DNA of 64,000 nt, from positions 109,992 through 173,991 of the forward strand of contig JAUSPT010000032.1 of NCBI GenBank assembly GCA_030652805.1, given 5' to 3'. Under the pieces are notes generated by a model. The model searched no databases. It saw nothing but the letters and a program-made list of their open reading frames with translations, and had not been told where the DNA came from. Both the position numbers and the translations under genes were made by a program. Source of the stretch: a bacterium. GTDB taxonomy: Bacteria > JAHJDO01. This document shows positions 1 through 64,000 of this stretch, one piece after another (position 1 is the stretch's first letter; the number at the start of each line of letters is the position of its first letter).

Positions 1-538
1 ATTCGGAAGAATTGATATCCTGGTGAACAATGCCGGTATAGCCTATATTGAACCCTTCTTCAAAGTTAGTGAAGAAACATGGGACAGAACTCTGGATGTG
101 AACCTAAAAGGCACCTTCTTCACCAGTCAAATAGTGGCTAATAAGATGATTAAAAAACAAATTGAAGGCAGGATTATTAATGTATCTGCCACTAATGGTC
201 AGGTGGCAGAAGTGGATACTGTCCACTACAATGCTTCCAAAGGGGGAATGGATATGGTAACTTGCTCCTTAGCTATTGAACTGGCTCCTTTTGGGATAAG
301 GGTCAATGGAATAGCTCCTGGCATCATTAAAACAGAGATAGATGTGGATTTCTTTGCCGACTCCAAATTCAAGGAACATTATCAACAGCATATTCCTATG
401 CGAAGATTTGGAGAAGTCGAAGAAGTGGGGAAGACAGCTGTATTCTTAGCCTCGGATGATTCTTCATATATCACGGGACACACAATAGTAATAGATGGCG
501 GTCTACTCTGTGAACAGGTTCCTAAATTACAAAACTGA
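1..538 (+). CDS. short-chain dehydrogenase/reductase (SDR), 5'-truncated by window edge
   Basis: Translation has the SDR catalytic region, including the YxxxK-type motif (YNASKGG) and ...IAPGIIKTEI...; the ORF is open at the window start. Confidence 0.8.
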   Translation, partial: FGRIDILVNNAGIAYIEPFFKVSEETWDRTLDVNLKGTFFTSQIVANKMIKKQIEGRIINVSATNGQVAEVDTVHYNASKGGMDMVTCSLAIELAPFGIRVNGIAPGIIKTEIDVDFFADSKFKEHYQQHIPMRRFGEVEEVGKTAVFLASDDSSYITGHTIVIDGGLLCEQVPKLQN

Positions 539-552
539 GAGGAATTTAACAT

Positions 553-1875
553 ATGAATATTTTACTCATTATGCCTGAGGCTCTTAGACCTATGAATCTG
601 CACTGCTGCGGTTATGCAAAGCAAACAAGTCCTTTTATCGATAAATTAGCGCGTGAAGGAGTCTTGTTTAGGAACGCAATAGCTCAGACTGCTCACACCT
701 ATCCTGGCGTAGCTTCTATTTACACAGGCCTTTATCCTCATACTCACGAACTTGAAGCAGAAGAAAGCTATAACAGGATAAAAGAGATATCATGGAGTTA
801 TCTTAAATCTAGACGGGAATTTAAAAATTGGGAGACTCCATTAGATATCCTTAAAAGAAAGGATTATCGGATAATTGGGAAATATGGGGGAAGTATATCT
901 CAGCCTCTTGGGTGTACTACTGATATACATGATGAAGGAGGCATATTAAAAGCTATAGAAAAGTATAAGGACAATGAATTTCTCATAATGGATATGTCTT
1001 ATCGTACCCATATTGCATATCAGGCAGAACCGCCATATGATACGATGTTTCTTCCGGAAGGATATAAGGTTACAGATAATTTCAAAAAATACGAGCAGAT
1101 GGTTAAAGAAACCGGGCATGGATACATATTAAATCCAAAACTTGTTAGCAAGAAATATCAGAAAGCAAAGACAGCTACAGCGTGGAAAGTTTTTACTCTT
1201 TCCAAAGAGGACAGGCCTTCAATTATAGCGCGATATGACGGAGCTTTGAGAATGCTGGATATGGAAATAGAAACCTATATTAAAAAGCTTGAAGAGCTCG
1301 GTATTTTAGACGACACCCTGATTATAATAACCTCAGATCACGGAGAAGAAATACTGGAGCATGGATCCTTAGGGCATGCATCCTGCTCCATGGCAGGAAC
1401 TCTGTATGAAGAAAATGTAAGAATTCCTCTGATTATGAGATATCCTAAAGCATTACCACAAGGGAAAATAATAGACACACAGATTGGTCAGGTAGATATA
1501 ATGCCCACAATATTTGATATGCTCGGCCTCTCTATGCCTGAGGGGACAGAGGGGCATTCTCTTATGCCGCTTATCAAAGGAGAAAAAGTAGATTTTAATG
1601 AAGAAACTTATCTGGAAACGCTCAAATGTGGCTGGCAGACTTTGCCTGATGATGGAAGAATGTTGTGGGCAGTAAGAACGCCTGAATGGAAACTGATTTT
1701 TAACTATGATTATAAGAACGAAGAAGACAAGGGTTCTTACGAATTATATAATCTAAAAAATGACCCGGGAGAAAAACACAATCTTATTGATAAAGAACCA
1801 GAAATAGCAAAAACATTTGAAAATAAATTAAATAAGAAGATAAAAGACAGACTGGCATCACTTAACAGACGATAA
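553..1875 (+). CDS. alkaline-phosphatase superfamily / sulfatase-family (PF00884-like) hydrolase; probably not a true sulfatase
   Basis: Sulfatase-family core (IIITSDHGEEILEHGSLGHA, N-terminal NILLIM...CCGY). The C-x-P-x-R formylglycine site is replaced by T-Y-P-G-V, so Thr is the likely nucleophile. RBS-like GAGGAA lies upstream. Confidence 0.65.
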   Translation: MNILLIMPEALRPMNLHCCGYAKQTSPFIDKLAREGVLFRNAIAQTAHTYPGVASIYTGLYPHTHELEAEESYNRIKEISWSYLKSRREFKNWETPLDILKRKDYRIIGKYGGSISQPLGCTTDIHDEGGILKAIEKYKDNEFLIMDMSYRTHIAYQAEPPYDTMFLPEGYKVTDNFKKYEQMVKETGHGYILNPKLVSKKYQKAKTATAWKVFTLSKEDRPSIIARYDGALRMLDMEIETYIKKLEELGILDDTLIIITSDHGEEILEHGSLGHASCSMAGTLYEENVRIPLIMRYPKALPQGKIIDTQIGQVDIMPTIFDMLGLSMPEGTEGHSLMPLIKGEKVDFNEETYLETLKCGWQTLPDDGRMLWAVRTPEWKLIFNYDYKNEEDKGSYELYNLKNDPGEKHNLIDKEPEIAKTFENKLNKKIKDRLASLNRR

Positions 1876-1890
1876 CAAGGGAGGTATGAT

Positions 1891-2925
1891 ATGGCTTATG
1901 AAGGGGTAATGGATGATATCCAAACATGTGTAAATCTGGGCGTTCCAAAGAGAGTTCCTGTATTTGCCAATAGTGAAGAATTTGATGTTAAATGGTATGG
2001 GAAATATATCTATGAAGATGTATGTCAGGATGCAGGCAAGTTAGCAGAGGTATGGATTGCGGCTGTAGAAGAGTTTGATTATGACTGGGCATGGCTGCAA
2101 ATTGATGATTGTATTGAATTCGAAGTATTAGGAATTGGATGTCACGGAGAAGGAAATATTCTTCGCGCAACAAAAGATTATCTGCCTGCAACACAGGATA
2201 CATTAAAAAACCTCAAAATACCTGATCCAGACAAAGATGGCAGAATGCCGATGAAACTTGAAGCAATAAGGAAAATAAGAAAGCATTTTGGAGAAAGAGT
2301 ATGTTTATGTGCCAGTAATGCAGCGCCTTTTTCTTCCGTGGCGCTTCTATACGGGCTTACTGAAACAATGATGCTCATTCACACAGATTCCAAGCTGCTT
2401 AAAGATACCTGCGATTTTTTTGTTGAACTTCAAAAAATGTGGGGAGTAGCTCAAATTAAAGCAGGTGCACATGCTATCTGGCTAGGCGACTGTAATTCAA
2501 TGAGTAATCTCATATCTGCGCAGCAGTATAAGGAATTTGCATTTGAACCATGCAAAAAAGTTACAACAGCATATAGAGAAGCAGGAGGTCTAACATTTCT
2601 ACATAATAGTGAGGAATCTGTTCCTCATATAGAATTAGAAACTCAGCTTGGAGTAAGCGCAATAAGCGTAGGACCTGGCATAGACATTGAAAAAGCAAAG
2701 GAAACAGTAAAAGGGAAAACATGTCTTCTGGGTAATCTGGACCCAATAAATATTTTGATGAATGGAACTCCTCAGCAGATAGCTAAAGAAACAGAGAGAA
2801 TCATGACTATTGGTAAAAAGGATGGTGGATATATATTCAATACCGGTGAGATGAATCCAAGTGATGTTCCTGTCGAGAATATGAAAACAATGATCCAAAC
2901 AGCAAAAAAATTTGGAAAGGATTAA
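1891..2925 (+). CDS. uroporphyrinogen-decarboxylase (URO-D) family protein (MtaA/CmuA-like methyltransferase fold)
   Basis: 344 aa; family-level resemblance to URO-D/MtaA proteins; GGAGG RBS upstream; start is separated from the upstream gene by 15 nt. Confidence 0.55.
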   Translation: MAYEGVMDDIQTCVNLGVPKRVPVFANSEEFDVKWYGKYIYEDVCQDAGKLAEVWIAAVEEFDYDWAWLQIDDCIEFEVLGIGCHGEGNILRATKDYLPATQDTLKNLKIPDPDKDGRMPMKLEAIRKIRKHFGERVCLCASNAAPFSSVALLYGLTETMMLIHTDSKLLKDTCDFFVELQKMWGVAQIKAGAHAIWLGDCNSMSNLISAQQYKEFAFEPCKKVTTAYREAGGLTFLHNSEESVPHIELETQLGVSAISVGPGIDIEKAKETVKGKTCLLGNLDPINILMNGTPQQIAKETERIMTIGKKDGGYIFNTGEMNPSDVPVENMKTMIQTAKKFGKD

Positions 2926-4649
2926 TGGCAGACTCAAATAAGAGCAAGGGGAATCTTGCAGTCTTAACAGTAATAGACAGCAGCAAGAAGGAATTCCCGT
3001 ATGTTAAGCAAGGATTCTTTCTTGCTTTTCGGCATTTAGGAATTCCTTACAGAACAATAGATTTATCAAAAGAAAATTTAACCCCGGGAAAAATCGCTGA
3101 CTGCCGAGCTGTTGTTATTGCTCAGGAAGGGATAGGAGAAAAGTTTTCTTCGGCTGATGGAGACAGTATCAAAAAGTCCGTAGAAGAGTCTGGTGTGGGG
3201 TTAATTAATTTTGATCATCGCCTGAATTCCTATCCTTCTGTCCTGCGTAACATACTTATCGGTACAAATAAAAATATTAAATTTAACGCATCAAAAGGGT
3301 TGAAAATAAAAGATACTCATCATTTTATCACTGAAACCTACCAAGAAAATCAAAAGACAGAATTTTTGCAGGATATTGAAGTGGCAATTCTATCATCGTC
3401 TTTTGAGAAAGATAATCTTATTAGCTCATTAGAAAATTATCCTGTTCTAAATTTATCGCGTCTTGGCAAAGGAAGAGTTATCCAATTTTTTATCTCTCCC
3501 AGGATGTGGCACTGTGAATATTTTGGGCACCTGCATGGGTTAGATGGGCTTTTTTATAAGTCAATTATCTGGGCAGCAAAAAAACCGTTTTTGATGATGG
3601 CGATGCCTCCGTTTGTTACAGCAAGGATAGATGACTGTTCCGGTTCAGAAAGTCATTACATAACAAATGGAAAAAGCGCAGCATTAAATTTCAGATACAT
3701 CGATACATTGAACAAGTATGGTTACATCCCTAATATCGGTCCATTCCTTGATGACATTACAGATAGTGATGGGAAAATCATAAAGAAAAAATATGATAAG
3801 AAACTTGCTGAATTTTCTCCACATGCATTTGGAGAGAGTAAGGATAGAAAAATTAAGAGTATGATATATATGAAGCATAACGGAGAAGAATATACCAAGA
3901 AAGAACTTACAAGAAATTTCGAGAAAGTAGACAGGAAGTTTTCTTCATGGGGAATAAAGCCATCAAGAGTGCTTAACGCGCATTACTGTGAAACAGGAAT
4001 TAACTCTATTCCCTTCCTGAAGAAAAGGGAACAAAACCTTCTAATGGGAATTTCTGTATTGTTTGGGAAAAGATACAGTGATCCTTCGCCAGAAAATTGG
4101 AAACCATACGGGATAAAGAGAAGAGACGGGAAATATGCTTTTATTGCTGATTATATGCCTGATTACCCGGAATTTTTCAATTTATCAAATGCATTCCCTT
4201 ATGAGGAGCGCATTGATTTTCTTCATGGGAACACAAAATTCGAAGGAGAAAACAAAAAAAATGCTATAGAGGATGCAATAAAAAAAGGAGTTGAAATAAT
4301 AACTCTGGGACTGGATAGTTTATTTTTTGGATGTCTCCTGACACATGAGCAGAGAATCTCTGCTATGAATGCTGAGGAATGGGAACAAGTTCTGAAGGGT
4401 ATAGACAAATTAACTTCAAAATATAAAAAGATATTTAAAGGATATGATTATATTGCTGAATACGCAAAGAGTAGATATGACACAAAAATAACAGAGGCAA
4501 ATTATAATTCCACAACAGAGCAGATGATATTAAAACTAAAAGGTAAATCCAGTTTGCCGTTAAAAGTTTATGTTTATAATGATGAAAGCTGTCAACATAA
4601 ATTTAAAGAGATACCAGTATTCGAGGGGGAGACGCAGATTAATTTTTAA
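2925..4649 (+). CDS. hypothetical protein (574 aa), N-terminus with ThuA/class-I glutamine-amidotransferase-like features
   Basis: Long ORF whose ATG overlaps the upstream stop (ATGGCAGAC); AT-rich codon usage matches neighbours; no motif recognised with certainty. Confidence 0.4.
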   Translation: MADSNKSKGNLAVLTVIDSSKKEFPYVKQGFFLAFRHLGIPYRTIDLSKENLTPGKIADCRAVVIAQEGIGEKFSSADGDSIKKSVEESGVGLINFDHRLNSYPSVLRNILIGTNKNIKFNASKGLKIKDTHHFITETYQENQKTEFLQDIEVAILSSSFEKDNLISSLENYPVLNLSRLGKGRVIQFFISPRMWHCEYFGHLHGLDGLFYKSIIWAAKKPFLMMAMPPFVTARIDDCSGSESHYITNGKSAALNFRYIDTLNKYGYIPNIGPFLDDITDSDGKIIKKKYDKKLAEFSPHAFGESKDRKIKSMIYMKHNGEEYTKKELTRNFEKVDRKFSSWGIKPSRVLNAHYCETGINSIPFLKKREQNLLMGISVLFGKRYSDPSPENWKPYGIKRRDGKYAFIADYMPDYPEFFNLSNAFPYEERIDFLHGNTKFEGENKKNAIEDAIKKGVEIITLGLDSLFFGCLLTHEQRISAMNAEEWEQVLKGIDKLTSKYKKIFKGYDYIAEYAKSRYDTKITEANYNSTTEQMILKLKGKSSLPLKVYVYNDESCQHKFKEIPVFEGETQINF

Positions 4650-4678
4650 TTATAAATTATTAATAGGAGAAATAGGAA

Positions 4679-5986
4679 ATGGGAAATGGGAAATCAGGAC
4701 ATGAGGCTACTGGAAGCAAACCAACAAGTTCCAAGCCGGATGACGGCGTTACACTAAGAGTTCCTTACTCTTATTTTGGTGCAATGTATGATGATGATGA
4801 AGAAAAAGCCGTCCTCAGGGCAATGAAACAGGACAGGCAGACAAAAGGACCTCATCTGGAACAATTCCAGAAAGAGTTTGCAGCTATGTGCGGAGTAAAA
4901 CATGCTCTTGCAACCTCTAACTGTACTACTGCGATGCATGCAGCAACTCAGGCTTTTGGTATTAAAGAAGGAGATGAAGTAATTATTACACCAAACACAT
5001 TTATTGCTACTTCTCTTGTGCTTTTAAAAGAAGGTGCAAGACCTGTATATTCAGATATTGACCCAAAAACATATAACATCGACCCAAAACAGATAGAAGA
5101 TAAGATAACTCCTAAAACAAAAGCGATTTATGTCGTTCATTATGGCGGGCAGATGTGTGATATGGACCCCATTATGGAGATAGCAAAAAAACATAATATC
5201 TATGTTTTGGAAGACTGCGCTCATACACCCGGAGCAGAATACAAAGGAAGAAAAGCAGGAAGTATCGGAGATATTGGATGTTTCAGTTTTCATTCTTTAA
5301 AAAACATGACTACATTAGGTGAGGGAGGCATGGTTACAACTAATAATGATGAAATAGCTGCAAGAGTAGCAAGGCTTCGCGCAATGAATACAGCAACGTG
5401 GGACTTCCCTGAAGGACAAAGCACATTCAGTTTTGCAGGGTACACATTGACAAAGACAGGTATATCCGATTACTGGATTCCCTCACATCATGATGTTGTA
5501 GATGACGATGGAAAGTGGGGAAATAACTACAGAATGAATGAAACCCAGGCTGCAGTCGGGATATGTCAGCTCAAAAAGTTAAAAAAGATGAATGAAAAAC
5601 GGAGAGAATTCGGGCGTTATATTAATGAGTCCATCAAAGATATTAAAGGCATAACTCCGGTATATGAAGACCCAAACTGTTACCATGTTTATCACCTTTA
5701 TACCGTTTGTGTCGAAGAAGAAATGGGCATAGAAAGAGACGCTTTTATGCGCGTTCTTTACAGAGAGTATGGGGTCCAACCAATATTGCACTATCAGCCA
5801 ACATATCACTATACCGGGTTAAAAAAGTTAGGTTATCCTGACAAGCTCTGTCCAGTTGCAGAAAAATTCTTTTACAAAAGAGAACTAAATCTTCCCATAC
5901 ATCCGAGATTAACGAAGGAAGACTGCAACATAATGATTGAAGGAATTAAGAAAGCTGCAAAAAAGGTGAGAAGATGCGAGCGCTAG
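4679..5986 (+). CDS. DegT/DnrJ/EryC1/StrS-family PLP-dependent sugar aminotransferase/dehydratase
   Basis: 435 aa; DegT-family pattern (…FHSLKNMTTLGEGGMVTT…, …HYQPTYHY…); N-terminal extension of about 60 aa. Confidence 0.8.
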   Translation: MGNGKSGHEATGSKPTSSKPDDGVTLRVPYSYFGAMYDDDEEKAVLRAMKQDRQTKGPHLEQFQKEFAAMCGVKHALATSNCTTAMHAATQAFGIKEGDEVIITPNTFIATSLVLLKEGARPVYSDIDPKTYNIDPKQIEDKITPKTKAIYVVHYGGQMCDMDPIMEIAKKHNIYVLEDCAHTPGAEYKGRKAGSIGDIGCFSFHSLKNMTTLGEGGMVTTNNDEIAARVARLRAMNTATWDFPEGQSTFSFAGYTLTKTGISDYWIPSHHDVVDDDGKWGNNYRMNETQAAVGICQLKKLKKMNEKRREFGRYINESIKDIKGITPVYEDPNCYHVYHLYTVCVEEEMGIERDAFMRVLYREYGVQPILHYQPTYHYTGLKKLGYPDKLCPVAEKFFYKRELNLPIHPRLTKEDCNIMIEGIKKAAKKVRRCER

Positions 5987-6768
5987 CGAAGCAATTTTGA
6001 GACAGAATCAAATTCTCTTTTTATCCCACTAAATCCCTTAGCCAGTAAAATAACAGCTGCGCCCCAGCAGAGAAATCTAGCCCCTTTCTCCAGAAACTTC
6101 TCAGCAGATTCAGCATTACCAATAGTAATTCCCCAGTGTTTGCCATGCCTTTTTGCCGCATCAGCAACCTTGTCTATAACCTGCTGAAGCTCAGGATTAT
6201 CAAAATCCAGAGGTCTGCCAAGACTCTGAGAAAGATCTGCAGGACCTACAAGTAATATATCTATCCCATTTACAGAGGCTATATCGTCAATTTTTTCTAC
6301 TGCCTCTTTATCCTCTATTTGAACAACAATAAAAGTTTCTTCATTGGACTGCGTCATAAATTCCTTCATTGGCTGTAATGAATGGTCAGTATGCGCTTCT
6401 ATCCCATCCATTCCTCTGAGTCCTATTGGCGCAAATTTTGTATTTCGTACTGCCCATTCTGCTTCTTCTCTACTCATACAATGCGGAACCATAATCCCGT
6501 TTGCACCGGATTCAATAGCTCGAAAATAGCTGAAGTATCCCGCTTTTCTGATTCTTACCATTGCATCAATATCTGTGGCACGACAGGCAAGACTCATATT
6601 CCAAATATCGCTATCATTGAAGTCCTGATGTTCATGGTCAATCCAGATACAGTCATACCCAACTTTACCTATCAGCTCACAGATTTTTGCTGATGGATAT
6701 GGTGTTGGGCTGCCAACTAAAACTGGTTTATTCTGCCGAAGTTTTTTTAATACGCTACTTTGTCTCAT
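5983..6768 (-). CDS. HpcH/HpaI-family aldolase (2-keto-3-deoxy-sugar acid aldolase-like)
   Basis: 261 aa; HpcH/HpaI aldolase family pattern (…GYDCIWIDHEH…, …GIMVPHC…EEAEWAV…). Confidence 0.7.
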   Translation of the reverse strand: MRQSSVLKKLRQNKPVLVGSPTPYPSAKICELIGKVGYDCIWIDHEHQDFNDSDIWNMSLACRATDIDAMVRIRKAGYFSYFRAIESGANGIMVPHCMSREEAEWAVRNTKFAPIGLRGMDGIEAHTDHSLQPMKEFMTQSNEETFIVVQIEDKEAVEKIDDIASVNGIDILLVGPADLSQSLGRPLDFDNPELQQVIDKVADAAKRHGKHWGITIGNAESAEKFLEKGARFLCWGAAVILLAKGFSGIKREFDSVSKLLR

Positions 6769-6793
6769 ATTCGCTCCTTAAGTTTTTATGAAA

Positions 6794-7741
6794 TTATAAC
6801 CATCCGTTATTTGTCCATTTCTTCATATCAATAAATGATTGGTCCGGATATTTTAATTTTTTTAATCTGTCCACAGTTTCTGAGCTTAGAGGTTCTGTAT
6901 CTGCATTTTTAACTGCCCGATCAATATACTCCTTTTTATCCATTCCCAGAATGGTTGATGTTACTCCACTATTTGATAATACAAACTTTATAGCCAAATC
7001 AGAGAGCGATTCAATTTTCCCATTTATGAAAGAATTATATTTCTCTATGTGCTTTACAATTGGATTTAATTCTGATGAAATTTGAAATCTTTTATCAGTA
7101 AGAATACCTTTCATAAGCGCTGACCTTACAATTATGCCTACACCCTGCCTTTTTGCCATAAAAATAACATTTTCTGTCTGTTGCTCAATTAGATTGTATG
7201 CTACCTGCAGAGCATCAAATACTTCTTTTTCCAGAGCTTCTTTTGCCATACCAATACCATAAGTGGATGCACCAATTAATCTTACCTTCCCCTGCTTTTT
7301 AAACTTATATAAAGCATTTAAAACATCGCTACAATAGAGTTTTTTATCAGCTTCATGTATTTGCAATATATCAATATAATCTGTTTTTAATAACTTCAGG
7401 CTTTTATTGATACTATTATTAATTTTCTTTTCAATTACTGATTTTGAAGGAAGCATACCATTTTCTAGAATCAATGCTAATTTTGTCCCAATTACTACAC
7501 TGTGTCTTTTACCTTTTAATGCCTTACCTAGAATTTCTTCACTCCTGCCATATGCAGGTGCTGTATCAAAGAAATTTATTCCCTTATTTATAGCATAATC
7601 TACAAGTCTGGATGTTTCTTCCTCTAACAAAATACATGACTTACCATTAATTTTTATCCCATATTCACACCCAATAGAGGCACATCCAAATCCTATCCTA
7701 GATATTTTAACTCCTGTATTACCAATCTCTTTTAGTTGCAT
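6794..7741 (-). CDS. aldo/keto reductase
   Basis: 315 aa; AKR signature (GINFFDTAPAYGRSEEILGKAL, IGASTYG). Confidence 0.8.
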   Translation of the reverse strand: MQLKEIGNTGVKISRIGFGCASIGCEYGIKINGKSCILLEEETSRLVDYAINKGINFFDTAPAYGRSEEILGKALKGKRHSVVIGTKLALILENGMLPSKSVIEKKINNSINKSLKLLKTDYIDILQIHEADKKLYCSDVLNALYKFKKQGKVRLIGASTYGIGMAKEALEKEVFDALQVAYNLIEQQTENVIFMAKRQGVGIIVRSALMKGILTDKRFQISSELNPIVKHIEKYNSFINGKIESLSDLAIKFVLSNSGVTSTILGMDKKEYIDRAVKNADTEPLSSETVDRLKKLKYPDQSFIDMKKWTNNGWL

Positions 7742-7755
7742 AAAATTTTACTCGG

Positions 7756-8823
7756 CTATATCTTGTGAAATTTTTCTATAACACGAAGAAAGGCATTATT
7801 CTCAGATGATTTTCCAACAGTAACTCGCAAACAATTCTTTAGCAATTTATTATCAGCTACATTGCGTATGAGAATACCGCCGGTAAGAAGCTTCTTAAAC
7901 ATAGTTTCTGACGAAATTTTTGGCCTGAATAGAATAAAGTTTGCTTCTGTCGGAAATGTATAGAGCATGCTGTTTTTTCCCATCTCTCCCAGGAGCCTAG
8001 CTTTTTCAGAGATAATAATTTTAATAGCTTCATTGCATTTTTTCTTATGTTTTAAGGCTATGATTCCTATGCGCTGTGAAATGGAATTCAAATTAAATGG
8101 TAACTTTACTTTGTTAACCTGTTGCACTACCTTTTCCGAAGCTATCATATAACCTATACGACAGCCTGCAAGGCCGTATGCTTTGGAAAACGTTCTTAGT
8201 ATAACCAGATTATCGTACTTATTAATTAGTGGTAAAAATGTTTTCTTTGAAAATTCTGAATAAGCTTCATCCATTACAACAAGCCCGGATGAACTTTTGA
8301 TAATACTTATTATTTTATCTTTTGAGAAGCAATTGCCTGTGGGATTATTAGGATATCCGATAAAAATGAGACTGGGTTGATTCTTCTTAATATATCTAAG
8401 CGTAGTATCTATATTAATATCAAACTTCTTATCAAGGCTTATAACTTTGCTCTTTGTGTTACATACTGTTGATATTATTCCATACATCGAAAACGATGGA
8501 TAAAAAACTAAAGAGGCCTTGCTGCCGAAAGCCAGTGTTAATGATTGTATCAATTCATCAGAACCATTCCCCAGTGTTATTCTATCTTTGTCTACTTTTA
8601 TTTCCCCAGCGAGTAATTCCTTTAGCAGAGATACATCAGGATCCGGATATCTATTAAATGGGTGTTTAAATAAATCCTTCAATATAATCTCTTTCAATTC
8701 CATGGGAAAATCAAAAGGATTTTCATTAGCATCAAGCTTGAGCTTACAATCAACTTTTTCAGTTGAATAAGGTTTTAGTTTTTTTATGTTTTCCCGAAGT
8801 ATTAAGTCAAAATTTGTTTTCAC
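7756..8823 (-). CDS. hisC: histidinol-phosphate aminotransferase
   Basis: 355 aa class-II aminotransferase with LDANENPF and YPDPD motifs and a PLP-lysine region (FSKAYGLAGCRIGY). Confidence 0.85.
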   Translation of the reverse strand: MKTNFDLILRENIKKLKPYSTEKVDCKLKLDANENPFDFPMELKEIILKDLFKHPFNRYPDPDVSLLKELLAGEIKVDKDRITLGNGSDELIQSLTLAFGSKASLVFYPSFSMYGIISTVCNTKSKVISLDKKFDINIDTTLRYIKKNQPSLIFIGYPNNPTGNCFSKDKIISIIKSSSGLVVMDEAYSEFSKKTFLPLINKYDNLVILRTFSKAYGLAGCRIGYMIASEKVVQQVNKVKLPFNLNSISQRIGIIALKHKKKCNEAIKIIISEKARLLGEMGKNSMLYTFPTEANFILFRPKISSETMFKKLLTGGILIRNVADNKLLKNCLRVTVGKSSENNAFLRVIEKFHKI

Positions 8824-10046
8824 AATTCATGTTCCAATCTTATTAGCAGAGATTTCTTGTGTGCATCCATTCCTTCTAAATCTGCCAGCAAACTCAATGA
8901 CCTCTTAACCTTCTTTAGTCCTTTTCTACTGTAACAGATAATAGAAGATTTTTTCAAAAAATCATCAATACTTAATGGAGAGGAAACCCTTGCCATGCCC
9001 CCGGTTGGCAAGACATGATTTGGCCCTGCAATGTAATCCCCTACTGCTACAGGACTGTATTCTCCAAGAAAGATTACTCCTGCATTCTTTATCTTCTTTG
9101 CTAGTTTCTGCGGCTTCGAAACATGAAGCTCCAGATGCTCAGGAGCTATTTGATTTACTATTAATACTGCTTTATCCAGGGTTTTTACAATTAATATCTC
9201 TTTCCCTTTATCCAGCGATTTCTCAATAGCTTTTCTTCCAGGCAATAAAGCAACTTGTTTTTTCATCAAAACATTGACTTTATCTGCAACAAGTTTTGAT
9301 GTTGTGATTAAGATAAACCTTCCGTTTTCTCCATGCTCAGCCTGAGAAATAAGGTCTGCTGTAATATATTTGGGATTTGCATCCTTATCTGCAATAATTA
9401 CTATTTCACTGGGTCCTGCAATCATATCAATATCAACTGCTCCATAAACTAGTTTCTTAGCAGTAGAAACATATATATTCCCAGGCCCAACAATTTTATC
9501 TACTTTTGGGATTATCTTTGTACCAAAAGCAAGCGCAGCAATTGCTTGCGCTCCTCCAACCTTATATACTTCTCTTACCCTTAAAAAATCAAGCACAGCT
9601 AATACATATTTATTGACCTGCCCATTCTTTTGTAGCGGCGTAACTGCAATAATCCTTCTAACTCCAGCTAACCTTGCAGGAATAACAGTCATTAATACAG
9701 AAGATATAAGAGGCGCAGTACCGCCTGGAATATACACCCCAACATTTTCAATAGGAGTATATTTTTCCCCTAGCAAAACAGTCTTTGGACTACCGCGATA
9801 CCAGGTTTTTCTTCCATGAATTTGCTTTTTATGAAAGTTCTCTATATTGCGTTTTGCTTCTTTTACTGCTTTGAGAACTTCACCTGCCAGAACAGACCTT
9901 GAGTCTTTTATCTCCTGTTTTGAAACCTTTAATTGGCTTTTCGTTAATAAAACCCCATCAAACTTCTTAGTGTAGCTTAAAAGCGCCTTATCACCATTGA
10001 TTCTGACATCATCAATAATCTTTTTTACTGTTTGCTCTATATTCAT
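8820..10046 (-). CDS. hisD: histidinol dehydrogenase
   Basis: 408 aa; HisD signature (…SQAEHGENG…, AGPSE, GDYIAGPNHVLPTGG); translationally coupled to hisC. Confidence 0.9.
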   Translation of the reverse strand: MNIEQTVKKIIDDVRINGDKALLSYTKKFDGVLLTKSQLKVSKQEIKDSRSVLAGEVLKAVKEAKRNIENFHKKQIHGRKTWYRGSPKTVLLGEKYTPIENVGVYIPGGTAPLISSVLMTVIPARLAGVRRIIAVTPLQKNGQVNKYVLAVLDFLRVREVYKVGGAQAIAALAFGTKIIPKVDKIVGPGNIYVSTAKKLVYGAVDIDMIAGPSEIVIIADKDANPKYITADLISQAEHGENGRFILITTSKLVADKVNVLMKKQVALLPGRKAIEKSLDKGKEILIVKTLDKAVLIVNQIAPEHLELHVSKPQKLAKKIKNAGVIFLGEYSPVAVGDYIAGPNHVLPTGGMARVSSPLSIDDFLKKSSIICYSRKGLKKVKRSLSLLADLEGMDAHKKSLLIRLEHEL

Positions 10047-10103
10047 TATAACCTCTTTTCATAACTATACTTGTATACCTCAGTAAACCCCCGTCTGTCA
10101 AAT

Positions 10104-19415: not shown

Positions 19416-21314
19416 TCAATAGTGTTTTTCTGTCTCTTCATGAATAGTAAGCTCTTTTTTCTTAGCATCATCAAGAAGCTTAAGTATGTTGTCTTCGTGC
19501 TTTATTTCATCCTTTGCTTCTTTCTCGGCGGTAGTTAGCAAACCATATTCTCCAGTGACTATATGTGGCGTAAGAAAAATCACTATTTCCTGCTTAATTA
19601 TCTCCTTATCTATCTTGCCAAACAAATACCCAAATATAGGAATTTTTCTAAAAAAGGGAATCCCGCTGTTTGCGTCTGTTAACTCATCTTTTATAAGACC
19701 TGCCATAACTATTGTAACACCATCCTTTACCATAACTGTTGTTTCTGTCTCGGATTTTGAGACTATGGGTATAGTATTTCCCTCAGATGTTGTTACAGTG
19801 CCTGAAACTGAGCTTACTTCAGGCTTGATCTTCATTGTAATAAAACCATGTTCATTTATTGTTGGTGTAACAGAAAGCGTTACTCCTACATCAACATTTG
19901 TTACACTTTCTGCAGTCTCTGTTGTGGAAGAGCCCTGTGAGACAGTAGTAGTAACATAGGGTCTTGTTTCTCCTACATGTATTCTGGCTTCAGCATTGTT
20001 GATAACAGTTATTCTCGGGCTCTGGAGAAGATTTGTCTTACCGATTGTATTCAGTGCCTGAAGAAAGCCTGTATATTTATCTACAGCCAGCTTACCAAGA
20101 GAAAGGGTCATACCAGGAGAAAAGCTATCCTTTGCAGCCAGTTCAAATTTACCTATGATCTCTGCGCTTTTGTTCTTTGAGAAAAGATAATCCCAGTTTA
20201 CGCCCATTTTGTATTCATCAGTTAGAGTGATCTGGATAATTCTTGCTTCAATTAATACCTCTCTTGTTCTTGCATCAGCAGCCCTGATTATTTCAGAAAG
20301 TTTTCCCATATTTGAAGGCAGGTCTGTTATGATTATTTTATTTGTCGCCTTATCTCCAATGACACTGCCAATATTCTTGGTAACTTCTTTTGCAAGTTTT
20401 GCTTCTATATCTTCAACCTTAGCATAATTAAGTTCAAATACTTCTGTAACTGTTGCGGCTCTAGAATCACATTCCTCAATAACTCTTGCTGCTAGTTCAA
20501 CGTTTTCCGGTACATCAATAAGTATAATCTTACCTGCTTTCTGGTCTATCTGAATATGTCCCTTGCTGGAGATAATTTTTTTCAGCTTTCCCTCCATCTC
20601 CTTAGGATCTGTATACTCAAGTATAAAGGTTTTTGTGATATAAGGACTATCTAATTCCTTAATAATTTCGTCAAGTCTTGATTCTGCGTTAATAACATCA
20701 TTTATAATTAATGTGTTTGTTCTCTCATCAACAACAATTCTCCCAATCTTTGTTTTCATCTGATCCAGTGCTTTTTTTACATCAGTAGCCGTTGCATATT
20801 TTAGCTGATATATTTTAATTTCCCTCGGATCTTTGAATTGCCTGCCATGAATTGTCTCATATTCTCTCTCAGTCATTACTTTAATAATATCCCCTTTTTC
20901 TTCATAAGCAAGGTTATTTGTCTCAAATATCATTCTGAGCACATCCCATGCCTCCACATTTCTTAAAAAGATACTTATTTTCCCTTTTACACTATTACTG
21001 GCAACAATATTCACTCCGCTTTTTTTAGACAGAAGCTTAAATGCTTCCAGGATATCCATATTCTTGAGTTCCAAAAGAGTGATCTTTGAAGAAGATATAT
21101 TGTCTGTCTCTTTGATAGATGTTTTTGGAGACGTTCTGATGGGCATTTTTAAAGGCGTTTTTTTTACCTCTGGAGGTGTTCTCTCAGCTTCTTCAAAAGA
21201 TACTAGAGGAGGCGCCTCTAAAGGTTCTTCAGTTTGGGAAAACACTGATATTTTGGGTTGAGTACAAACAAATGCTACCATCAAAAACAAAACTATTATT
21301 CTCATAGTAAACAC
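19416..21314 (-). CDS. secretin (GspD/PilQ family)
   Basis: 632 aa; signal peptide; N-domains; C-terminal secretin core (…VMVKDGVTIVMAGLIKDELTDANSGIPFFRKIPIFGYLFG…). Confidence 0.85.
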   Translation of the reverse strand: MFTMRIIVLFLMVAFVCTQPKISVFSQTEEPLEAPPLVSFEEAERTPPEVKKTPLKMPIRTSPKTSIKETDNISSSKITLLELKNMDILEAFKLLSKKSGVNIVASNSVKGKISIFLRNVEAWDVLRMIFETNNLAYEEKGDIIKVMTEREYETIHGRQFKDPREIKIYQLKYATATDVKKALDQMKTKIGRIVVDERTNTLIINDVINAESRLDEIIKELDSPYITKTFILEYTDPKEMEGKLKKIISSKGHIQIDQKAGKIILIDVPENVELAARVIEECDSRAATVTEVFELNYAKVEDIEAKLAKEVTKNIGSVIGDKATNKIIITDLPSNMGKLSEIIRAADARTREVLIEARIIQITLTDEYKMGVNWDYLFSKNKSAEIIGKFELAAKDSFSPGMTLSLGKLAVDKYTGFLQALNTIGKTNLLQSPRITVINNAEARIHVGETRPYVTTTVSQGSSTTETAESVTNVDVGVTLSVTPTINEHGFITMKIKPEVSSVSGTVTTSEGNTIPIVSKSETETTVMVKDGVTIVMAGLIKDELTDANSGIPFFRKIPIFGYLFGKIDKEIIKQEIVIFLTPHIVTGEYGLLTTAEKEAKDEIKHEDNILKLLDDAKKKELTIHEETEKHY

Positions 21315-21322
21315 TCCTTTTT

Positions 21323-21976
21323 TTATAGAAATAAATCTATTGTTTCTGTTCCATAACTTAAAGTAACACTTGATTCTGAAATTTTGCTGACTTTTAACTC
21401 TCCCACAGTACTTCCTTCATTAACATAATGAACACTTTTTGTCTTTCCGTTTTCTATAATTGCCTGAGGGCTCTCATCTAAGACTATTCCAACCAGATTT
21501 AGATCCTTTACAAGCTGCTTCATATCTATCCCTACCTCTGGCAGAATAACAGGACTGGCTGTTAATTGCTTAAATAGATTACGCTTTTTTGCCATTGATG
21601 AATAGAATGAAGATGGTTCCAAATTCTGGATTTTTAGATCAATTTGTTGCTTTTTCTCTATGCTTTTTAAGGAAACGACTCTTGAGCTTGGGATTAATAT
21701 CTCTTCTGATGTTCCAGGTCTTATCCAGATATAAGCTGCATAAATAAGAAGCACAAAAACAACAACAGAAAGTATTTGATTAATTGACATGACTGGTTTT
21801 GTTTTTAATATAGAAAGCACCTGTTTTAACCGATCAGAGCGAACCGAAAATTTTACAAGCTCCCTAGAACCTGTTTGCTCCTTTTTTTCTCCTCTTATTA
21901 ATCTCAACAATCGATCTTCAGGATGAAAGTTATTCATTACGCTCAATAGTTTTAAGAACAAGTTCTTTATCAACAA
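21323..21976 (-). CDS. hypothetical bitopic membrane protein (possible GspB/ExeB- or GspC-like secretin partner)
   Basis: 217 aa; single TM (VVFVLLIYAAYIWI) and a periplasmic C-terminal domain; sits between the ExeA-like ATPase and the secretin. Confidence 0.3.
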   Translation of the reverse strand: MLIKNLFLKLLSVMNNFHPEDRLLRLIRGEKKEQTGSRELVKFSVRSDRLKQVLSILKTKPVMSINQILSVVVFVLLIYAAYIWIRPGTSEEILIPSSRVVSLKSIEKKQQIDLKIQNLEPSSFYSSMAKKRNLFKQLTASPVILPEVGIDMKQLVKDLNLVGIVLDESPQAIIENGKTKSVHYVNEGSTVGELKVSKISESSVTLSYGTETIDLFL

Positions 21977-22742
21977 TCTTCTTGCCCTCTATAATCAAAT
22001 TCTCTAATGTATCGTGACACAATAGGGCTATTCTTCTGGGATATCCAAGAGAGTATTTATATATCTCATCCATAGCGTCATCTGTAAAAACATCTCTAAA
22101 ATTATCCACTCCTGCCTGCCTGAGACGAAACAGAATCAGTTTCTTTGTATCCTCCTGGCCTAGAGGGTTGATAATATATTTTAAACTAACTCTGTCAGTA
22201 AAATTCCTGACATGTTTTATCTTAGGAAGCAATTCCAGCTGAGCCATGATAATAAGCTGTAAGAGCTTATATTTATTAGTTTCATAATTCAAAAGAGTGC
22301 GCAAAATCTCCAAAAAAGGCAGTGACAGCTTTTGTCCTTCATCAATTAATAGAACTATTGTTCTCTCTTCATCTACGCCTTTCTGGAACAGGTACCTTTC
22401 AATAGCATCCTGACAATCCATTGCTGAACGGATGCCTTCATTTATGCCAAAACGCCTTGCTAAGGAATTAAGGAATTGAAATTCTGATTTATAGTTTGGA
22501 TTCAATATCATATGAAAAATAAAGCTATTTTCGTTATGAAAAGATTGTATAAGAATTCTGCTCAATGTAGTCTTTCCAACACCAACATCCCCAAGAATTA
22601 AGCTTAGTCCTCTTTTTAGGCGAATTGCAATCTCAAGTCTTCTTAATGCACTGCCATGTTCTCGCGATTGATAAAAGAAATTAGGATCCGGACTCGTAGA
22701 AAAGGGTTCTTCTTTTAATCCTAATTCATTAAAATAACTCAT
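21930..22742 (-). CDS. ExeA/GspA-like AAA ATPase (MshM-like)
   Basis: 270 aa; P-loop GDVGVGKTTL; ExeA-family architecture; adjacent to the secretin gene. Confidence 0.7.
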   Translation of the reverse strand: MSYFNELGLKEEPFSTSPDPNFFYQSREHGSALRRLEIAIRLKRGLSLILGDVGVGKTTLSRILIQSFHNENSFIFHMILNPNYKSEFQFLNSLARRFGINEGIRSAMDCQDAIERYLFQKGVDEERTIVLLIDEGQKLSLPFLEILRTLLNYETNKYKLLQLIIMAQLELLPKIKHVRNFTDRVSLKYIINPLGQEDTKKLILFRLRQAGVDNFRDVFTDDAMDEIYKYSLGYPRRIALLCHDTLENLIIEGKKIVDKELVLKTIERNE

Positions 22743-22975
22743 TTTAATGCCTCTTCTTTTATCCTGCTCTGTATTTTCCCTATAGAAATCCCCTCTTTTC
22801 TCAATCTTCTTATTTCAGCTAACTGCTTAACTGTAGAATCATCAAAGTATCTGTAGTTTAATTGAGACGTTCGCCCAACTTCTTTTATTAAGCCAAGTTT
22901 TAAGTAATACTTTATTGTATAAACAGAGATACTTGTCGCACATGATAAGTCTTTAACAAGATAAATATTTTCCAT
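22739..22975 (-). CDS. MerR-family helix-turn-helix DNA-binding protein (HTH-only, 78 aa)
   Basis: YTIKYYLKLGLI MerR-type HTH; first gene of the secretion operon. Confidence 0.5.
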   Translation of the reverse strand: MENIYLVKDLSCATSISVYTIKYYLKLGLIKEVGRTSQLNYRYFDDSTVKQLAEIRRLRKEGISIGKIQSRIKEEALK

Positions 22976-23004
22976 AATTCCAATCTACTCTCTAGGTGAA
23001 GAGT

Positions 23005-23033
23005 AGTTTAGCAAAACACTCATTGCTTGTCAA
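23005..23033 (-). promoter_or_regulatory. candidate sigma70-type promoter for the MerR-like/secretion operon
   Basis: On the minus strand: TTGACA (23028-23033), 17-nt spacer, TAAACT (23005-23010); lies about 25 nt upstream of the start at 22975. Confidence 0.3.
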
Positions 23034-23046
23034 GTCAGTCTGTTGT

Positions 23047-23125
23047 CCCCTCAACCGCCTGCTTGAACTCACCCTGACCCTCTCTCCCCCTCAACCGCCT
23101 GCTTTAGCTGGCGGTTATTGTAGGG
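23047..23125. repeat. GC-rich direct repeat (18 nt x2, CCCCTCAACCGCCTGCTT) with an imperfect 12-bp hairpin
   Basis: Copies at 23047-23064 and 23087-23104. The second copy pairs with GGCGGTTATTGTAGGGG downstream. The region is markedly more GC-rich than the flanks. Confidence 0.4.
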
Positions 23126-23229
23126 GTATTGTAGGAGCACAATATCTTGTGCCCAATCTCGTTTGTCATTCTACGATTTGATTGGGAAATTCAGGTGGTT
23201 GAGGATTTGAGTGTGTTTTTTCTGTATTT

Positions 23230-24630
23230 TTATTTTGGTCGCAGTTTTTTTGTTTGAAAGTATTTGTTGATAGCATTACTTTTCGTCTCACATTTAATAA
23301 TAAAATCATATTCTCGAATTATGCCCATCAAACTCCAAACAAGAGCTATCTTCAAAGCAAGCAAATCTTCCCAGCAGTTTTTATTTTCCTCAAAATCTTT
23401 GCCGTGGTGAATAATTTTATTACGCCAATCTAAAAGTTTTCTATATTTGGCATAGTTTTCAATTCTTTTCTCAAGATCCATTGAGGTTAATAATGAAACG
23501 TTTTCTGCTATAATATGACTGTTGGTACCTGATTCTCCTGTAGAAAACAACGTCTCTAATGAGATGAAATAGTCGAGTGCAGAATCCGTGTTGTCTTCTT
23601 CTATAATTGCCCTAAGAAACCAGTCGAGAGAACGAAGTATTTTCTTTGGAAGCGTTTTGTTCTGAGATTCTATGCAAATTTGGTTAAATTTTCCAAGATG
23701 ACATTTATTCATGAGTTCTGTTACTGTTTCGTTAGTTATAATTATTTTTTCCCTTGAAAGCATTAATTTTTCAAATCGTGTATTAATTTGTATAATTGCC
23801 TTTTCTTTTCCTATTTCGTGTATAAAATATTTCTGGTATCCAGTTTGATTGTTTGTTACAAAAAGTCCTGTAGTAACAGTCTCTTTTTTTATTTCAAACC
23901 CCTTTTGCGCATTTCCAAGAAATGTGTCACAGACATGCAAAAAGGAGAAAAGTGTTTTAAATTCAGTCAAAGCATGTTCAAATACTGATGAAAGCTCATC
24001 GCTCAGGTGAAACCCATTAATATTTATCTCAAGAGCTGTATGCCCTTTCAATGCCTCTCGTTTTAGTGGGGATGAGATAGATGGAAATAACTTGGAAAAA
24101 TCCAATCCCCCTTCAATATTTTTAGGTAGTTTTTGTATGTAACCGTCATCAACATCGTTGAGAGATATGTTCCCAATTTTTAATTTTTTGGGACCATGTA
24201 AAATTACCAGATCAGTAAAAAGCAATACTTTATACTTGGCGCTATTTTTCTTGAGAGTATCTTTAATAAATTTTTCAGCAAAATAAACATCTTCTTGTTC
24301 TAGATACTTGTTTAACACGTCAGTAGGCGAGTGCTCTCGAGAAATTATTCGCTTTGTTAAGTTATGTATTAGTGAACGATAAAGGGCTGAAGCAGACGCA
24401 TTATTAATTTTTTCTTTATATTTAGGTAGTTCGTCAATGACAAAATTTTTAAACGCATAGGGAAGATAGAGAAATTGTTTGTTGTCGTATTTTAAATTTC
24501 CATCGAATACATCTAAACTTTCTCTCTTTTCTTCATCAAATGAATTTTCAAGTCCAATGCAATTTAAACCGATTCGTGTGATAGCAATTAATTTGTGTTC
24601 AAATTTATTCTTTCCTTTGAAAATTTTCAC
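23230..24630 (-). CDS. hypothetical protein, C-terminal HEPN-like motif (candidate abortive-infection/defence RNase)
   Basis: 466 aa; Rx4H motif (RNKIIHHG) in an alpha-helical C-terminal region; last gene of an operon with the R-M genes. Confidence 0.35.
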   Translation of the reverse strand: MKIFKGKNKFEHKLIAITRIGLNCIGLENSFDEEKRESLDVFDGNLKYDNKQFLYLPYAFKNFVIDELPKYKEKINNASASALYRSLIHNLTKRIISREHSPTDVLNKYLEQEDVYFAEKFIKDTLKKNSAKYKVLLFTDLVILHGPKKLKIGNISLNDVDDGYIQKLPKNIEGGLDFSKLFPSISSPLKREALKGHTALEININGFHLSDELSSVFEHALTEFKTLFSFLHVCDTFLGNAQKGFEIKKETVTTGLFVTNNQTGYQKYFIHEIGKEKAIIQINTRFEKLMLSREKIIITNETVTELMNKCHLGKFNQICIESQNKTLPKKILRSLDWFLRAIIEEDNTDSALDYFISLETLFSTGESGTNSHIIAENVSLLTSMDLEKRIENYAKYRKLLDWRNKIIHHGKDFEENKNCWEDLLALKIALVWSLMGIIREYDFIIKCETKSNAINKYFQTKKLRPK

Positions 24631-24699
24631 GCTTTTTCTCCATCTGATGTCTACTTTAAAGCAAATCGGGAAAATGTCAGGTGGAACGATTTAATAGAA

Positions 24700-25308
24700 T
24701 CATATTTTTATAAACTCTTTGAGAAATTTTGGTCTTGCATAAAAAGCTCTTGATGTAGATCCATGACCTGCGCCTTTTGTTCTTGGCTGAATATAAACAC
24801 CCATTGCACCTGTTAATGAATCAAATCCCCGAGAAGAATCAAGCAAAGCGTCTCTAACAAGATCATAGTCTGCTTTTACTGCTTCGTACAAGCTATCGTG
24901 CAAATCAAATTCAACGATAGAATGAATATAGCTTGGATCATTTACGGTATTCCCAACTATTCTTGCGACAACAACTGCTTTTTTAAGCTTTGCCAACAAG
25001 TGACTATCCTTAAACTTTTTCTGACAAACATTGACAGGATCAATCATCGTAATAGCCATAGTCTCTTTGAATGCAAGTTTTCCACTCTTTAGATATTTCA
25101 ATGGAATTGATTTTAACTCCCAAGAACCAAAATTAGGTGATTGGGCAGAATTTATAGGCAATTCTAAAAACCGCTCAAAGACATGACCAGCCCAACCTTT
25201 ATTTACTTTCATGTTTCGATATATAGTAATTCCATATTCATTAGCTAATTCGTGAAGTTCTTTACCTACAAGTTGCTGTAATTTCTCTACGGCTTCCGTT
25301 CTTTTCAT
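24700..25308 (-). CDS. MutH/Sau3AI-family GATC-specific endonuclease
   Basis: 202 aa. Similarity to MutH from recalled sequence: KGWAGHVFE (cf. KGWIGVLLE), NFGSWELKSIPL (cf. DFAALGVELKTIPV, the D-(E-x-K) catalytic core), C-terminal AFYARPKF (cf. GFYLKKNF). Confidence 0.6.
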   Translation of the reverse strand: MKRTEAVEKLQQLVGKELHELANEYGITIYRNMKVNKGWAGHVFERFLELPINSAQSPNFGSWELKSIPLKYLKSGKLAFKETMAITMIDPVNVCQKKFKDSHLLAKLKKAVVVARIVGNTVNDPSYIHSIVEFDLHDSLYEAVKADYDLVRDALLDSSRGFDSLTGAMGVYIQPRTKGAGHGSTSRAFYARPKFLKEFIKI

Positions 25309-25325
25309 TTTTAATTTCTCCTACA

Positions 25326-26180
25326 TTATGGCAATAAGCCGTATTCACTTTCTTTTTCTCGAACTTCATTATTTGAAGATAATGATAATTTATTGTTAAC
25401 AAGCTCGTCTTTCAACCTTGGAATAGCATACTTATCAAAATATTCCTGTTCCAAATCTATGCCAGCAAATTTGCGCTTATGTTTTAATGCTGCGACTCCA
25501 GTGGTTGCACTGCCACAAAAAGGGTCTAATATGATGTCTCCTTCATTACTTGTGGCTAATATCACTCTTTCTAATAAGGATTCTGGTTTTTGAGTTGGGT
25601 GCTTACCATATTTTTTTTCGCCATTTTTTGGTGTTCCAATCGCCCAAATACTTCTCATCTGCTTTTTGGATTTCTTAATAAAATCATTTGGGAAGCAGCC
25701 ATCTCTCATTACATCATAATTAAAAGTATGTTTTGCTTTTTTATCTTTTCTAGCCCATAACAAAGTTTCGTGACTTGCTGTAAACATTCTGCACGAAAGA
25801 TTAGGCGCAGCATTTGGTTTATACCAACAAATATCATTTACGATATGCCAACCTTGTTTTTGAAGGGCGAAACCACACGCATATATTGAATGATAAGTCC
25901 CTGAAATCCATAAAGAACCATTTGGTTTCAATACACGTTTACACGCTTTGATCCAGTTATAATGGAATTTGAAATCTTCTTCTATCCCTTGGCTTTTATC
26001 CCATTTCCCTTTGTTGACACTCACTCTTTTTCCAGCATGGCAGGTAAATCCGTCATTTGACAGGTTGTATGGCGGATCTGCAAAAATCAAATCAATGACT
26101 TTTTCTGGCAGTTGGTTGAGTGTTTTAACTACATCGCCAAGAAATAATCTGACGTTTATTTCTTTAAAATAGGCTTCCAT
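25326..26180 (-). CDS. beta-class N6-adenine DNA methyltransferase, DpnA/M.MboIB-like (GATC)
   Basis: 284 aa; motif IV DPPY near the N-terminus (IFADPPYNLSN); motif I at the C-terminus (ILDPFCGSATTG); NPAPNLSCRMFT, KHPTQKPESLLERVIL. Close resemblance to DpnA from memory. Confidence 0.8.
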   Translation of the reverse strand: MEAYFKEINVRLFLGDVVKTLNQLPEKVIDLIFADPPYNLSNDGFTCHAGKRVSVNKGKWDKSQGIEEDFKFHYNWIKACKRVLKPNGSLWISGTYHSIYACGFALQKQGWHIVNDICWYKPNAAPNLSCRMFTASHETLLWARKDKKAKHTFNYDVMRDGCFPNDFIKKSKKQMRSIWAIGTPKNGEKKYGKHPTQKPESLLERVILATSNEGDIILDPFCGSATTGVAALKHKRKFAGIDLEQEYFDKYAIPRLKDELVNNKLSLSSNNEVREKESEYGLLP

Positions 26181-26311
26181 TCTTTATTCCTAAATTTTTC
26201 TCTTCTCTCAATACCTTATTATACCCCACCATCCCAAAATCATAAAGGATAAATTAAGGATAAATGGAGAAGGAGGAAGGAAAAGGGCACAGATAGATTA
26301 TGAAATACTCT

Positions 26312-28639
26312 CTATTGCGGAGGTCTAAACTTCTGGATTCTGCTATTGATAAGTTGACGTCTATTTCCAGTATCAGTTACATAAACATATCCTTTTGAGT
26401 CAAAAGCTATGCCGGTTGGTGAATTAAATTGACCGTCACCTCCCCCACGGCTTCCCCACTTAGTTATATAATTGCCGCTTGCATCAAAGACCTGAATCAT
26501 ATTTGCAGCACTAACTACAAACATATAGCCATTATTTATAGCTATTTTTTGCGGCCGCTGCCCAAGTCTACCGAACTTTAATAGAAAATTCCCTGCACTG
26601 TCAAACTTCTGAACATTGCCTAATTTATAATCCAGAGCATACACATTTCCTGATTCATCTGCTGCTACATCCCATATATAGCTAAACTGCGAATTGCCCG
26701 CGCCGCGTTTGCCCCAGGCAGTCAAATAGTTCCCATCTTTATCAAATTTTTGTATTCTGTAATGCCGGGTGTCTGCCACATAAACATTCCCCTCTTTATC
26801 TACTGCCACACCACGGGGTTGGTCAAGTTGACCTTTGCCATGCCCCCGCTTCCCAATGCTTGCAACCAACGTCCCTTCCGGACTAAACTTATTAATGGAA
26901 TATGTGGACATATTACAAATATAAACATTGCCCTCTTTATCAATATCAATATCCATTGGTCTGCCAATATCCTTATTCTGCCAGGCTGCCAAAAGATCCC
27001 CTTTGGGACTGAGTTTAAGGACACTGCTGTTTTGCTTGCCTACTGTATCTATTACATAAATATTATCTGAATTATCAATTGTTATACCCTGAATAAAATT
27101 TATCTGCGTATTCTGGCCAATAACACTATCAAATCTAAACAGTCCTCCTATTGGAATCTTCTTGCCGACAGGCCAAATCACTTTGTCTTTATCTACCTTA
27201 GCTAATTTCTCTTGCTTTTTCTGCTCCTTCTCCTCTACTCGTTCTTTAGGCTTTGCTTTTGCCTGCATTTCTGCTCTAATAATTCCCTCCATGGCAAGAC
27301 GTTTATACTCTCTGGCTTCTATATTGTCAGGAGAAAGCTCCAGAACAGCTTCAAAATTTTCTATGGCTAATTTGTATTCACCGGAATTTTGCGCGCCTAA
27401 GTTGAAATGTATCTTTCCCCTGGTAAGACTTGACTTTATCTTCTCTTCATTTTTCTTTCTCATCTCCACCAATCGCGAATCTTCTGCTTCAAGGACCTTT
27501 TTCTTTTCCGGCTCTTCTTCTTTAGTAACGACAGGTTTCTGCGATTCTATGTCTTTAGCGATTGTTTCTTCTACTTTCTTTTCCGCTGTTTTTACTTTAT
27601 CAATAGTGGACTTTTCAACAACATGCGGAGAAGGAATGTCTTTTTTGCCGGTACTTATTGCTATGTAAATACCAATAATTATAACCACTAACAAAACTGC
27701 TGGAACAATAGCCTTGATTGGTATCTTTGTTTTCTTAACAATATCCTTTGCCATAACAGTGACTCCTGCATCTCCAGGAATAGCTACCGTTTTGCCATCA
27801 GCTGTAGCAGGCTGACGAAGAAGCCTCTTAAGGAGTTGTATAACATCATTCATATCCTGATAACGCTGATTCTTATCTTTTTTCATGCACTTTAATACCA
27901 TTTCTTCTGTTTCAAGAGATATCTTGGGATTTTTAGCGCGCGGGCTGGGAATATCCTCATGCAGGTGTTTATAAGCAGTTGCAAATGGATCCTTGCCTTT
28001 AAAAGGGAGTTCCCCGGCTAACATGCGGTATGAGAGAACTCCAAAAGCATACATATCAGATTTGGAATCAACACCCGTGCCCTTGACCTGCTCAGGGGAC
28101 ATGTATTCCGGAGTTCCTATACTCATCCCTGTTTTGGTTTTAACGCTTGAATCCTGCACTTTGGCAATACCAAAATCCATTACCTTTATACTGCCGTCCG
28201 CTGCAATCATGATATTGCCGGGCTTAACATCGCGGTGAACAACTCCATGCTTATGAGCGTAGGAAAGAGCCATTCCAACCTGCTGCAGGATTTCTAAAGT
28301 AAAATCCAATGGAAGCGCTTTCTTTCTCTTTAACAACTCATCCAGTGTCTCGCCTTCAATGTACTCCATAATAATAAAATAATTGCCTTCCAACTGTTCA
28401 GTATCATATACTTGTATAATATTACGGTGATTCAGCTTGGCCACAGATAAAGCCTCCTGCTTGAACCTTGTTACAAAATCCTTATCTGAGGCTAGATTTT
28501 GAGGCAACATCTTCATAGCTACAGGACGATTAAGAGAAATCTGAATTCCCTTATACACAATCCCCATACCGCCTTCCCCAATCTTTTCTACAATCTTATA
28601 CTTGCCTACAATCTTCCCAACTAAATCTTCTTTTGACAT
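26312..28639 (-). CDS. transmembrane Ser/Thr protein kinase with C-terminal NHL-repeat beta-propeller
   Basis: 775 aa; Hanks kinase motifs (HRDVKPGNIMI, DFGIA, TPEYMSPE); TM helix (VPAVLLVVIIIGIYIAI); TPR-like linker; repeated NHL motifs (GNVYVAD/GNVYALD). Confidence 0.85.
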   Translation of the reverse strand: MSKEDLVGKIVGKYKIVEKIGEGGMGIVYKGIQISLNRPVAMKMLPQNLASDKDFVTRFKQEALSVAKLNHRNIIQVYDTEQLEGNYFIIMEYIEGETLDELLKRKKALPLDFTLEILQQVGMALSYAHKHGVVHRDVKPGNIMIAADGSIKVMDFGIAKVQDSSVKTKTGMSIGTPEYMSPEQVKGTGVDSKSDMYAFGVLSYRMLAGELPFKGKDPFATAYKHLHEDIPSPRAKNPKISLETEEMVLKCMKKDKNQRYQDMNDVIQLLKRLLRQPATADGKTVAIPGDAGVTVMAKDIVKKTKIPIKAIVPAVLLVVIIIGIYIAISTGKKDIPSPHVVEKSTIDKVKTAEKKVEETIAKDIESQKPVVTKEEEPEKKKVLEAEDSRLVEMRKKNEEKIKSSLTRGKIHFNLGAQNSGEYKLAIENFEAVLELSPDNIEAREYKRLAMEGIIRAEMQAKAKPKERVEEKEQKKQEKLAKVDKDKVIWPVGKKIPIGGLFRFDSVIGQNTQINFIQGITIDNSDNIYVIDTVGKQNSSVLKLSPKGDLLAAWQNKDIGRPMDIDIDKEGNVYICNMSTYSINKFSPEGTLVASIGKRGHGKGQLDQPRGVAVDKEGNVYVADTRHYRIQKFDKDGNYLTAWGKRGAGNSQFSYIWDVAADESGNVYALDYKLGNVQKFDSAGNFLLKFGRLGQRPQKIAINNGYMFVVSAANMIQVFDASGNYITKWGSRGGGDGQFNSPTGIAFDSKGYVYVTDTGNRRQLINSRIQKFRPPQ

Positions 28640-28645
28640 AACTAA

Positions 28646-30619
28646 TCACCTATGTTTTTTAATTTGTTTTTTGGCTTTTATGTAATACTCATCGTCAGGA
28701 GACGCAATCTCCAGTACCTGCTTCCATTTTTCTACAGCTCTATTGATATTAATATCCTTAAGAGTGTATCCTTGAATGTATAATTCCCTGGCTTTCTCCT
28801 TTATATGAACCTGAAGCTCGTTAATGTTCTCCAGCGCTTCTTTATGATCAGGCTCTACTGTTAAGACAAACTGAAATTCCAAAAGAGCTTCCTTAAATTT
28901 TTCTTCCTGAACAAAATTCTTGCCTTTCTCCATGTGCTGATGAAGTGTTTCTATTAGATAAGGCCTCACTGTTTTAATATACTGGATAGCCTCTGCATGA
29001 TAGAAATTATCTCTGTCCTGTTCCAGAGAAAGCACCTGCCTCCACTCATCAACAGCTTTCATAAGCTGCTGACTGGCGGAAAAAGACATGCCTCTGTCAA
29101 ATGCCTGAGTAACATCCTTTACTTTATCCAGAAACTCCTGCGCCTCTGTATAATCTTTGTTTATATCTAAGACCATTTGCATTAACTCAATGGCTTGAGA
29201 AGCACTTCCTTTTTGATAGAGTTTCTTTGCCTCGTCAAAAAACTTTTCCGCTTTTTGCAGATCTCCAATCTGAGCTACCAATCTTTTGGCTTCATTGGCA
29301 TATTTAGATTGTGCAGATATTTTTTCTAGTTCTACTAAGGCATTCGCATAATTCCCTTTTTCAAAAAACTCCTTCCCTTTTTCAAAGTGTCTAAGAGACA
29401 GCAGCTTATGTTCAATAAGATTAAGCTTTTCCCTTATATGAGCGTATTCAGGTTTTAAATCGAGTGCATTATTTAACTCTGTCTGCGCTTTAAGGAGTTC
29501 CTCAGCAATGATATACTCATCTGCCAGTTTAAGAGCTTTTTGAATCTGGATTTCTTTCTTGGTCTTGTTAAAGTATTCTATTCCTCTGCTATTCTCAGGA
29601 TCCAGGCTCAATACTCTTTCAAACTGGCGCAGAGCATTTTCCCATTGAGCCTTTTGATAAAGTTCAAGACCTCGTGTAAGGTAGCGAGCAATCTCTTCAT
29701 CACCTCTTGATTTTTCCACATAGATCTGCGCATCAAGATTATCCGGATCCATCTGCAAAACTTTGTTAAAAACTTCAAGCGCTTTGATTTTTTGGTCTGC
29801 TTCGTGTAATTTTTTACCCTGTTTGATGAGATTTGCAACAGTATTATCTGAGACCTCAATTATGCCCCTCTTTTCCGGAGAACGAGTTGGAATAAGACTC
29901 ATGATCAATATAATAGCCAAGATGACGCCAAACCCAATTATTCCTAACCTTATGGGTGTTTTTTTCCATGCCTCCACAAGCAGCCCCGCCTCTGAACATG
30001 ACCCCTCTGTTACAAACTTCAGAACAAATTTCCCAACTTTAATTTCATCTCCTTTAGAGAGCGCTTTTTCCTTGATCTTATTATTATTAACAAAAGTCCC
30101 ATTGCTGCTTCCAAGGTCTGCTATTTTATATTGATTATTCTCCTTCTTAACTATGGCATGTTTTCGAGATACTGTCTCATTTTTAAGAACTATTTTATTT
30201 TCTTCAGCCCTGCCAATAGTCAATTCATCTTCGTCCAACTGATACTCCTCTTTAACTCTCGCCCCTTCCATTAACATCAGTCTATATTTTGGAGACGTAT
30301 AAGACCCGGGTGCCATTCTGGTTTTTTCTCCATCGTCACTTTTTAGTTCTAAACTATATTTCCCGATCTGAACAGTATCTCCTTCATTAATGGTCTCTTT
30401 TTCTATTTGTTCCCCATTTACAAAGACTCCATTGGCAGAGTTCAAATCCTGGATAGTCACATTCTCTGCCTTAATTTCTAATTGGGCATGTTGTCTTGAA
30501 ACACTCTTATCAGGAAGAACTATGCGGTTTCCTTCCTTTCTTCCAATGAGATATACTCCGTCTTCCAAAGATAACTCTTGAACTGATTTTTCGTTTTCTT
30601 TAATGATAAAAAATTTCAT
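28646..30619 (-). CDS. tandem-FHA-domain protein with TM helix and C-terminal TPR repeats
   Basis: 657 aa; two FHA cores (SRQHAQLE…NSANGVFVNG and SRKHAIVK…SSNGTFVNN); TM (IGFGVILAIILIMSLI); long TPR-like region. Confidence 0.8.
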   Translation of the reverse strand: MKFFIIKENEKSVQELSLEDGVYLIGRKEGNRIVLPDKSVSRQHAQLEIKAENVTIQDLNSANGVFVNGEQIEKETINEGDTVQIGKYSLELKSDDGEKTRMAPGSYTSPKYRLMLMEGARVKEEYQLDEDELTIGRAEENKIVLKNETVSRKHAIVKKENNQYKIADLGSSNGTFVNNNKIKEKALSKGDEIKVGKFVLKFVTEGSCSEAGLLVEAWKKTPIRLGIIGFGVILAIILIMSLIPTRSPEKRGIIEVSDNTVANLIKQGKKLHEADQKIKALEVFNKVLQMDPDNLDAQIYVEKSRGDEEIARYLTRGLELYQKAQWENALRQFERVLSLDPENSRGIEYFNKTKKEIQIQKALKLADEYIIAEELLKAQTELNNALDLKPEYAHIREKLNLIEHKLLSLRHFEKGKEFFEKGNYANALVELEKISAQSKYANEAKRLVAQIGDLQKAEKFFDEAKKLYQKGSASQAIELMQMVLDINKDYTEAQEFLDKVKDVTQAFDRGMSFSASQQLMKAVDEWRQVLSLEQDRDNFYHAEAIQYIKTVRPYLIETLHQHMEKGKNFVQEEKFKEALLEFQFVLTVEPDHKEALENINELQVHIKEKARELYIQGYTLKDININRAVEKWKQVLEIASPDDEYYIKAKKQIKKHR

Positions 30620-31674
30620 CTTTTTCCCTCTGCTGATCCTTTTGCTAAATGTTCCTCTACCTGCTTTAGACGTTTTAGCACTGTTTTATGCCTCTCATCC
30701 TTTCTATCAGATATCAAAGCCATACATATTTTGAGCTCTTTTTTAACCTGTTTCCAATCTTTCACACGAATATCCTTTTCAGCTTCAAATTTATGAATGC
30801 GATATTCGCTGTCCAGGTATTCCTTAGCTTCCTTTAGATTCAGGAGCGTCTGATGGAAATAATCCGGCTTTGGCTCCAGATGTCTCTGATAAGCCAGAGA
30901 CTTTTGATATGCTTCAATTGCCTTATAGGTATTCTCATAACTTATCATGCGTTCATTATAAAGAGCTTCCCCGTATTTAAAAGCCTCTTTTGCTTTATCT
31001 CTAATATTCCCAACGGGTTCACCGGTTCCTCTATCAATTTTTTCTATTATCTGTGGTTTTTTAGCACTTGTCTCCCCCTGGCTTTTTTCGGAAGACTTGT
31101 GCCCTGGCAGAAGCACATAAATTAGACCGGATATTACAGCTGCTATGAGTATAATCTTTGTGATGTTTTTTTTAGCATAAGTTGGATTCTTTATATTGGC
31201 GAGGATTTTTTCTTTAGACTTTTGAGCTTTTTGGGAGATACTGGGTTCTGCTAGTACCTTTCTGGAGACAGGGGTAGGCACAGGTTTAATAGCGAAATAC
31301 TCGGTTTTTCCATCTTGCTCAGATATTTCCTCCCCGACTATCGTTGCACTGGTCTCTCCTGATGAATTAACCTGCTCAGGGATTACTTCAAAAGCGAGAC
31401 CAACTCCTCCAACTTCAATTTTATCACGATCCTTCAACTCCTGACGCGATACTTTCCTGTCATTTACCTTTGTGCCATTCTTGCTCTCCAGGTCAACCAA
31501 TATCAGTTTTTCATCTTCTAAAACTATCTTGGCATGATGACGAGAGACCGTATCATTTCCTTCCAATACAATATTATTATCCTGCACTCTTCCAATAGTA
31601 CAGGGTTCATTATCAAACTCAAAACATTCCCCTGCTTTTAACCCGTTCCTTATAGAGACCTTATATCCTGGCAT
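30616..31674 (-). CDS. FHA-domain membrane protein
   Basis: 352 aa; FHA core (SRHHAKIV…SKNGTKVND); TM (ITKIILIAAVISGLIYVLL). Confidence 0.7.
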   Translation of the reverse strand: MPGYKVSIRNGLKAGECFEFDNEPCTIGRVQDNNIVLEGNDTVSRHHAKIVLEDEKLILVDLESKNGTKVNDRKVSRQELKDRDKIEVGGVGLAFEVIPEQVNSSGETSATIVGEEISEQDGKTEYFAIKPVPTPVSRKVLAEPSISQKAQKSKEKILANIKNPTYAKKNITKIILIAAVISGLIYVLLPGHKSSEKSQGETSAKKPQIIEKIDRGTGEPVGNIRDKAKEAFKYGEALYNERMISYENTYKAIEAYQKSLAYQRHLEPKPDYFHQTLLNLKEAKEYLDSEYRIHKFEAEKDIRVKDWKQVKKELKICMALISDRKDERHKTVLKRLKQVEEHLAKGSAEGKR

Positions 31675-32023
31675 TAACCATATCTCCTATACGAACCTGA
31701 GCGCTACTAATGGTGTCAGAGGGAAGTTCCAGCACATGCCGTACGCTTCTTCCTCCAAAAGCCAGCCGAAATGGTTTTAACTGAGATATAGTCTTTACAA
31801 CACAATAATTCTTATCCATAAAAACCACATCAATCGGGAACCTCATAAACCACGTATGTATGGCTTTGCAGTTTTTAATCAGTAATCCCTCTCCAGAATC
31901 AAGTTTAGCGCGTCCAATCAGCCCCTTAGTTCTCATTTGCCATGTATCTGCAACAACCACTCGTTGTCCTAAAATCTGATTATTACCAAAACTGATCACT
32001 ATAGTTGTCTCTCTAGAATCCAC
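31661..32023 (-). CDS. DUF192 (COG1430) family protein, common accessory of Tad loci
   Basis: 120 aa; pattern typical of DUF192 (…TWFMRFPIDVVFMD…). Confidence 0.5.
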   Translation of the reverse strand: MDSRETTIVISFGNNQILGQRVVVADTWQMRTKGLIGRAKLDSGEGLLIKNCKAIHTWFMRFPIDVVFMDKNYCVVKTISQLKPFRLAFGGRSVRHVLELPSDTISSAQVRIGDMVNARI

Positions 32024-32930
32024 CCTGCAAAAGCTTTATAATGATAGGGCCAAAAAGCATTACAAAAACTGCTGGAAAGATAAATCCTACAAGGGGCAGC
32101 AGCATTTTTACCGGCGCCTGCATTGCTGTTTTCTCTGCTATCTGCATCCTCTTGGTCCGCATCTGATCAGATAAGACCCTGAGTATAGGCCCAAGACTTG
32201 TTCCCAGTTGATCTGCCTGTATAAGCGATGTGCAAATAGCAGAAAGATCCGGCATATTAACTCTGTCTGCCATTGCTTTTAAAGCGTCGCGCCTTGTTGA
32301 CCCAAGCTTAATCTGCTGCTGCATGTGAAAAAGCTCCTCTACAAGTGGGCCTGCTTTCATCTTGTCAACCACTTTATTAATAGCTGCTGAGAAATCCAAT
32401 CCTGCCTCTACTGAAAGAGTTATCAAGTCCAGGCTGTAAGGAAGGCCTCTCCAGATCCCTTTATGCCTTTTCTTAATCTGATCCTTCAACCATTGATCAG
32501 GATAGAAATAAGCAAGCATGAACAGGATAATGTAATACCAAGCAATTTCAATAGACAGCATCTTAAGTATTAAAAGCCCGACGATTGGCGCAAGTATTAA
32601 TAGTAATTCTTTTATAGCCAAAAATTCTAGAGCGCTTATAGCTCCTGGATTTCCAGCTGAGGTTAGTTTTTGCGTGATATTATTCTGATATTCTTTAAGC
32701 CCAAACCGCTCGTGCAATTTCGCTAGTTTCCCGACCCATGGCATTAAGAAGCGATATAATGGATAGGTACGCATAAACTTTTCTCTTTTTTTCTCCAGCT
32801 GACCTAACATATCCAGATCTATCGCCTCCTCTTCCTTCTTCTCAAATAACGAGAGTATTCCTGCGCCTATAAAATAGAAAGCTGTAAAAATAAAAATATA
32901 AATTAGTGCTAAAATTATTATACTACCCAT
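32013..32930 (-). CDS. tadC: Flp pilus assembly inner-membrane protein TadC (T2SS-F domain)
   Basis: 305 aa polytopic membrane protein with a T2SS-F domain; follows tadB. Confidence 0.7.
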   Translation of the reverse strand: MGSIIILALIYIFIFTAFYFIGAGILSLFEKKEEEAIDLDMLGQLEKKREKFMRTYPLYRFLMPWVGKLAKLHERFGLKEYQNNITQKLTSAGNPGAISALEFLAIKELLLILAPIVGLLILKMLSIEIAWYYIILFMLAYFYPDQWLKDQIKKRHKGIWRGLPYSLDLITLSVEAGLDFSAAINKVVDKMKAGPLVEELFHMQQQIKLGSTRRDALKAMADRVNMPDLSAICTSLIQADQLGTSLGPILRVLSDQMRTKRMQIAEKTAMQAPVKMLLPLVGFIFPAVFVMLFGPIIIKLLQGGF

Positions 32931-32975
32931 TTTCCCCTTTGTGCCTTTGTGCCTTTGCCACTTTGTTTCTTTATC

Positions 32976-33830
32976 CTAAACATCAATATTAACAATTTTA
33001 TAAATCAGGAATCCACCTATTAGCTCCAGGAAAACAACTGTTGCAAGAAACGCCCAGCCAATAGCAGAAGTAAACATTATCTTCATTGTTGCCGGGTCCA
33101 GAAAATACATTATTATGCCAAGTCCTATAGGAAGCAAACCTACTACCAATCCCTGCATCTTGCCCTGAGATGTGAGCGCAGCAATCTTGCCATGCATTTT
33201 ATCTCTCTCCCTTATTGTATTTGCAATTCTATCAAATATCTCAGAAAGATTACCCCCTAATTGCCTGGAGATATTAATTGAGGTGACAACCAATTCCATC
33301 TGTTCACTGGGCATTCTCTTTCCCAATCTTTTCAACGCTTCTTCCATTGAAACCCCTAACTTAGTAGACCGGATAACCAGACTAAATTCCTGAGACAAAG
33401 GAGCCTCAGATTCCTTAATTAAAAAATCCAGTGCTTGTTGCAGACTTAAACCTGCCTTAAGAGAATTTGACACCGTTGTTAAAGCCCCTGTTAATTGAGT
33501 GTCAAACTTTTTCTTGCGATTCTTCTTTAACTGTCTGAGATAAATTCTTGGCAGAGAGAATCCAACGGCTCCAAATGCTAAGCATATTAGCAAACTATGA
33601 CTGAGCAAGTAACCAACCATTGCCATAACTAGAACACCAAGAATACTAAAATAAGCAATCTTTTCTGCTGGAATAAAAACAAACATCTCATCCAGCTCTT
33701 TTTCAGTTCCTGCAGCTACTTTCTTTTCATACTGTTTAATTCCCTTCTTAAAAGTCTGATAACCTGCCTGCGCCAGTATAAACACTGCTAAAAATGTAAG
33801 CCCAAGTATTAATAGCTCAATTATCTGCAT
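32976..33830 (-). CDS. tadB: Flp pilus assembly inner-membrane protein TadB (T2SS-F domain)
   Basis: 284 aa polytopic membrane protein with a T2SS-F domain; immediately downstream of the CpaF-type ATPase. Confidence 0.7.
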   Translation of the reverse strand: MQIIELLILGLTFLAVFILAQAGYQTFKKGIKQYEKKVAAGTEKELDEMFVFIPAEKIAYFSILGVLVMAMVGYLLSHSLLICLAFGAVGFSLPRIYLRQLKKNRKKKFDTQLTGALTTVSNSLKAGLSLQQALDFLIKESEAPLSQEFSLVIRSTKLGVSMEEALKRLGKRMPSEQMELVVTSINISRQLGGNLSEIFDRIANTIRERDKMHGKIAALTSQGKMQGLVVGLLPIGLGIIMYFLDPATMKIMFTSAIGWAFLATVVFLELIGGFLIYKIVNIDV

Positions 33831-35530
33831 TATTTTCCAGTCCTCTCTTCTTCAAATATCTTCATATCCAGGTGCATTCCCTTTGCTTCCAACTGAGGAA
33901 CAAAACTTGGAATATTGCCAGTAGCTACAAAAGTTCCCTGCACTTTACCATCCTGGCCAATTCCTGTTTGTTTGAAAACAAAAATATCCTGTAAAGTAAT
34001 GACTTCTCCCTCCATGCCTGTAACTTCAGTCACAGCAATAATCCTGCGGCTTCCGTCACTCAAACGAGACTCCTGAATTATTATGTTAATAGCTGAAGAT
34101 ACCTGTTCTCTGATAGCTCGGACAGGCAGATCCATACCTGACATTAAAACCATAGTTTCCAGACGCGAAAGAACATCACGAGGAGAATTGGCATGAGCAG
34201 TAGTAAGAGAGCCATCATGGCCAGTGTTCATAGCCTGAAGCATGTCCAGAGCCTCTCCACCCCTGCATTCTCCTACCACTATTCTATCAGGACGCATACG
34301 AAGAGCATTCTTTACCAGATCTCTAATAGCAATAGCTCCTTTGCCTTCAATATTTGGAGGCCGGGCTTCCAGAGAAACAACATGCTCCTGCGGTAGCTTA
34401 AGCTCTGCAGCATCCTCAATAGTTACTATTCTTTCGTCTTTAGGAATATAGGAAGACACTACATTAAGCAGTGTTGTCTTTCCTGATCCTGTTCCTCCTG
34501 ATATAATAATGTTCTTGCGTGAAAGCACACATATCTCAAGGAACTTCGCAGTATCTTTATTCAATGTTCCAAAACCTATCAAATCATCTATAGTAAAAGG
34601 AGTTTTGGAGAACTTGCGAATAGTTATACTTGGTCCTTTTAGAGCTAGAGGCGGAATGATCGCATTTACTCTGGATCCATCCTTTAATCTTGCATCTACC
34701 AGTGGCATGCTTTCATCTATTCTGCGGCCAATAGGCCCTACTATCCTCTCTATCACAGCCATAACCTGTTCATCGCTGGCAAAGGTTTTCTCGCAGAGCT
34801 GAAGCTTGCCTTTCTTTTCAATATAAATCTGATCCTTTCTGTTAACCATTATTTCTGTTACATCATCATCCTTTAACAGATCCTCCAGAGCTCCCAAACC
34901 CAGCGCTTCATCCAGCACGTCCTTTACCAAATCCTCTATATTCACCCGCTTAGGAATAGAGTCAGCCATTTCCTTAATTATGCCTCTGGTAGCTTTTTCA
35001 GTGCGGCTCCTGACTTCCTGCTCCTTTCCCTTTTCAAATGTTAAACTCTTTAAGTCAATACGCTGAATGAGCTGCTTATGAATTTTGATTCTTATATCAG
35101 AAAGCTGGCTAACCTTCCCTTTAGAAGCTGCTTTATCAGAAGGCATGGATGCAGGCGCTGGTACACGAACTTGTTTTACCTCTGTCTTTTCATCCTCATC
35201 TCTATCTTTTTTAGCTTCCTGCAACAAGCTGCCCTCAGAAATACCTGCATCTTCTAAAACCATGCTCAAGTGCCCTATTTTGACTTCTTCTCCCAGCGGC
35301 CAAAGCTCTTCCTTAGCTATTTTTTTCCCATTAAGATATGTGCCATTGCCACTGTCCAAATCTTTAATATATACCTGATTATCCTTCAGTCTGAGACTGG
35401 TATGATGTCTTGAAGCCCTTGGATCAGAAATCATCAAATCACAGTCTTTCTCCCTGCCAATGGTTACAGCTTCCCCCTCCAATTTAAAAATTCTTTCCTT
35501 ACCTGAAGCTTCTTTAATAACTATTCTCAT
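33830..35530 (-). CDS. CpaF/TadA secretion ATPase with N-terminal FHA domain (fusion)
   Basis: 566 aa; N-terminal FHA ([30 protein letters not shown]), then the CpaF core with Walker [13 protein letters not shown] and the VirB11-type ATPase region. Confidence 0.85.
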
Positions 35531-35533
35531 TCA

Positions 35534-36892
35534 CTATTCTCCCTGCAGTAATTGCATAGCCTTTCCTGTTTTTTGGGCAGGAATAAAGGTCGGAGTAGTA
35601 GGAGTCACCAGAACTATAATCTGTTTCTTCTCCTTTTCTGCCTGCTTCTTGGAAAATAACAGCCCCAGTACTGGAATTTGCCCTATACCAGGAGTGTACT
35701 TTTTGAAATCTGAAGCAAGCACGTCTGTAACACCTGAAAGAATCACTGACTGGCCCGGTTTAATAACTACATCAGACTCAGAACGATAAACCTTAAGTCC
35801 TGTTCTATCCTCGACTGTAGGATCAACCTGACTGACCTCCAGATTGATATGCATAGTTACCTCTCCAAAACTGTCCACCTCCGGCTTAACCTTAAGCAAC
35901 ATTCCATACTTCTTCCATTTAACATCTGCAGAACCACTTCCTGCTACTTTATATCCAATTTCGCCTCCATGTTCAAAAACAGCTTCTCCGCCGCTTAATG
36001 CAGACTGATGCAAAGACTTCCTTATAGTAGCATTCCCCTTAGAATGAGTAAAATTTAATGCCTTGGTCAGGTTATATCCTATATTCCAGCTGGGTCCGGC
36101 TCCCCCTGTACTTGCAAGACCTGCTCCGCCAGCTAATGTGCCTCCAAGCAGATTCATTCCCATATCCTTTCCTGCTACAGCGTTTATTTCTGCAAATTGG
36201 ACATCTACTTCTATCATAACCTTTTTTACTTTTAGAAGATTGATAACGTTTTCAGCAAATGCGCCTGCTATTTTTTCAACCTCCTTGGACTCTTCTTCTC
36301 CCACTACAAAACCTCTCAGAATAACCCTGTTTCCAATAATCTTAACATTCACATTTGGGATCCCGATATTCTTTTTAATTTCCTCTGCCAGAATTTCATT
36401 ATGAATCCCAGTGCGTATCTTCACCAGATTTATTACCTCTGGGTATGCTGCAGCAACTTTTTCTACTCTTTCTTTATCAGAAGCAGTCAAAACGGATCCA
36501 TCAATAACCACTTTACCCCCGACTACCTTGACTTTTATTCCTTCTACATCGCTTAATAACTGACGAACTTCTTCAGCAAACTGCCTTGGGTCTCTTGAAA
36601 TAACATAGATAGCATGGGTAACTTTTTCCTCTTTGCTGTCCCATATAATAAGATCTGTAGTTCCAACTTTTATGCCTGTAATAATTATCTGCTCACCACC
36701 AGCAACCACCTGAACATTAGCTACTTTATCATCTCCAACTGAAACACGCGCCAACTTCTTCACATCCACTACCTGCTGCTGCCCAACAGAAACAGTAATC
36801 GCTTTCTGTCCATAGACAACGCTTCCCATAAATAGTATGCAGATCGCTGCTGTCCATACTCCGACCAATCCTGTCTTTTGCTTAGTGTTCAT
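35534..36892 (-). CDS. cpaC: Flp pilus secretin CpaC/RcpA
   Basis: 452 aa; signal peptide; BON-like N-terminal repeats; secretin C-terminus (…IPVLGLLFSKKQ…IVLVTPT…). Confidence 0.75.
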   Translation of the reverse strand: MNTKQKTGLVGVWTAAICILFMGSVVYGQKAITVSVGQQQVVDVKKLARVSVGDDKVANVQVVAGGEQIIITGIKVGTTDLIIWDSKEEKVTHAIYVISRDPRQFAEEVRQLLSDVEGIKVKVVGGKVVIDGSVLTASDKERVEKVAAAYPEVINLVKIRTGIHNEILAEEIKKNIGIPNVNVKIIGNRVILRGFVVGEEESKEVEKIAGAFAENVINLLKVKKVMIEVDVQFAEINAVAGKDMGMNLLGGTLAGGAGLASTGGAGPSWNIGYNLTKALNFTHSKGNATIRKSLHQSALSGGEAVFEHGGEIGYKVAGSGSADVKWKKYGMLLKVKPEVDSFGEVTMHINLEVSQVDPTVEDRTGLKVYRSESDVVIKPGQSVILSGVTDVLASDFKKYTPGIGQIPVLGLLFSKKQAEKEKKQIIVLVTPTTPTFIPAQKTGKAMQLLQGE

Positions 36893-36919
36893 GTTTTTTC
36901 CTCCTTGTTTTTGTTTTAA

Positions 36920-37750
36920 TCAGAATTGTTCAATAGTTTTAACTCCGCCCTTAATTACTTCCACCTTGATTCTGTCCTGACGCTGGATAGTAAGTTTTTT
37001 AACCTGCTCCAGCTGCAAAATAGAACTCATTGTAATTTTCGGCATGTCTGGTATCACCTCTAAGTCTTCCGGATTGCGCAGAACAAGTGTTATTTTCCCT
37101 CTTGCTTGAGCAAAGATAATCATTTCCGCCTCCTGGAGCGTTAAAGAGAGAGTTACAGTATTATATCCTCTCCTTAGCATTGCTGCTGTAGAGTGCGTTT
37201 CCTCTACATCCACTCTTTTGCGTCCTACTTCCTGCCCTACAGCCAGAACAGTTACATTCTGAAGAAGAGTGAGAGTTGTTATCCCTGCTGCTTTTTCTCC
37301 TTCCACTGTAAAATTTGCAGCAAGATCTACATGATCATTCGGCTGGATATGTCCACCTACCCCTGTTACTTCATCTACAGAAATGGTTACTGCTCTCTCT
37401 TTCTGCCTTATGAGCGGAGATAATCCTTCCATCTTCTCCATCCCAAGACAGAGCCATGTTAACTGCTGACCTTTTTTTAGTAAAAACAACGTCTTCTGAC
37501 CTTGTATTATCTCAATATCATCAGGGTTTAATGCATTGGGATCTTTAAACTTACGAGGCACCTGCGAAATTTCTACCATTCCCTTAGAAATTTTCTCTTT
37601 TGCCTTTATATCCTTTGCTGCTACAAGAACGCTTACCAGCTCCTTTCCCTTAAAAATTGGTCTTGTAACACCTTGAATATAAAAATGCACCATGACTATC
37701 GCTAAAAGACCTAATACAACTCCCATTATTAATGAAGCTTTATTCTGCAT
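36920..37750 (-). CDS. cpaB: Flp pilus assembly protein CpaB/RcpC (SAF domain)
   Basis: 276 aa; N-terminal TM; SAF/RcpC-like periplasmic domain. Confidence 0.65.
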   Translation of the reverse strand: MQNKASLIMGVVLGLLAIVMVHFYIQGVTRPIFKGKELVSVLVAAKDIKAKEKISKGMVEISQVPRKFKDPNALNPDDIEIIQGQKTLFLLKKGQQLTWLCLGMEKMEGLSPLIRQKERAVTISVDEVTGVGGHIQPNDHVDLAANFTVEGEKAAGITTLTLLQNVTVLAVGQEVGRKRVDVEETHSTAAMLRRGYNTVTLSLTLQEAEMIIFAQARGKITLVLRNPEDLEVIPDMPKITMSSILQLEQVKKLTIQRQDRIKVEVIKGGVKTIEQF

Positions 37751-37768
37751 ATCTACCTCCCTTTTTTA

Positions 37769-38527
37769 TTAACTTATTTTAATTATTGTAGCATAGTTAT
37801 TCGTTTTGTCATTATTTTCATCTGGAAAAACAATCAAACATTTTCCATCCTTTTTCTGAGCGCTGAGTAAATCGCCACTATCATCCAGCTTCCACCCATT
37901 CATTTTTAATCGGCTCTGATAAAAGAACTTCTGTGTGGTTGAGGAAGCAAGGCTTTTATACATTAGCACTTTATAATTTACGCCTCCAACTCCAAGCTCA
38001 AAGCTGAGCGCCTCAGAATTTAGCGGGTAGATAGGTATATCCTTGATAAAATCCTCCTCAACATTTGATTCTCTCCATTCCTCAAAACTTAAACAAAAAA
38101 TATGGCTTCCCGAGAGGTTGGTATCCCTCATAGGCAAGACAGCTATGCCAAGACTTGGCGATTTCAATTTTTTAGCCATAATAAACTCACTGCCGCCTAT
38201 ATTCTTCCTGCAATGAAGACCAAAATTTCTCGTTTTCAGGTCATTTGAAAATTGTTTTATTAGTGTTTGAGCGGATAATGGGGAATGGTATATGCCAATT
38301 AAAGCGGGCTTAGAGTTAATCTTCACACGATAAGACTTGCCTGCCATATCTCTCATCATATCCGGAAGATTGAAACGTTTTTGGTTAATCTTATCCTGCA
38401 GTTCATAAATAAGCCCATAAACCTTATCTTGTCGACCGCCCTTTATTAAACCGTAACAACTCAAAGCAATAGTCAAAATAGCTATTAGAAGAACCTTCCC
38501 TGTGATTTTTGTTACTTGCCTTATCAT
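37769..38527 (-). CDS. hypothetical membrane-anchored protein within the Tad locus
   Basis: 252 aa; N-terminal TM (VLLIAILTIALSCYGL); no recognisable motif. Confidence 0.3.
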   Translation of the reverse strand: MIRQVTKITGKVLLIAILTIALSCYGLIKGGRQDKVYGLIYELQDKINQKRFNLPDMMRDMAGKSYRVKINSKPALIGIYHSPLSAQTLIKQFSNDLKTRNFGLHCRKNIGGSEFIMAKKLKSPSLGIAVLPMRDTNLSGSHIFCLSFEEWRESNVEEDFIKDIPIYPLNSEALSFELGVGGVNYKVLMYKSLASSTTQKFFYQSRLKMNGWKLDDSGDLLSAQKKDGKCLIVFPDENNDKTNNYATIIKIS

Positions 38528-39505
38528 TTAGTGCACCATTAGTATCCTATCAAAACCTGTTTTGTCAAATTTTGCCTTGTAGTTTGGATCGGGAAGTATA
38601 TTGAATTTAACTTTGCTTCCGATATGCCCTTTTGTTTTATCTTTATCCTCCTTCCATAAGCTTTCTATCCATGAGAAAATAAGATCAGCACCTTTAGTAA
38701 CTTTAGGAATTTCTCCTCCAAGACTTCCTCCATATGGAACAGCCTTGGCTGTTGTATAAATAGATGGTATATTAATACCCAGAAGAGAGCCGCCTATCAG
38801 GACTGGTTGAGAACCCTTGTAAGCAAGAGAAAAGGTATAGACATCTTCTCCGCCTGTCATAAATCCCAACCAGCCACTGGCGCAAAGAAAATACTTAGCC
38901 CTGTCTACATTTAACCAGCATGGAATTAACGAGGTGAGAGAGCTCCAGCCAAAATTCCCTCCTTTTATATCATCGTAAAAGCTTTTACCGTCATCATAAA
39001 TTCCTTTTACGTCCTCTATACTGCTCATATTTACAAGACGCTCTGCCAAAGCAGTCGGCAGGGGAACAGCTGCATCAGCCTTATTAGCTCTGCCATATGT
39101 AAACACCTGAGTAATAGCAATAACAGGAACAGCATACTTCATAACATCCTGAATGGTTTGGACAATATTAGTAATAGTAAAATTCACATCTCCAGTGAAC
39201 CAGAGTTTAATGAGGTCAATAATAAATGCAGGAACCCATAGAATATTGAGCATTGCTATTACATTAAGTCCCCTTGCCTGCCATACTGCGCCTGCCATAG
39301 CAGCAGAATCAGTTGCATTCTGCATTCTGATGCGCCAGCTTACAAGCTGTCCCACGTCCACAACCAGCATTATGAACATAACCAGCACCAGAAGCATCAG
39401 CGCTGCAAAAACGGCAGCCTGCCCGCCGTTATCTTTTCTGAGCTTATGAATTTGAATAAACATTATAAGAGACTCGCTATTTCCCCTAACTGTTGTTTTA
39501 TCCAC
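38528..39505 (-). CDS. TadG-like putative Flp pilus-assembly protein (Tad_N domain)
   Basis: N-terminus GGQAAVFAALMLLVLVMFIMLVVDVGQL matches the TadE/G-like N-domain. Confidence 0.55.
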   Translation of the reverse strand: MDKTTVRGNSESLIMFIQIHKLRKDNGGQAAVFAALMLLVLVMFIMLVVDVGQLVSWRIRMQNATDSAAMAGAVWQARGLNVIAMLNILWVPAFIIDLIKLWFTGDVNFTITNIVQTIQDVMKYAVPVIAITQVFTYGRANKADAAVPLPTALAERLVNMSSIEDVKGIYDDGKSFYDDIKGGNFGWSSLTSLIPCWLNVDRAKYFLCASGWLGFMTGGEDVYTFSLAYKGSQPVLIGGSLLGINIPSIYTTAKAVPYGGSLGGEIPKVTKGADLIFSWIESLWKEDKDKTKGHIGSKVKFNILPDPNYKAKFDKTGFDRILMVH

Positions 39506-39966
39506 TTGATTATTTCATCCTTGGAGAAGCAGAACCCTAGAAAACGGCAGCTCCCCTTCACTGTAGTTCCTCCACCAAATATGGCTGATAAATAAGGTCC
39601 TGCTGGCACAGTATATGTTACATCCATCTTCGCGCTTCCTTTCGCCATCACATACGAGAGAAAACTTGCAAGGTAATTAGTTCCCGGGATAAAACTCATA
39701 TCCGGGAGCCCTGCTTCTCTTAACAAATCAAAGCTGGTATTGACATTTCCATGACCAAAGAATACAGCACCGGCTCCTCCGCCATCTCTCGTTTCCTTTA
39801 GAGCTCCTTCTCTGGCTGCTATGTAAACCTTTGATTGAGCCACCATAACCTTTCCAAAGTGAACAACAATCATCATAATGAGTATAAAAATCGGCAGGAC
39901 AATTGCTGCTTCTACTGCTGCCTGACCACTGTTAGATCTAATTAGCTTCATTCTAGTCCTCCACAT
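39463..39966 (-). CDS. TadE-like pseudopilin
   Basis: SGQAAVEAAIVLPIFILIMMIV TadE-like N-terminus. Confidence 0.6.
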   Translation of the reverse strand: MWRTRMKLIRSNSGQAAVEAAIVLPIFILIMMIVVHFGKVMVAQSKVYIAAREGALKETRDGGGAGAVFFGHGNVNTSFDLLREAGLPDMSFIPGTNYLASFLSYVMAKGSAKMDVTYTVPAGPYLSAIFGGGTTVKGSCRFLGFCFSKDEIIKWIKQQLGEIASLL

Positions 39967-40456
39967 TTATATTACAGCTTTGAGTAACTGGAAGATAATA
40001 TCTATCGCCATCCTGAATCCCAATTATTCTGCCAACCATGGGCATATTCAGTTTAAACTTGTATTTGACAGTAGTGGTATTACCCGATTGGCTAACTGTA
40101 GTATTAGATTGAGCATAAGAATACTGCTTAATTATTGTTGCTAGGTTCTGTGCCCAATCAGGAATGGGAATTTTTTCAAGAATTTCAGAAATTGCCGAAT
40201 CTAGAACCCCTCCCGAAGATTGACTGGAAATAGGTATCAGCGCAATGCTGGCAGCAAGTTTTGCTTTGTCCGCATCCTGATGCACAGAATATGAACGAGC
40301 TGCTGAAAAGGCAGCATAATTAGTTACTATATTGGCAGTTGCTATCAAAGCAAGCTGCATAATAGCCATGGCAAAGAGAATTAAAACAGGCATAACAATG
40401 ACAAATTCAACCATTGACTGGCCTCTGTTATTTATTCGCCTAAAGCATTTCTTCAT
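39953..40456 (-). CDS. TadE/TadF-like pseudopilin
   Basis: RGQSMVEFVIVMPVLILFAMAIMQ TadE-like N-terminus. Confidence 0.6.
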   Translation of the reverse strand: MKKCFRRINNRGQSMVEFVIVMPVLILFAMAIMQLALIATANIVTNYAAFSAARSYSVHQDADKAKLAASIALIPISSQSSGGVLDSAISEILEKIPIPDWAQNLATIIKQYSYAQSNTTVSQSGNTTTVKYKFKLNMPMVGRIIGIQDGDRYYLPVTQSCNINVED

Positions 40457-40956
40457 CTAAAAATCCATGCAATAAAGGTTCCAACACTCAGAGCCGCTCC
40501 ATAAGGAATCCTTTCACTGTTAGACAGCTTTAAAGCTTCCGTTTTTAACCCGGGCATAATAAAACTCAAAATAAGACGAAAAATATTTTTTAGCCCTCTC
40601 CAGAATGTCCCTTTCCATATCATTACCGCTATTGCCAGTATTCCGCCTGTCAGGATTCCATAAAAACAAGCATTCAAGATAAATGGATACCCTCCAACAG
40701 CTCCAACAGCAGCCATTAATTTAACGTCTCCTCCTCCTACTCCGCCAAAGACAAATACTATGGCAAAAACACAAAACCCAATAGCGAGCCCCAGCATACT
40801 GTTAACCAACCCGCCAACGCCATGATTCCAAACGTTAAGCAACAGCCCTACCGCCACAGCAGGAAAGGTTACACAATTGTATATCTTGTGTGTAATCAAG
40901 TCTGTAACCGCTGATACCAGCAAAAGCAATATTAGTAATATGTCTGAAAATGCCAT
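40453..40956 (-). CDS. tadV: prepilin peptidase CpaA/TadV (A24 family, no methyltransferase domain)
   Basis: 167 aa polytopic membrane protein; A24 pattern (LLLVSAVTDLITHKIYN…). Confidence 0.7.
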   Translation of the reverse strand: MAFSDILLILLLLVSAVTDLITHKIYNCVTFPAVAVGLLLNVWNHGVGGLVNSMLGLAIGFCVFAIVFVFGGVGGGDVKLMAAVGAVGGYPFILNACFYGILTGGILAIAVMIWKGTFWRGLKNIFRLILSFIMPGLKTEALKLSNSERIPYGAALSVGTFIAWIFR

Positions 40957-40964
40957 AAAGTTAA

Positions 40965-41165
40965 TTATTGCGCTGATTCTAAATCATCAGCTGCTTTTTC
41001 AACTTTTGCTGATAACTTGTCTCTAAAATACTGGAACGCAACTATAGCAGCAATGGCTATTAACACCACTATCAGAATATATTCTGTCATGCCCTGCCCT
41101 TCTTCTCCGAATATAATCCCTTTCATTAAGTTTTTAAGCTTCTTCATTTTGTCACCCCCTTTCAT
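40965..41165 (-). CDS. flp: Flp/Fap-family pilin
   Basis: 66 aa; leader then the G|MTEYILIVVLIAIAAIV motif. Confidence 0.75.
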   Translation of the reverse strand: MKGGDKMKKLKNLMKGIIFGEEGQGMTEYILIVVLIAIAAIVAFQYFRDKLSAKVEKAADDLESAQ

Positions 41166-41169
41166 TCAT

Positions 41170-41349
41170 TTATGGAATAGGTAAACTAATAAGACTTGCG
41201 ATTCTATTGTAATAAGTTTTTAGCGCCTTACGAAACATCTCAAAACAACCTGCCAGACAAAGAACAGCTATTACTGTTACAAGAACATACTCTGTCATCG
41301 CTTGCCCTTTTTCGTCCAGCAACAAGTTTTTTAAACTCTGTACAAACAT
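41170..41349 (-). CDS. flp: second Flp-family pilin (59 aa; below the ORF-track length cutoff)
   Basis: Manual translation of the minus strand gives MFVQSLKNLLLDEKGQAMTEYVLVTVIAVLCLAGCFEMFRKALKTYYNRIASLISLPIP, with the G|AMTEY Flp motif. Confidence 0.6.
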   Translation of the reverse strand: MFVQSLKNLLLDEKGQAMTEYVLVTVIAVLCLAGCFEMFRKALKTYYNRIASLISLPIP

Positions 41350-41355
41350 TAATTG

Positions 41356-42147
41356 CTACCTATAAGCTTCTACCAAAACAACTGTAATGTTATCAACTCC
41401 TCCAGCTTTATTAGCATAGTCTATCATTTCTTCTGCTGCTTTTGAAAGGTTATCTATATGTTTTTTTATAATATCCTCCATTGTCTTTCTTTCCAGCATA
41501 CCGCTCAGCCCATCGGAACATATGAGAAAAATATCTACAGGAACAATATCCTCTTCCTGTAGATCAACCTTGACCTCTTTCTCACTACCCAGAGCCCGTG
41601 TAATAACATTCTTCCAGCGATGCTGTTTGGCTTCCTCTTTCGTTATTACATTCTCTTTAAGTTGCTCATTAACCCATGAATGATCCTCTGTAATCTGCTT
41701 CAGCCTTCCATTTCTCATTAAATACACCCTGCTGTCGCCTACATGCACAACATACCCTTTCGCCTCAGCAATGGATAACCCTGCTATAGTTGTTCCCATT
41801 CCTTTAAGTTCAGGGTTAGAAAATGACATCTCATATATTTTCTTATTAGCAATTCGTACTGCGGTAAGGAGCTTATTAGCCTCAGGCGCTAGTTCTGGGT
41901 TCATCTCAAATGGCCAGGTAATATCATTGTCTTTGGCTGTGCGTTCAATAAAGGCCTTTATTAATTCGATAGATTTGCGACTTGCTACATCACCTGCTGC
42001 ATGCCCACCCATGCCATCAGCTACAAGATAAAGCTTCAGATCATCACTGACCAGAAAGCTATCTTCATTTAGCTTGCGCACTCTGCCTAAATCTGATAAG
42101 CCGTATGCTCTGAACTTCATCTCTAATTTTACTCCTGTAACTGCCAT
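41356..42147 (-). CDS. PP2C-family Ser/Thr protein phosphatase
   Basis: 263 aa; motifs LVADGMGGHAAGDVAS, ICSDGL and GGVDNITVV. Confidence 0.85.
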   Translation of the reverse strand: MAVTGVKLEMKFRAYGLSDLGRVRKLNEDSFLVSDDLKLYLVADGMGGHAAGDVASRKSIELIKAFIERTAKDNDITWPFEMNPELAPEANKLLTAVRIANKKIYEMSFSNPELKGMGTTIAGLSIAEAKGYVVHVGDSRVYLMRNGRLKQITEDHSWVNEQLKENVITKEEAKQHRWKNVITRALGSEKEVKVDLQEEDIVPVDIFLICSDGLSGMLERKTMEDIIKKHIDNLSKAAEEMIDYANKAGGVDNITVVLVEAYR

Positions 42148-42198
42148 ACTGGTTAATTCTAATACTTTTTCTATGCCTTTGTCAATTTTTTATACCAC

Positions 42199-43629
42199 CT
42201 AGCGCTTGAGCTTTCCGTTTGCTGTTTTGTCTAATCGGGCTACACATAGAAATTCTTTTGGAACCTTATATGAAGCTAATCTCTGATAGCAAAATTTGCG
42301 CACACTATTGATATCAAAATCTGTTTTTGCTTTATTTTGCAGAACGATCATTGCACAGGGAAGCTGCCCATACTGAGGATGGGTAATGCCATACACAAGA
42401 GACTCCTTGATGTCAGGATGCTGATTGAGAACTGATTCCACTTCATAGGGAAAGACTTTCATGCCGGCAAAATTAATGATATGTTTTTCTCTGCCAACAA
42501 GAAACAGAAAGCCTTCTTTATCAAGTCTAGCTAGATCCCCTGTCTTAAACCAGCCGTTATGCAATACCTGCTTTTTACTTTGCCATGGAGAAAAGTATGC
42601 ATCAAACATTCCTTTTCCTTTAAGATAAACTTCACCAATCCCCTTAGCATCAGCATTTACTATTTTCACTTCGTAATCTGGTAGAATTCTGCCTACTGAC
42701 TCTTGCTTCGTTTTATCCTCAGAACAATTGAGAAACGGCAGGCCCACTTCAATAATTCCATACGCTTCAGTCAGTTGAAAACCAAACTTTTTATGAAAAT
42801 CATTTGCTATATCAACAGGCAGCTTTACTGCTGTACACACAGCCATACGGATACGACTTAACATATGGGAAGAAAGCATATCCGATTTTGTCAGCATATG
42901 ATAATGGAAAGGTGAAGCGTATATAAATGTTCCTCTGTGGGTTTTCAATTTCTCAAGCAGTAATTCAGGGAATGCGCGGCTGCAGAGAATAATTGTTGCC
43001 CCACGCCGCAGGAAAAGCAGAATCGTTACTACAAAATGAAAACTCATGGAAAGAACCCATATCACTATATCATTTGAAGTGATATTTAACCCTTTATCTG
43101 CAGCATTGGTTCTTTGAATAATGGCTTCATGGGAAATTACTACTCCTTTGCTTACCCCGGTTGTGCCTGATGAAAACCGGATAAAAGCAGGATTTAATGT
43201 ATAATAATCCGCTGGAACCTGTTTCTTCGCTGCGCGTTGATATAGAAAAAACTTTCTTTCACACACACAATCAGAAAAAATTCGAAGGCTGCCATGTTTG
43301 ATACACCTTTCTTTATTAGAGAGCAAAGCATTCACATCAATTTTTTCCAGTATATCATCAACTTCATACATGGATAACGACGTAGATACTGGAACAATAA
43401 CTGCAGGTAAAGACAGTACAGCCAGACTAATAATAATATAATCAATACTATCTTCACATAGTAATGCTACACGTTGAGCTGGCTGAACTCCATATGACTT
43501 TAATTCATCTGTAAGTTTCTCTACAGAAGCAAACAACTCGCCATAAGAAACCTGTTTATTCCCGTCAATGACAGCAATTTTCTTCTGAAGCTTTTTTGTT
43601 TCGCTCTTTATTACATCTACAATATTCAT
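42199..43629 (-). CDS. AMP-dependent synthetase/ligase (fatty acyl-AMP ligase / acyl-ACP synthetase-like)
   Basis: 476 aa; AMP-binding motif FSSGTTGVSKGVV; no CoA-ligase-type C-terminal extension was examined. Confidence 0.75.
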   Translation of the reverse strand: MNIVDVIKSETKKLQKKIAVIDGNKQVSYGELFASVEKLTDELKSYGVQPAQRVALLCEDSIDYIIISLAVLSLPAVIVPVSTSLSMYEVDDILEKIDVNALLSNKERCIKHGSLRIFSDCVCERKFFLYQRAAKKQVPADYYTLNPAFIRFSSGTTGVSKGVVISHEAIIQRTNAADKGLNITSNDIVIWVLSMSFHFVVTILLFLRRGATIILCSRAFPELLLEKLKTHRGTFIYASPFHYHMLTKSDMLSSHMLSRIRMAVCTAVKLPVDIANDFHKKFGFQLTEAYGIIEVGLPFLNCSEDKTKQESVGRILPDYEVKIVNADAKGIGEVYLKGKGMFDAYFSPWQSKKQVLHNGWFKTGDLARLDKEGFLFLVGREKHIINFAGMKVFPYEVESVLNQHPDIKESLVYGITHPQYGQLPCAMIVLQNKAKTDFDINSVRKFCYQRLASYKVPKEFLCVARLDKTANGKLKR

Positions 43630-44927
43630 AAGTCATCATCCCATATCTGCAATGGGGTGTCTTCTGTTCCCTCTGGGACAACAGGTGTTTCAGGATCGCT
43701 GCCGTCAAGATAGACGCCTTGTTGAATAAGCGATTTTCTCACTGCGGCAACAGCAATATGCCTAGGTTGGATGCTTTGTCGTGCCGCCAGTGATGCTGCG
43801 ACACCGGCAGCCTGCCCCGTGGCAAAGCATGGTACTATAAGACGCAAGGAGTTGTCGGCAAGATAGTCAGACGAAATACAACGTCCAGCAACAAGCAATC
43901 CGTCAACGTTCTTCGGAACAAGACATCGAAAAGGAATGTCATAGTTCAACCTTGGCGGATCGTAGAGTTTGTAGCCGAGAAGATACGAGCCCAATCGCGC
44001 AATTGAGTCTTCAAAATGTCGGCTTGATCTGAGGTCATCATCGGTCAGAGTGTATTCCCCTCGGATACGACGGCTCTGCCGTACCCCAAACTGCGGCAGT
44101 GTCTCTTTGATGCGCGCATTCTCCCAACCGGGCATATGAGTGCGCAGATAGTATAAGGAGCGAAAATAATCGCGGCGCATTTGTGTCTCTGCCTTACTAA
44201 CTTCCTCAGCATCTGTCACATCAACCCCTTGTAGATACCGATGACGGTCCAGCATGACACCTCCGTTCAGCCTGCTAGCTTCTGCCACAACTTTCAGGAA
44301 GTGTTCAGGGGACTTCTTCTTAAACACCGCAACTTTTGCGCAGTCTATGCCATCAACTGTTACGCCCAGCGTCACATCGTGAGTATCACTGTCACACTTG
44401 CATCCTGCGCGAAACGCAACATCTGCGTCAGCAGTGCAGTCTATTACAACCTTGGCAAGAATGGCCCTGCGGCCGCTCTTACTCTCGGTGAAGAAACCGC
44501 GAACGTATGCACCATCAGTGATTGGATCACACACCAACGTGTGCAGGAGCAACTCTGCTCCTGCTTCTTCCAGCATTTCTGCAGCCTGCCACTTAAAAAC
44601 CTCTGGGTCAACCGCGTAATCGCCACAGCGATTTGGACCTTGAATTGCGTCAAACGTCTCCATTCGCTTCCTGATATCCAAAGCAATACCGCCAGCTTTG
44701 GGACGAACTCCATCCCCCATACCAAACACCCAGAGAACGTGAGCGCCTGTAATCATCCCTCCAAGATATCCATATCGTTCAACGACGAGCGTTTTCGCTC
44801 CTTCACGCGCGGCAGCAATACCGGCAGCAATACCGGCAGGACCGCCTCCAGCAACAAGCACGTCAACTGTCCTCTCAACTGGAATGCGCTGTTGTGGTTC
44901 AACTTCAATATCGTTATTGTGCATCAT
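43626..44927 (-). CDS. FAD-dependent oxidoreductase (FAD_oxidored family)
   Basis: Rossmann motif VLVAGGGPAGIAAGIAAAREG; conspicuously GC-rich (about 50%+) compared with flanking genes. Confidence 0.65.
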   Translation of the reverse strand: MMHNNDIEVEPQQRIPVERTVDVLVAGGGPAGIAAGIAAAREGAKTLVVERYGYLGGMITGAHVLWVFGMGDGVRPKAGGIALDIRKRMETFDAIQGPNRCGDYAVDPEVFKWQAAEMLEEAGAELLLHTLVCDPITDGAYVRGFFTESKSGRRAILAKVVIDCTADADVAFRAGCKCDSDTHDVTLGVTVDGIDCAKVAVFKKKSPEHFLKVVAEASRLNGGVMLDRHRYLQGVDVTDAEEVSKAETQMRRDYFRSLYYLRTHMPGWENARIKETLPQFGVRQSRRIRGEYTLTDDDLRSSRHFEDSIARLGSYLLGYKLYDPPRLNYDIPFRCLVPKNVDGLLVAGRCISSDYLADNSLRLIVPCFATGQAAGVAASLAARQSIQPRHIAVAAVRKSLIQQGVYLDGSDPETPVVPEGTEDTPLQIWDDDL

Positions 44928-46249
44928 AGATTCTGTTCCTCCTCTTTTGCCTCTCCTTCTAAGAGAGTGTGAGTTAATACTCCTAGTCCAGAACGCAAAG
45001 TGTGTATAATTGAATCTATCTCATCCTTTTCCAACATCTCATCTAAATAGGAAAAGACCACATTTAGCTTGCCCTGAAACTGGTTGAAGAATATTCCAAG
45101 CCCCGGAGGAATTGGAACTCTGGGCATATGGAAAATATTATGGATTTTTTTTCCCATAAACATCGGAGAATCGTATGCAGATTCGCCAATATAGGAAAAA
45201 CAAAAAGAAGCAATCTGCCCTTTTAACGGCATCCGCATTAGATAACTTAAAACAGGTAAAGGTGCAATTCGCATCAAAAGACTTGCTTTCTCAATATCCG
45301 CAGGTAAGTCTGCCTTTATCTGATCGTAGATCTGCTGTTTAATTGATTGCAAAAGAACAGAAAAACTATCAGCCTCATTTGCTTTCACTCGAAGCAGGAA
45401 AAAGGACATATGATTAAAGAAAATCTCTTGATGTACCTTTTCTACTGGACGCGTATCAATAGACACAGGAATTATATAATCACCTGTGAGTATACCCCTT
45501 TTGAGAAAAATGCTGTGCAAAGCCTCCATGGAAATTGCCAATGCATACGGCATAAGCATTAAATAACCTGCTTTATTATATGCAGTTTCGATAATTGCAG
45601 ATGTCTGGCGTTTATCAAGCGAGATTATCTTAAATTTAAATCCCTGATTGTTAACCACTGAATGTAAAGGCAAAAAGCGGGATTTATTCTCTGACAATTG
45701 TACCAGCTTCCTATTTACACGCTTACCTGCTTCAAATTTTTCCTGCCACTTACATAGATGAGCTGGTTCTGTAAGAGAAATCCTCTGGGAATAATCCATA
45801 TTCAAGAATGCTTCAGCTCCTCTGACGTCAAACAAACAATGGTCAAACACTACCCCTAGAAAACTTGTTTCTCCCGTATGGACAAGATGAAATGCAAGAT
45901 GCTCCTTAATACTGTTAAAGGGCATGTTTACTCCTTGCTCCAGTGTAAAGAGCACTTTGCTAAATGTTGCATTATCATCAAGGCGGTAAGTCCTGATGTT
46001 CGGAGAGAGCATTTTATTATTGGAATAAATCTTCCAGTATGGAGCAAGGTTGTAATTCCGCATCGGTCTGCCATTTACAACCGGAAATTTTTTAATGAAT
46101 TTGTTCAGGCATTCCCGAAGTGTTGTCTCATCAAGCGTGCCTTTCAGTTGAAGAACAACCTGAAACATGTTCCCAACGCCAGTTTCCTTTTTGTTAATAT
46201 GGTTAATTGTATGAATGATCCAGTCAACACCAGTTAAATAGCGTTTCAT
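44924..46249 (-). CDS. condensation-domain-like acyltransferase (C-domain / WS-DGAT / PapA5 superfamily)
   Basis: 441 aa; HxxxD motif in context (GVVFDHCLFDVRG) about 135 aa from the N-terminus. Confidence 0.4.
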   Translation of the reverse strand: MKRYLTGVDWIIHTINHINKKETGVGNMFQVVLQLKGTLDETTLRECLNKFIKKFPVVNGRPMRNYNLAPYWKIYSNNKMLSPNIRTYRLDDNATFSKVLFTLEQGVNMPFNSIKEHLAFHLVHTGETSFLGVVFDHCLFDVRGAEAFLNMDYSQRISLTEPAHLCKWQEKFEAGKRVNRKLVQLSENKSRFLPLHSVVNNQGFKFKIISLDKRQTSAIIETAYNKAGYLMLMPYALAISMEALHSIFLKRGILTGDYIIPVSIDTRPVEKVHQEIFFNHMSFFLLRVKANEADSFSVLLQSIKQQIYDQIKADLPADIEKASLLMRIAPLPVLSYLMRMPLKGQIASFCFSYIGESAYDSPMFMGKKIHNIFHMPRVPIPPGLGIFFNQFQGKLNVVFSYLDEMLEKDEIDSIIHTLRSGLGVLTHTLLEGEAKEEEQNL

Positions 46250-46250
46250 T

Positions 46251-46496
46251 CTAACTCATTCTGCTGATATATGACGCCAGCAAGTGGATGGTTTGAGAGT
46301 TTTCTCGTGTTAGTCCTGATTCCATTAACTTTAGATTAAATGTTTTTTCAATAAACACCAGAAGCTCCACAAAGCTAAATGAATCAACTCCTAGTGTGTG
46401 AAGAGGAGCATTTGAAGAAATTGTTGAAGAGTCTACATCTAATATTGTAGCAATCTCTTGGATCAGTGTTTCCTCGATATGTTTTACAGTCAACAT
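46251..46496 (-). CDS. acyl carrier protein
   Basis: 81 aa; phosphopantetheine site LGVDSFSFVEL. Confidence 0.75.
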   Translation of the reverse strand: MLTVKHIEETLIQEIATILDVDSSTISSNAPLHTLGVDSFSFVELLVFIEKTFNLKLMESGLTRENSQTIHLLASYISRMS

Positions 46497-46511
46497 GCAG
46501 CTTGTATCCTT

Positions 46512-47552
46512 TTACACAGTCAATTTAATAACAGCTTTTTCTCCTCCACAATTATACCTAATACAACTGATTCTCCGTATTTGAGCAGGTTCAGTCTTTG
46601 TGCATAGATTTATATTGTAGGGATTATGGCTAACTAGGCATGCGTAGTGTAGCTGCTTTTTTAACATGAGAGCAGCAGCAGCACAATTAAAACTTGTTCC
46701 AGTCATCATACTGCCGAATATTGGCGAATACCCTGAGATGCAAACACCTGATTCTGCAGCCTTTTGATATTCTTTCTCGTCTCCTGCAATACCGTCGGCA
46801 TCAAGAATGAACATATCCGGTCTATTTTTTTCAACCTCTTTATCATTTAAAGAGATGGCTGTTATTTCACAATATTTCTTATGAGATTTCTCCAGTGTCA
46901 TCAGAAAGAATACACTTCCCTCTCCTGGTACTGCTACAGGCGTTTTTGAAAAATTAAATGGTTTGATTCTGCCATCTCCAGCAATTCGCAACTTTTGCCT
47001 GCAGATGTATTCCATAACTGTGCCGCATTCATCAACGCTTCCAACAAGAACATATTCACACCGTTTCTCATAAAGCCAGGCTCGCGCAAGGATAAGAGCC
47101 TGGTGAAACGAAAATGCAAACTGAGTAAGTGTAATGGTTGGGCCACGGCTATCTAACACAGATGTAATATAAGACGCTGCTGCATTATGGACAGAATGAG
47201 AAAATATGGTTGGAGAAGCATTCCTATCACCATATTCAAGCATATCATCCAGAAAGCGGAATGTTGTTACATGCGGACCAAATGCTGTTGAGACAATAAT
47301 ACCAAGAGAAGATTTCTTTTTATTAAAATTAATGCCACTATCCACTACAGCGTCACTGGCTGCTAATACTGCCATTTTACTGAATCTATCCGCACGACGT
47401 ATCCCGCCCAAAATTCTTTTGTCTGTGATTGATTCTTCCTTCACATGATAACCAGAATCTTCAGGCTTTATCCATCCATGCCTCAATGCGTCATCATAGC
47501 GGTTAATTCCCCGTCCCCCGCTAAAAACAACACCTATTCCAAAAATATTCAT
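46512..47552 (-). CDS. ketosynthase-like protein lacking active-site Cys (chain-length-factor-like KS partner)
   Basis: 346 aa thiolase-fold; the KS Cys position reads TQFAFSF; start overlaps the upstream KS stop (coupled). Confidence 0.55.
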   Translation of the reverse strand: MNIFGIGVVFSGGRGINRYDDALRHGWIKPEDSGYHVKEESITDKRILGGIRRADRFSKMAVLAASDAVVDSGINFNKKKSSLGIIVSTAFGPHVTTFRFLDDMLEYGDRNASPTIFSHSVHNAAASYITSVLDSRGPTITLTQFAFSFHQALILARAWLYEKRCEYVLVGSVDECGTVMEYICRQKLRIAGDGRIKPFNFSKTPVAVPGEGSVFFLMTLEKSHKKYCEITAISLNDKEVEKNRPDMFILDADGIAGDEKEYQKAAESGVCISGYSPIFGSMMTGTSFNCAAAALMLKKQLHYACLVSHNPYNINLCTKTEPAQIRRISCIRYNCGGEKAVIKLTV

Positions 47553-48673
47553 GCTCCTCTCCCAATAACAATCGCAGCATTGTTGCCGCCAAAGGCAAGG
47601 GACGTAGAAAGGGCAAAAGATCCGTGTATGCTCGTCTTCTCTCTAACCGGCGTTATAGGTATTTCATCATCCTGATTTACAAAACCAGCGCTTGCAGGTA
47701 TCCATCCTTCCAGAAGCGCAGCACCTGTAAAAACAGCTTCCAATCCTCCTGCGCCGCCAAGTGTATGCCCCGTAAATCCCTTTGTAGAAAGAACCTTAAT
47801 ATCCTTACCAAAAACCCTTGCTAGAACCATACCCTCAACTTTATCATTATCCCGGGTTGCAGTGCCGTGAGCATTAACAAAACAGACCTCTTGAGAACTA
47901 ATGCATGCTTCAGAAAGCGCTCTCTGAATCGCTGCTTCCAATCCTGTACCATCAGGTCTTGGAGCAGTAAGATGATAGGCGTCTGCTGAAGCGCCGTATC
48001 CAGCAAGATACAATCTAGGGGCATTGCCCGAGGCATTGCCTCTCTTACAAGCACATGCTTCTCTCTCAAGCACAAGAATTCCAGCACCTTCCCCTAAGTT
48101 TAATCCTTTACGATCTCTGTCAAATGGAGCGCATAATGATTCACTGACAATCCCAAGTGCCCCAAAACCGCATATAGGAATACGGTTCAATTCGTCTGCG
48201 CCACCGGCAATAGCGATATCACACTCTCCATTCCTTAACCAGGATAACGCTACTCCAATCGCATCAGCGCCTGAAGAACATGCATTAACCACAGTAACAC
48301 GTGGACCTTTTGCTCCTATAGTATTTGCAACAGCTTGGGCAAGGTTTCCTTTTAAAAATCGGTCGACAGAATCCATCGGGGCTTTTCCCGAACTCCTGTA
48401 CGAATGATAGAAGTCAACATCATTTAACTGGCTTGCCACAGTAGTCCCAAGACATACTCCTACACGAAAATCCTCAATGCGTTTTTTTAGTTCTGCCTTA
48501 TTTAGGGCTTCCTCTACTGCGCACAAAGCAAGACTTAAAGTGCTCATTCTGTGTTCAAAGACTGGTTTTTTATTTACTTGTCCGCGCTGAAATGTATCCA
48601 GTGTTTCTGTGAGATTTGTACCTGCAGCAGAAATCGCACCCATGCCTGTTATTATTATGTTTGTTTTCTCCAT
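47549..48673 (-). CDS. beta-ketoacyl-ACP synthase (KAS I/II-like)
   Basis: 374 aa; active-site NACSSGADAIG; HGTATRDND and GHTLGGAGG motifs. Confidence 0.85.
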   Translation of the reverse strand: MEKTNIIITGMGAISAAGTNLTETLDTFQRGQVNKKPVFEHRMSTLSLALCAVEEALNKAELKKRIEDFRVGVCLGTTVASQLNDVDFYHSYRSSGKAPMDSVDRFLKGNLAQAVANTIGAKGPRVTVVNACSSGADAIGVALSWLRNGECDIAIAGGADELNRIPICGFGALGIVSESLCAPFDRDRKGLNLGEGAGILVLEREACACKRGNASGNAPRLYLAGYGASADAYHLTAPRPDGTGLEAAIQRALSEACISSQEVCFVNAHGTATRDNDKVEGMVLARVFGKDIKVLSTKGFTGHTLGGAGGLEAVFTGAALLEGWIPASAGFVNQDDEIPITPVREKTSIHGSFALSTSLAFGGNNAAIVIGRGA

Positions 48674-48700
48674 GAAACTCCGTTGAGAGAAAATGCGAAT

Positions 48701-48982
48701 TTATGCTGCTGTATTCTCGTATATATATTGTGCCAGAGTGTCGATTGAATAAAATATTTTTCTGCCCTGATCCATATCTTTGATTTCTAACCCAAAATTC
48801 CGCTGCAATAGCACAACAATTTCTACTGCATCTAAAGAATCCAGTCCAAGTCCTTCGCCAAACAGAACCTCGTCATCTTTAATATCTTCAGGTTTTACAT
48901 TCTCTAATGATAGGCTGCTTACAAGCAGTTTTTTTAACTTGTTTCGTATTTCCTTCAATTCTTTTTGTTTCTGCTCTGCCAT
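48701..48982 (-). CDS. acyl carrier protein (second copy)
   Basis: 93 aa; LGLDSLDAVEIV phosphopantetheine motif. Confidence 0.75.
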   Translation of the reverse strand: MAEQKQKELKEIRNKLKKLLVSSLSLENVKPEDIKDDEVLFGEGLGLDSLDAVEIVVLLQRNFGLEIKDMDQGRKIFYSIDTLAQYIYENTAA

Positions 48983-49093
48983 TTAATCTTCTCCTATATT
49001 TAGCGGTATTCAACAAGCGATATCATATCCTCTTATTGCTCTTTTTTCAAGGAACAATTCCAACACGGTATAAGAGTGGATTTTTGGCAACCA

Positions 49094-49711
49094 TTAGAAT
49101 GGGAAACTGATTCCGATAATGATTTTGCTTGAATTAAGTGGTACGTTGGGTTGCTTCATGCCAGCGTTAGATATGTGATGAAATCTATATTCTAACACAA
49201 ATGAACGGCCTTTTCTGGTCTTGTAACTAAGTCCTAGTCCCGCTTGATAATTCCCGCAGATATTGGCGCCCATGCCAGGTATGTTCGCTTCCGTATAGAC
49301 AGGACCGCCGCCCACGAAGAAATATGGCATGTATCTTTGCGATGTCTTCAGCGTCCAGGATGAAAGAAAGTTCAAGCCAAAAATCCGGCCATCATCAGGC
49401 TTAATAAGATAAGACACAGGTAGTTCTATCAGGAAGTTATGACTTCCGCGGTACCAGTCACGTCCAGTATCTTTGAGTTTTCGCCTATATCGCAGAATTA
49501 CATCCACTGTCTCAACATGTTCACGAGTTTTGCCGAGTCCCGGATGCGTGGTACTGTAGCCGCTCAGCAACATCCATGATTCATCAGTTTGATCCGTATC
49601 GGCAAAGGCAACGTTAATTGCAACAACTGTGAACAGCAGTATCAGGCAGATTAATTTCATGGCGCACACCAAATCACTGAAGAGCATCTTTGTTCTGTTC
49701 ATTCTTCCCAT
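49094..49711 (-). CDS. PagL-like outer-membrane lipid deacylase / acyloxyacyl-hydrolase-family beta-barrel
   Basis: 205 aa; signal peptide; C-terminal Phe; HHISNAG (His/Ser pair as in PagL). Confidence 0.45.
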   Translation of the reverse strand: MGRMNRTKMLFSDLVCAMKLICLILLFTVVAINVAFADTDQTDESWMLLSGYSTTHPGLGKTREHVETVDVILRYRRKLKDTGRDWYRGSHNFLIELPVSYLIKPDDGRIFGLNFLSSWTLKTSQRYMPYFFVGGGPVYTEANIPGMGANICGNYQAGLGLSYKTRKGRSFVLEYRFHHISNAGMKQPNVPLNSSKIIIGISFPF

Positions 49712-50619
49712 ACATCACGAAATAAAAAATATTGATAAGGGTGTTTGTGTGTATATGCTTCAAGCAACGCGGCAAATTTTTGAACCCATTGCTGTAGTTG
49801 ATGGTGTTTATCCTTTTCACTAATATAGCATGGATACAGCACATTAGATACATCAACAATGTACTGATAAGTAGATACTTTCTCTGACAATAGAACAACC
49901 ACCGGACATCCTGCCGCTGCTGCAATTGTAAAGCCGCCGTATGGGAACCAGGCTTTCTCTCCAAGAAATGAAACTTCTACGGCTTTAAACCCATATCTGC
50001 GGTCACCCATAATGGACACAATATGTTTTTCCTTTAATTTATTCATGATTTCAACAATTCCACCAAGATCTTGTTCAGGAGAAATAATCTTGATATGGTT
50101 CTGTTCCCTGCTGATACGCAGTGAACTTTGCACTGCAGGGTTATCTTCCGGACGCATAACAAGATACACCGTTTTTTCCAGTTTTTTTAATGCTGTCATA
50201 GCGACCTGCCAGTTACCAACATGAGCAGTTAGTAAAATTATTCCATGAGGAGAATTCTGAATCAGGGACATCAATTGTTCATATCCATGTAATTGGATAT
50301 CAAATATTTCCTGCCCTGAAACAATAGCGTATCGATCAATAAGCTGTTTTCCCTGACTTACAAACAATCTATATACGTGTCTCAGCCTTTTTACAAAACC
50401 ATGTGATGGAAACCTTCTGTTAATATACGCCAAAGCTCCACAAACAGCTGCTTGGTCAAACAGCACATAATAGATACAGACAATATATAATAATCCATAC
50501 GCTCCTCTTAACCCAAAAAAGCGCAGAGAAATCCTAAAAAACCAGAATCCAAGGGCATTCCCTCTTTTTTTTGCTTCAATTTTTCGAGATGCTTTAGCTT
50601 TTTTCATTTTTACCATCAA
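49699..50619 (-). CDS. LpxL/HtrB-family (lysophospholipid acyltransferase superfamily) acyltransferase
   Basis: 306 aa; N-terminal membrane anchor; LPLAT-type fold pattern; first gene of the cluster. Confidence 0.6.
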   Translation of the reverse strand: MMVKMKKAKASRKIEAKKRGNALGFWFFRISLRFFGLRGAYGLLYIVCIYYVLFDQAAVCGALAYINRRFPSHGFVKRLRHVYRLFVSQGKQLIDRYAIVSGQEIFDIQLHGYEQLMSLIQNSPHGIILLTAHVGNWQVAMTALKKLEKTVYLVMRPEDNPAVQSSLRISREQNHIKIISPEQDLGGIVEIMNKLKEKHIVSIMGDRRYGFKAVEVSFLGEKAWFPYGGFTIAAAAGCPVVVLLSEKVSTYQYIVDVSNVLYPCYISEKDKHHQLQQWVQKFAALLEAYTHKHPYQYFLFRDVWEE

Positions 50620-50755
50620 CTTTTTTTGCGTTCAAGTCTGTTTTTTCTATGTAAAGATTATCAAGCGGGCTTTTGACCCCAAACTGATATAATAAGCATA
50701 ACTACACAAAGTGGCAAAATCAAGCCTAAAACTCGTATTTTCGCACAAAAATCCT

Positions 50756-50809
50756 TTGACACATATAAAATTATTCGCTATCTTGAACACAATAAAGGTA
50801 ACTGTTCAA
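50756..50809 (+). promoter_or_regulatory. candidate hcp promoter with overlapping 7-13-7 palindromic operator
   Basis: TTGACA (50756-50761), 17-nt spacer, TATCTT (50779-50784). TTGAACA (50783-50789) / TGTTCAA (50803-50809) inverted repeat overlaps the -10 and +1 region. AGGAGG RBS lies before the ATG at 50859. Confidence 0.35.
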
Positions 50810-50858
50810 TGATGTACGTTATATATGGCTTAACACAAAATCGAAAGGAGGAACGATC

Positions 50859-52502
50859 ATGTTTTGTTTTCAATGTCAGGAAACGGCTAAAAACCAAGGC
50901 TGCACCGTAAAAGGCGTGTGCGGAAAACCCGAGGAGACCGCGGACCTGCAGGATCTGCTCATTTACGTGTGTAAAGGAATCTCGATCTATGGTGAAAAGT
51001 TAAAGGAAATGGGCACTATGGGCAAGAACGCAGCCCACTTCGTGTGCAAGGCACTTTTTACCACCATCACCAATGTGGCATGGGACGATGATGTCGTCAT
51101 CGGCCGGATCAAGGAGGGTTTCAGGGTTCGGGACGCAGTCAGGGAAAAGGCCGGAGCCGCCATGTCCGGCGCGCTTCCGGATTGCGCCACCTGGTTCTCA
51201 GAGGACAAGGAGGCCATCATGGCCAAGGCCATGTCCGATGAAGTGCGCATCACCACCGCTGAAAACGAGGACGTGCGCTCCCTCAGAGAGCTGCTCATCA
51301 TCGGCTGCAAGGGAATCGCAGCTTATGCCGATCATGCCGCGATTCTTGGTCATGAGAAGGATGATATCTACGGCTTCCTCATGGAGGCCCTGGCATCCAC
51401 CACCAAGGATCTTTCAACGGATGAGATGATCGCCATGGTCATGAAGGCAGGGGAGATGGCTGTAAATACTATGGCCCTTCTGGATGAGGCCAATACAACT
51501 GCCTATGGCAATCCCGAGATCACGGAGGTCAACATCGGCGTCAGAAACAATCCCGGAATCCTGATCTCCGGCCACGACTTGAAAGACATGGAAGAACTGC
51601 TCAGGCAAACCAAAGACGGGTGTGATGTTTACACCCACGGGGAAATGCTGCCGGCCAACTACTATCCGGCCTTTAAGAAGTATGACCATTTCGTGGGCAA
51701 CTACGGCGGGTCGTGGTGGCATCAGAACAAGGAATTCGAATCCTTTAACGGCCCCATCATTCTGACAACCAACTGCCTGATTCCCATCAAAAAGGAAAAC
51801 ACCTATCTGAAACGGCTCTTTACTACCGGCGTCGTCAACTATCCCGGGGCCAAACACATCGCGGACAGGCCGGAAGGCGGGACAAAGGATTTCTCCCCGG
51901 TCGTGGCGCTGGCGAAAACATGCAAGTCACCGGAAGAGATAGAATCTGGCAAGATCGTTGGTGGGTTCGCCCATAACCAGGTCCTGGCCCTGGCTGACAA
52001 AGTGATCGACGCCGTTAAGTCAGGAGCCATCAAACGCTTTGTTGTCATGGCCGGGTGCGACGGCCGCCAAAAAGCCCGAAGTTATTTTACTGAAGTGGCC
52101 GAGAAGCTGCCCGAAGACACGGTAATTCTCACCGCCGGATGCGCCAAATACCGCTACAACAAGCTGGCACTGGGTGACATCGGCGGTATTCCCCGCGTGC
52201 TGGACGCCGGTCAGTGCAACGACTCCTACTCCCTGGCGGTGATCGCCTTGAAACTCAAGGAAGCATTCGGACTGAACGACATCAATGAGCTACCCGTCTC
52301 TTACGACATCGCCTGGTACGAGCAAAAAGCAGTGACCGTGTTGCTGGCCCTGCTGTTTCTCGGCGTCAAAGGAATTCGCCTGGGTCCCACATTGCCGGCC
52401 TTCCTGTCTCCCAATGTGGCCAAGGTCCTGGTGGAAAAATTCGACATCAAACCTATTGGAACCGTGCAGGATGATATTGTGGCAATGATGAAAGGAGAAT
52501 AA
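50859..52502 (+). CDS. hcp: hybrid cluster protein / hydroxylamine reductase
   Basis: 547 aa; N-terminal Cys cluster [23 protein letters not shown]; GC about 55%, far above the window background. Confidence 0.9.
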
Positions 52503-52540
52503 TACGGTTTGAATGAAAAATACGATATAACAAGGCGCTC

Positions 52541-52602
52541 CACCGGACGGCAATTCCGCTGCGCTCCATTGCCGCCGGTGAGCTTGGTCGTTCTACTTTT
52601 TT
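52541..52602 (+). terminator. candidate hcp terminator (GC-rich 13-bp bulged stem, T-run 16 nt downstream)
   Basis: CACCGGACGGCAAT (52541-52554) pairs with ATTGCCGCCGGTG (52568-52580) around a 13-nt loop; TTTTTT at 52597-52602. The T-run is not immediately adjacent, so this is only partly canonical. Confidence 0.3.
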
Positions 52603-52777
52603 CACATAGAAATCTTAACAGATTATTTTTCTCTTTTCAATTGCCTAAGAACCAGGTTGGTTCAAAAGAACCAAATTGGTTCAAATAGGAAATAAACAAA
52701 GTAGCTCGCTTATTTCAACTTGATATTGTTGAAGCTTTTCTTTAAAGTAATATCTAATTTTACTATAAAGATAGAAG

Positions 52778-54367
52778 ATGATACAGGCGAATAATCAAGT
52801 TCCGGACAGGTGTGATGTTGTAGTCATCGGAGCAGGGGCAGGTGGACTCACCGCAGCAGGGCTTCTCTCAAGGGTTGGTCTTCAAACAGTAGTTCTTGAG
52901 ACTCAGCCACAGCCGGGGGGATACCTGGCAGGTTTTCAGCGACAGGGCTTTCAGTTCAACACTTCCATCCAATGGCTCAATCAATGCGGTCCCGGCGGAT
53001 TCGTCTACAACATCTGGCGTCATTTAGGCGGCGAGTTTCCAACCTGCGCACCGTTGACTCGCATACACAGATATAAAAGCGATTCGTTCGACTATTTGCT
53101 GAGTTCCAATCCTATCGACTTACAGGATTGCCTTATCAAGGACTTTCCTGATGATGAGAGCGGTATCAGAGCTTTTTTCAAGGATGGGGAAAGACTTGGA
53201 CAGCGGCTGAATGTCCTGAACAGCAGGACAATGGCGAAAGAGACCATGCCATTCTTTGAAAGAGTTATTCGCAACTTACAAATGCTGTTTTGGGCAATTC
53301 CTGTCGCTAAATACGTGATGAGCCCTGTCGAGAAAGGGCTGCGCCGCTATTTCAGTACGGAGGGTGCTCAAAAGATATTCTGCAGTCAAGAATCCTTTAT
53401 GTCCGTTATGGTGCCTATCGCTTGGGCATTCGCCGGAAATTTTCAAACTTGTCCCAAAGGAGGAAGTCGCACACTGGCTTTATGGCTGTGTGAGAGAATC
53501 AGATCTGCCGGGTCGAAAGTATTGCTGAACCAGCACGTGGAAAGAGTGCTGTTAAACGCTAGAAAAGAAGCGACCGGTGTATTACTGGCAGACGGAAGTT
53601 CTCTGAGAGCTCGATACGTGATTGCAGCCTGCGACGTACAGATGCTCTATGAAAAGATGCTGCCGGACGGCTGTATTCCGGTACGGATGCGAAAAGCACT
53701 GCATAATGCCGATATTTATCATTCCAGCTTCAGCATATTTCTGGGACTGGATTGCGATGCTTCTTCTTTGGGATTCGGAGAAGAAGTATTGAATCTCACT
53801 AGGAGCGATGTATCACGTGAAGATCACATGAGTGGTGACCCACATCGCACGATCATGGTCGTCATCGCGCCTTCAGTTCGTGATTCTTCTCTGGCACCGG
53901 AAGGCAAGGGAACCCTTATGATACATTGTCCGGCGTATCTCGATTACGAAGACAATTGGAGAACCGGCAAGGGGCTGGCGAGGGGCGAGCCCTACAGAGC
54001 ATTGAAAAGAAAGTTTGCCGACATCCTGCTGGCCCGGATTGAGAAAACCTTCGCTCCCGGGCTGAGGAAGCACATAGAGGTGATGGAGATTGCAACACCT
54101 GTAACATACTGGCGATATACGGGCAACACCAAGGGAAGCATTTCAGGGATTAAACCAACGGGAAGAAATATCAGAATCAGTGTAGCACGTTACAAAACGC
54201 CTGTGAAGAATTTATTGTTGGGAGGTCATTGTGCAGAATACGGCGGGGGTGTTCCAATGGCTGTAAAGGCCGGTGCGAATGCTAGTCTCATCGTCATGAA
54301 AGACATGAAAAGAGCGGCTTACGATGAACTGAAAGACGTAATAAACGGCGTAGAAAGGCACCACTGA
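52778..54367 (+). CDS. phytoene-desaturase-like (CrtI/COG1233) FAD/NAD(P)-binding oxidoreductase
   Basis: 529 aa; N-terminal VVVIGAGAGGLTAAGLLSRVGLQTVVLE dinucleotide-binding motif; moderately GC-rich. Confidence 0.65.
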   Translation: MIQANNQVPDRCDVVVIGAGAGGLTAAGLLSRVGLQTVVLETQPQPGGYLAGFQRQGFQFNTSIQWLNQCGPGGFVYNIWRHLGGEFPTCAPLTRIHRYKSDSFDYLLSSNPIDLQDCLIKDFPDDESGIRAFFKDGERLGQRLNVLNSRTMAKETMPFFERVIRNLQMLFWAIPVAKYVMSPVEKGLRRYFSTEGAQKIFCSQESFMSVMVPIAWAFAGNFQTCPKGGSRTLALWLCERIRSAGSKVLLNQHVERVLLNARKEATGVLLADGSSLRARYVIAACDVQMLYEKMLPDGCIPVRMRKALHNADIYHSSFSIFLGLDCDASSLGFGEEVLNLTRSDVSREDHMSGDPHRTIMVVIAPSVRDSSLAPEGKGTLMIHCPAYLDYEDNWRTGKGLARGEPYRALKRKFADILLARIEKTFAPGLRKHIEVMEIATPVTYWRYTGNTKGSISGIKPTGRNIRISVARYKTPVKNLLLGGHCAEYGGGVPMAVKAGANASLIVMKDMKRAAYDELKDVINGVERHH

Positions 54368-54463
54368 AAGCAGAGAAAACGTTTCAGCCAAAGCAGATGG
54401 TAATTTCTTGTGAATCATCAGGGTTTATGGTAACATGTTTTTACAGCATGAGAAGGAGATGTT

Positions 54464-54646
54464 ATGTCTATACTACAGGTAGATAATAGTAGTGAAAAAA
54501 GAGAAATGGAGTTTGAACTGGACTACTTGAAAAAGCTCTCTATTGGTGAACGAATGCAAATGATGCTTCAAAAATCTAAAGAGATGGCAAAAATTCTTAG
54601 AAGAAATGAAGATAGAAAAACTACTTTCATTACTCAGAGACAATAA
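54464..54646 (+). CDS. small hypothetical protein (candidate antitoxin-like partner of the downstream nucleotidyltransferase)
   Basis: 60 aa; overlaps the next ORF by 41 nt, a typical two-gene module layout. Confidence 0.2.
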   Translation: MSILQVDNSSEKREMEFELDYLKKLSIGERMQMMLQKSKEMAKILRRNEDRKTTFITQRQ

Positions 54647-55055
54647 GGTAGAATTTGTCCTGATTGGCGCAGTCACCTTCCCTGTCTATGGTTACTCAAG
54701 ATCCACATTAGATACTGATATCTTTATAAGACCAACAATCGAGAATGCAAAAAACACACTGATAAGCCTGGAAGAATTTGGTTATGATGTGTCATGCTTA
54801 ACTCCTGAATCGCTTCTGAAGAAAAAAACTCTTATCCGTCAATATATTGTGGAAACAGACATTCATCCATTTGTCAAAGGTATTTCATTTGAAGAGGTTT
54901 GGGAGAATAAAGTTGAGAACTTCTTTGGTAAACAGAAAGTTTATTTTGCTTCTCTAGAAGATATTATAAAAATGAAGAAAGCTGCTGGAAGAGTTAAAGA
55001 TAGAGAAGATTTGAAAGTCCTCAAAAGATTATTAAAGCAAGAAAGACCTAATTAG
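54606..55055 (+). CDS. nucleotidyltransferase-fold protein (MNT/AbiEii-like)
   Basis: 149 aa; NTase motif LIGAVTFPVYGYSRSTLDTDIFI (G[SA]…DxD); C-terminal GRVKDREDLKVL motif. Confidence 0.45.
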   Translation: MKIEKLLSLLRDNKVEFVLIGAVTFPVYGYSRSTLDTDIFIRPTIENAKNTLISLEEFGYDVSCLTPESLLKKKTLIRQYIVETDIHPFVKGISFEEVWENKVENFFGKQKVYFASLEDIIKMKKAAGRVKDREDLKVLKRLLKQERPN

Positions 55056-55197
55056 CAGTTTCTATTCTGTAATTCCTACAATAACTACTAATATCGGCGC
55101 AGCAATAAGAGAATAAAAGAGGGCTCAAATCTTTTTTTGCATGTATTTGCAAAATATTGCTTGTATTTGCTTAATTTTTCTGCTAGAATCTTGAATT

Positions 55198-55479
55198 ATG
55201 AATAAAGAGATTATGAGTATAGTTGGGATTTCAAGATATCTCGGATTTAGCCAGAGAAAAATTTATCAGTTAATAAAAGAAGGGAAGATTCCTGTCTCAA
55301 AAATCGGCGGGCAGTATCGCTTTATAAAAGATGAAATATATTTGTGGCTGAGAAGATCCAAACCTACAAATAAGTTAAATAACATTGATTTAGTAAATAA
55401 AATAAAAAAAGCCTGTGAGGAAAAGACAGCTGACGAACTGAATAATATTCTGAAGGAAATTTCCAATGAGAAGACATAA
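55198..55479 (+). CDS. HTH_17 / excisionase-family DNA-binding protein
   Basis: ISRYLGFSQRKIYQLIKEGKIPVSKIGGQYRF matches the excisionase-type HTH. Confidence 0.55.
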   Translation: MNKEIMSIVGISRYLGFSQRKIYQLIKEGKIPVSKIGGQYRFIKDEIYLWLRRSKPTNKLNNIDLVNKIKKACEEKTADELNNILKEISNEKT

Positions 55480-56461
55480 AAAAATAGGACTTGCCCTGGG
55501 AGGCGGGGCTGCAAGAGGTCTGGCCCACATTGGAGTTCTGAAAGCTTTAGTGGAAAACAATGTTCCTGTCGACATGATAGCTGGAACAAGCATTGGAGCA
55601 TTAGTGGGCGCCTGTTTCGCTAAAGATGGCGAAATAAATACTCTTGAAGAAATCGTATTAAACATAGATTGGAGACAATTAGCTCTTTTACTTGATCCGA
55701 ATTTAGCTCTATTGAAAAAAGGATTTATTCACGGAGAAAAGATTAAAGAGCTTCTGTGTTCCATTATCGGAGACATAGAATTCAAGGATTTAAAAATTCC
55801 ATTTAGAGTCATAGCCACTGATGTCATTACAGGGGAAGAAGTAGTGATTGACAGCGGTTCTGTAGCTGAAGCTGTAAGAGCAAGTATTTCAATTCCTGTG
55901 TTGTTTACGCCTGTAAAATTTGAAAACAAGTTTTTAGTAGATGGAGGCATAGTAAATCCTGTTCCTGTAAATATAGTAAGAAATATGGGAGCAGAATTTA
56001 TTATTGCCTGTAATGTAATACCTGAGCCGCAAAAAAGAGGACATATTACTTCTGAGGTAATTAATAAACAACCTCTTACTCTGCCCCAACATTCCCGAAA
56101 TCACACGATAAGCAAATCCCTTGCAAAATTAAATAATAAAATAGATAAGCTTATTAAGGCAAATAAAGATAGGATAGAAACCATCCGTGAATTTACTTCT
56201 ATATTAAAAAATAAAATATATAAAGGGCAACAAGTAGATTCAAACACTCCCAATATAATTGATGTTTTAATACACTCATTCTATATTATGGAGCATAAAA
56301 TAGCTGCTTCAAACTTAAAGAAAGCTGACATAATAATTAATCCTGAGGTGAATCATATCTCCACCTTGGAATTTCACAAAGGAGCAGAAGCTATATCAGA
56401 AGGTTATAAATCAGTATTAGATATGTTACCAAAGATCAAAAAAAAAGCTAATATATGTTAA
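55466..56461 (+). CDS. patatin-like phospholipase
   Basis: GGGAARG oxyanion motif; GTSIG nucleophile elbow; VDGG catalytic Asp. Confidence 0.85.
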   Translation: MRRHKKIGLALGGGAARGLAHIGVLKALVENNVPVDMIAGTSIGALVGACFAKDGEINTLEEIVLNIDWRQLALLLDPNLALLKKGFIHGEKIKELLCSIIGDIEFKDLKIPFRVIATDVITGEEVVIDSGSVAEAVRASISIPVLFTPVKFENKFLVDGGIVNPVPVNIVRNMGAEFIIACNVIPEPQKRGHITSEVINKQPLTLPQHSRNHTISKSLAKLNNKIDKLIKANKDRIETIREFTSILKNKIYKGQQVDSNTPNIIDVLIHSFYIMEHKIAASNLKKADIIINPEVNHISTLEFHKGAEAISEGYKSVLDMLPKIKKKANIC

Positions 56462-57615
56462 AAAAAATCTTCGTATTCGTTTTATTGTGTGTATTTCTTA
56501 CAGGTTGCATCACTTCCTTAAGACTTACCAGAAAAGAAAGTAAAAATAATAATATTCTTGAGGAGTTTGGAATAAAGTATAAACCAGATTATATAATATC
56601 CTCTTTTCTTTATAAAGACCCTCCTAAGATTGTGGCAATACTTCCATTCGAAAATATTACAAGAGAAATAAAGAAAGATGGAAACATTCAAACAAAAAAT
56701 AACAATCTACCAAAAGATATAGCTGACCTCCTAAGAGATACATTCTTCAGACACATAAGTACAAAATCCTATACATATATGAAACTTAAAAAGAGTGATG
56801 CTTTACTTAAAGAACAAGGCTTGTTAAATCCTGAAAAAACCTTGCCTGCTGATGCCCTGATCTACGGAAAGGTTACCCATTACAGAAAATTTTATGGGGT
56901 AATTTATTCCCAGGTAGGTATTGGGGTTTCTGTAAAAATGGTTGATTCACACACAGGCAACTTATTATGGCAGGCAAGCGGTATATCTACAAGTCATGAA
57001 GGCAGACTATATCTATCTCCACAGGACTTAGTGATGGGAAGTCTTAAAGCGGCTTTGCATATGAGAAAGACATGGATATATCGGGTTTCTGATCAGCTTT
57101 TTAGAGATATATCCATAACCTTGCCGGATGTAGGAACTCCTGTGATTCCCACAGTTATCATAAATAATAAAACTGCTTCAATTTACTCCGAACCATCAAG
57201 GAATGCTGAAATTATCGCAAGCGCGTCCAGAAAAACAAAATTTGATATGATCAGCAGACTGGATGACTGGTATTTTATAAAAATCGCTGAAGATAAGGAG
57301 TTGCAACCTCCTAGGTTTGGATGGATATATAAAGAGGATGTTGTTTCTCATTTTATCAAGATTGAAACAGCAAAAAAATTGCAGCGTCTTAGCAAAAAAC
57401 AAGCTGCTCTTTACCCAAAAGAACATATTAATACAGAAAAATACCCTGCCAGATACTATATGGTTAAAAAAGGAGATACATTACACAGCATAGCCGGAAA
57501 TCCTGATATATATGGAGACAGAGCAAAATGGAAACTAATCTATGATGCAAACAGGGAAAGAGTGCCGCAAATTAAGCTCTTAAATCCAGGCCAGATTTTA
57601 ATAATTCCTCACTGA
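56455..57615 (+). CDS. lipoprotein with SH3b-like and C-terminal LysM domain
   Basis: Lipobox LLCVFLTGC; LysM (YYMVKKGDTLHSIAG…LLNPGQILIIP). Confidence 0.55.
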   Translation: MLKKIFVFVLLCVFLTGCITSLRLTRKESKNNNILEEFGIKYKPDYIISSFLYKDPPKIVAILPFENITREIKKDGNIQTKNNNLPKDIADLLRDTFFRHISTKSYTYMKLKKSDALLKEQGLLNPEKTLPADALIYGKVTHYRKFYGVIYSQVGIGVSVKMVDSHTGNLLWQASGISTSHEGRLYLSPQDLVMGSLKAALHMRKTWIYRVSDQLFRDISITLPDVGTPVIPTVIINNKTASIYSEPSRNAEIIASASRKTKFDMISRLDDWYFIKIAEDKELQPPRFGWIYKEDVVSHFIKIETAKKLQRLSKKQAALYPKEHINTEKYPARYYMVKKGDTLHSIAGNPDIYGDRAKWKLIYDANRERVPQIKLLNPGQILIIPH

Positions 57616-57623
57616 TATTATAG

Positions 57624-58613
57624 TTATTTTTCAACTATAGTTTCTTCAATCTTCATTCCAAAATGCCTGCCAGACTTTTCTATGTGCCCGAGCACTTCAT
57701 CTCCGGGCTTCAAGCTGACGACAGAAACTGGTTTTCCTTCCGGAGTTACTAATCTTATTGTTTCTGCATTTTGCAATACAAGTGACACTTCCTGTTTGTT
57801 GCAGGTTCCTTCTACAAGAAGCATAGGCCTTTTCTCAATCTTTATTCTGCCAACAATCACCTCTTGTGTCTTTCCTTCCCAGTTTACAATCAGTGCCTTA
57901 TCCCCTGCTTTAAGATCCGAAAGATATCGTGTTTTTCCATCTGTAACCATCACATATGCATGCACTCCTCCTGCATTTACACGAAAAGGTCTTTGATCAA
58001 CATACGGATTTTCTACTGATTCTGAATGCAAAAGAAACATGCTCGAGCTTGTATTACCAACCAGCATTCCTTCTCCAATAGTCATATTAGTACAGGTATC
58101 TACACAAACCCTATCTCCAACGCCTAATGACTTTACAGACTTGATCTTTATTTTTTTAATAGATAGCAAGACACTTTCTATTTTTAGCTGTTTAATCACT
58201 TTTCTTAATTCAGCAGGATTTTTTATATCCAATAAAACACCATCTACCCCTTTCTCAAGGGTATTCAAGGCTGCTTCTGCTTCTTGTAAATTCTTAACTT
58301 CTGCTATTAACCCTTTTGTTTGGGCAATAAGATTTTCCAGAGGGATAATCTTCCAGTCATGCGTCTTAATAACTATCCATTTGTTATGTATCGTTGCTGC
58401 TTTGATTTCATCCTCTTTTTTCTTAATTTCTATTTGCGCAACATCCTTGTCTATTTGCAGATCTCCATCCTCAGAAACAGTTTGTATTTTTCCCAGTTCC
58501 TTTACCTTCCCGTTAAATCCTTTATCAACAACAACAAAATCTGCTCCACATTCCAGAGCTGCAACAACGATCTCTTTATTCCACGGTCTCGCATTAACCC
58601 AAACTTGTTTCAC
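57624..58613 (-). CDS. 3-dehydroquinate synthase type II (archaeal-type AroB')
   Basis: 329 aa; family-level resemblance; co-located and co-oriented with the DhnA-type aldolase, as in archaeal aroA'-aroB' pairs. Confidence 0.6.
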   Translation of the reverse strand: MKQVWVNARPWNKEIVVAALECGADFVVVDKGFNGKVKELGKIQTVSEDGDLQIDKDVAQIEIKKKEDEIKAATIHNKWIVIKTHDWKIIPLENLIAQTKGLIAEVKNLQEAEAALNTLEKGVDGVLLDIKNPAELRKVIKQLKIESVLLSIKKIKIKSVKSLGVGDRVCVDTCTNMTIGEGMLVGNTSSSMFLLHSESVENPYVDQRPFRVNAGGVHAYVMVTDGKTRYLSDLKAGDKALIVNWEGKTQEVIVGRIKIEKRPMLLVEGTCNKQEVSLVLQNAETIRLVTPEGKPVSVVSLKPGDEVLGHIEKSGRHFGMKIEETIVEK

Positions 58614-58628
58614 TATTTATCATCCTTA

Positions 58629-59426
58629 TTAATTTAAAATTTTTAACGCTTCCTCTACAGAGACATCTTCATGCACAATCTTGCATATTGCCTCAACCAT
58701 CTTTTTAGGATGCTTATGCTGAAATGCATTTCTTCCAATAGAAACCCCTGCCCCGCCTGCTTCCAGCGAGTTTTTAACATTTTCAAGCACTTCGCTGTCA
58801 TTAGACGCCTTTTCTCCTCCGGCAATAACTACTGGTATTGGACATCCTTCAACAACCTCGGAAAAAGTCTCCTTTGATCCTGTGTATGTAACCTTAACAA
58901 TATCTGCGCCTAATTCTGCTGCAATCCTTGCTGCATGTTTAACTCCTTCAACCTCTGATTCACTCTTGAACTTCTTCCCACGTATATACATCATTGCAAG
59001 AAGAGGCATTCCCCAGTTCATACATGCAACACTGACCATGCCAAGATCCCTTAGCATCTCTGCCTCGTTCTCAGCACCAATATTTATATGAACAGATACT
59101 CCATCAGCGCCCATTTTCAGAGCATTTTCAACTGTGTTTACCAATACCTTTGCATTTGGGTCAGGACTCCAGAGAGTACTACCAGAAAGATGCAAAATTA
59201 ATCCTATGTCTTTACCATGTCTTCTGTGACCATGCTTGGGAAGACCAACATGTCCTAAAACTGCATTTGCACCGCCTTCAGCAATGTCATTTACCATATC
59301 CCGCATATTCACAATTCCCTTGATCGGCCCTACAGTTACACCATGGTCCATTGGCACAATAACAGTTCTTCCAGTATTTCTATTAATTATCCTCTCCAAA
59401 CGTATACTCTTTCCTAATCTGGACAT
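58629..59426 (-). CDS. DhnA-type class I aldolase; likely 2-amino-3,7-dideoxy-D-threo-hept-6-ulosonate (ADH) synthase AroA'
   Basis: 265 aa; DhnA-family pattern (…[15 protein letters not shown]…, Schiff-base Lys region). The adjacent DHQS-II gene supports the ADH-synthase role. Confidence 0.6.
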
Positions 59427-59502
59427 ATTGCAGTCTCCTTTATACAGATTCCCTAATTAAACTATTAAATCGGTGGTATGATATTAAATTTTATGTGCTG
59501 TG

Positions 59503-60441
59503 TCAAATTTCTCGCAATCCTGCTAATCTGAGAATGTTATGACAAATCAAGTCAATTTCTCTATCTGTACTGCTTATTTCTATCCACTTAGTCCTTGAAT
59601 CCTTCTTGAACCAAGTCATCTGTCTTTTTGCAAAATGACGGGTATTTTTCTTGAGGAGTGCTTTTGCTTCATCAAGACCATAATGTCCATTTATGTATCC
59701 CAAAACTTCCCTATATCCTAAACTCTGCATAGGCAAAAGGTCTTCGTCATATCCTTTTTTTATGAGCCGTCTAACCTCTCTCGTAAGCCCTTTTTTGAAC
59801 ATAAAATCCACTCTGCTCTCAATTCTCCTATAAAGATTTTTGCGTTCTGCCTTAAGCCCTATTATGCGATATTGACAATCTATGGACTCGGCTTTAGTTT
59901 TACTCTGAAGACTTGAAATAGTCTCTCCTGTTGATAAAAAAACTTCCAGAGCTCTGATTATTCTTCTCCAATCATTTGGATGAATCCTTGCTGCAGCTAT
60001 AGGATCAACTTTTTTAAGCTTTCCATACATATAACGAGAACCCTTATTAGCCAGCTGAGCTCTTACTCTTTTTTTAATAGTCTCTTTGACCATAGGTTCA
60101 GAGAAAAGACCGTCAATTACCGCTCTTATATATAAACCTGAACCCCCGACAAGTATCGGAGTTTTGCCTGAGTTAATAATTCTATTTATTTTGTCTCTTG
60201 CCATTTTCGCATATTCCCCTGCACTGAAATATTGATCAGGATAAATAATATCTATCATGTGATGAGGAACTGCTCTTCTCTCTTCTCTTGACGGTTTTGC
60301 TGTTCCAATATTCATGTATTTATATACTTGCATGGAATCTGCTGATACAATTTCTGAAGGGAAGAATGCAGAAAGGCTTACAGCAATTTTACTTTTGCCT
60401 ATACCTGTAGGGCCTACAAGGACTATAACGGAGGAATTCAT
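59503..60441 (-). CDS. miaA: tRNA dimethylallyltransferase
   Basis: P-loop VLVGPTGIGKSKIAVSL and IPT-family core. Confidence 0.9.
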   Translation of the reverse strand: MNSSVIVLVGPTGIGKSKIAVSLSAFFPSEIVSADSMQVYKYMNIGTAKPSREERRAVPHHMIDIIYPDQYFSAGEYAKMARDKINRIINSGKTPILVGGSGLYIRAVIDGLFSEPMVKETIKKRVRAQLANKGSRYMYGKLKKVDPIAAARIHPNDWRRIIRALEVFLSTGETISSLQSKTKAESIDCQYRIIGLKAERKNLYRRIESRVDFMFKKGLTREVRRLIKKGYDEDLLPMQSLGYREVLGYINGHYGLDEAKALLKKNTRHFAKRQMTWFKKDSRTKWIEISSTDREIDLICHNILRLAGLREI

Positions 60442-60644
60442 CTATTCTTTGACTTTGTCTCAGAGTTTCCTTCTTGCTCAATTGCAAGCATAAATTTATC
60501 TACATCCTCATATTTAAACACAATGCAATTGTCTAGGCGATAGGCTTTCAGCTTTTGCTCAGTAATAAGTTTCAGCATCTCTTCTCTACTAAACTTTAAC
60601 ATTCGCTGAACTTGTTTTCTTGTTAGATACCTATCTTCGATCAT
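60438..60644 (-). CDS. small DNA-binding-like protein (HTH_17-like), hypothetical
   Basis: 68 aa; LTRKQVQRMLKFSREEMLKLITEQKLKAYRL resembles an excisionase-type HTH; start overlaps miaA. Confidence 0.3.
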   Translation of the reverse strand: MIEDRYLTRKQVQRMLKFSREEMLKLITEQKLKAYRLDNCIVFKYEDVDKFMLAIEQEGNSETKSKNR

Positions 60645-61442
60645 CTACATGCCCTTTTTTATATCTAAAACCAATTCTTCTACGCTCTGGTACCTTTTTG
60701 CAGGATCAACATTAAGAGTTCTTAGAATAATATTCTCAAGATCCTTAGACATCTCTTGATTATGAAATCGAGGGGATTTAACAAGCATATTCACTTGCTG
60801 AGTAACAATTTCATCGAATGAATTTCCTTCAAATGGTCTCCTGCCTGTTATAAGTTCATACATAACAACACCAAGAGAGTAAATATCAGATCTTTCATCT
60901 CCTCTATAGCCTTTTATTTGTTCAGGCGACATATAATGTGGAGTACCAGCCCGTTCTCTAATCCTTACATTAGATTTATTCTTTTCATAAGCTAAACCAA
61001 AATCTATTATTTTTACATCCATGTCTCTTGTCAAAATCATATTTCTGCTTTTTATGTCCTGATGGATAATGCCCCTTTTGTGAATATATTCAAGTGTCTC
61101 GCATACATTCAAAATTATATCAATATAGTTTTTTAACAGAGTATGATGCCTACTTATCAGCTCCCTGAGATTGTGTCCATCAAAATATTCTAATACAATA
61201 TAACAAATATCATCTTCTCTGTTAGAATTATACACCTCAGGAATATTTTTATGATTTAATTTCTGCATTATCTCGGCTTCATAAAAAAATCTATTGATAT
61301 GCTTCTTTTCAGTATCCGGTTTTATTCGCAGCACCTTGATGGCTACCTTTCTCTTGTCTCTAATCCCCAAATAAACATCAGTAAGACTAGTAGAAGAAAG
61401 ACGTTTGCTTATTTTGTATTCTGATATGTACGTGCCAATCAT
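60645..61442 (-). CDS. Ser/Thr protein kinase (soluble, kinase domain only)
   Basis: 265 aa; HQDIKSRNMIL, DFGLA and TPHYMSPE motifs. Confidence 0.8.
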   Translation of the reverse strand: MIGTYISEYKISKRLSSTSLTDVYLGIRDKRKVAIKVLRIKPDTEKKHINRFFYEAEIMQKLNHKNIPEVYNSNREDDICYIVLEYFDGHNLRELISRHHTLLKNYIDIILNVCETLEYIHKRGIIHQDIKSRNMILTRDMDVKIIDFGLAYEKNKSNVRIRERAGTPHYMSPEQIKGYRGDERSDIYSLGVVMYELITGRRPFEGNSFDEIVTQQVNMLVKSPRFHNQEMSKDLENIILRTLNVDPAKRYQSVEELVLDIKKGM

Positions 61443-61445
61443 AAT

Positions 61446-61916
61446 TTATAACTGTTGTTGTATTTTTTTTATTATATCGGTTGTTGAATGGTTTTTCTTA
61501 TCTCCAGTTATTGCAATCTGTCCACCATAGGAAAGAACAATATCTCGTTCTGGAACAGTCTCAGCTGTATAATCTGTTCCTTTTGCATGTATTGCTGGTT
61601 TTATAATCTTTAACAAATTTTCTACAGTAAGGTCTGAAAAAAGCACTACATAATTCACGCATTCTAAAGCTGCTACAATCTCTATTCTATCTTCCTCCTG
61701 CATAATTGGTCTGCCATGCCCTTTCAATTGTGATTCAGATTCATCATCATTGATCCCTACAATTAATATATCGCCCAAAGACTTTGCTTGCTCAAGATAT
61801 CTGGTATGCCCTACATGCAGAATATCAAAACAGCCGTTTGCAAAAACTATTTTTTTGTTATCTTTTTTAAGTTCTTTTACCAGATTAGGAAGGTTATTTA
61901 GACTATAAACCTTCAT
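61446..61916 (-). CDS. hldC: D-glycero-beta-D-manno-heptose-1-phosphate adenylyltransferase (RfaE domain II, stand-alone)
   Basis: Cytidylyltransferase motif FANGCFDILHVGH. Confidence 0.75.
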   Translation of the reverse strand: MKVYSLNNLPNLVKELKKDNKKIVFANGCFDILHVGHTRYLEQAKSLGDILIVGINDDESESQLKGHGRPIMQEEDRIEIVAALECVNYVVLFSDLTVENLLKIIKPAIHAKGTDYTAETVPERDIVLSYGGQIAITGDKKNHSTTDIIKKIQQQL

Positions 61917-62911
61917 GATTTTTTTGCGTATTTTACAACATCAATCAACTCTTTTTGTGTGGCTGTAGCTGCACCTGTTTTCATAACAACAATACTGCCC
62001 GCATAGTTTGCCAGTCTTGCAGCCTCAATTGCGCTTGCTCCTGCTGAAAGAGCCAGAGTTACTACGGCAGAAACCGTATCCCCTGCACCAGTAACATCAA
62101 CCACGTCTGTACTTCCGTGTATTGGTATAAATGTACTTTTACTGTGTTTGTCTAATACCATCATGCCTTTACTGCCGCGCGTTATGATTGTATTCTCGCA
62201 CTCTATCTCGGATTTAAGCCTCTCTGCTATGCTGCACAGGGATTTTTCTCCATTAATGCTGCAATGAAAAACATCTTCAACCTCTGTCTCATTCGGTGTT
62301 ACTGCTGTTGCATACTTATAGTTGAGTAATCCATACCTGGAATCAACAACCAGAACAAGTTTCTTCTCCTTTGCATACTTAGATATTGCAGAATACACCG
62401 CTTTTGAGATAGTCTTGTATCCATAATCTGAAATAAGTACAGCATCCATAGTATCTAGCACTTCGTCAAGATAAGTAAGCATTTTTGTTTCGCTAATTGA
62501 ACTTATGCGAAAATTCTTTTCTTTATCTATTCGTATGACCTGCTGCTTTGCTGTATGGTAACTACCTGCCATAATCCGTGTTTTTGTAATTGTTGAACAG
62601 GATTTATCAATAATAATTCCGTCTGTGTCCACCCTCATTTTCCCGAGAAAGGAAACAACCTCTTTCCCAGCATTATCATTCCCTATCACACCAACGGGAT
62701 ATACTCTTGCACCTAACGCTTTTAGGTTTGATATCGCATTTGCTGCTCCTCCCACCTTGAACATGTTTGAATCAAACTTTAAAATCAATACAGGTGCTTC
62801 CCTTGATATGCGAGAGACCTCCCCATATACATATTCGTCACATATCATATCCCCAATGCTAAGCACTCTTTTACCGCTGAACTCTTTAGTAATACCTGCT
62901 AAATCACTCAT
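61913..62911 (-). CDS. hldA: D-glycero-beta-D-manno-heptose-7-phosphate kinase (RfaE domain I, PfkB family)
   Basis: PfkB ribokinase-like fold; DVTGAGDT motif. Confidence 0.75.
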   Translation of the reverse strand: MSDLAGITKEFSGKRVLSIGDMICDEYVYGEVSRISREAPVLILKFDSNMFKVGGAANAISNLKALGARVYPVGVIGNDNAGKEVVSFLGKMRVDTDGIIIDKSCSTITKTRIMAGSYHTAKQQVIRIDKEKNFRISSISETKMLTYLDEVLDTMDAVLISDYGYKTISKAVYSAISKYAKEKKLVLVVDSRYGLLNYKYATAVTPNETEVEDVFHCSINGEKSLCSIAERLKSEIECENTIITRGSKGMMVLDKHSKSTFIPIHGSTDVVDVTGAGDTVSAVVTLALSAGASAIEAARLANYAGSIVVMKTGAATATQKELIDVVKYAKKS

Positions 62912-63485
62912 TTTTTTCTCTGTTTATATTTCTTATTATCCATTTTACAGCATCATATAAATTTTCTGCAATATGGGCAGGCACAATACCCGCCTTCCTT
63001 AGCTTATTTTGCTCTAGTTTTCCATAACCTGTTCTAACCAGTATTCCCATTGCAGATATATTATGGGCAACTTTAATATCTGTTAATTTATCTCCTATAA
63101 TATAACATTTATTGAGTTTTAAATCAAAATCCTTTGCAGCCAGTTTGAACATCCCCTTTTTAGGTTTTCTACAAGAGCATTCCTCATCAGGATGGTGTGG
63201 GCAATAGTATATTGCGTCTATATAAGCACCATTCCTACGCAATCTTCTCTTTAATTCATTATGCACATTATCTAAATCGTCTATAGAGAATAGACCTCGG
63301 CCAATGCCTGACTGGTTGGTAACAATAATAACTTTAATCTTATTCTGATTTAAAAATCTGATAGCCTTTGCAGCATCTCTGATGAGTCTTAAATCCTTCA
63401 CACTCTTTAAATAATCAACCTCTGTATTAATTGTCCCATCTCTATCTAAAAAAACTGCTCTATGTGGATATATATTGTCAGTCAC
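62904..63485 (-). CDS. gmhB: D,D-heptose 1,7-bisphosphate phosphatase
   Basis: HAD motif FLDRDGTIN; Zn-finger-like CPHHPDEECSCRKP typical of GmhB. Confidence 0.8.
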   Translation of the reverse strand: MTDNIYPHRAVFLDRDGTINTEVDYLKSVKDLRLIRDAAKAIRFLNQNKIKVIIVTNQSGIGRGLFSIDDLDNVHNELKRRLRRNGAYIDAIYYCPHHPDEECSCRKPKKGMFKLAAKDFDLKLNKCYIIGDKLTDIKVAHNISAMGILVRTGYGKLEQNKLRKAGIVPAHIAENLYDAVKWIIRNINREKNE

Positions 63486-63496
63486 CTAAATCATCC

Positions 63497-63766
63497 CTAA
63501 AATCTAATTTCAAATTCTTTATATTCTTCTGTTGCAGGCTCCCAATGCTTTTCAACATTCCTTATATAATCACGAAGACTGCTGCATATAGAGTCTATGA
63601 AGCTTTCAACGACTTCTCTATCGCCTTCTGCCACTACTTCTACCCGCCCGTTTGGAAGATTTTTGACAAAACCTGTAACTTCATACTGCTCGGCAATTCT
63701 TCTTGCAGTAAATCTAAATCCTACTCCCTGAACTGTCCCTGAAAAATTTGCATGCAAGCGTATCAC
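63497..63766 (-). CDS. acyP: acylphosphatase
   Basis: 89 aa; VQGVGFRFT and GFVKNLPNGRVEVVAEG signatures. Confidence 0.8.
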   Translation of the reverse strand: MIRLHANFSGTVQGVGFRFTARRIAEQYEVTGFVKNLPNGRVEVVAEGDREVVESFIDSICSSLRDYIRNVEKHWEPATEEYKEFEIRF

Positions 63767-64000
63767 CCCTTTATTACTCCCAATGGTCTGAGCTTAATAA
63801 TAACCTCAACCAAATCACTCTGACTTTCAATAACTGCATCAATATCCTTATATGCCTGCGGTGCTTCGCTCAAATCAATATTGCCCCTTCTGTCTTTGCT
63901 CCACTGAGCGTAAACAATACCATGCATAGCCTTATTGCATTCTTCAACAGAGCAGATTTTATTAAACTTTGTCCTGCTCATACACCGACCTGCTCCATGC
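63763..64000 (-). CDS. hypothetical protein, possibly 5'-truncated by window end
   Basis: ORF remains open upstream of the ATG at 63981, right to the window edge; no recognisable motif. Confidence 0.25.
   Translation of the reverse strand, partial: HGAGRCMSRTKFNKICSVEECNKAMHGIVYAQWSKDRRGNIDLSEAPQAYKDIDAVIESQSDLVEVIIKLRPLGVIKG

Follow-up and report, generated by a model that had tools for sequence, protein, structure and literature searches.

Results and discussion

The segment between positions 23,222 and 26,307 of the 64,000-nucleotide stretch of bacterial DNA analysed here (the window) is likely to be strain-specific cargo of a variable slot, holding two independent defence modules: a restriction-modification (R-M) cassette probably directed at GATC and a single-protein HEPN system. 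As defence cargo the insert is unremarkable apart from two features, an Asn variant of the nuclease active site and an uncharacterised sensor-plus-HEPN architecture that resembles ApeA; it leaves current concepts unchanged and extends known categories.

Gene layout and the variable slot

Three open reading frames proposed in an earlier note on this DNA are present at their coordinates, all on the minus strand: a methyltransferase (MTase) gene (26180..25326, 284 aa), a MutH/Sau3AI-family nuclease gene (25308..24700, 202 aa), and a gene with a GTG start that encodes a HEPN protein (24630..23230, 466 aa). The family calls for the three agree with the NCBI annotation. The MTase and nuclease genes are separated by 17 nt, and the nuclease and 466-aa genes by 69 nt. 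Scans for promoters and terminators returned sites no more common than expected by chance; a promoter-like site of this kind lies in the 69-nt gap, and no terminator-like site was found between the three genes.

The whole three-gene islet (23222..26307, 3.09 kb) varies between closely related strains. A sister metagenome-assembled genome, L146 (94.4% nucleotide identity), runs collinear with the window as far as 26,308 and resumes this order at 23,221; between these parts, a 1.5-kb stretch with a PIN_12 gene replaces the entire 3.09-kb segment. This replacement by a PIN-domain gene identifies a variable defence slot, located just downstream of a Ser/Thr-kinase gene, whose right border is fuzzy and falls between 26,281 and 26,307. 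The three genes are thus cargo and not core genes, as expected from the inserted island that the note had proposed, given their absence from this related genome. Another sister genome carries an insertion with PDC-S02 and a Type III R-M system elsewhere in the same operon. The kinase-adjacent slot offers a clean natural case of defence-gene turnover among genomes that are 94-95% identical.

Two independent modules within the slot

The MTase and nuclease genes, together with 67 nt of upstream sequence, constitute a mobile cassette (24696..26247, minus strand) delimited by nucleotide identity to two other loci; its upstream part contains a TATAAT hexamer, read directly from the sequence (26223-26218, minus strand). 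Locus L143 is 93.2% identical to the window over exactly 24,696-26,247 (1.55 kb), with unrelated flanks, and L141 is 82% identical over 26189-24676. The 466-aa gene is left out of the 1.55-kb cassette shared with L143, and cassettes that are 92-96% identical stop 4 nt past the nuclease stop codon, with other genes beyond.

Linkage between nuclease and methylase is the rule among related loci. An adenine methylase, DpnA-like or Dam-class, adjoins the nuclease in 71 of 80 loci; a homolog of the window's MTase lies directly upstream in 51 of the 80, and a D12/Dam-class MTase occupies this position in 19 (six of these 19 calls were tested, with Pfam E-values of 1e-57 to 1e-68). Nine of the 19 D12/Dam loci have a second N6_N4 MTase downstream, which corresponds to the M1-R-M2 layout of DpnII/MboI-like systems, and at one further locus (L087) the only MTase beside the nuclease is a downstream N6_N4 enzyme. 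The nuclease subfamily is patchily spread over more than 15 phyla, with identities of 61-96%, and the cassette is found elsewhere within TA and R-M islands. Comparison of these sequences supports the view that the methylase and nuclease behave genomically as a mobile Type II R-M system, and both the linkage in 71 of 80 loci and the movement of the cassette as a unit bear out the pairing of a methylase with a MutH-like, presumed restriction partner that had been proposed.

The same note had added that an abortive-infection HEPN RNase rides with the R-M pair, so that the three genes would form one co-functional system. The genes do share a strand, are closely spaced with no terminator-like site between them, and have been gained or lost together relative to L146. 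However, a homolog of the 466-aa protein is present in none of the 80 nuclease loci, near-identical cassettes end immediately past the nuclease gene and are followed by other genes, and no R-M genes adjoin the relatives of the 466-aa protein; the promoter-like site in the 69-nt gap points the same way, although its frequency equals chance. Coupling of the three genes is therefore highly improbable and largely refuted by the comparative data, and we regard the R-M cassette and the 466-aa gene, on these sequence comparisons, as two independent neighbouring modules rather than a three-gene system.

The methylase and its probable GATC specificity

The first gene of the cassette (25326..26180, minus strand) encodes a beta-class N6-adenine DNA methyltransferase of the DpnA/LlaDCHIB type, with probable GATC specificity, as indicated by profile matches to Pfam N6_N4_Mtase (6.4e-63) and PADLOC MTase_II (5.9e-99), by its identity to LlaDCHI, and by its motif order, with DPPY first and FxGSxTTG after. 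The motifs DLIFADPPY, GKHPTQKPE and ILDPFCGSATTG are present as previously read, but the middle motif is NAAPNLSCR and not NPAPNLSCR. The closest characterised relative is the second (DpnA-type) MTase of the lactococcal GATC system LlaDCHI from pSRQ700, which shares 51% identity and resembles the window's enzyme also in the ...APNLSCR... region between motifs IV and I, in agreement with the DpnA-class beta-group assignment made earlier. The resemblance to DpnII, LlaDCHI and MboI systems resides in the methylase, and the M1/M2 logic of DpnII is matched in nine of the 80 related loci, where the nuclease lies between a Dam-class and a second beta-type methylase. In contrast to those systems, the window holds a single methylase, and its restriction partner is a MutH-fold protein instead of a DpnII/MboI-family enzyme.

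The methylase and nuclease pair probably targets GATC, the specificity best supported by the LlaDCHI identity and the analysis of methylase partners, and the sequence-based prediction of the note is retained in this respect. Recognition of GANTC, in the manner of CcrM or HinfI, or of some other site, by the methylase and hence by the whole system, has in its favour that the best PDB and NCBIfam matches of the methylase are CcrM (8e-60 and 4.6e-72, respectively). Nevertheless, the score against the CcrM equivalog (243 bits) is far under the NCBIfam cut-off (830 bits), CcrM-type relatives are only 43-45% identical, less than LlaDCHIB, and the C-terminal extension of CcrM is absent (284 aa versus a CcrM chain of 366). 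Moreover, Dam-class D12 methylases pair interchangeably with the same nuclease family, and the characterised MutH/Sau3AI relatives all act at GATC. GATC is depleted (observed/expected 0.63) and GANTC is not; GATC depletion is not specific, so it constitutes only weak evidence on specificity. Taking these points together, we consider a GANTC or other target very improbable.

A predicted MutH-fold nuclease with an Asn variant of the active site

The 202-aa protein (24700..25308, minus strand) is a single-domain MutH/Sau3AI-family endonuclease belonging to a subfamily with an N59...E64-x-K66 active site, presumed to be the restriction partner, according to Pfam, NCBIfam, PDB and conservation data. 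It matches Pfam MutH (PF02976) at 6.5e-12 with 45.7 bits, above the gathering score of 23, and its sequence matches in the PDB include Sau3AI (1.7e-9) and MutH (about 3e-5); a weak Pfam MvaI_BcnI match (9e-5, under the cut-off) covers the catalytic region. Against NCBIfam Sau3AI it scores 60.8 bits (1.1e-16; cut-off 300), covering profile positions 3-189 of 475, and against NCBIfam MutH 50.4 bits (1.5e-13; cut-off 243) and also 37.3 (cut-off 229.9). More than 5,000 homologs, counted as sequence clusters, were found, nearly all of 202 aa.

The MutH family assignment of the note holds, while the 'D...E-x-K' catalytic signature that it had described does not. The catalytic triad of MutH consists of D70, E77 and K79; Asn59 of the nuclease occupies the position of MutH Asp70 in every alignment, and E45, E64 and K66 align with MutH E56, E77 and K79. 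These four residues, Asn included, are 100% invariant across 70 nuclease sequences. A lack of the MutH catalytic residues, which the note had named as a ground for refuting its reading, is thus observed in part: an invariant Asn stands in place of the first Asp, and the remaining residues are kept. Asn at position 59 is fully invariant down to 39% identity, and Asp is found there in a 35%-identical relative. In the C-terminal part, an invariant R-A-F-Y190 may be compared with R-G-F-Y212 of MutH (the methyl sensor); the alignments are ambiguous in this region, and the similarity is a lead only.

Two closer identifications were rejected. An equivalog of Sau3AI is discarded by the single 202-aa domain, compared with two tandem MutH-like domains (approximately 475-510 aa), and by the score of 60.8 versus 300 bits; an equivalog of the mismatch-repair protein MutH is discarded by scores far under the NCBIfam cut-offs, by the distribution over more than 15 phyla, and by the mobile cassettes. 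The nuclease has in common with Sau3AI, LlaKR2I, DpnIII and MutH the fold family (Pfam MutH), the E-x-K element and the upstream Glu. Sau3AI-type enzymes, however, are about 490-510 aa long, include an additional MutH-like domain that acts as an effector and is not catalytic, and have C5-cytosine methylases as partners, whereas this nuclease comprises one domain and pairs with adenine methylases; MutH, in turn, is a MutL-activated nickase of gamma-proteobacteria that retains the first catalytic Asp. The likeness to BcnI and MvaI lies in a single MutH-like catalytic domain that acts alone, since these are monomeric restriction enzymes, which cleave both strands by two sequential nicks. They differ in keeping the canonical acidic residue and in their recognition sequences (CCSGG for BcnI and CCWGG for MvaI, unlike the GATC predicted here), and their overall sequence similarity to the nuclease is not significant.

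The invariance of N59 at the MutH D70 position raises an alternative in which the 202-aa protein would have a function other than restriction: catalytically inactive or able only to nick a strand, it would read GATC methylation and serve regulation or repair beside the methylase. The annotation of several homologs by JGI as 'DNA mismatch repair protein MutH' is consistent with this alternative, as is a conservation of 61-96% identity across phyla, unusually high for a restriction enzyme. Conversely, a dead enzyme would have no reason to retain E45, E64 and K66 without exception; the frequent methylase linkage, the patchiness driven by horizontal transfer, and the occurrence within TA and R-M islands agree with a nuclease that is toxic unless a methylase protects the host; genuine MutH is restricted to a group of gamma-proteobacteria, and the score against its equivalog is 50 versus 243 bits. 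A non-restriction role is, on balance, decidedly unlikely, and a restriction nuclease is the preferred reading. If the Asn variant were an active GATC enzyme, its family, with more than 5,000 sequence clusters from different phyla, would rank among the most widespread restriction families still to be characterised. It would also illustrate how the active site of PD-(D/E)XK nucleases can vary in nature, and it might furnish a compact new reagent for GATC. Should it instead be inactive or able only to nick, a very common methylase-linked gene would have been misread as a restriction enzyme.

A stand-alone 466-aa protein with a C-terminal HEPN domain

The second module (23230..24630, minus strand) is a stand-alone protein consisting of an N-terminal and middle region (residues 1 to about 322) and a C-terminal HEPN domain (residues about 326-462) with R403-x4-H408. 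The Rx4H HEPN-type motif that had been recognised from the sequence is present as RNKIIHHG at residues 403-410, the C-terminus adopts a confident helical HEPN fold in the model, and R403-N-K-I-I-H408 shows no variation among 29 full-length relatives or among 101 more distant ones with the C-terminal domain in common, all of which sustains the HEPN assignment. The protein matched no curated HEPN or defence model in Pfam, NCBIfam, PADLOC, PHROGs or PDB sequences, and only two weak HEPN_MAE_28990 matches were obtained among the 101 distant relatives. A Foldseek comparison of the whole model with the PDB gave nothing significant, the N-terminal 320 residues matched no solved structure, and ApeA structures were not among the PDB matches of the model.

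The architecture resembles that of ApeA in the order of its parts, since a single polypeptide begins with an N-terminal region that has no recognised homologs, continues with a middle part and ends in a HEPN domain, which is an RNase in ApeA and a predicted one here; one member of the family carries the JGI label 'Apea-like HEPN', and none of the 29 members matched Pfam HEPN_Apea or PADLOC ApeA at E<=1. ApeA becomes active once a ligand has bound in the pocket formed between its N-terminal and HEPN domains, and it then cuts phage RNA or the anticodon loops of tRNAs. The 466-aa protein differs from ApeA in being shorter (in Ec2ApeA the HEPN part by itself covers residues 335-583), in having a compact HEPN domain that no large insertions interrupt, and in its beta-rich middle region, as ApeA is mostly helical.

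An alternative is that this protein is not an anti-phage effector, but resembles a toxin or processes RNA, in the service of housekeeping or of its own selfish maintenance. Several observations argue against it: the gene is strain-variable cargo at a position where one sister genome has a PIN-domain gene, the other sister genome bears its PDC-S02 and Type III R-M insertion in the same operon, and the family is rare (about 27 full-length cluster representatives) and patchy in its contexts. Its members have unrelated gene neighbours, including, for one of them, an adjacent Septu-like ATPase+HNH pair, and the locus has no adjacent antitoxin-like (MNT) gene. We therefore consider a non-defence role unlikely and favour a defence effector.

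Proposed mode of action and wider meaning

In the proposed model, the methylase would produce N6-methyladenine, most probably in GATC, and the MutH/Sau3AI-family nuclease would attack incoming DNA at GATC sites that lack methylation. As BcnI and MvaI do, it may cut the two strands in turn, re-orienting after the first nick. The active site of the nuclease would be a natural variant in which E45, N59, E64 and K66 stand for MutH E56, D70, E77 and K79, with Asn59 as a putative neutral metal ligand. In the 466-aa protein, the N-terminal and middle region may serve as a sensor or regulator, and the HEPN domain, with R403 and H408, as an RNase that infection would activate, much as in ApeA.

A bolder joint reading, which we regard as possible though doubtful, is that a member of a very large, pan-bacterial, GATC-methylase-coupled subfamily of Asn-variant MutH-fold proteins lies here beside the first representative of a new family of single-protein defence systems. 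The nuclease would then be either a PD-(D/E)XK enzyme whose metal site is non-canonical or something other than a conventional restriction enzyme, such as a nickase or reader that responds to the methylation state, and the 466-aa protein a structurally novel sensor joined to a HEPN RNase, ApeA-like in its working but with an unrelated sensor. Such a family would bring a new sensor architecture to single-protein HEPN defence systems.

Repeats and hairpins around the slot

A GC-rich direct repeat of two copies of about 23 nt with a strong hairpin (23047..23125; copies at 23047-23069 and 23087-23109), which the note had placed at the left boundary of the islet, is real (in 100 shuffles the number of matches was never equalled, and folding gives a z-score of -5.3) but is not the island border, as it lies about 100-175 nt beyond the true segment border (approximately 23,222). 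It sits instead at a second synteny breakpoint near 23,040, where homology to two other loci (L095 and L093) ends, beside the promoter of a MerR gene. The window has two copies and L146 one; no others were found within the window or in 143 loci. An island end or att-like site was rejected on these grounds: a single site in the window, none in the 143 loci, and a position outside the slot border.

Between this repeat and the islet, the slot is flanked by a conserved non-coding spacer (23131..23221), 86% identical to L146 12227-12317, in which the hairpin GGGCACAAGATATTGTGC can be read at about 23138-23157. In L146 the same hairpin also occurs just after the kinase gene, followed by a T-run, and at the corresponding side of the slot in the window (approximately 26281-26299) only its 3' half remains.

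Gene content and layout of the islet

Three minus-strand ORFs, confirmed at the positions predicted in the earlier note, encode a 284-aa methylase (26180..25326), a 202-aa nuclease (25308..24700) and a 466-aa HEPN-domain protein (24630..23230), the last with a GTG start and GGAG ahead of it. The genes are separated by 17 and 69 nt, respectively, and their GC content (0.32-0.35) is slightly lower than that of the flanks (0.37-0.42); neither tRNA nor Rfam elements were found in the window. The family calls made from the sequence alone (a methylase and a MutH-family nuclease) were correct, and the motifs quoted with them are present overall, but the methylase reads NAAPNLSCR instead of NPAPNLSCR, and the nuclease lacks D...E-x-K. 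The islet is of an ordinary defence kind, and its annotation at the family level is already publicly available; the modest interest of the finding resides in an invariant Asn active-site variant within a very large, methylase-linked subfamily of predicted MutH fold, and in the uncharacterised, putative sensor-plus-HEPN architecture of the 466-aa protein.

The methylase and its probable specificity

Profile matches assign the 284-aa protein to the beta-class N6/N4 DNA methylases (Pfam N6_N4_Mtase, 6.4e-63; PADLOC Type II MTase, 5.9e-99), with DPPY close to the N-terminal end and FxGSxTTG close to the C-terminal end. CcrM was the top solved-structure match (8e-60); the NCBIfam CcrM equivalog cut-off was not reached (243 vs 830 bits), and the CcrM C-terminal extension is absent. 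Among annotated plasmids, the best match came from Lactococcus lactis pSRQ700, a plasmid bearing LlaDCHI, a GATC system related to DpnII; the second methylase encoded there is 51% identical over 254 residues, whereas CcrM-type alphaproteobacterial proteins reached 43-45%. On the basis of homology, GATC is thus the best-supported specificity. In the window, GATC shows depletion (O/E 0.63), unlike GANTC (183 observed, 199 expected), which constitutes weak evidence, since GTAC, CTAG and GGCC are equally depleted (O/E 0.53, 0.59 and 0.61, respectively). CCGG is enriched (O/E 1.31), and these tetranucleotide biases hint that other restriction systems exert, or formerly exerted, pressure.

A MutH-like nuclease subfamily with an invariant Asn

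The 202-aa protein passes the Pfam MutH threshold (6.5e-12) and matches the Sau3AI N-terminal catalytic domain (NCBIfam 1.1e-16; PDB 4pxg 1.7e-9) and MutH (about 3e-5), falling far below the equivalog cut-offs of both. On these scores it belongs to the MutH/Sau3AI superfamily, one of whose defining catalytic residues it lacks, but not to MutH or Sau3AI at equivalog level. In the MutH catalytic 'DEK' motif, whose studied residues are Asp70, Glu77 and Lys79, the intact motif previously claimed for this protein does not hold: E45, E64 and K66 align with MutH E56, E77 and K79, and Asn59 stands opposite Asp70 in every alignment. All 70 sequences compared, down to 61% identity, have Asn59 (100%), within an invariant P-N-F-G-S-W-E-L-K block, which rules out a sequencing accident. 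Relatives on viral contigs still keep it at 52, 50 and 39% identity; one at 35% identity has Asp at this position, like MutH and Sau3AI. The 202-aa proteins form a coherent and very large N...E-x-K subfamily, comprising 5,261 clusters (E<=1e-3), almost without exception of exactly 202 aa. To our knowledge, there is no PD-(D/E)XK precedent for Asn at this position; Asn is a Mg2+ ligand in other nuclease classes, e.g., the Serratia nuclease.

Homologs at 61-85% identity occur in Gamma-, Alpha-, Beta- and Zetaproteobacteria, Desulfobacterota, Planctomycetota, Clostridia, Spirochaetia, Atribacterota, Campylobacterota, Acidobacteriota, Verrucomicrobiota, Omnitrophota and the cultured Moraxella atlantae, a distribution that indicates horizontal spread. 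On a viral contig from IMG/VR (L140), a MutH-like gene is present as two fragments (4473-4622 and 6708-6788) about 2 kb apart, a pattern resembling disruption by an insertion.

The methylase and nuclease form a mobile cassette

The methylase and nuclease genes are a discrete mobile unit. In a metagenomic contig (L143), similarity to the window, at 93.2% nucleotide identity, is confined to 26,247-24,696, with both flanks unrelated; the shared span begins 67 nt ahead of the methylase ATG, takes in a TATAAT hexamer (26223-26218) and ends 4 nt beyond the nuclease stop. A second contig (L141) displays 82% identity over 26,189-24,676, its copy adjoining another R-M pair, and MAGs of Thiomargarita and Thermodesulfobacteriota have the pair in the midst of toxin-antitoxin genes.

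Across 80 genome loci carrying the nuclease, a homolog of the 284-aa methylase is found directly upstream in 51, and a D12/Dam-class methylase takes this place in 19 (six of which were tested for class, with Pfam values of 1e-57 to 1e-68). Nine of these 19 carry a second N6_N4 methylase directly downstream as well, the same two-methylase layout as DpnII/MboI-type GATC systems, and one further locus (L087) has an N6_N4 methylase downstream only. In total, an adenine methylase adjoins the nuclease in 71/80 loci; the rest consist for the most part of short contigs or truncated matches. Free interchange of DpnA-type and Dam-type partners would be expected of a nuclease that reads GATC and is blocked by m6A.

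The three genes had been read in the earlier note as one functional unit; this is contradicted by the end of the cassette in L143, immediately past the nuclease, and by the absence of any relative of the 466-aa gene from all 80 nuclease loci, as well as from L143, L141 and the Thiomargarita and Thermodesulfobacteriota loci.

The 466-aa HEPN-domain protein

The 466-aa gene behaves as stand-alone, its relatives being found in settings that have nothing in common: after an unannotated 579-aa gene, beside queA, after two unknown genes or, in Fusobacterium, directly after an AAA_15/21 ATPase and HNH pair resembling Septu. In the latter contigs (L004-L007), the genes upstream of P0003 encode an AAA_15/AAA_21 ATPase and an HNH_5 nuclease, directly followed by a 411-aa HEPN-domain relative; this layout resembles PtuA/PtuB, to which the HEPN protein may add a third component.

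No match to the protein was obtained in Pfam, NCBIfam, PADLOC, PHROGs or PDB sequences. Word-indexed search returned three relatives, and exhaustive profile search about 27 full-length cluster representatives (E<1e-30), together with about 2,100 proteins sharing only the C-terminal ~150 residues. Failure of the protein to retrieve itself in the first homolog search is attributable to an apparent mis-clustering with 42-55-aa peptides (representative of 55 aa; members of 42-52 aa, one named antitoxin YefM). Assignment to ApeA was rejected, as 0/29 family members reach the Pfam or PADLOC ApeA models at E<=1.

In 29 full-length relatives, the C-terminal domain invariants are W337, E359, L361, R389, R403, H408 and G410, of which only E359, R403 and H408 are invariant in 101 distant relatives. 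The middle region holds a further invariant patch, G206-x-H208-x3-E212-x-S214, which is situated where a beta-strand ends and is distant in sequence from the HEPN motif; it could form a pocket for a ligand or another catalytic site.

Proposed mechanism

We infer a two-module mechanism. The methylase and nuclease would constitute a Type II R-M cassette, in which the methylase marks host GATC adenines and a nuclease of MutH fold, working as a monomer, cleaves GATC sites that lack this mark, probably in two successive nicks, with Asn59 acting as a neutral metal ligand in place of Asp. The characterised relatives MutH, Sau3AI, LlaKR2I and DpnIII all act at GATC, and sequential nicking has been shown for the single-domain MutH-like enzymes BcnI and MvaI. 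The 466-aa protein, in turn, would be a single-protein sensor-plus-HEPN RNase, its closest working analogue being ApeA, in which a ligand between the N-terminal and HEPN domains leads to cleavage of tRNA anticodon loops or phage RNA.

A variable slot and its borders

Three sister MAG contigs share 94-95% nucleotide identity with the window. One of them, L146 (GCA_043824255.1), is collinear over 36,915-26,308, a stretch that ends 4 nt beyond the kinase stop, and over 23,221-23,131; between these parts it holds 1.5 kb with a PIN_12 gene in place of the 3.09 kb of the window, which bears out the proposed insertion of the islet. The 386-aa PIN_12-domain protein (L146 10956-12116) matched no PADLOC model; its gene may be a further, as yet uncharacterised, gene for defence or for a toxin.

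In L146, a near-palindromic hairpin, GGGCACAA-TATC-TTGTGCCC, with a T-run behind it, is found after the kinase gene, and the hairpin flanks the slot on both sides (~10764-10784 and ~12290-12312). The window retains an intact copy in the conserved spacer (about 23138-23157) and, on the kinase side, the 3' half alone (about 26281-26299). This element could be a terminator doubling as a recombination site for cargo exchange. The GC-rich repeats at 23047-23125, formerly taken as the islet boundary, are real and fold strongly, but they are located beyond the slot, where a second breakpoint adjoins the MerR-gene promoter.

The more distant L095 (80-87% identity) is without the entire 19-kb block 23,040-42,190, joining ~42,191 to ~23,005 of the window through about 960 nt of unrelated sequence. 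The block, retained in the 94-95% identical sister MAGs, contains the islet, a Ser/Thr kinase with NHL repeats, FHA and FHA-TPR proteins, DUF192, two T2SSF genes, a T2SSE-FHA ATPase, a secretin and small pilin-like genes. In a further sister contig, L144 (GCA_018812485.1), a PDC-S02 (YhcG-like PD-DExK) gene and a Type III R-M pair (579-aa Mod, 943-aa Res) at 1253-6960 separate the DUF192 gene of this operon from the FHA gene, an insertion that is absent from the corresponding window junction (31,661-31,674); this junction is a second defence landing site in the operon.

What the first reader, a model, noticed from the sequence alone, without database searches (positions are those of the whole stretch)
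26312..42147. Tad/Flp pilus locus with an embedded Ser/Thr-kinase / PP2C / FHA signalling module, including an FHA-CpaF ATPase fusion
One contiguous minus-strand gene array holds a complete Tad system: two Flp pilins, TadV, two TadE-like proteins, a TadG-like protein, CpaB, CpaC, TadB, TadC and DUF192. The CpaF/TadA motor ATPase carries an in-frame N-terminal FHA (phosphothreonine-binding) domain. The array is flanked upstream by a tandem-FHA/TPR membrane protein, a second FHA membrane protein and a transmembrane Hanks kinase with an extracellular NHL propeller. A PP2C phosphatase flanks it downstream. The arrangement implies that pilus assembly or secretion is gated by reversible Thr phosphorylation, read by FHA domains, with the NHL propeller as the likely extracellular sensor. 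Canonical Tad loci are regulated by response regulators or TadZ rather than this route. FHA-gated secretion is well known for type VI secretion (the PpkA/PppA/Fha1 threonine phosphorylation pathway) but is not an established feature of Tad pili. This makes the locus the strongest candidate for an undescribed regulatory system in the window.
Basis: partly seen in the sequence, partly recalled or inferred. Interest (0 to 1): 0.8.

Follow-up and report, generated by a model that had tools for sequence, protein, structure and literature searches.

The report
Tad pilus operon with phosphothreonine switch
An uncultured bacterium packs a complete Kil-type Tad pilus machine and its own threonine kinase, phosphatase and phosphothreonine-reading (FHA) proteins into one operon, pointing to the enzymes behind a signalling step so far only guessed at for these machines.

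Summary
Bases 26312-42147 hold 17 tightly packed minus-strand genes. In transcription order they are a PP2C phosphatase, two Flp pilins, TadV, two TadE, TadG-like, an unknown 252-aa protein, CpaB, CpaC, FHA-CpaF, TadB, TadC, DUF192, an FHA membrane protein, a tandem-FHA/TPR membrane protein and a Hanks kinase with an NHL propeller. FHA-fused CpaF is already described as KilF of the Myxococcus Kil system and as 'class III' CpaF. FHA-rich Kil clusters are published too, and their authors already drew the T6SS threonine-phosphorylation analogy. No kinase or phosphatase has been assigned in those papers. Three things appear new here. (1) A kinase/PP2C pair sits in cis and stays linked in four related genomes despite insertions; similar modules occur in distant lineages. 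(2) FHA-fused ATPases and TadZ are almost mutually exclusive across 163 loci. (3) A shared Thr motif ([EG]KT[ER]) lies in the disordered linker after the FHA domains of all three FHA proteins. Best reading: kinase-written pThr marks, read by four FHA domains, recruit or license CpaF at the platform in place of TadZ, and PP2C resets the system. This is a new variant of a known kind, of moderate interest.

The parts
42156..42185 (-). Sigma-70-like promoter candidate (TTGACA-18-TAGAAT) in the 51-nt gap before the PP2C gene
   Evidence: Best match (11/12) in the 18.6 kb scanned. The total number of promoter-like sites is not above the shuffled expectation, so this is a candidate only.
41356..42147 (-). 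PP2C Ser/Thr phosphatase, 263 aa, no TM helix; first gene of the array
   Evidence: Pfam PP2C E=3.2e-14. NCBIfam Stp1/IreP equivalog 257.8 bits against a 230-bit cut-off. Motifs RxxNED, DGMGGH, GDSR, DGL and DN(I)T are present.
41170..41349 (-). Flp-like prepilin, 59 aa
   Evidence: Weak Pfam Flp_Fap hit, E=0.04. Carries the GQA-MTEY processing motif. A 59-aa ORF holds the same position in L166.
40965..41165 (-). Flp prepilin, 66 aa
   Evidence: Pfam Flp_Fap E=1.8e-4, below the gathering score. Carries the GQG-MTEY motif.
40453..40956 (-). TadV/CpaA prepilin peptidase
   Evidence: Pfam Peptidase_A24 E=1.9e-17.
39953..40456 (-). TadE-like minor pilin 1
   Evidence: Pfam TadE E=2.2e-10.
39463..39966 (-). 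TadE-like minor pilin 2
   Evidence: Pfam TadE E=3.5e-12.
38528..39505 (-). TadG-like protein. The longest ORF starts at a GTG; the true start is probably the ATG at 39463.
   Evidence: Pfam Tad (PF13400) E=5.4e-11. The orthologue in L166 is 311 aa.
37769..38527 (-). Conserved 252-aa protein of unknown family with an N-terminal hydrophobic segment
   Evidence: No Pfam or NCBIfam hit. Conserved in position in L081, L165, L166 and L167. The AF2 model is unusable, pLDDT 44.7.
36920..37750 (-). CpaB/RcpC
   Evidence: Pfam RcpC E=1.8e-27 and SAF.
35534..36892 (-). CpaC/RcpA secretin, 452 aa, short. Same domain set as KilC: pilus N-terminal region, BON, secretin.
   Evidence: Pfam Secretin E=2.1e-25, T2SS-T3SS_pil_N and BON. 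KilC domains are listed in PMC8460266, supplementary file 1.
33830..35530 (-). FHA-CpaF motor ATPase, 566 aa: FHA 1-96, disordered linker 97-137 containing T116, then the CpaF body
   Evidence: pThr-pocket residues R26, S40, H43 and N62 are present.
32976..33830 (-). TadB platform protein
   Evidence: Pfam T2SSF E=7e-21.
32013..32930 (-). TadC platform protein
   Evidence: Pfam T2SSF E=1e-16.
31661..32023 (-). DUF192 protein, which commonly follows TadC in Tad loci of all classes
   Evidence: Pfam DUF192 E=3.7e-19. Recurs after TadC in many loci.
30616..31674 (-). Single-FHA membrane protein, 352 aa: FHA 1-100, linker with T124, TM helix 171-189, helical periplasmic C-terminus
   Evidence: Pfam FHA E=9.8e-18. 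Hydropathy. The same position after TadC/DUF192 is held in L004, L090, L127 and L029.
28646..30619 (-). KilD-like protein, 657 aa: FHA1 1-96, linker with T100, FHA2 109-207, TM helix 225-243, periplasmic TPR region
   Evidence: Pfam FHA x2, E=3.9e-42, plus TPR. Collinear with the KilD-position ORF of Citreicoccus, BLASTP E=2e-21. The same 2xFHA+TM architecture occurs in L012, L076, L087, L005 and L127; L099's two-FHA protein has no detected TM helix.
26312..28639 (-). Hanks Ser/Thr kinase, 775 aa: kinase 14-261, TM helix 310-328, periplasmic linker/TPR-like region and six NHL repeats (about 500-775); last gene of the array
   Evidence: Pfam Pkinase E=5.9e-59 and NHL E=8.8e-24. VAMK, HRDVKPGN, DFG and SPE motifs and six NHL repeats read in the sequence. 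Orthologues at 81-100% identity occur only in a narrow clade.

Best explanation
This is a single-operon, Kil-type (TadZ-less, FHA-type) Tad/Flp pilus machine with its own reversible threonine-phosphorylation switch.

Shown by sequence:
- All structural Tad parts are present: two Flp, TadV, TadE x2, TadG-like, CpaB, CpaC, CpaF, TadB and TadC.
- There is no TadZ.
- The array also encodes three proteins carrying four canonical FHA domains, a catalytically intact transmembrane Hanks kinase with a periplasmic six-repeat NHL domain, and an intact cytoplasmic Stp1-like PP2C.

Inferred mechanism:
1. The NHL domain senses an envelope or periplasmic cue.
2. The kinase phosphorylates the conserved Thr in the disordered linkers that follow the FHA domains: T116 of CpaF, T124 of the 352-aa protein and T100 of the KilD-like protein. 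All three lie in an [EG]KT[ER] motif.
3. The FHA domains bind these pThr sites in trans. This builds a multivalent, membrane-anchored cluster that recruits or licenses the CpaF hexamer at the TadB/TadC platform. In canonical Tad systems TadZ/CpaE does this job.
4. The pilus (or Kil-like filament) is then assembled.
5. PP2C removes the marks and resets the machine.

Kinase, phosphatase and machine are co-transcribed, so control would be post-translational and fast rather than transcriptional.
For: 1. Operon structure. The 17 co-directional genes overlap or are at most 45 nt apart. The best promoter-like site of the region lies just before PP2C.
2. Functional residues. All four FHA domains keep GR, SRxH and NG. 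Kinase and PP2C motifs are intact.
3. Architecture of the motor. AF2 gives FHA, a 40-residue disordered linker, then the CpaF body. This matches the published class III layout.
4. Shared Thr motif. [EG]KT[ER] occurs 5 times in 19.7k residues of window proteins, and 3 of these are the post-FHA linkers of the three FHA proteins. These Thr are invariant in clade relatives although the linkers carry indels. Myxococcaceae KilF-like and KilD-like linkers share a different Thr motif, M-T-R and RA-T-RAMP, against EK-T-RMAP here.
5. Linkage within the clade. Relatives L081, L165, L166 and L167 keep the FHA-FHA-kinase trio, and PP2C where the contig extends, despite insertions and changed flanks.
6. Distant lineages. 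L029/L127 have kinase...CpaC-FHA-CpaF-TadB-TadC-FHA-2xFHA-PP2C. L126 has a kinase directly before CpaB-CpaC-FHA-CpaF. The Oligoflexia loci L020/L099 have FHA-2xFHA-PP2C next to Tad genes.
7. Survey of 163 loci. A separate TadZ gene is present in 67/74 loci with a plain ATPase and in 3/37 loci with an FHA-fused ATPase (0 adjacent; Fisher p=3e-18). A kinase lies within 10 kb in 10/32 FHA-fused loci and 0/74 others. Extra FHA proteins occur in 11/32 against 2/74.
8. Support from the literature. The KilD-like protein here is collinear with the myxobacterial KilD-position protein. In Myxococcus, KilD and KilF form prey-contact-induced clusters. KilD clusters form even without the Tad core, which points to an upstream signalling step (PMC8460266).
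Against: - No phosphorylation, binding or phenotype data exist for this uncultured organism.
- The Thr motif was defined after looking at the sequences, so its p-value is inflated.
- The kinase has orthologues only in a narrow clade (81-100% identity, then only generic kinase-domain hits at about 40%). Kinases in other lineages have different architectures. The kinase is therefore not an ancient core component.
- PP2C enrichment near FHA-type loci is not significant (3/32 against 2/74). The L126 'PP2C' ORF failed Pfam at 1e-5.
- The loci in the survey are phylogenetically non-independent, and several kinase neighbours lie on the other strand or in kinase-rich Myxococcota (L005, L022, L091).
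- At 58-59% ATPase identity (L083, L084) no FHA protein, kinase or TadB/C gene lies within 10 kb. Linkage to the ATPase is therefore not universal.
- Some secretion-system FHA domains (SctD/YscD, EssC) act without phosphothreonine (my own knowledge).
Confidence: 0.55

Rival explanations
1. The FHA proteins are constitutive structural scaffolds of the machine: an inner-membrane ring or alignment complex, with the FHA domain of CpaF serving as a docking domain. They would work without phosphothreonine. The kinase and PP2C would then only modulate the machine or act on other targets.
For: All FHA domains also match the T3SS SctD/YscD cytoplasmic-domain family (Yop-YscD_cpl, E=1e-14 to 1e-36). MXAN_4649 was likened to PrgH. 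FHA-CpaF proteins of Beta- and Gammaproteobacteria have a degenerate pocket (K/A/G) and lack FHA partner genes, so an FHA domain on CpaF can be kept without an evident pThr partner module. Two of the three FHA proteins are membrane-anchored with large periplasmic domains.
Against: In this locus all four pockets are canonical, and an intact kinase and phosphatase are co-transcribed. Canonical pockets tend to co-occur with FHA, kinase or PP2C neighbours: 9/14 against 10/33, p=0.05. The post-FHA linkers carry a conserved Thr motif.
Confidence: 0.2
2. The kinase/PP2C pair is a general Stk1/Stp1-type envelope or growth signalling module that happens to ride in the Tad operon. Its main substrates would lie elsewhere, for example in cell-wall or division proteins or the neighbouring T2SS.
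For: The best NCBIfam matches are the housekeeping Stk1/PknB and Stp1/IreP families. Hanks kinases are often pleiotropic (my own knowledge). A T2SS cluster lies 3.5 kb downstream in the window.
Against: The pair brackets the Tad genes at both ends of one tightly packed array. In relatives the downstream flank changes and the T2SS is not adjacent in L081 or L167, yet the kinase stays with the FHA genes. There is no PASTA domain. Other lineages independently place kinases and PP2C in Tad loci.
Confidence: 0.12
3. The machine's output is not an adhesive pilus. It would be a Kil-like contact-dependent killing or host-attack device of a predatory or parasitic bacterium, with the phospho-switch firing on contact with a prey or host cell. 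This rival concerns the output and is compatible with the regulatory mechanism above.
For: The gene set matches Kil: FHA-ATPase, KilD-like protein, short BON-secretin and no TadZ. The SecA of a same-clade MAG is closest to Candidatus Omnitrophota at 55-63% identity. In that phylum Tad complexes have been linked to predation or parasitism (PMC10066038).
Against: No toxin or effector gene is recognisable in the array. The taxonomic placement is tentative. FHA-type loci also occur in lineages not known to be predators, such as Lentisphaeria, Acidithiobacillus and Burkholderiales.
Confidence: 0.35
4. The signalling genes are adjacent to a Tad locus by chance, with no functional link.
For: Kinase orthologues are confined to a narrow clade.
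Against: Five signalling genes lie in one operon-like array. Linkage persists through insertions. The arrangement recurs in unrelated lineages. Kinases and FHA proteins are strongly enriched around FHA-fused ATPases.
Confidence: 0.03

Closest known systems
Myxococcus xanthus Kil system: Tad-like contact-dependent killing apparatus with KilA/C/F/D and KilB/G/H plus MXAN_3104, 4648 and 4649 (Seef et al. 2021, PMC8460266)
   Same: Both have an FHA-fused CpaF (KilF), a tandem-FHA/TPR protein (KilD-like; collinear, E=2e-21), a single-FHA membrane protein next to the platform genes, a short secretin with BON and pilus N-terminal domains, and no TadZ. The gene order TadB-TadC-FHA-FHA/TPR mirrors KilG-KilH-MXAN_4649-MXAN_4648.
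   Different: Here all genes lie in one array, whereas Myxococcus has two or more clusters. Here a Hanks kinase and a PP2C are part of the array; none is named for Kil. DUF192 and a 252-aa unknown protein are present. The host is a different, uncultured, low-GC lineage (SecA nearest Omnitrophota), and its function is unknown.
Class III CpaF: N-terminal FHA, disordered region, then the CpaF core, e.g. Achromobacter xylosoxidans E3HIW0 (PMC12019362)
   Same: Same domain order. The AF2 model reproduces FHA, disordered linker, helical bundle, NTD and CTD.
   Different: The proteobacterial members sampled here have a degenerate pThr pocket (K/A/G in place of R/S) and lack FHA partner genes. The window protein has a canonical pocket and a full signalling set.
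Pseudomonas aeruginosa H1-T6SS threonine phosphorylation pathway, PpkA/PppA/Fha1 (my own knowledge; cited as an analogy in PMC8460266)
   Same: A transmembrane Hanks kinase with a periplasmic sensor domain, a PP2C phosphatase and an FHA protein are encoded in the secretion-system locus. Control of assembly is post-translational.
   Different: The machine is different (T6SS against a type IVc pilus). In T6SS one soluble FHA protein acts as scaffold and the motor is not FHA-fused. Here there are four FHA domains, one of them on the motor ATPase itself. The sensor domain is NHL rather than vWA.
Mycobacterium tuberculosis Rv1747 ABC transporter with PknF (my own knowledge; its FHA domain is PDB hit 6cah)
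   Same: A transport ATPase carries N-terminal FHA domains followed by a disordered Thr-containing linker. A neighbouring Hanks kinase phosphorylates the linker, and FHA-pThr binding drives self-association.
   Different: Rv1747 is an ABC exporter, not a PilT/VirB11-type hexameric motor. It has no membrane FHA partner proteins.
Canonical Tad/Cpa systems with TadZ/CpaE (Aggregatibacter, Caulobacter)
   Same: They share the Flp pilins, TadV, TadE/F/G-type minor pilins, CpaB, CpaC, CpaF and TadB/C core.
   Different: Canonical loci encode TadZ/CpaE (ParA-like with an atypical receiver domain) directly upstream of the ATPase; this was seen in 62/74 plain-ATPase loci here. This locus has none and has FHA modules instead.
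Sulfolobus archaellum regulators ArnA (FHA) and ArnB with Ser/Thr kinases (PMC4858521)
   Same: A type IV filament machine is placed under FHA and Ser/Thr-phosphorylation control.
   Different: [quoted passage not shown] Here the module is inside the operon and includes the motor.
M. tuberculosis PknD, a kinase with a TM helix and a six-bladed NHL beta-propeller (my own knowledge)
   Same: Same overall kinase architecture.
   Different: Only the kinase domain aligns with the PknD model (NCBIfam E=2.9e-41, far below its cut-off). The genomic context differs.

Membership tests
Tad/Flp (type IVc) pilus system | CpaF/TadA-type ATPase, two T2SSF platform proteins (TadB, TadC), an A24 prepilin peptidase lacking the methylase domain (TadV), Flp pilin(s), TadE/F/G-type pseudopilins, CpaB/RcpC and an RcpA/CpaC secretin | tested here: met
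   Pfam hits. CpaF structures 9e24 and 8rkd match at about E=1e-122. The Flp calls are weak by Pfam but carry the G-x-x-x-x-EY-type motif.
Tad/Flp (type IVc) pilus system | TadZ/CpaE (ParA/MinD-like with an atypical receiver domain) encoded in the locus | tested here: not met
   An HMM built from seven TadZ sequences finds none in the window. The same holds for 34/37 FHA-fused loci. The locus is therefore a non-canonical, TadZ-less Tad variant.
Kil-type Tad-like system (Myxococcus) | Central ATPase fused to an N-terminal FHA domain (KilF) | tested here: met
   Identity to the myxobacterial KilF-position ATPases L001 and L012 is 53-64%.
Kil-type Tad-like system (Myxococcus) | KilD-like FHA/TPR protein and further FHA proteins in the clusters | tested here: met
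   BLASTP E=2e-21, collinear over FHA1-FHA2-TM-TPR with L012:11289-13511. The architecture is shared.
Kil-type Tad-like system (Myxococcus) | Short secretin with BON and pilus N-terminal domains, lacking N0 | tested here: met
   Pfam finds T2SS-T3SS_pil_N, BON and Secretin only, in 452 aa. The T2SS secretin in the same window does have N0/Secretin_N.
Kil-type Tad-like system (Myxococcus) | Assembles at prey contact and is needed for contact-dependent killing | not testable with these tools
   The organism is uncultured and there is no phenotype.
Kil-type Tad-like system (Myxococcus) | Phylogenetic placement of the ATPase and platform proteins within the Kil clade | tested here: inconclusive
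   In a rough NJ tree of ATPase cores the window clade lies among FHA-fused sequences and outside the TadZ-associated clade. The backbone is unresolved and has no support values.
Threonine phosphorylation pathway of secretion systems (T6SS TPP type) | Hanks kinase, PP2C phosphatase and FHA protein encoded in the machine's locus | tested here: met
Threonine phosphorylation pathway of secretion systems (T6SS TPP type) | The kinase phosphorylates a machine component, an FHA domain binds it, and assembly depends on this | not testable with these tools
   Only candidate acceptor Thr residues were identified: T116, T124 and T100.
FHA domain (pThr reader) | Conserved Gly-Arg, Ser-x-x-His and Asn-Gly residues of the pThr pocket | tested here: met
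   Present in all four domains. In CpaF these are R26, S40, H43 and N62.
Hanks-type Ser/Thr kinase | Gly-rich loop, VAIK Lys, HRD catalytic loop, DFG and APE/SPE motifs | tested here: met
   GEGGMG, VAMK, HRDVKPGN, DFG and SPE read in the sequence. Pfam Pkinase E=5.9e-59.
PP2C (PPM) phosphatase, Stp1/IreP family | Score above the curated equivalog cut-off, with the metal-binding Asp motifs present | tested here: met
   257.8 bits against a 230-bit cut-off.

The most novel reading that the evidence does not exclude
In a large and widespread class of Tad machines (Kil-type), an FHA/phosphothreonine module has replaced TadZ as the system that positions and licenses the motor. A sensor Hanks kinase writes pThr marks on a short conserved motif in the disordered linkers of the motor and of two membrane scaffold proteins. 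Multivalent FHA-pThr binding (four readers, at least three sites) then nucleates a cluster where the pilus is built. A co-transcribed PP2C dissolves the cluster. This would be the missing contact-sensing cascade of the Kil system, and it would extend beyond predatory 'Deltaproteobacteria' to Omnitrophota-like, Lentisphaeria and Oligoflexia lineages.
Probability: 0.3. Interest if true: 0.7.

Novelty: new variant of a known kind. Interest (0 to 1): 0.55.

Why it matters
How Kil-type Tad machines are switched on at a contact site is an open question. The Myxococcus work shows that KilD clusters form upstream of the Tad core, and it suspects an FHA-based cascade, but it names no kinase or phosphatase. 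This locus places a complete candidate cascade in the same operon as the machine: a sensor kinase, a PP2C, four FHA readers and candidate acceptor threonines. It therefore yields concrete, mutable residues and a testable model that can be transferred to Myxococcus (the KilF M-T-R and KilD RA-T-RAMP motifs). The near-exclusive relation between FHA-fused CpaF and TadZ suggests two alternative ways of targeting the Tad motor. It also shows that TadZ-based definitions of Tad systems miss a large class. Finally, Kil-like gene sets turn out to occur outside the predatory lineages where they were first described.

Tried and rejected
- AF2 of the unknown 252-aa protein from a single sequence gave pLDDT 44.7. 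No fold search was attempted.
- Rfam found no RNA family in the window.
- A search for kinase orthologues outside the clade found none. Beyond 81% identity only generic kinase-domain hits appear. The idea of one conserved 'Tad kinase' family was dropped.
- The NJ tree of ATPase cores is unresolved, so a single origin for the FHA fusion cannot be claimed.
- Counts of promoter-like and terminator-like sites are not above the shuffled expectation. Only the position of the best promoter-like site is noted.
- The 'PP2C' ORF of L126 (phmmer hit, cut by the contig edge) was not confirmed by Pfam at 1e-5.
- Loci L083 and L084 (58-59% ATPase identity) lack TadB/C and signalling genes within 10 kb.
- Literature searches for kinase/PP2C control of Tad or Kil returned nothing relevant.
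- The idea that the kinase serves the adjacent T2SS was rejected, because that adjacency is absent in relatives.

Full report
**Observation**

ORF listing and Pfam/NCBIfam scans confirm an unbroken minus-strand array from 42147 to 26312. In transcription order it encodes:
- PP2C (263 aa)
- a 59-aa Flp-like protein and a 66-aa Flp
- TadV (Peptidase_A24)
- two TadE-like proteins and a TadG-like protein
- a 252-aa protein with no family match
- CpaB/RcpC and the CpaC secretin (pilus N-terminal domain + BON + secretin)
- FHA-CpaF (566 aa)
- TadB, TadC and DUF192
- a 352-aa FHA protein
- a 657-aa protein with two FHA domains and TPR repeats
- a 775-aa Hanks kinase with NHL repeats

Neighbouring genes overlap or are at most 45 nt apart. 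The best sigma-70-like match in the 18.6 kb scanned (TTGACA-18-TAGAAT) lies in the 51-nt gap before PP2C. The overall count of such sites is not above chance.

In the direction of transcription PP2C is first and the kinase is last.
- The NHL domain is periplasmic, because the locus has a secretin and the cell is a diderm.
- There is no TadZ/CpaE.

**Domain integrity**

- The four FHA domains align with all pThr-pocket residues intact (GR, SRxH, NG). In CpaF these are R26, S40, H43 and N62.
- The kinase has GEGGMG, VAMK, HRDVKPGN, DFG and SPE, one TM helix (310-328) and six NHL repeats.
- The PP2C has the RxxNED, DGMGGH, GDSR, DGL and DN motifs and passes the Stp1/IreP equivalog cut-off.
- The two FHA proteins each have one TM helix after the FHA region.
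- An AF2 model of FHA-CpaF, built with 37 homologues, gives a confident all-beta domain at 1-96, a disordered linker at 97-137 and the CpaF body. PDB sequence matches are to GarA/OdhI/Rv1747 FHA domains and to CpaF cryo-EM structures.

**What is already known**

- The FHA-CpaF fusion is KilF of the Myxococcus xanthus Kil system.
- The Kil clusters also encode MXAN_3104 (FHA), KilD (FHA+TPR), MXAN_4648 (FHA+TPR) and MXAN_4649 (FHA, PrgH-like).
- The Kil authors stress the over-representation of FHA proteins and propose a T6SS-like contact-triggered phosphorylation cascade (PMC8460266).
- A 2025 review still treats this as a hypothesis (PMC12428579).
- FHA-CpaF is also 'class III CpaF' in the CpaF cryo-EM paper (PMC12019362).
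- The fusion is very common: 118 of the best 120 homologue clusters carry FHA+T2SSE, from Myxococcota, Lentisphaerota, Kiritimatiellia, Planctomycetota, Schekmanbacteria, Aureabacteria and others.
- None of these papers names a kinase or phosphatase. Searches for Tad/Flp/Kil combined with kinase, PP2C or TadZ plus FHA found nothing relevant.

**Relation to Kil**

- The 657-aa protein is collinear (FHA1-FHA2-TM-TPR) with the ORF that follows the KilF-like ATPase in Citreicoccus (E=2e-21).
- The same 2xFHA+TM architecture recurs in L076, L087, L005 and L127; L099's two-FHA protein has no detected TM helix.
- The order TadB-TadC-(DUF192)-FHA-2xFHA/TPR mirrors KilG-KilH-MXAN_4649-MXAN_4648. It recurs in L004, L023, L090, L029/L127 and L005.
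- The secretin has the KilC domain set.

The locus is therefore a one-piece Kil-type Tad system.

Within the clade (ATPase 88-96% identical), four other assemblies keep the FHA-2xFHA/TPR-kinase/NHL trio at the 3' end:
- L081/L082 carry inserted toxin-antitoxin genes, a methyltransferase and ORF6N/Tricorn genes.
- L165 carries an inserted restriction-modification block between DUF192 and the FHA genes.
- L167 has a different downstream flank.
- L166 shows PP2C at the 5' end.

Analogous sets occur farther away:
- L029/L127 have a kinase (1061 aa, TM, Sel1), FHA (528 aa), 2xFHA (780 aa) and PP2C around CpaC-FHA-CpaF-TadB-TadC.
- L126 has a 1292-aa double-kinase protein directly before CpaB.
- The Oligoflexia loci L020/L099 have FHA-2xFHA-PP2C next to Tad genes whose ATPase is fused to TadZ.

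In contrast, L083 and L084 (58-59% identity) have neither TadB/C nor signalling genes within 10 kb of the ATPase. The kinase itself has orthologues only in the narrow clade. The association between Tad loci and pThr signalling genes is thus recurrent, but the kinases are lineage-specific.

**Survey of 163 loci**

ATPases fall into three classes: FHA-fused (46), TadZ-fused (21) and plain (86).

| Feature | FHA-fused loci | Comparison set | Fisher p |
|---|---|---|---|
| Separate TadZ gene | 3/37 (none adjacent) | 67/74 plain loci (62 directly upstream) | 3e-18 |
| Kinase within 10 kb | 10/32 | 0/74 all other loci | 2e-6 |
| Extra FHA proteins | 11/32 | 2/74 all other loci | 2e-5 |
| PP2C | 3/32 | 2/74 all other loci | not significant |

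These tests ignore phylogenetic non-independence. In a rough NJ tree all 77 TadZ-adjacent ATPases form one clade, and the FHA- and TadZ-fused ones occupy the unresolved remainder.

Within the FHA-fused ATPases, the Beta- and Gammaproteobacterial group has a degenerate pocket (K/A/G) and lacks FHA partner genes. The window clade, Myxococcota and others keep R/S.

**Candidate acceptor sites**

The linker after the FHA domain carries the same short motif in all three FHA proteins:
- CpaF: DEDEK-T116-EVKQ
- 352-aa protein: EQDGK-T124-EYFA
- KilD-like protein: DDGEK-T100-RMAP

[EG]KT[ER] occurs only five times in 19.7k residues of window proteins (the motif was defined post hoc). These Thr are invariant among clade relatives although the linkers carry indels. 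Myxococcaceae counterparts share a different Thr motif: P-x-M-T-R in KilF-like and RA-T-RAMP in KilD-like proteins.

This resembles the phospho-acceptor linkers of Rv1747, GarA and Fha1 (my own knowledge).

**Mechanism proposed**

- Shown: the anatomy, the intact motifs, the linkage and the TadZ/FHA exclusivity.
- Inferred: a periplasmic cue acts on the NHL kinase. The kinase phosphorylates the linker Thr residues. Four FHA domains bind them in trans. A membrane-anchored cluster forms, recruits or licenses CpaF at TadB/C in place of TadZ, and the filament is assembled. PP2C resets the system.

This fits the Myxococcus observation that KilD and KilF cluster on prey contact and that KilD does so without the Tad core.

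Rivals considered are phospho-independent scaffolding, a pleiotropic Stk1/Stp1 module, a Kil-like killing output rather than adhesion, and chance adjacency.

**Host**

- The kinase is 100% identical to an NCBI 'MAG: protein kinase [bacterium]' on a 184-kb contig.
- SecA from a same-clade MAG is closest to Candidatus Omnitrophota at 55-63% identity, so this placement is tentative.
- Omnitrophota Tad complexes have been linked to predatory or parasitic lifestyles without mention of FHA proteins or kinases (PMC10066038).

**Verdict**

This is a new variant of a known kind: a Kil-type, FHA-type Tad system with a cognate kinase/PP2C pair in cis. Interest is moderate (0.55). The basic idea is already published as a hypothesis. 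This locus, the TadZ/FHA exclusivity and the shared Thr motif make that hypothesis concretely testable.

Noticed in passing
window 10104-22742 (minus strand): A separate type II secretion / type IV pilus-like cluster lies 3.5 kb downstream of the kinase. It holds a GspD-type secretin with N0/Secretin_N, a GspE ATPase with an MshEN domain, GspF, a GspG-like protein, pseudopilins (T2SSJ, T2SSK), a PilM/PilN fusion and an ExeA-like AAA_22 protein. This adjacency is not conserved in relatives L081 and L167.
   Followed up: partly
window 14607-16475 (minus strand): A 622-aa ORF has its N-methylation motif and T2SSG domain only at residues 484-615. Either it is a major pseudopilin with a very long N-terminal extension, or the mechanical ORF start is far upstream of the real one.
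   Followed up: no
window 24700-26180; L165 9621-15328; L081 6776-8870 and 12721-14765: Restriction-modification and toxin-antitoxin-like genes sit at or inside the Tad array in different clade members. In the window an N6_N4 methylase and a MutH/MvaI-like nuclease follow the kinase. In L165 DUF1016, a methylase and a ResIII helicase lie between DUF192 and the FHA genes. L081 has DUF4160/DUF2442 and NTP_transf_2 pairs. The DUF192/FHA junction looks like an insertion hot spot.
   Followed up: partly
window 60645-61442 (minus strand): A second Hanks kinase consists of the kinase domain only (265 aa, Pkinase E=5e-54, no TM helix). It lies 18 kb from the Tad array, and its partners are unknown.
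   Followed up: no
loci L009, L010, L013, L014, L021, L049, L051, L058, L093, L094, L097 (genome and metagenome contigs): FHA-CpaF of Beta- and Gammaproteobacteria has lost the canonical pThr-pocket Arg/Ser (K/A/G instead), and these loci lack FHA partner genes. 'Class III CpaF' therefore probably mixes a pThr-reading type with a degenerate type.
   Followed up: partly
L020 110-4169 and L099 167-4313 (Oligoflexia-like): An FHA, 2xFHA, PP2C trio sits directly upstream of Tad genes whose ATPase is a TadZ::TadA fusion. The FHA/PP2C module is therefore not restricted to FHA-fused motors.
   Followed up: partly
window 42199-50619 (minus strand): Directly upstream of PP2C, on the same strand, lies a lipid-related block. 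It encodes an AMP-binding enzyme, an FAD oxidoreductase, a 441-aa protein with no family, an ACP, two ketosynthase-like proteins, PagL-like lipid A deacylase and a lipid A acyltransferase. It may remodel outer-membrane lipid. Only 51 nt separate it from the Tad array.
   Followed up: no
window 57624-59426 (minus strand): An archaeal-type 3-dehydroquinate synthase II lies next to a DeoC/LacD-family aldolase. This suggests the alternative entry into the shikimate pathway in this bacterium.
   Followed up: no
window 37769-38527 and 23230-24630 (minus strand): Two proteins have no Pfam or NCBIfam match. The 252-aa protein inside the Tad array is conserved in all clade relatives, has an N-terminal hydrophobic segment ending in Cys and may be a lipoprotein or pilotin. 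The 466-aa protein lies between the R-M pair and the T2SS cluster.
   Followed up: partly
L081 20432-20529 and L167 16956-17351: PilZ-domain genes lie a few kb beyond the kinase in two clade relatives but not in the window. This is a possible c-di-GMP link to the same machine.
   Followed up: no

Follow-up and report, generated by a model that had tools for sequence, protein, structure and literature searches.

The gene at positions 33830..35530 of the 64-kb stretch of bacterial DNA analysed here (the window) encodes a predicted CpaF/TadA-type motor ATPase of a Tad pilus (PilT/VirB11-like) that carries an N-terminal FHA domain. With a probability of roughly 60%, we consider this protein to be the class III/KilF-type motor of a complete Tad/Flp machine, in which docking of the FHA domain to phosphothreonine (pThr), controlled by a kinase and a PP2C phosphatase, replaces recruitment by TadZ. 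The fusion as such, the novelty of which had been implied in an earlier note on this DNA, is already described, both for KilF (2021; PMC8460266) and for class III CpaF (2025; PMC12019362). The window copy adds a matching kinase and phosphatase encoded in the same cluster and the lack of TadZ; the locus sets the missing kinase and phosphatase beside the FHA-fused motor and its FHA partners.

An ORF scan yielded a single ORF of 566 aa with an ATG start (33830..35530, stop codon included; reverse strand, like all other genes and domains described below). This ORF contains every peptide quoted in the earlier note and confirms the in-frame fusion proposed there. The FHA domain (residues 1-95, 35246..35530) was matched by Pfam at residues 22-79 (E 2.7e-18; 66.6 bits, cutoff 20.7) and is modelled by AF2 as a folded beta-sandwich with pLDDT values of ~88-95. 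Sequence matches in the PDB include the FHA domains of GarA, OdhI and Rv1747 (E ~1e-8), and the canonical pThr-contact residues are present (G25-R26, S40-R-H-H43 and N62-G-T64). The FHA domain is followed by a disordered linker with a motif around T116 (residues ~96-135, 35126..35245; pLDDT <50 across residues 97-135, variable in homologs), by a three-helix bundle (residues ~136-210, 34901..35125; helices 133-157, 170-187 and 198-210), which aligns with the three-helix bundle (3HB) of CpaF, and by the N-terminal domain (NTD) and C-terminal ATPase domain (CAD) of CpaF (residues 211-566, 33833..34900; domain names taken from PMC12019362). In the latter part, Pfam T2SSE was matched at residues 211-486 (E 2.9e-62), and the Walker A motif (GGTGSGKT) and the His box are located at residues 345-352 and 438-440 (HDG at 438), respectively. 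Walker A, Asp/Glu boxes and His box were all found as core features of the CpaF class, and homology to CpaF extends over 3HB, NTD and CAD, with residues 150-543 aligned to residues 89-480 of C. crescentus CpaF (9e24; E 2.8e-122). Alignment to a CpaF reference, as suggested in the earlier note, places the beginning of CpaF homology at the three-helix bundle (~residue 135-150), ~40-55 aa past the FHA domain. The distance between the FHA core and the P-loop is ~265 aa and not ~100 aa as stated before. Among the matches listed, the nearest named homologs of FHA-CpaF are at most ~60% identical.

A sequencing or assembly frameshift at positions 35200-35250, which might have joined separate FHA and ATPase genes, was named in the earlier note as a possible source of the fusion. 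Apart from A6-A7 homopolymer runs near the junction, nothing was found in favour of such an error. The identical single-ORF arrangement is present in three independent assemblies (GCA_018812485.1, SRR2544004 and SRR27458548), and the sole indel in the DNA alignment of the junction is in-frame and 3 nt long, accompanied by substitutions that include several synonymous third-position changes. Furthermore, FHA and T2SSE are combined in one protein in nearly all of the best 120 homologs listed, and the architecture, which is also published, is common to >160 homologs from many phyla. A merger of two genes by a frameshift is therefore ruled out, with a negligible probability left to it.

The motor gene is embedded in a complete Tad set (Flp pilin, prepilin peptidase, TadB/TadC, RcpA, RcpC and TadE/F/G), the genes of which are co-oriented and tightly spaced (32013-41349). 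Two Flp-type pilin genes (40965..41349), encoding proteins of 59 aa (41170-41349) and 66 aa (40965-41165), were recognized by prepilin motifs of the G/xxxxEY type together with a hydrophobic helix. They are followed by the gene for the prepilin peptidase TadV/CpaA (40453..40956; Peptidase_A24, E 1.9e-17) and by three genes for minor pilins (38528..40456; Pfam TadE and Tad), two of them TadE-like (39953-40456 and 39463-39966) and one TadG-like (38528-39505). RcpC/CpaB (36920-37750; Pfam RcpC) and the secretin RcpA/CpaC (35534-36892; Pfam Secretin, pil_N and BON) are encoded directly before the motor, and the stop codon of the secretin gene lies 3 nt upstream of the FHA-CpaF start in the junction sequence. 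Downstream, the platform proteins TadB (32976-33830) and TadC (32013-32930) both match Pfam T2SSF. The next gene encodes a DUF192 protein (31661..32023; Pfam), which often accompanies TadC and was found in 14/21 loci with FHA-fused CpaF and in 25/60 loci with unfused CpaF. Neither RcpB nor TadD was seen at the locus. A 252-aa protein encoded between the minor pilins and RcpC (37769..38527) contains an N-terminal hydrophobic or lipoprotein-like segment (TM-like, residues 10-28). It had no Pfam or NCBIfam match and no homolog among the 81 surveyed loci and occurs in close relatives only. NCBIfam holds no specific model for this protein, for the FHA-CpaF fusion or for a 441-aa protein, and an Rfam scan of the 64-kb window gave no rRNA or other RNA match.

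The Tad operon is flanked by genes for a PP2C, for a receptor Ser/Thr kinase and for two FHA proteins anchored in the membrane. The PP2C Ser/Thr phosphatase (41356..42147; Pfam PP2C, E 3.2e-14) is encoded by the first gene of the cluster, which has the same position in the relative L002; its metal-binding motifs are intact (RKLNED, DGMGG, GDSR and DNIT). On the other side of the operon, a 352-aa membrane-anchored protein (30616..31674; Pfam, motif and TM prediction) comprises an FHA domain (residues ~1-97), a linker with T124 in 'QDGKTEYF' and a TM helix (171-189). The following gene encodes a 657-aa protein (28646..30619; same types of evidence) with two FHA domains separated by T100 in 'GEKTRMAP', a TM helix (225-243) and TPR, and occupies a KilD-like position. 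Comparable two-FHA proteins are encoded downstream of FHA-CpaF in L007, L014, L029, L030, L068, L165 and L167. The 775-aa receptor kinase (26312..28639) consists of a Hanks kinase domain (residues 14-261; Pfam Pkinase, E 5.9e-59), the juxtamembrane T284 in 'DGKTVAIP', a TM helix (310-328) and an NHL beta-propeller (E 8.8e-24) predicted to be extracytoplasmic. With its catalytic motifs intact (GxGxxG, VAMK, HRDVKPGN, DFG and SPE), the kinase is predicted to be catalytically competent, as is the PP2C encoded with the FHA proteins. Since the residue at DFG+1 is Ile, the kinase is also predicted to prefer Thr, following the DFG+1 rule for Ser versus Thr preference (PMC3898841). According to the predicted TM helices, the FHA and kinase domains are cytoplasmic and lie beside the membrane.

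FHA domains read pThr. The most likely role of the FHA domain is to dock the motor onto partners phosphorylated at threonine, by which pilus activity would become kinase-gated. An envelope or extracellular signal would activate the receptor kinase, which in turn may phosphorylate Thr residues in disordered cytoplasmic segments of itself and of the FHA proteins, the candidate sites being [DEG][GE]KT. Binding of such a pThr by the motor FHA domain would recruit the otherwise cytoplasmic motor to the TadB/TadC platform or release it onto the platform, and this step might switch on pilus extension and retraction, while PP2C would reset the system. The FHA domain would do the recruitment job of the ParA-like TadZ of other Tad systems, put under the control of phosphorylation. 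The [DEG][GE]KT motif occurs in each of the four signalling proteins encoded at the locus (T116, T124, T100 and T284); it was defined after being noticed, withstands shuffle tests and is kept in orthologs.

The linker of the motor had been described before as rich in Ser, Thr and Lys, which holds for Lys and Ser (7 and 5, respectively, in residues 96-140) but not for Thr, as T116 is the only one. The suggestion that the linker could itself be a phosphorylation substrate might apply at most to this residue. T116 lies within 'DEKTEV', and 'EKTEV[KR]Q' is conserved in P0001-P0008 despite surrounding indels and fits the motif seen in the three other signalling proteins. T116 might then be a kinase substrate to which the FHA domain of the same motor binds, in cis or in trans, leading to auto-inhibition or to phosphorylation-driven clustering of hexamers, as has been proposed for the FHA-linker-FHA module of M. 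tuberculosis Rv1747. The FHA domain of Rv1747 is among the PDB sequence matches, and phosphorylation of its linker at T152/T210 is reported (PMC8339232). On the other hand, conservation of the T116 position ends with the close family, and length and sequence of the linker vary freely, as those of a passive tether would. The linkers of 118 homologs are 18-220 aa long, Pro/Ala/Glu-rich and unconserved, and depleted in Thr (3.9% vs 5.6% outside the linker; 1.9 Thr per linker observed vs 2.75 expected), with no Thr at all in 15/118. A Ser/Thr-rich linker as a family-wide phospho-substrate is ruled out by this composition, and we regard a regulatory role of T116 of the Rv1747 type as improbable, albeit compatible with pThr-dependent docking as an additional layer.

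The gene neighbourhoods of FHA-fused and other CpaF genes were compared in genomes (21 FHA-fused and 60 other loci) and in metagenomes (21 and 51, respectively); the metagenome scan yielded one close relative (L085) and then served as replication sample. Both samples are haphazard and capped, being the best 80 of the first 600 pattern matches, without phylogenetic correction of the associations. Within 10 kb, beyond which a TadZ gene could also be located, a TadZ HMM built from Firmicutes and Chloroflexi sequences matched near 1/42 FHA-fused CpaF genes (1/21 in genomes, a weak match, and 0/21 in metagenomes) compared to 104/111 other CpaF genes (60/60 and 44/51). The same HMM had no match anywhere in the 64-kb window. 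The near-absence of TadZ beside FHA-fused CpaF and its near-universal presence beside the others suggest that FHA replaces TadZ as the motor-recruitment module and that both are alternative solutions to the same job. Extra FHA proteins were found in 8/21 FHA-fused loci of the genomes (7/21 when an overlapping-frame match in L010 is discounted) compared to 2/60 others, and in 5/21 compared to 1/51 loci of the metagenomes. They are also present in 4/4 further Pfam-annotated FHA-CpaF loci.

The FHA domain could instead be a phospho-independent structural or interaction module, similar to the cytoplasmic FHA-like domain of SctD/YscD, an inner-ring protein of the T3SS. The motor would then be tethered constitutively to the accessory FHA/TPR proteins or to the platform, and kinase and phosphatase would act elsewhere or on the accessory proteins only. 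This is in line with the match of FHA-CpaF to Pfam Yop-YscD_cpl (E 9.3e-17), with the lack of a kinase gene within 10 kb in 36/42 FHA-CpaF loci and with the main text of the Kil paper, which mentions no kinase (PMC8460266). Moreover, all four pThr-contact residues are kept in only 90/164 FHA-CpaF proteins, while at least one is missing in 74/164 (e.g. P0077 and P0118), including the proteins of L030, L126 and L127, each with a kinase encoded nearby. At least some members of the family hence have a phospho-independent role. The full R/S/H/N set is retained, however, in the window protein and its close relatives, in contrast to many proteobacterial class III members, in which these residues are degenerate. 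The genes for the kinase, the PP2C and the three FHA proteins form a single tight cluster in the same orientation, an arrangement that relatives partly share, and in both samples robust kinase genes within 10 kb were found only beside FHA-fused CpaF (genomes, 3/21 vs 0/60; metagenomes, 3/21 vs 0/51). Kinase matches in L004 and L034 were discounted as weak (E ~1e-6), and the Pfam annotation of L004 is also without a kinase. For the window protein, a phospho-independent module is considered unlikely, although it is a better candidate than an Rv1747-like linker switch, and docking to pThr is preferred.

The FHA-CpaF architecture is ancient and widespread. Class III CpaF was reported mostly from Betaproteobacteria (PMC12019362), and FHA-CpaF was found here also in Myxococcota, Planctomycetota, Kiritimatiellia, Lentisphaerae, Spirochaetes, Gammaproteobacteria and candidate phyla. 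In an NJ tree of ATPase cores, TadZ-fused and FHA-fused proteins are intermingled, with at least four switches between FHA and TadZ in 100/100 bootstrap/parsimony replicates, a count that is suggestive only, since NJ noise inflates such numbers. We tentatively put forward, as a possibility below even odds, that the N-terminus in one large CpaF branch is always either TadZ or FHA, the two having been exchanged repeatedly, and that FHA-CpaF dropped TadZ, its motor being positioned or activated by pThr docking. If true, the window would be the clearest natural case of this exchange, because a single operon encodes the receptor kinase and the PP2C together with two membrane FHA scaffolds and the shared [DEG][GE]KT motif, including T116 of the motor linker. 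Such an exchange would also answer the question of the 'unknown spatial determinants' to which assembly of the Kil system is ascribed (bioRxiv 10.64898/2026.07.08.737194). FHA proteins were named 'promising candidates' for motor recruitment in Kil/Tad systems in reviews from 2023-2025, where this role is still a hypothesis. The literature searched on TadZ plus FHA and on Tad pilus, FHA and kinase contained neither a test of the FHA domain nor a report of an alternation between TadZ and FHA.

The closest known counterpart is the Kil system of M. xanthus, a Tad-like prey-killing system (Seef et al. 2021), in which an N-terminal FHA domain is fused to the motor ATPase KilF (PMC8460266). KilF is distributed diffusely in the cytoplasm and forms clusters where prey is contacted, and clustering of KilD, the FHA protein encoded downstream, does not depend on the Tad core (PMC8460266). 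Kil and the window share an FHA-fused CpaF-type protein as the single ATPase, the lack of TadZ, several accessory FHA proteins and secretins with the same pil_N, BON and Secretin domain set. A two-FHA protein is encoded close downstream, in the position of KilD, in the window as well as in L014 and L165. The latter, a Kil-like locus of Archangium, resembles the window in its FHA-fused motor, its accessory FHA proteins and the lack of TadZ, and the Myxococcota homologs P0064 and P0117 are 53-56% identical to the window FHA-CpaF. The source of the window is an uncultured low-GC bacterium, unlike the Myxococcus host of Kil. The Tad genes of the window form a single cluster, whereas the Kil genes are split into two, and a TadG-like gene is present (Pfam Tad/TadE), while Kil was reported to lack TadG, RcpB and TadD (PMC8460266). 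The two-FHA protein of the window contains a TM helix and TPR, in contrast to KilD, which is predicted to be cytoplasmic. The window also encodes a receptor Ser/Thr kinase and a PP2C in cis, neither of which is mentioned in the main text of the Kil paper (PMC8460266).

Class III CpaF, e.g. E3HIW0 of Achromobacter xylosoxidans, is organized as FHA-IDR-3HB-NTD-CAD (PMC12019362), and the window protein has the same domain order according to its AF2 model and the alignment with C. crescentus CpaF. In Bdellovibrio bacteriovorus, a TadZ-TadA fusion (TadZA) docks onto the polar hub RomR via its TadZ part and linker (bioRxiv 10.64898/2026.07.08.737194). TadZA shares with FHA-CpaF an N-terminal recruitment module, a flexible linker and the same motor ATPase, but its module is a ParA/MinD-like TadZ and not FHA, and no phosphorylation is involved. 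Rv1747 of M. tuberculosis likewise combines an N-terminal FHA module and a disordered linker with a nucleotide-driven, membrane-associated machine and a cognate Hanks kinase (PknF; PMC8339232). Its ATPase, however, is of the ABC class, and it contains two FHA domains and a phosphorylated linker in which Thr sites have been mapped, compared to one FHA domain and one linker Thr in the window protein. The threonine phosphorylation pathway of the P. aeruginosa H1-T6SS (kinase PpkA, PP2C phosphatase PppA and Fha1) was cited as an analogy in PMC8460266. That machine is unrelated and its FHA protein is separate from the ATPase, so that the analogy is one of logic only: as in the window, a membrane receptor kinase of the Hanks type is encoded with a PP2C and an FHA scaffold, together with an envelope-spanning nanomachine, the assembly of which, in the H1-T6SS, depends on a signal.

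The FHA-CpaF gene (33830-35530, minus strand, 566 aa, ATG start) begins 3 nt past the stop codon of the secretin gene and is preceded by a GGGAG Shine-Dalgarno-like motif. ORF calling and Pfam confirmed that an FHA domain (residues 22-79, E 2.7e-18) and a T2SSE ATPase domain (residues 211-486, E 2.9e-62) are encoded in this single ORF, as the earlier note had read from the DNA, and every peptide quoted there was found. The distance of about 100 aa given there from the FHA core to the P-loop has to be corrected, since Walker A (345-352) lies approximately 265 aa past the core. A frameshift or assembly error as the origin of the fusion did not hold up. A single ORF of 565 aa, 96% identical to FHA-CpaF and located in the same operon, is present in three independent assemblies (one NCBI MAG and two Logan SRA assemblies). 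At the FHA-linker junction these differ from the window by one in-frame 3-nt indel and substitutions, several of them synonymous at third positions, and by nothing else, which argues that the junction reading frame is under selection. Nearly all of the best 120 database homologs listed, from Myxococcota, Planctomycetota, Kiritimatiellia, Lentisphaerae, candidate phyla and others, carry FHA and T2SSE within one protein. The fusion is genuine, and the identity of the protein as an FHA-fused CpaF motor is near certain. Two homologs scoring 853-942 bits, P0009 (937 aa) and P0010 (911 aa), are far longer, lack an FHA annotation and may be tandem or otherwise fused CpaF proteins.

In phmmer searches against the PDB, residues 150-543 matched residues 89-480 of Caulobacter crescentus CpaF (E 2.8e-122), while residues 4-92 resembled the FHA domains of GarA, OdhI and Rv1747 (E ~1e-8). 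An AlphaFold2 model built from an alignment of 73 sequences folds residues 1-95 into an FHA beta-sandwich (pLDDT ~88-95) and leaves 97-135 disordered (pLDDT <50); a three-helix bundle (133-157, 170-187 and 198-210), the NTD and the ATPase domain follow. As modelled, the layout is exactly FHA-IDR-3HB-NTD-CAD. Residues 369-400 and 412-442, where the ATPase domain is most conserved, also have pLDDT values <50, probably an artefact of modelling an obligate hexamer as a monomer. The canonical phosphothreonine contacts are retained (G25-R26, S40-x-x-H43, N62-G63-T64).

Between 42147 and 26312, all genes share one orientation and are closely spaced. They encode a PP2C phosphatase, two Flp pilins, a prepilin peptidase, two TadE-like and one TadG-like minor pilins, a 252-aa protein, RcpC, the secretin, FHA-CpaF, TadB, TadC, a DUF192 protein, a 352-aa FHA protein (FHA352), a 657-aa protein with two FHA domains and TPRs (2xFHA-TPR) and a 775-aa Hanks kinase with C-terminal NHL repeats. 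Hydropathy indicated a single TM helix after the cytoplasmic FHA domain of FHA352 (171-189), after the two of 2xFHA-TPR (225-243) and after the cytoplasmic kinase domain (310-328); from the helix positions, the NHL propeller and the TPR region should be extracytoplasmic. The catalytic motifs of kinase and phosphatase are intact. The kinase has Ile as DFG+1 residue, which by the published rule goes with Thr preference (PMC3898841); for a bacterial kinase we infer such a preference from sequence, and the prediction matches the FHA readers. An HMM search for TadZ/CpaE found none within the whole 64-kb window. The 252-aa protein (37769-38527, between TadG and RcpC) matches no Pfam or NCBIfam family, begins with a hydrophobic or lipoprotein-like segment and was found in close relatives only. 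DUF192 (COG1430; 31661-32023) follows TadC in the window and does so at 39 of 81 surveyed Tad loci (L004-L084), irrespective of the type of CpaF; it seems to be a regular Tad accessory gene that has gone unrecognised.

Upstream of the cluster, a 441-aa protein (44924-46249) without Pfam or NCBIfam match is adjoined by AMP-binding, FAD-oxidoreductase and ketoacyl-synthase genes (42199-48673). The kinase gene is followed directly by those for a MutH-like endonuclease and an N4/N6 DNA methyltransferase (24700-26180). In the 96%-identical relative (L001), a different cassette (9621-15328; DUF1016/YhcG, methyltransferase, DEAD/ResIII helicase) interrupts the operon between DUF192 and the FHA gene. 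This position looks like a hotspot at which restriction-modification or defence genes are inserted. On the same strand, another cluster (14607-22742), separate from the first and resembling a type IV filament system or T2SS, comprises an AAA_22 protein (21930-22742), a secretin with Secretin_N (19416-21314), a PilB/GspE-type ATPase with an MshEN domain (17701-19395), a PilC/GspF platform protein (16487-17698) and a 622-aa ORF with a C-terminal T2SSG pseudopilin domain (14607-16475).

The FHA-CpaF linker, described earlier as rich in Ser, Thr and Lys, contains seven Lys and five Ser, but only one Thr. Among homologs its length varies from 18 to 220 aa, always in frame, and in 118 of them it is Pro/Ala/Glu-rich and depleted in Thr. 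As a family feature it is thus a tether rather than the phosphorylation substrate that had been proposed; in the window lineage, T116 remains a candidate, located in the motif EKTEV[KR]Q conserved in P0001-P0008. Each of the four signalling proteins has a single match to the pattern [DEG][GE]KT, which falls in a cytoplasmic disordered segment: FHA-CpaF T116 (35183-35185), FHA352 T124 (31303-31305), 2xFHA-TPR T100 (30320-30322) and kinase T284 (27788-27790). These are four of only six occurrences in the 19,654 residues of the long ORFs of the window; none of 100,000 shuffles attained the observed count (49 of 20,000 for the looser KT). The motif Thr is kept in close orthologs and, for 2xFHA-TPR, also in distant Oligoflexia-type homologs, but not in those of Myxococcota. 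Since the pattern was defined post hoc, these values provide a lead only, and the sites are candidate kinase acceptors or FHA ligands.

CpaF loci were surveyed with home-made HMMs in 81 loci from genomes (80 from representative genomes plus L004) and 80 from metagenomes, both haphazard samples (best 80 of the first 600 pattern matches), and the counts are raw, ignoring kinship. The TadZ HMM, of narrow origin (23 ORFs upstream of unfused CpaF genes of Firmicutes and Chloroflexi), matched at 60/60 non-FHA loci of the genome sample and at 44/51 of the metagenome sample (together 104/111), with TadZ encoded either on its own or in fusion with CpaF. At FHA-fused loci it matched in 1/21 (weakly) and 0/21 (1/42 together), and precomputed Pfam calls gave no ParA-type gene at four further FHA-CpaF loci. 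FHA-fused CpaF and TadZ exclude each other almost completely, a relation of which no report was found in the literature searched. When the ATPase cores were arranged in a neighbor-joining tree, the FHA-fused and the TadZ-fused proteins were intermixed within one half, and neither set was monophyletic in any of 100 bootstrap replicates; switch counts from this tree are inflated by its noise. Robust kinase genes within 10 kb were found at 3/21 FHA-fused versus 0/60 other loci in genomes and at 3/21 versus 0/51 in metagenomes. Extra FHA proteins are commoner near FHA-fused genes, and a protein with two FHA domains is repeatedly encoded downstream of the motor, among others at the Kil-like loci of Myxococcaceae and Archangium. 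At two Oligoflexia/Bdellovibrio-like loci (L022, L099), a TadZ-fused CpaF occurs together with a PP2C and two FHA proteins, so FHA/PP2C signalling is not confined to FHA-fused motors.

The most likely mechanism, to which we assign a probability of about 60%, would be that, in a Tad system without TadZ, the motor is recruited or activated in a phosphothreonine-dependent, kinase-gated manner. That the FHA domain is a phosphorylation-controlled replacement for TadZ is a more tentative proposal, which we consider somewhat doubtful. Against a universal phosphothreonine mechanism, all four contact residues are kept in only 90 of 164 FHA-CpaF proteins (P-series, L004-L164), and most FHA-CpaF loci have no kinase in cis. 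The Arg, Ser or Asn contact is lost in many proteins of Beta- and Gammaproteobacteria, Lentisphaerae and Kiritimatiellia, and three loci (L030, L126, L127) have degenerate contacts despite a nearby kinase.

The fusion is an already described architecture, while the mechanism of its FHA domain is not; FHA-IDR-CpaF was termed 'class III' CpaF in a cryo-EM study of 2025 (PMC12019362), and in reviews of 2023 and 2025 the part played by FHA in Tad/Kil motors is still presented as a hypothesis. In the Kil system of Myxococcus xanthus, the motor ATPase KilF is likewise FHA-fused; NG-KilF is diffuse and forms clusters where prey is contacted. Killing also needs the downstream gene kilD, whose product clusters independently of the Tad core (Seef et al., PMC8460266). 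The TadZ-TadA fusion of Bdellovibrio docks to the RomR hub by its TadZ part and linker (bioRxiv 10.64898/2026.07.08.737194), which supports the N-terminal position of CpaF as the seat of a recruitment module.

Follow-up and report, generated by a model that had tools for sequence, protein, structure and literature searches.

The window analysed here is a stretch of 64 kb, part of a 184-kb contig, and contains nine ORFs at positions 42199–50619, all on the minus strand (Table 1). The preliminary description of nine co-oriented and mostly coupled genes is borne out by the ORF list, the strand and the overlaps. Neighbouring genes overlap by 4 nt at the KS/CLF (CLF start and KS stop), Cond/FAD and FAD/ligase junctions; spacing measures 1 nt between ACP2 and Cond, 15 nt between CLF and ACP2, and 27 nt between ACP1 and KS. 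The PagL and LPLAT genes also overlap, and the 111-nt gap between PagL and ACP1 is the sole sizeable one. The LPLAT gene likely starts at the ATG at 50616.

Table 1. Genes and other features at the locus, positions as in the window
Feature	Position	Strand	Details
LPLAT, LpxL/PatA-family (Lip_A_acyltrans) membrane acyltransferase	49699..50619	-	306 aa; PF03279 E 1e-16
PagL-family outer-membrane beta-barrel esterase	49094..49711	-	205 aa; PF09411 E 2e-16, over gathering score
ACP1, KS-adjacent carrier	48701..48982	-	93 aa; PP-binding E 5e-9; DSL serine motif
KS, active ketosynthase	47549..48673	-	374 aa; ketoacyl-synt N E 6e-31, C E 8e-25
CLF, KS-like catalytically dead partner	46512..47552	-	346 aa; ketoacyl-synt E 4e-15, Ketoacyl-synt_2 (PF13723) E 1e-9
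ACP2, carrier	46251..46496	-	81 aa; PP-binding and ACP_SdgA_C E 4e-9; DSF serine motif
Cond, stand-alone condensation/CAT-superfamily enzyme	44924..46249	-	441 aa; D-H-xxx-D motif
PF12831 FAD-dependent oxidoreductase	43626..44927	-	433 aa; FAD_oxidored E 3e-89
ANL-superfamily adenylating enzyme (ligase)	42199..43629	-	476 aa; AMP-binding E 2e-57 and AMP-binding_C
Replaced DNA segment	43633..44977	.	last 53 nt of Cond and whole flavoenzyme gene
Divergent intergenic region	50620..50858	.	upstream of operon
Sigma-70-like site	50717..50689	-	TTGCCA-17-TATTAT, 10/12 matches
Phytoene-desaturase-like flavin amine oxidase	52778..54367	+	Amino_oxidase E 2e-18

Promoter-like sites are overall not in excess (23, versus 23.6 by chance), and the sigma-70-like site upstream of the operon is therefore weak evidence. 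The 3' boundary of the operon is marked by a strong promoter-like site at 42185..42156, assigned to the following gene, PP2C. At the opposite side an hcp gene is inserted between the operon and the divergent amine oxidase gene. The latter, possibly an accessory gene of the cluster, is the direct neighbour of LPLAT in L084, the nearest relative. L018, L019 and L021 have homologues (50% identity) 7–9 kb beyond the cluster on its downstream side, and identity with the N-terminal fragment of Kuenenia kuste3336 is 32%. Domain searches revealed no KR, DH, ER or TE in the cluster, as previously stated, or in its flanks, and these functions, as well as FabD, transporters and glycosyltransferases, are missing from the whole window. 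The operon is thus not self-sufficient, and such functions would need to be encoded elsewhere in the genome. FabH, FabG, FabZ and FabI are likewise missing, no housekeeping fab gene being found nearby, and the sole SDR of the window is an unrelated partial gene (2–538) in a sulfatase context. The window also encodes a secretin and LysM/GNA1162 lipoproteins, together with split HldE-like genes; judged by these, the organism appears to be diderm, with heptose-containing LPS.

Catalytic residues of the KS (Cys132, His269, Lys298, His303) are invariant in 28/28 aligned KS sequences. The protein scores under every FabF/FabB cut-off, and fails KasA and the other KS models of NCBIfam; best scores are obtained with PRK09185 (284 bits, cut-off 407), FabF (247 bits, equivalog cut-off 494) and AmcF (216 bits, cut-off 325). 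Identity to ApeO is 33% (E 5e-61); the best PDB match is 9s5h_B (189 bits), and T. thermophilus FabF scores 184 bits. Compared with the nearest relative, the KS carries a 10-aa in-frame deletion. The adjacent protein had been described as a KS devoid of the active-site Cys, and all four catalytic positions are indeed replaced: the Cys position, Ala in the window, varies across the family (A/S/F/H/R/Y), the first His is changed to Asp, the Lys to Ser or Ala, the second His to Ser. Since a dead partner with its own substitution pattern is conserved across phyla, the CLF is not a pseudogene. Its best PDB matches, 9s5h_C (E 2.5e-5) and ApeC (7f28_A, E 1.6e-3), are both weak. KS and CLF match best the paired chains 9s5h_B and 9s5h_C, a precedent for a KS/CLF heterodimer, and a further one is provided by the ApeO:ApeC complex 7f28. 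A preprint describes an anammox FabF2/FabFmut heterodimer (bioRxiv 10.64898/2026.05.19.726425), to which, from chain pairing and date, 9s5h would correspond.

The two carriers differ in their relatives. ACP1 scores 77 bits with the NCBIfam model PRK09184, over the cut-off of 70, and is 38% identical to ApeE (E 3e-17) and 41.6% to the Kuenenia ACP kuste3340 (E 1e-17; the Kuenenia comparison used N-terminal protein fragments). ACP2 is always encoded directly upstream of the Cond gene, an adjacency found in 60 loci. The ligase, which retains the C-terminal GK motif, is predicted to be an acyl-CoA or acyl-ACP ligase of the FadD/MenE/MatB-like type. Every NCBIfam match is under its cut-off; among PDB entries, malonyl-CoA synthetase, MenE and oxalate-CoA ligase come nearest (about 140–153 bits). 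No BLAST match was found to ApeH, nor to the fragment of Kuenenia kuste3344. PaaK-type and FAAL assignments were rejected.

Cond, the signature gene of the cluster family, encodes a protein with no Pfam match, whose closest structural neighbour is AzeD; this is no acyltransferase but a dehydratase whose substrate is a free small molecule. The flavoenzyme is nearest in fold to fumarate and urocanate reductases, geranylgeranyl reductase and ketosteroid dehydrogenases. Blastn comparison of four related loci (L084, L003, L005, L006) with the window revealed a replaced segment in which nucleotide similarity to the nearest relative is absent, both flanks being 89–92% identical. The usual flavoenzyme of the cluster is a 394-aa PF12831 protein; that of the window is a GC-rich distant paralogue of the 433-aa type, from a subfamily found elsewhere beside glycoside hydrolases. 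The identical replacement occurs in L088 and L089, and the 4-nt overlaps were kept at both ends. On these sequence grounds, and beyond what the preliminary description had noticed, the flavoenzyme gene is a recent, precise non-orthologous replacement, and its product may not carry out the original step.

The LPLAT has a hydrophobic N-terminus and scores 56.8 bits against an LpxL cut-off of 248, under all NCBIfam LpxL cut-offs (248–439); its score on a PIM-acyltransferase model is similar. Homology extends to residues 258–550 of E. coli ApeJ (26% identity over 300 aa, E 4e-18). All of 35 family members share H133-x-G-x-W-Q138 and D206; the LpxL motif HX4(D/E) carries an acidic residue where the LPLAT family has Gln. 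The PagL protein begins with a signal-like segment. In an alignment with P. aeruginosa PagL (2erv) it matches the catalytic H-x-S, and Asn takes the place of Glu140; H179-x-S181 and N193 do not vary among 15 members. Its gene has a GC content of 0.44, versus about 0.38 in neighbouring genes. Homologues reside in 12 of 31 complete related loci, mostly downstream and on the opposite strand, and are absent from the other 19; loci of Nitrospirota are among those with a PagL homologue close by. PagL is hence a recurrent, non-universal associate of the cluster, which the preliminary description had not recognised.

The order LPLAT-ACP1-KS-CLF-ACP2-Cond-flavoenzyme-ligase is syntenic in 80 species-level genomes, all MAGs, from at least 6 phyla, and loci were found in Desulfobacterales, Nitrospirota/Thermodesulfovibrionia, Omnitrophota, Geobacteraceae, Planctomycetota, Verrucomicrobiota and Kiritimatiellae. 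As the order recurs in so many loci of several phyla, the grouping is far beyond chance. The pathway is so far confined to uncultured anaerobes. Long forms of the cluster usually include two to four B12-radical-SAM enzymes and a GT2-DUF2062 glycosyltransferase, and further a second KS with a short CLF, a polysaccharide-deacetylase-like gene, DH, TE, and lipoproteins; the radical-SAM pair is kept in 21/31 complete loci. The window features the short form, without these genes: compared with L084, it is devoid of the rSAM-rSAM-GT2 block. An identical short form is found in two other assemblies, where upstream neighbours differ. Values of dN/dS per gene measure 0.12–0.25 versus L084 and 0.04–0.29 versus L088 (0.26 for the replacement flavoenzyme); by this measure all operon genes are under purifying selection.

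Comparison with the APE proteins of E. coli CFT073 relates the KS to ApeO, the CLF (of the PF13723 type) to ApeC, ACP1 to ApeE and the LPLAT to the C-terminal half of ApeJ; in the relatives, GT2 corresponds to the N-terminal part of ApeJ (E 1.5e-36), and TE to ApeK. Part of the long-form gene content is common to the Kuenenia 'ladderane candidate' locus: among the N-terminal fragments compared, kuste3342 is similar to rSAM_b (44.5% identity, E 5e-35), kuste2803 to rSAM_a (41%), and kuste3335 to GT2 (35%). On sequence evidence, the family is the counterpart, outside anammox bacteria, of their 'ladderane candidate' clusters. FAS-II, the canonical APE cluster, aromatic type II PKS and the cispentacin-type system were all rejected for the operon. 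The earlier assignment to a specialised type-II-PKS/FAS-like lipid cluster, neither FAS-II nor standard APE, is in accord with these homologies.

The nine genes form one operon, the short form of a conserved type-II FAS/PKS-like pathway which probably makes a specialised lipid of the cell envelope; we infer its biochemical steps throughout by analogy. An A-T-C-like cassette together with a KS/CLF extension cassette would build an acyl chain destined to be anchored on an envelope lipid. The ligase would adenylate a carboxylic acid and load ACP2, as A-T pairs do in type II NRPS or ApeH/ApeE, and the flavoenzyme would oxidise or reduce C-C/C=C bonds of the acyl group on the carrier. The KS and its dead partner, acting as a heterodimer, would extend a chain with malonyl units on ACP1; reduction and dehydration, if any, would be borrowed from housekeeping FAS, being cluster-encoded in long-form relatives. 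Through His137, Cond would off-load the ACP2-bound group or join it to a hydroxyl or amine, an AzeD-like dehydratase role being less probable. The membrane-anchored LpxL/ApeJ-C-like LPLAT would then move the finished acyl chain onto a membrane (glyco)lipid acceptor, and at the outer membrane the PagL-family barrel would trim an acyl chain bound as an ester.

It is unlikely that the genes serve lipid A remodelling, KS, CLF and ACP making a secondary acyl chain which the LpxL-like enzyme adds, as PagL removes the primary 3-O-acyl chain. The adjacency of the Lip_A_acyltrans and PagL genes, the recurrence of PagL homologues near the cluster in Nitrospirota and others, and a host apparently diderm with heptose-containing LPS are consistent with it, but the LPLAT, at 57 bits, is far from the LpxL cut-offs and comparable on the PIM-acyltransferase model, features Gln at the acidic position, and has as sole counterpart among the directly compared characterised clusters the C-terminal domain of ApeJ, no lipid-A enzyme. 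Moreover, PagL is missing from most complete loci and is a compositional outlier in the window, and known lipid-A pathways offer no role for the A-T-C-flavoenzyme cassette.

Equally doubtful is a small soluble type II PKS/NRPS-like product, as in the cispentacin or coronafacic-acid pathways, in which the KS/CLF-like pair would perform one or few extensions on an adenylated acid, and the C-like enzyme would serve for tailoring, as a dehydratase or as an amide synthase. Membrane LpxL/ApeJ-type acyltransferases in every cluster, and the GT2-DUF2062 membrane glycosyltransferase of long forms, the lipoproteins and PagL point instead to a membrane-bound product. The KS matches AmcF, both ACPs match AmcB and the CLF matches AmcG, but at scores well under cut-offs (216 vs 325, 42 vs 80, 27 vs 80); the similarity of the ligase to short-acid ligases (those cited above and coronafacate ligase Cfl), that of Cond to AzeD, and the lack of KR, DH and ER for a long reduced chain fit the soluble product.

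It is quite improbable that the operon is a decaying remnant which makes nothing any more, its radical-SAM/glycosyltransferase half lost and its flavoenzyme gene disrupted: the missing block, retained as a radical-SAM pair in most complete loci, the hcp insertion and the replaced FAD gene suggest decay, but the nine ORFs are intact, catalytic residues are kept, dN/dS is low for every gene including the replacement, overlaps are preserved on both of its sides, and the short form persists in two other assemblies whose upstream genes differ. A FAS-II housekeeping operon carrying a FabF pseudo-copy, the case named beforehand as contrary to a specialised cluster, accounts for two ACPs and two FabF-like thiolase-fold proteins, but is already refuted by the domain scores, the absence of fab genes, a dead partner conserved across phyla, and a C-like enzyme, ANL ligase and LPLAT foreign to fab operons.

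For the specialised envelope lipid favoured here, lack of the radical-SAM/glycosyltransferase half and the swapped flavoenzyme suggest that the window product is simpler than the long-form product, probably an unmodified version of it. The preliminary description is extended: the nine genes represent the stripped-down, conserved core of a much larger, widespread and uncharacterised family, in which radical-SAM enzymes, a glycosyltransferase and a second KS/CLF accompany this core.

As the preliminary description had it, the locus consists of nine consecutive ORFs on the minus strand, running from 50619 to 42199, and the sizes reported for them proved exact. The genes are mostly coupled: adjacent ORFs overlap by 4 nt or are separated by 27 nt at most, the sole exception being the 111 nt between the PagL and ACP1 genes. 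Significant Pfam matches were found in 8 of the 9 ORFs; the remaining one, which encodes a stand-alone condensation-like protein (Cond), matches no Pfam or NCBIfam model.

Genes of the lipid operon, in order of transcription, and other features of the window
Feature	Position	Strand	Size	Annotation
LPLAT (acyltransferase)		-	306 aa	Lip_A_acyltrans (Pfam)
PagL		-	205 aa	PagL (Pfam)
ACP1		-	93 aa	PP-binding (Pfam)
KS	47549-48673	-	374 aa	ketoacyl-synt N and C domains (Pfam)
CLF (dead KS-like partner)		-	346 aa	ketoacyl-synt / Ketoacyl-synt_2 (Pfam)
ACP2		-	81 aa	PP-binding (Pfam)
Cond	44924-46249	-	441 aa	
flavoenzyme		-	433 aa	FAD_oxidored PF12831 (Pfam)
ligase (ANL)		-	476 aa	AMP-binding + AMP-binding_C (Pfam)
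Tad pilus locus	26312-41000	-		
PP2C phosphatase gene	41356-42147	-		
hcp	50859-52502	+		Prismane/Hcp
amine oxidase gene	52778-54367	+		Amino_oxidase
three-gene block	54606-57615	+		DUF6036 nucleotidyltransferase, patatin-like phospholipase, GNA1162-like/LysM lipoprotein
two-gene block	57624-59426	-		3-dehydroquinate synthase II (PF01959), DeoC/LacD-family aldolase
two-gene block	61446-62911	-		PfkB-kinase, cytidylyltransferase

The boundaries of the operon are clear on both sides. The downstream PP2C phosphatase gene has its own strong promoter-like site, and is followed by the Tad pilus operon; upstream, and divergently oriented, are found hcp, which encodes a hybrid-cluster protein, and, farther out, the gene of a phytoene-desaturase-like amine oxidase. 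Promoter and terminator counts were no higher than the shuffled expectation, so the scan adds little support to these boundaries, and no RNA family was detected in the window by Rfam. KR, DH, ER and TE genes are missing from the cluster and its flanks, as first noted, and FabD is likewise absent; neither Pfam searches nor ORF reading revealed fabD, fabH, fabG, fabZ or fabI between 26 and 64 kb.

Other loci of the window were noted in passing. The Tad pilus locus is a long same-strand array directly downstream of the lipid operon. It includes genes for a Ser/Thr kinase with C-terminal NHL-like repeats, three FHA-domain or TPR-like proteins, TadB/TadC, CpaF with an FHA N-terminus, secretin, CpaB, TadE-like proteins and a prepilin peptidase, and is apparently wired to FHA/kinase/PP2C signalling. 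The 3-dehydroquinate synthase II and aldolase genes, which adjoin each other, represent, in a bacterium, the ADH synthase/DHQS-II route of archaeal type into aromatic amino-acid synthesis. PfkB-kinase and cytidylyltransferase are encoded by separate genes resembling a split HldE (heptose activation), which suggests that the host organism makes a heptose-containing LPS.

The catalytic set of the KS (Cys132, His269, Lys298, His303) is invariant in 28 aligned family members, as in ApeO and ApeR. The partner protein, initially described as Cys-less, is changed at all four catalytic positions (Cys to a variable residue, Ala in the window; His to Asp; Lys to Ser or Ala; His to Ser). This pattern is kept across phyla, and CLF is therefore a dedicated non-catalytic partner, not a pseudogene. 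Scores of the KS are below all curated models, being 247.5 bits with FabF TIGR03150 (cut-off 493.75), 130.6 bits with FabB (cut-off 630) and 284 bits with PRK09185 (cut-off 407). Relative to the orthologue in the nearest relative (locus L084, contig JBDRTG010000007.1), the KS features a 10-residue in-frame deletion after residue 40 (VKSIPKKWQK in L084), located in an N-terminal loop already short in comparison to FabF.

Several known families can be set aside. A housekeeping FabF accompanied by a pseudo-copy, which the preliminary description had named as the finding that would overturn its reading, is excluded because the KS fails the curated models, the LPLAT is under the LpxL cut-offs, and the window has no fab operon. 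Housekeeping FAS-II is ruled out by the NCBIfam cut-offs together with gene content, and the earlier statement that the locus is not FAS-II stands, the KS being under the FabF/FabB equivalog scores. Membership in the cispentacin/coronafacic-acid (Amc-type) KS-CLF group was rejected on scores under the NCBIfam equivalog cut-offs for AmcF (216 versus 325), AmcG (27 versus 80) and AmcB (42 versus 80). As to aromatic type II PKSs, the Cys position of CLF is occupied by A, S, F, H, R or Y, never by Q, no cyclase genes are present in the cluster, and the KS scores 116 bits with the actinorhodin KS versus 184–189 bits with FabFs. In the PDB, the KS and CLF of the window match best to chains B and C, respectively, of a single entry from 2026 (9s5h), taken to be the anammox FabF2/FabFmut heterodimer, the margin over ordinary FabF being small (189 versus 184 bits).

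The remaining functional labels originally attached to the genes were retained. The two ACPs are discrete proteins, each with a conserved phosphopantetheine serine. The adenylating enzyme has the N- and C-domains of the ANL superfamily (AMP-binding, E 2e-57; AMP-binding_C, E 2e-18), and its C-terminus (TANGKLKR) carries the usual G-K motif with the catalytic Lys. The ligase has no FAAL-type insertion, as it measures 476 aa and is matched best by enzymes about 500 aa long. An amino acid is an improbable substrate, since acid-CoA ligases head the ANL matches, and the score with the NRPS A-domain model TIGR01733 is 159.5 bits, cut-off 317. Cond fits the CAT superfamily, in which the fold has two lobes and the catalytic His, part of an (H/x)HxxxD motif, sits where the lobes meet; the term condensation-like can therefore be kept. 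The motif D-H137-xxx-D141 is invariant in 386 Cond homologues, and resembles the DHRxxDG motif of E2 acyltransferases, to the catalytic domains of which the family profile matches in this region. The fold does not discriminate between transferase and dehydratase activity.

The LPLAT is a member of the broader Pfam family PF03279. H133-x-G-x-W-Q138 and D206 are invariant in the family, and a PDB search with the sequence gave no matches. A bona fide LpxL/LpxM was rejected, as the best score is 56.8 bits versus cut-offs of at least 248, and the motif is H133-VGNW-Q138, with an invariant Gln, rather than HX4(D/E). The PagL-like protein matches PF09411 with 60.7 bits (gathering cut-off 23), and the His and Ser residues are kept. 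Similarity to the lipid A 3-O-deacylase PagL of P. aeruginosa (PDB 2erv) involves the Pfam family, a signal-like N-terminus and the H-x-S-N motif; overall sequence similarity is marginal (E 0.2). H179-x-S181 and N193 are invariant in the family, and the former can be aligned to the catalytic H-x-S of the P. aeruginosa enzyme. The third position of the triad, in contrast, is an invariant Asn in the window's family and Glu140 in P. aeruginosa PagL. The OMPLA triad is His-Ser-Asn, an arrangement which the Asn of the window's PagL family matches. PagL and the lipoproteins recurrent in related loci point to an outer-membrane destination of the product.

Comparison with aryl polyene (APE) clusters was carried out by searching the window with all 18 Ape proteins of E. 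coli CFT073 (apeA-R, NC_004431.1, 1143727-1158748; tblastn). Both systems follow a type II FAS/PKS-like logic, with discrete ACPs and an adenylating enzyme. The KS is similar to ApeO (33% identity, E 5e-61) and ApeR (E 2e-39), and ACP1 is 38% identical to ApeE. CLF is a non-catalytic partner of the PF13723 type (E 1e-9), weakly similar to ApeC (E 2e-3), and longer (346 versus 240 aa). LPLAT aligns to residues 258-550 of ApeJ (26%, E 4e-18), and a GT2 protein encoded by long-form relatives, described below, aligns to the N-terminal part (35%); the GT2/LPLAT pair thus corresponds to a split ApeJ. A thioesterase matching ApeK is found in long-form relatives, and an ApeI-like dehydratase only in these, as in locus L083. 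No counterparts of ApeB, D, G, H, I, K, L, M, N and P were found in the window, the LolA-like, MMPL and DUF3261 export genes (ApeL/M/N) gave no tblastn matches over its whole length, and the ligase has no BLAST similarity to ApeH at E<=0.01. The search for ApeQ, ApeP and ApeI hit only the sole SDR of the window (with ApeQ), an unrelated, truncated gene at 2-538 whose context is sulfatase/URO-D. APE clusters offer no counterpart to ACP2, Cond, PagL, the ligase or the flavoenzyme, and relatives of the cluster carry up to four B12-radical-SAM (rSAM) enzymes, in contrast to none in the E. coli CFT073 cluster. Lacking the ketoreductase ApeQ, the dehydratases ApeP/ApeI, the ApeL/M/N export genes, the methyltransferase ApeB, and ApeD, the locus is not a standard APE cluster, as had been anticipated. 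It falls outside the APE, FAS-II, aromatic type II PKS and cispentacin families.

Scanning one genome per GTDB species with the 441-aa Cond identified 96 loci, 80 of which were fetched. All 80 are from MAGs or uncultured genomes, and reside in Desulfobacterales (including Desulfonema), Nitrospirota/Thermodesulfovibrionia, Omnitrophota, Geobacteraceae, Planctomycetota, Verrucomicrobiota, Kiritimatiellae, and unclassified "bacterium" lineages. No cultured carrier of Cond was found in the 80 species-representative loci or the best 120 matches of two homologue searches, bar "Desulfococcaceae bacterium HSG8" and MAG-derived names, and a homologue search from a Geobacteraceae seed returned metagenomic proteins only. 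The Cond family comprises 302 clusters (50% identity) at E<=1e-30 in a full HMM search of 1.84 billion representatives. The gene order common to the loci, determined by tblastn with the nine window proteins, is LPLAT, ACP1, KS, CLF, ACP2, Cond, flavoenzyme, ligase.

The ORFs of these loci were all clustered, recurrent families were annotated, and a census was made of the 31 loci with full flanks. Many relatives have a long form of the cluster. Its 5' part reads KS2 (a second KS), short CLF (225 aa), B12-rSAM_a, B12-rSAM_b, GT2-DUF2062, LPLAT, ACP1; a polysaccharide deacetylase gene may follow, then KS, CLF, a facultative lipoprotein gene, ACP2 and Cond; the 3' part includes a 394-aa PF12831 enzyme, the ligase and PagL, with B12-rSAM_c and B12-rSAM_d optionally preceding and following the ligase. 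PagL mostly lies on the other strand. The same picture emerges from precomputed Pfam annotation of three contigs, where a 4HBT thioesterase and an ApeI/FabA-like dehydratase join the cluster at its 5' end. The window has the short form: rSAM a to d, GT2-DUF2062, the ApeI-like dehydratase, the 4HBT thioesterase, short CLF and the lipoproteins are all missing from its whole length (tblastn). B12-rSAM enzymes, searched in the 64 kb with the four families of the relatives, are present in 21 of the 31 complete related loci. In the Desulfobacterales long form L082 (= L023), two toxin-antitoxin pairs, PhdYeFM/PIN and BrnT/CopG-like, are inserted inside the biosynthetic cluster, between the CLF and ACP2 genes (6661-7988).

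Kuenenia FAS-like clusters include radical-SAM, phytoene-desaturase-like, glycosyltransferase and "phenylacetyl-CoA ligase" genes and Cys-less FabF paralogues (Rattray 2009, PMC2649909). The "ladderane candidate" clusters are kuste3335-3352, kuste2802-2805 and kuste3603-3608, and synteny was noted in Desulfotalea, Geobacter and Pelobacter (PMC2649909). Heterologous expression of Kuenenia genes gave no product (PMC4790861), and ladderane biosynthesis is listed as unresolved in a 2026 review (PMC13459092). The anammox FabF2/FabFmut pair has been shown in a 2026 preprint to be a KS/CLF-like heterodimer (bioRxiv 10.64898/2026.05.19.726425). BGCs called "ladderane" by antiSMASH have been reported from Desulfobacterota, Omnitrophota, Verrucomicrobiota and other phyla, their function not being known (PMC9902471).

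The comparison with Kuenenia used gene fragments of about 130 aa, from the synthetic genes in the Javidpour supplement, with which weak matches of KS and CLF are uninformative. Like the anammox clusters, the locus combines a discrete ACP, an active FabF-like KS and a Cys-less partner. The kuste3342 fragment matches rSAM_b of the relatives (44.5% over 128 aa, E 5e-35), kuste2803 rSAM_a (41%), kuste3335 the GT2 (35%), and kuste3340 ACP1, both of the relatives (41%) and of the window (41.6%, E 1e-17). The "unknown" kuste3345 is a short CLF-like protein. The phytoene-desaturase-like gene may have an equivalent in the amine oxidase gene, which runs divergently, with hcp between it and the operon, and adjoins the cluster in L084; its product is 32% identical to the N-terminal fragment of kuste3336, a fragment limited to the FAD-binding region. 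The polysaccharide deacetylase is alike by Pfam family only, the kuste3351 fragment having no BLAST match, and the kuste3344 ligase is PaaK-type and does not match the FadD/MenE-type ligase of the window. Unlike the Kuenenia clusters, the window lacks radical-SAM, FabZ, FabG and methyltransferase genes; conversely, the published list of Kuenenia genes mentions neither PagL nor a condensation-like protein, an LpxL-family acyltransferase or a PF12831 enzyme. There is no sign that the source organism belongs to the anammox bacteria. Given the matches of the kuste fragments to rSAM, GT2 and ACP1, the long-form family is related in gene content to kuste3335-3352, the locus for which synteny with Desulfotalea, Geobacter and Pelobacter was noted, and is set apart from it by the ACP2-Cond-PF12831-FadD-type-ligase cassette.

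Stand-alone A-T-C ("type II NRPS-like") and FadD-PapA systems include VibE/VibB/VibH, SgcC1/SgcC2/SgcC5, and mycobacterial FadD with PapA5. Sequence identity to these systems is only 11–13%, and their HHxxxDG motif differs from the D-H-xxx-D of the window family, as found in E2 acyltransferases; unlike them, the cassette of the window is joined to a KS/CLF lipid pathway. AzeD (PDB 8s6l), a dehydratase of the azetidomonamide pathway, is the founding member of a clade of stand-alone C-proteins (bioRxiv 10.64898/2026.07.17.738954). AzeD and Cond are both discrete proteins of about 430–440 aa in which the first His of HHxxxDG is replaced and the second kept, but identity is 13%, and the motifs are P-H-xxx-D-G and D-H-xxx-D-x-x-G, respectively. 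Moreover, the substrate of AzeD is a free bicyclic carbamate of an NRPS pathway, whereas the Cond gene is always ACP-flanked and resides in a KS/ACP lipid cluster. Nothing useful on PF12831 function was found in the literature.

Window and L084 are collinear and 89–95% identical at the nucleotide level, with three differences. First, the interval 43633-44977, spanning the last 53 nt of Cond and the entire flavoenzyme gene, shows no nucleotide similarity to the 393-aa PF12831 gene of L084. Second, about 2 kb with hcp are inserted between the amine oxidase and LPLAT genes. Third, the rSAM-rSAM-GT2 block which L084 carries beyond the amine oxidase is absent, and nucleotidyltransferase, patatin-like lipase and lipoprotein genes are found instead. 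The replacement flavoenzyme gene has a GC content of 0.51 versus about 0.38 for the operon. Its product is about 25% identical to the native enzyme, to which it is homologous full-length (hhalign probability 100%), and is part of a very large subfamily, in which close members are encoded next to glycoside hydrolases. The swap is cassette-like and precise, the 4-nt start/stop overlaps being kept on both sides; through the swap, Cond gains a new 17-residue C-terminal tail (…LTHTLLEGEAKEEEQNL), common to P0002 (L088).

Two further assemblies, L088 (= GCA_018812485.1) and L089, have an identical short form of nine genes that includes the 433-aa flavoenzyme, and in L088 at least the upstream neighbour differs from that of the window. 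An assembly chimera as the source of the odd flavoenzyme is unlikely, as the swap occurs with precise junctions in L088 and L089 also; its presence there, and purifying selection on the gene, argue against an artefact. dN/dS values of all genes, new flavoenzyme included, are 0.12–0.25 versus L084 and 0.04–0.29 versus L088, indicating that the short form is maintained by selection. As a reduced variant in which the flavoenzyme has been swapped, the cluster belongs to a widespread family seen before yet uncharacterised.

Additional features were observed around the operon. The hcp tract (50606-52596) lies exactly between two genes contiguous in L084; hcp has GC 0.54 and GC3 0.68, versus 0.39 for the window, and looks like a recent insertion of foreign DNA. 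The PP2C protein is 100% identical in the window and L084, and dS (0.012) is far under that of the flanking genes (0.13–0.42), suggesting that recombination or gene conversion between the lineages of the window and L084 affected this tract very recently. GC is low (0.34–0.35) in the three-gene block found where L084 has rSAM-rSAM-GT2, and the presence of a lipase gene next to a lipid cluster may be a coincidence. The amine oxidase gene (GC 0.49) is 95% identical to that of L084 at the DNA level versus 89% for the operon. Homologues at 50% identity reside 7–9 kb downstream of the cluster in L018, L019 and L021 (Desulfobacterales-type), and the gene may be a loosely linked accessory of the family.

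Gene content, scores, and the APE and anammox comparisons support and extend the original assignment to a specialised lipid / type-II-PKS-like class. The conserved adjacency ACP2-Cond-flavoenzyme-(rSAM)-ligase would form a stand-alone A-T-C-like cassette that includes a flavoenzyme for tailoring. An acid would be loaded on ACP2 by the ligase and modified there by the flavoenzyme, together with a B12-rSAM in long forms, and Cond may join or release the ACP2-bound group. Similarly, LPLAT-ACP1-KS-CLF would be an APE-like extension and anchoring cassette, in which the KS/CLF heterodimer would extend a chain on ACP1, and LPLAT, resembling the C-terminal part of ApeJ, would pass it to a membrane acceptor, presumably glycosylated by the GT2-DUF2062 protein in long forms. 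In the short form, any reduction or dehydration would have to be supplied from elsewhere in the genome, failing which the chain would stay short or unreduced. The finding alone does not reveal a new mechanism.

The family, abundant in uncultured anaerobes, is related to APE and anammox "ladderane candidate" clusters. The analysis delimits a discrete, easily recognised sub-family marked by a 440-aa stand-alone condensation-like protein, with a canonical gene order, and a compact nine-gene version without radical-SAM genes, kept by selection. In MAGs from anoxic habitats, clusters of this general type have time and again been called "ladderane" BGCs, their products not being known (PMC9902471). 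The anammox clusters are the sole genetic lead to ladderane biosynthesis, still unsolved in 2026 (PMC13459092; bioRxiv 10.64898/2026.05.19.726425). The short form has a size tractable for synthesis and heterologous expression, and provides a natural "minus radical SAM" comparison. It is conceivable, though rather unlikely, that the cassette (ACP2, C-protein, PF12831, FadD-type ligase), combined with the APE/ladderane-type KS-CLF-ACP-acyltransferase core, makes a previously unrecognised class of outer-membrane lipids of many uncultured anaerobes (Desulfobacterales, Thermodesulfovibrionia, Omnitrophota, Geobacteraceae, PVC), sister to the anammox ladderane machinery, the short form without B12-radical-SAM making the unmodified scaffold. 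If so, a comparison of short-form and long-form products would directly reveal how radical-SAM enzymes alter the acyl chain in ladderane-type clusters; and should the product prove to be a new envelope lipid of anaerobes abundant in sediment and groundwater, it could become a biomarker.

Follow-up and report, generated by a model that had tools for sequence, protein, structure and literature searches.

Does a bacterium that carries genes resembling those of archaeal ADH synthase and 3-dehydroquinate synthase II (DHQS-II) side by side enter the shikimate pathway through aspartate semialdehyde, and are these genes archaeal in origin? The question is raised by a locus within a 64-kb stretch of bacterial DNA (hereafter, the window), in which the original prediction had recognized a DhnA-family aldolase directly upstream of a DHQS-II-like protein on the same strand.

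The gene pair and its surroundings

This arrangement proved exact to the base: the aldolase gene precedes the DHQS-II gene, with 15 nt between the TAA stop of the former and the GTG start of the latter (Table 1). The Shine-Dalgarno-like AAGGA within this gap, 9 nt before the GTG, is consistent with translation of the pair from one bicistronic mRNA; a second such motif precedes the aldolase ATG by 8 nt. Further upstream, a candidate sigma-70-type promoter reaches from the very end of miaA into the 76-nt intergenic region, with its -10 hexamer ending 51 nt before the aldolase ATG. The pair is apparently under its own promoter at this candidate site, which is to be read as a lead and not as evidence of function, since the total of promoter-like sites in the region was not above the shuffle expectation. 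On the downstream side, 8 nt lie between the DHQS-II stop and the end of a convergent gene for a GNA1162-like lipoprotein. No regulatory RNA was detected upstream of the pair, with no Rfam match and no tRNA anywhere in the 64-kb window, and the plus-strand ORFs called over the pair were rejected as antisense shadows of both genes.

Table 1. Coordinates of the features discussed (positions in the window; functions as predicted)
Feature	Position	Strand	Details
hisC-like aminotransferase gene	7756-8823		
hisD	8820-10046	-	PF00815
ORF with GspG pseudopilin match	14607-16475	-	622 aa; match limited to residues 484-615
Endonuclease and DNA methyltransferase genes	24700-26180	-	
Tad locus	26312-42147	-	
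Fatty-acyl-AMP ligase/ACP/ketosynthase cluster	42199-50619	-	
Hybrid-cluster (prismane) protein gene	50859-52502	+	GC 0.54, GC3 0.68 (+3.6 and +4.8 sd from the window's genes)
Amine-oxidase/phytoene-desaturase-like gene	52778-54367	+	GC 0.49
HTH_17 (excisionase-like) gene, beside DUF2204-like gene	54606-55479	+	
3-Dehydroquinate synthase II gene (aroB', EC 1.4.1.24)	57624-58613	-	329 aa, GTG start
ORFs over the gene pair (rejected)	57682-57996, 58039-58632, 58320-58637	+	
Shine-Dalgarno-like AAGGA	58623-58627	-	sequence reading
ADH synthase gene (aroA', EC 2.2.1.10)	58629-59426	-	265 aa, ATG start; six-frame ORF list
Shine-Dalgarno-like AAGGAG	59435-59440	-	sequence reading
Candidate sigma-70-type promoter, TTGACA-17 nt-TATCAT	59478-59506	-	consensus scan, 11/12 matches
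miaA	59503-60441		PF01715
Heptose-pathway genes (PfkB, cytidylyltransferase, HAD phosphatase)	61446-63485		

When the 64 ORFs called in the window were all inventoried with Pfam, every one of the bacterial flanks that had been named for the pair (miaA, hisCD, a heptose pathway, Tad and T2SS) was recovered, the hisC among them being a hisC-like aminotransferase gene. The type II secretion locus comprises the secretin, GspE, F, G, J, K and PilM/N, and the Tad pilus locus comprises RcpC/CpaB, TadE, a CpaF-like ATPase, TadB/C and an A24 prepilin peptidase; PagL and a lipid A acyltransferase are encoded as well. Taken together, the T2SS, Tad, PagL/lipid A acyltransferase and heptose genes and the miaA, hisD and hisC-like flanks indicate that the host is a diderm bacterium. 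Close relatives of its HisD show 81-90% identity, and the next matches reach 50-55% and are spread over Clostridia, Nitrospirota and others; this drop from 81-90% to 55% or less points to a deep lineage.

Several other loci of the window deserve mention in their own right. The N-terminal extension of the long ORF with the GspG pseudopilin match is almost certainly an artefact of ORF calling, the true start lying far downstream. A gene with a MutH/Sau3AI-like endonuclease domain adjoins a gene for an N6/N4 DNA methyltransferase, and the two probably form a type II restriction-modification pair. The Tad locus is flanked by signaling genes, which encode a PP2C phosphatase, an NHL-repeat Ser/Thr kinase and several FHA-domain proteins, one of them a fusion with the CpaF-like ATPase; this suggests phospho-regulation of pilus assembly. 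The adjacent cluster contains an unassigned 441-aa ORF along with genes for an AMP-binding (fatty-acyl-AMP ligase-like) enzyme, an FAD oxidoreductase, two ACPs and two ketosynthase-like proteins; the PagL lipid A deacylase domain and the lipid A acyltransferase come next, and the whole may represent a lipid or lipid A modification pathway. In addition, the prismane gene and its amine-oxidase/phytoene-desaturase-like neighbor (50859-54367) look like a compositional island that was probably acquired recently.

Identity of the aldolase and of the DHQS-II protein

As judged from its sequence, the 265-aa protein is an ADH synthase, that is, a DhnA/DeoC-type class I (Schiff-base) aldolase/transaldolase, and the corresponding activity is predicted. 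It scored 369.5 bits against the cut-off of 299.45 for the ADH synthase equivalog TIGR01949, with residues 4-262 aligned to profile positions 1-255 of 255, and 404.9 bits against the cut-off of 241 for the NCBIfam model NF005556; in Pfam, it matched the DeoC/LacD aldolase family PF01791 DeoC with E=6.5e-65. The LsrF thiolase model NF006081 was rejected (166.3 against a cut-off of 297).

The best match among solved structures was MJ0400 (AroA') of Methanocaldococcus jannaschii (PDB 2QJG; also 2QJH and 2QJI), with 349 bits and 59% identity over 261 gapless residues. Lys178, Asp27 and Tyr147 of the window aldolase align without gaps with Lys184, Asp33 and Tyr153 of MJ0400, which we take to be the catalytic residues as numbered in the 2QJG paper and which fit the motifs IVK, PMDHG and MMY. 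In ADH synthase, these residues serve as the Schiff-base lysine, the general-base aspartate and the proton-donor tyrosine (PMC2728841). The two enzymes thus share their length class, the DhnA/DeoC TIM-barrel family, the catalytic Lys/Asp/Tyr and a passing score for TIGR01949; they differ in that the window aldolase belongs to a bacterial host and a bacterial clade and that its function is read from sequence.

The 329-aa protein is, by the same kind of evidence, a 3-dehydroquinate synthase II, for which an NAD+-dependent deamination and cyclization of ADH is predicted. The original prediction, which had proposed searches with TIGR01949 and PF01959, had allowed that this protein might miss the DHQS-II models. 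Instead, it matched PF01959 DHQS at full length (residues 2-329, E=9.6e-128, 426.3 bits against a cut-off of 22.2) and the equivalog NF002627 over residues 1-329 of the 330-position model (471.5 bits against a cut-off of 392); PF26558 DHQS_2nd is on record for it as well. The family membership of both proteins is established by these model matches, and the conservation of the catalytic residues in the aldolase by the alignment with MJ0400.

The N-terminus read from the GTG, MKQVWVNARPW, agrees with the family consensus, in which M1, K2 and W5 are invariant. In total, 83 columns were invariant in an alignment of 39 sequences including the window DHQS-II, for example D167-R168-V169-C170, H196, E198, R208-P209-F210-R211, H218 and R316-H317-F318-G319; this is a shallow test of invariance, since no aligned sequence falls below 57% identity to the query. 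A search of structure sequences gave no solved structure for the DHQS-II family that is detectable by sequence.

With MJ1249 of M. jannaschii and OE1475F of haloarchaea (PF01959), the protein has in common the full-length PF01959 match, the NCBIfam DHQS-II equivalog match and the pairing with an aldolase. In contrast to the longer archaeal DHQS-II, it is the short form of 329-330 aa (NF002627), with approximately 30-45 residues fewer and an identity of 38-46%; the matches in Methanothrix and Methanolobus span approximately 373-377 codons. Longer DHQS-II models resembling the archaeal forms aligned to it from approximately residue 60 onward and remained below their cut-offs.

Relatives, conserved pairing and origin of the pair

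A search with the DHQS-II protein yielded at least 8000 matches at E<=1e-10. Among the matches listed, nearly all of the best ones are 330 aa long and many already bear the name “3-dehydroquinate synthase II”; named matches also come from NPL-UPA2, Desantisbacteria, Nitrospirota and Desulfobacterota, and the 330-aa form is also present, at about 60% identity, in a few MAGs labeled as DPANN archaea. A 90%-identical NCBI protein is named “3-dehydroquinate synthase II [bacterium].” The pair is already known, being curated and widely annotated in many anaerobic and uncultured bacterial lineages, with near-identical proteins already named in databases. In this respect, the locus is less unusual than was implied: the bacterial form makes up an extensive, deep clade that has been annotated before and is no isolated archaeal gene in a bacterial host.

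Among the GTDB species representatives, the nearest is the uncultured bacterium MAG CAYTGU01 (92% identity), which shares with the window the gene order miaA-aldolase-DHQS-II-lipoprotein-patatin. Homologues with 52-61% identity were found in NPL-UPA2, Nitrospirota, Zipacnadia, Desulfobacteraceae (Desulfobacterota), Verrucomicrobiota, Poribacteria and other bacterial MAGs; a Lentisphaerae homologue is 48% identical, and for those of archaea (Methanothrix, Methanolobus, Methanomassiliicoccales and others), which are longer by about 40 residues, the identity is 38-46%. The conserved pairing is established across species-representative genomes: at 28 of the 31 bacterial loci with upstream sequence, the aldolase gene lies at most 300 nt upstream of the DHQS-II gene on the same strand, and the same arrangement occurs at 21 archaeal loci.

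The original prediction had looked to the archaeal homologues for a phylogenetic comparison. Such a comparison was made for both proteins with neighbor-joining trees, in which the window sequences lie congruently inside a deep bacterial clade, apart from the sampled archaea. The trees are rough, with a sample picked by similarity to the query, and show this pattern without proving it. Furthermore, the GC and GC3 of both genes lie within 0.8 sd of the window's genes, and this native composition argues against a recent acquisition. Together with the closer identity to bacterial than to archaeal homologues, the congruent nesting in the two trees, the end-to-end fit to NF002627 where the longer archaeal-like models fail their cut-offs and the synteny conserved in the 92%-identical sister species, it makes a recent horizontal transfer of the pair from an archaeon very improbable, even though methanogens are where the pathway was first found, pathway databases label it “(archaea)” (PMC11364081) and the 330-aa form also occurs in the DPANN-labeled MAGs.

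The synteny between the window and CAYTGU01 (13114-15377 of the extracted locus L082) ends just past the patatin gene. At this point, CAYTGU01 has a peptidase C69 gene and the window has the HTH_17 (excisionase-like) gene beside the DUF2204-like gene that both share; the break is a small indel or the scar of a mobile element. Another observation concerns second DhnA-type aldolase paralogues near the pair, one in a Desulfobacteraceae MAG (L009, 6217-8074; 48% identical to the window aldolase) and one in a Methanolobus MAG (L053, 18850-19632; 63% identical), which are candidates for an FBP aldolase or a DKFP-forming enzyme.

In several relatives, the pair is tied to the synthesis of aromatic amino acids. 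The gene order in NPL-UPA2 Unc8 is tRNA synthetase, chorismate mutase, aminotransferase, aldolase, DHQS-II and prephenate dehydrogenase; in a Nitrospirota MAG, it is chorismate mutase/prephenate dehydratase, aminotransferase, aldolase, DHQS-II and prephenate dehydrogenase, with EPSP synthase approximately 4 kb downstream. In Desulfovibrio hydrothermalis, an “aldolase aq_1554” and a “3-dehydroquinate synthase” (DESAMv2_21548/21549) are co-regulated with pheA, aroA, tyrA and trpEGD (PMC4162548). Through these contexts, the pair is linked in bacteria to the synthesis of aromatic amino acids, and the D. hydrothermalis cluster is the best published bacterial evidence for the pathway that we found; a dedicated open-access survey of the pathway in bacteria was not found, and the main texts of Price 2018 and GapMind do not discuss it. 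The pairs of these three relatives are orthologous to that of the window (58-66% identity) and have the same order and orientation, whereas the window pair is detached from any aromatic operon and lies between miaA and the convergent lipoprotein gene. Two further features were seen in NPL-UPA2: a second genome (L086, 11035-12311) carries an inserted bAvd/23S-rRNA-IVP-type gene immediately behind DHQS-II and has its prephenate dehydrogenase broken into two ORFs, and in NPL-UPA2 Unc8 (L085, 8646-9095), a Y1 (IS200-like) transposase gene lies just upstream of the aldolase.

The enzymes GriI/GriH, BagB/BagC and FevI/FevH of Streptomyces are homologous to ADH synthase and DHQS-II and form 3-amino-4-hydroxybenzoate, for a secondary metabolite, from aspartate semialdehyde and DHAP; like the window pair, they combine a class I aldolase for aspartate semialdehyde with a DHQS-II-like cyclase for the next step. 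Both models of the NF041223/NF041224 pair matched significantly, at scores below their curated cut-offs: the aldolase reached 221.6 of 500 for BagB/FevI (GriI-type, E=9.5e-66) and the DHQS-II protein 192.9 of 750 for BagC/FevH (GriH-type, E=7e-57), while the equivalogs of primary metabolism passed. The fatty-acyl-AMP ligase/ACP/ketosynthase cluster at 42-50.6 kb, approximately 8 kb from the pair, might be taken as a sign of such a function, but no tailoring genes adjoin the pair, its context is one of primary metabolism with no biosynthetic gene cluster, the relatives place it with genes for Phe/Tyr biosynthesis, and it has been kept across many phyla as a housekeeping-type unit. A role of the GriI/GriH type is thus exceedingly improbable. 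With the equivalogs passing, the rival models failing and aromatic operons in the relatives, the central claim of an archaeal-type ADH synthase/DHQS-II pair in a bacterium is upheld.

The predicted route to 3-dehydroquinate and its donor substrate

We consider it highly probable that the two genes form a bicistronic aroA'-aroB' unit whose products make 3-dehydroquinate with no need for DAHP synthase or the classical AroB. [quoted passage not shown] The aldolase would then move a hydroxyacetone unit to L-aspartate semialdehyde to give 2-amino-3,7-dideoxy-D-threo-hept-6-ulosonate (ADH), and DHQS-II with NAD+ would carry out the oxidative deamination of ADH and its cyclization to 3-dehydroquinate, which would proceed into the ordinary shikimate pathway to Phe, Tyr and Trp. 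Both steps of the M. jannaschii pathway are summarized in PMC4162585. We infer the donor substrate, the NAD dependence and the use of this route as the organism's only entry to the pathway.

Within the 64-kb window, we found no DAHP synthase, no classical AroB and no other shikimate-pathway gene, and neither an aspartate-semialdehyde dehydrogenase nor a methylglyoxal synthase nor a DKFP-forming gene. As regards the completeness of the pathway, it counts against the proposed reading that none of its other genes lies within these 64 kb and that the pair stands outside an aromatic operon here.

The pair could also make 3-dehydroquinate redundantly with a canonical DAHP synthase and AroB, or the aldolase could be mainly a gluconeogenic class I FBP aldolase for which the aromatic role is moonlighting. 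The search for genes of the canonical route was confined to the 64-kb window, enzymes of the MJ0400 family bind fructose 1,6-bisphosphate (2QJG is the complex with F1,6P), and a haloarchaeal homologue has FBP aldolase activity (PMC4162585). The FBP aldolase models, on the other hand, were rejected for the window aldolase: it scored 198.9 against a cut-off of 430 for the archaeal class I model NF040816 and 37-91 against cut-offs of 277-682 for the bacterial class I models NF006704-NF006707 (PRK09250 models). In addition, the tight conserved pairing with DHQS-II and the aromatic operons of the relatives point to a dedicated biosynthetic role. We therefore regard both variants, redundancy and moonlighting, as unlikely, and a dedicated aroA'-aroB' unit remains the preferred reading.

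The donor substrate of the ADH synthase family is disputed in the literature, even in archaea. The Halobacterium salinarum homologue showed FBP aldolase activity and no detectable transaldolase activity with DKFP and aspartate semialdehyde (PMC4162585), its assignment is listed as “substrate uncertain” (PMC8305020), and DKFP synthase is undetected in many organisms carrying the pathway (PMC9012536). No DKFP-forming enzyme or methylglyoxal synthase linked to the pair was found in the window or in the related loci examined. From this lack of linkage and the archaeal dispute over the donor, we tentatively put forward the rather doubtful possibility that the large bacterial aroA' clade does not use DKFP and takes the three-carbon unit from another keto-sugar phosphate, e.g., fructose 1,6-bisphosphate or fructose 1-phosphate. 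If this were true, the pathway of bacteria would differ in its chemistry from that of M. jannaschii. The source of the keto-sugar donor in bacteria is a family-wide issue, which this locus makes no more tractable and to which it adds no new question.

Overall, pipelines that seek only DAHP synthase and AroB would wrongly call the host an aromatic amino acid auxotroph. The locus adds one more lineage for the aspartate-semialdehyde route to dehydroquinate as an old, broadly distributed bacterial trait and not an archaeal peculiarity.
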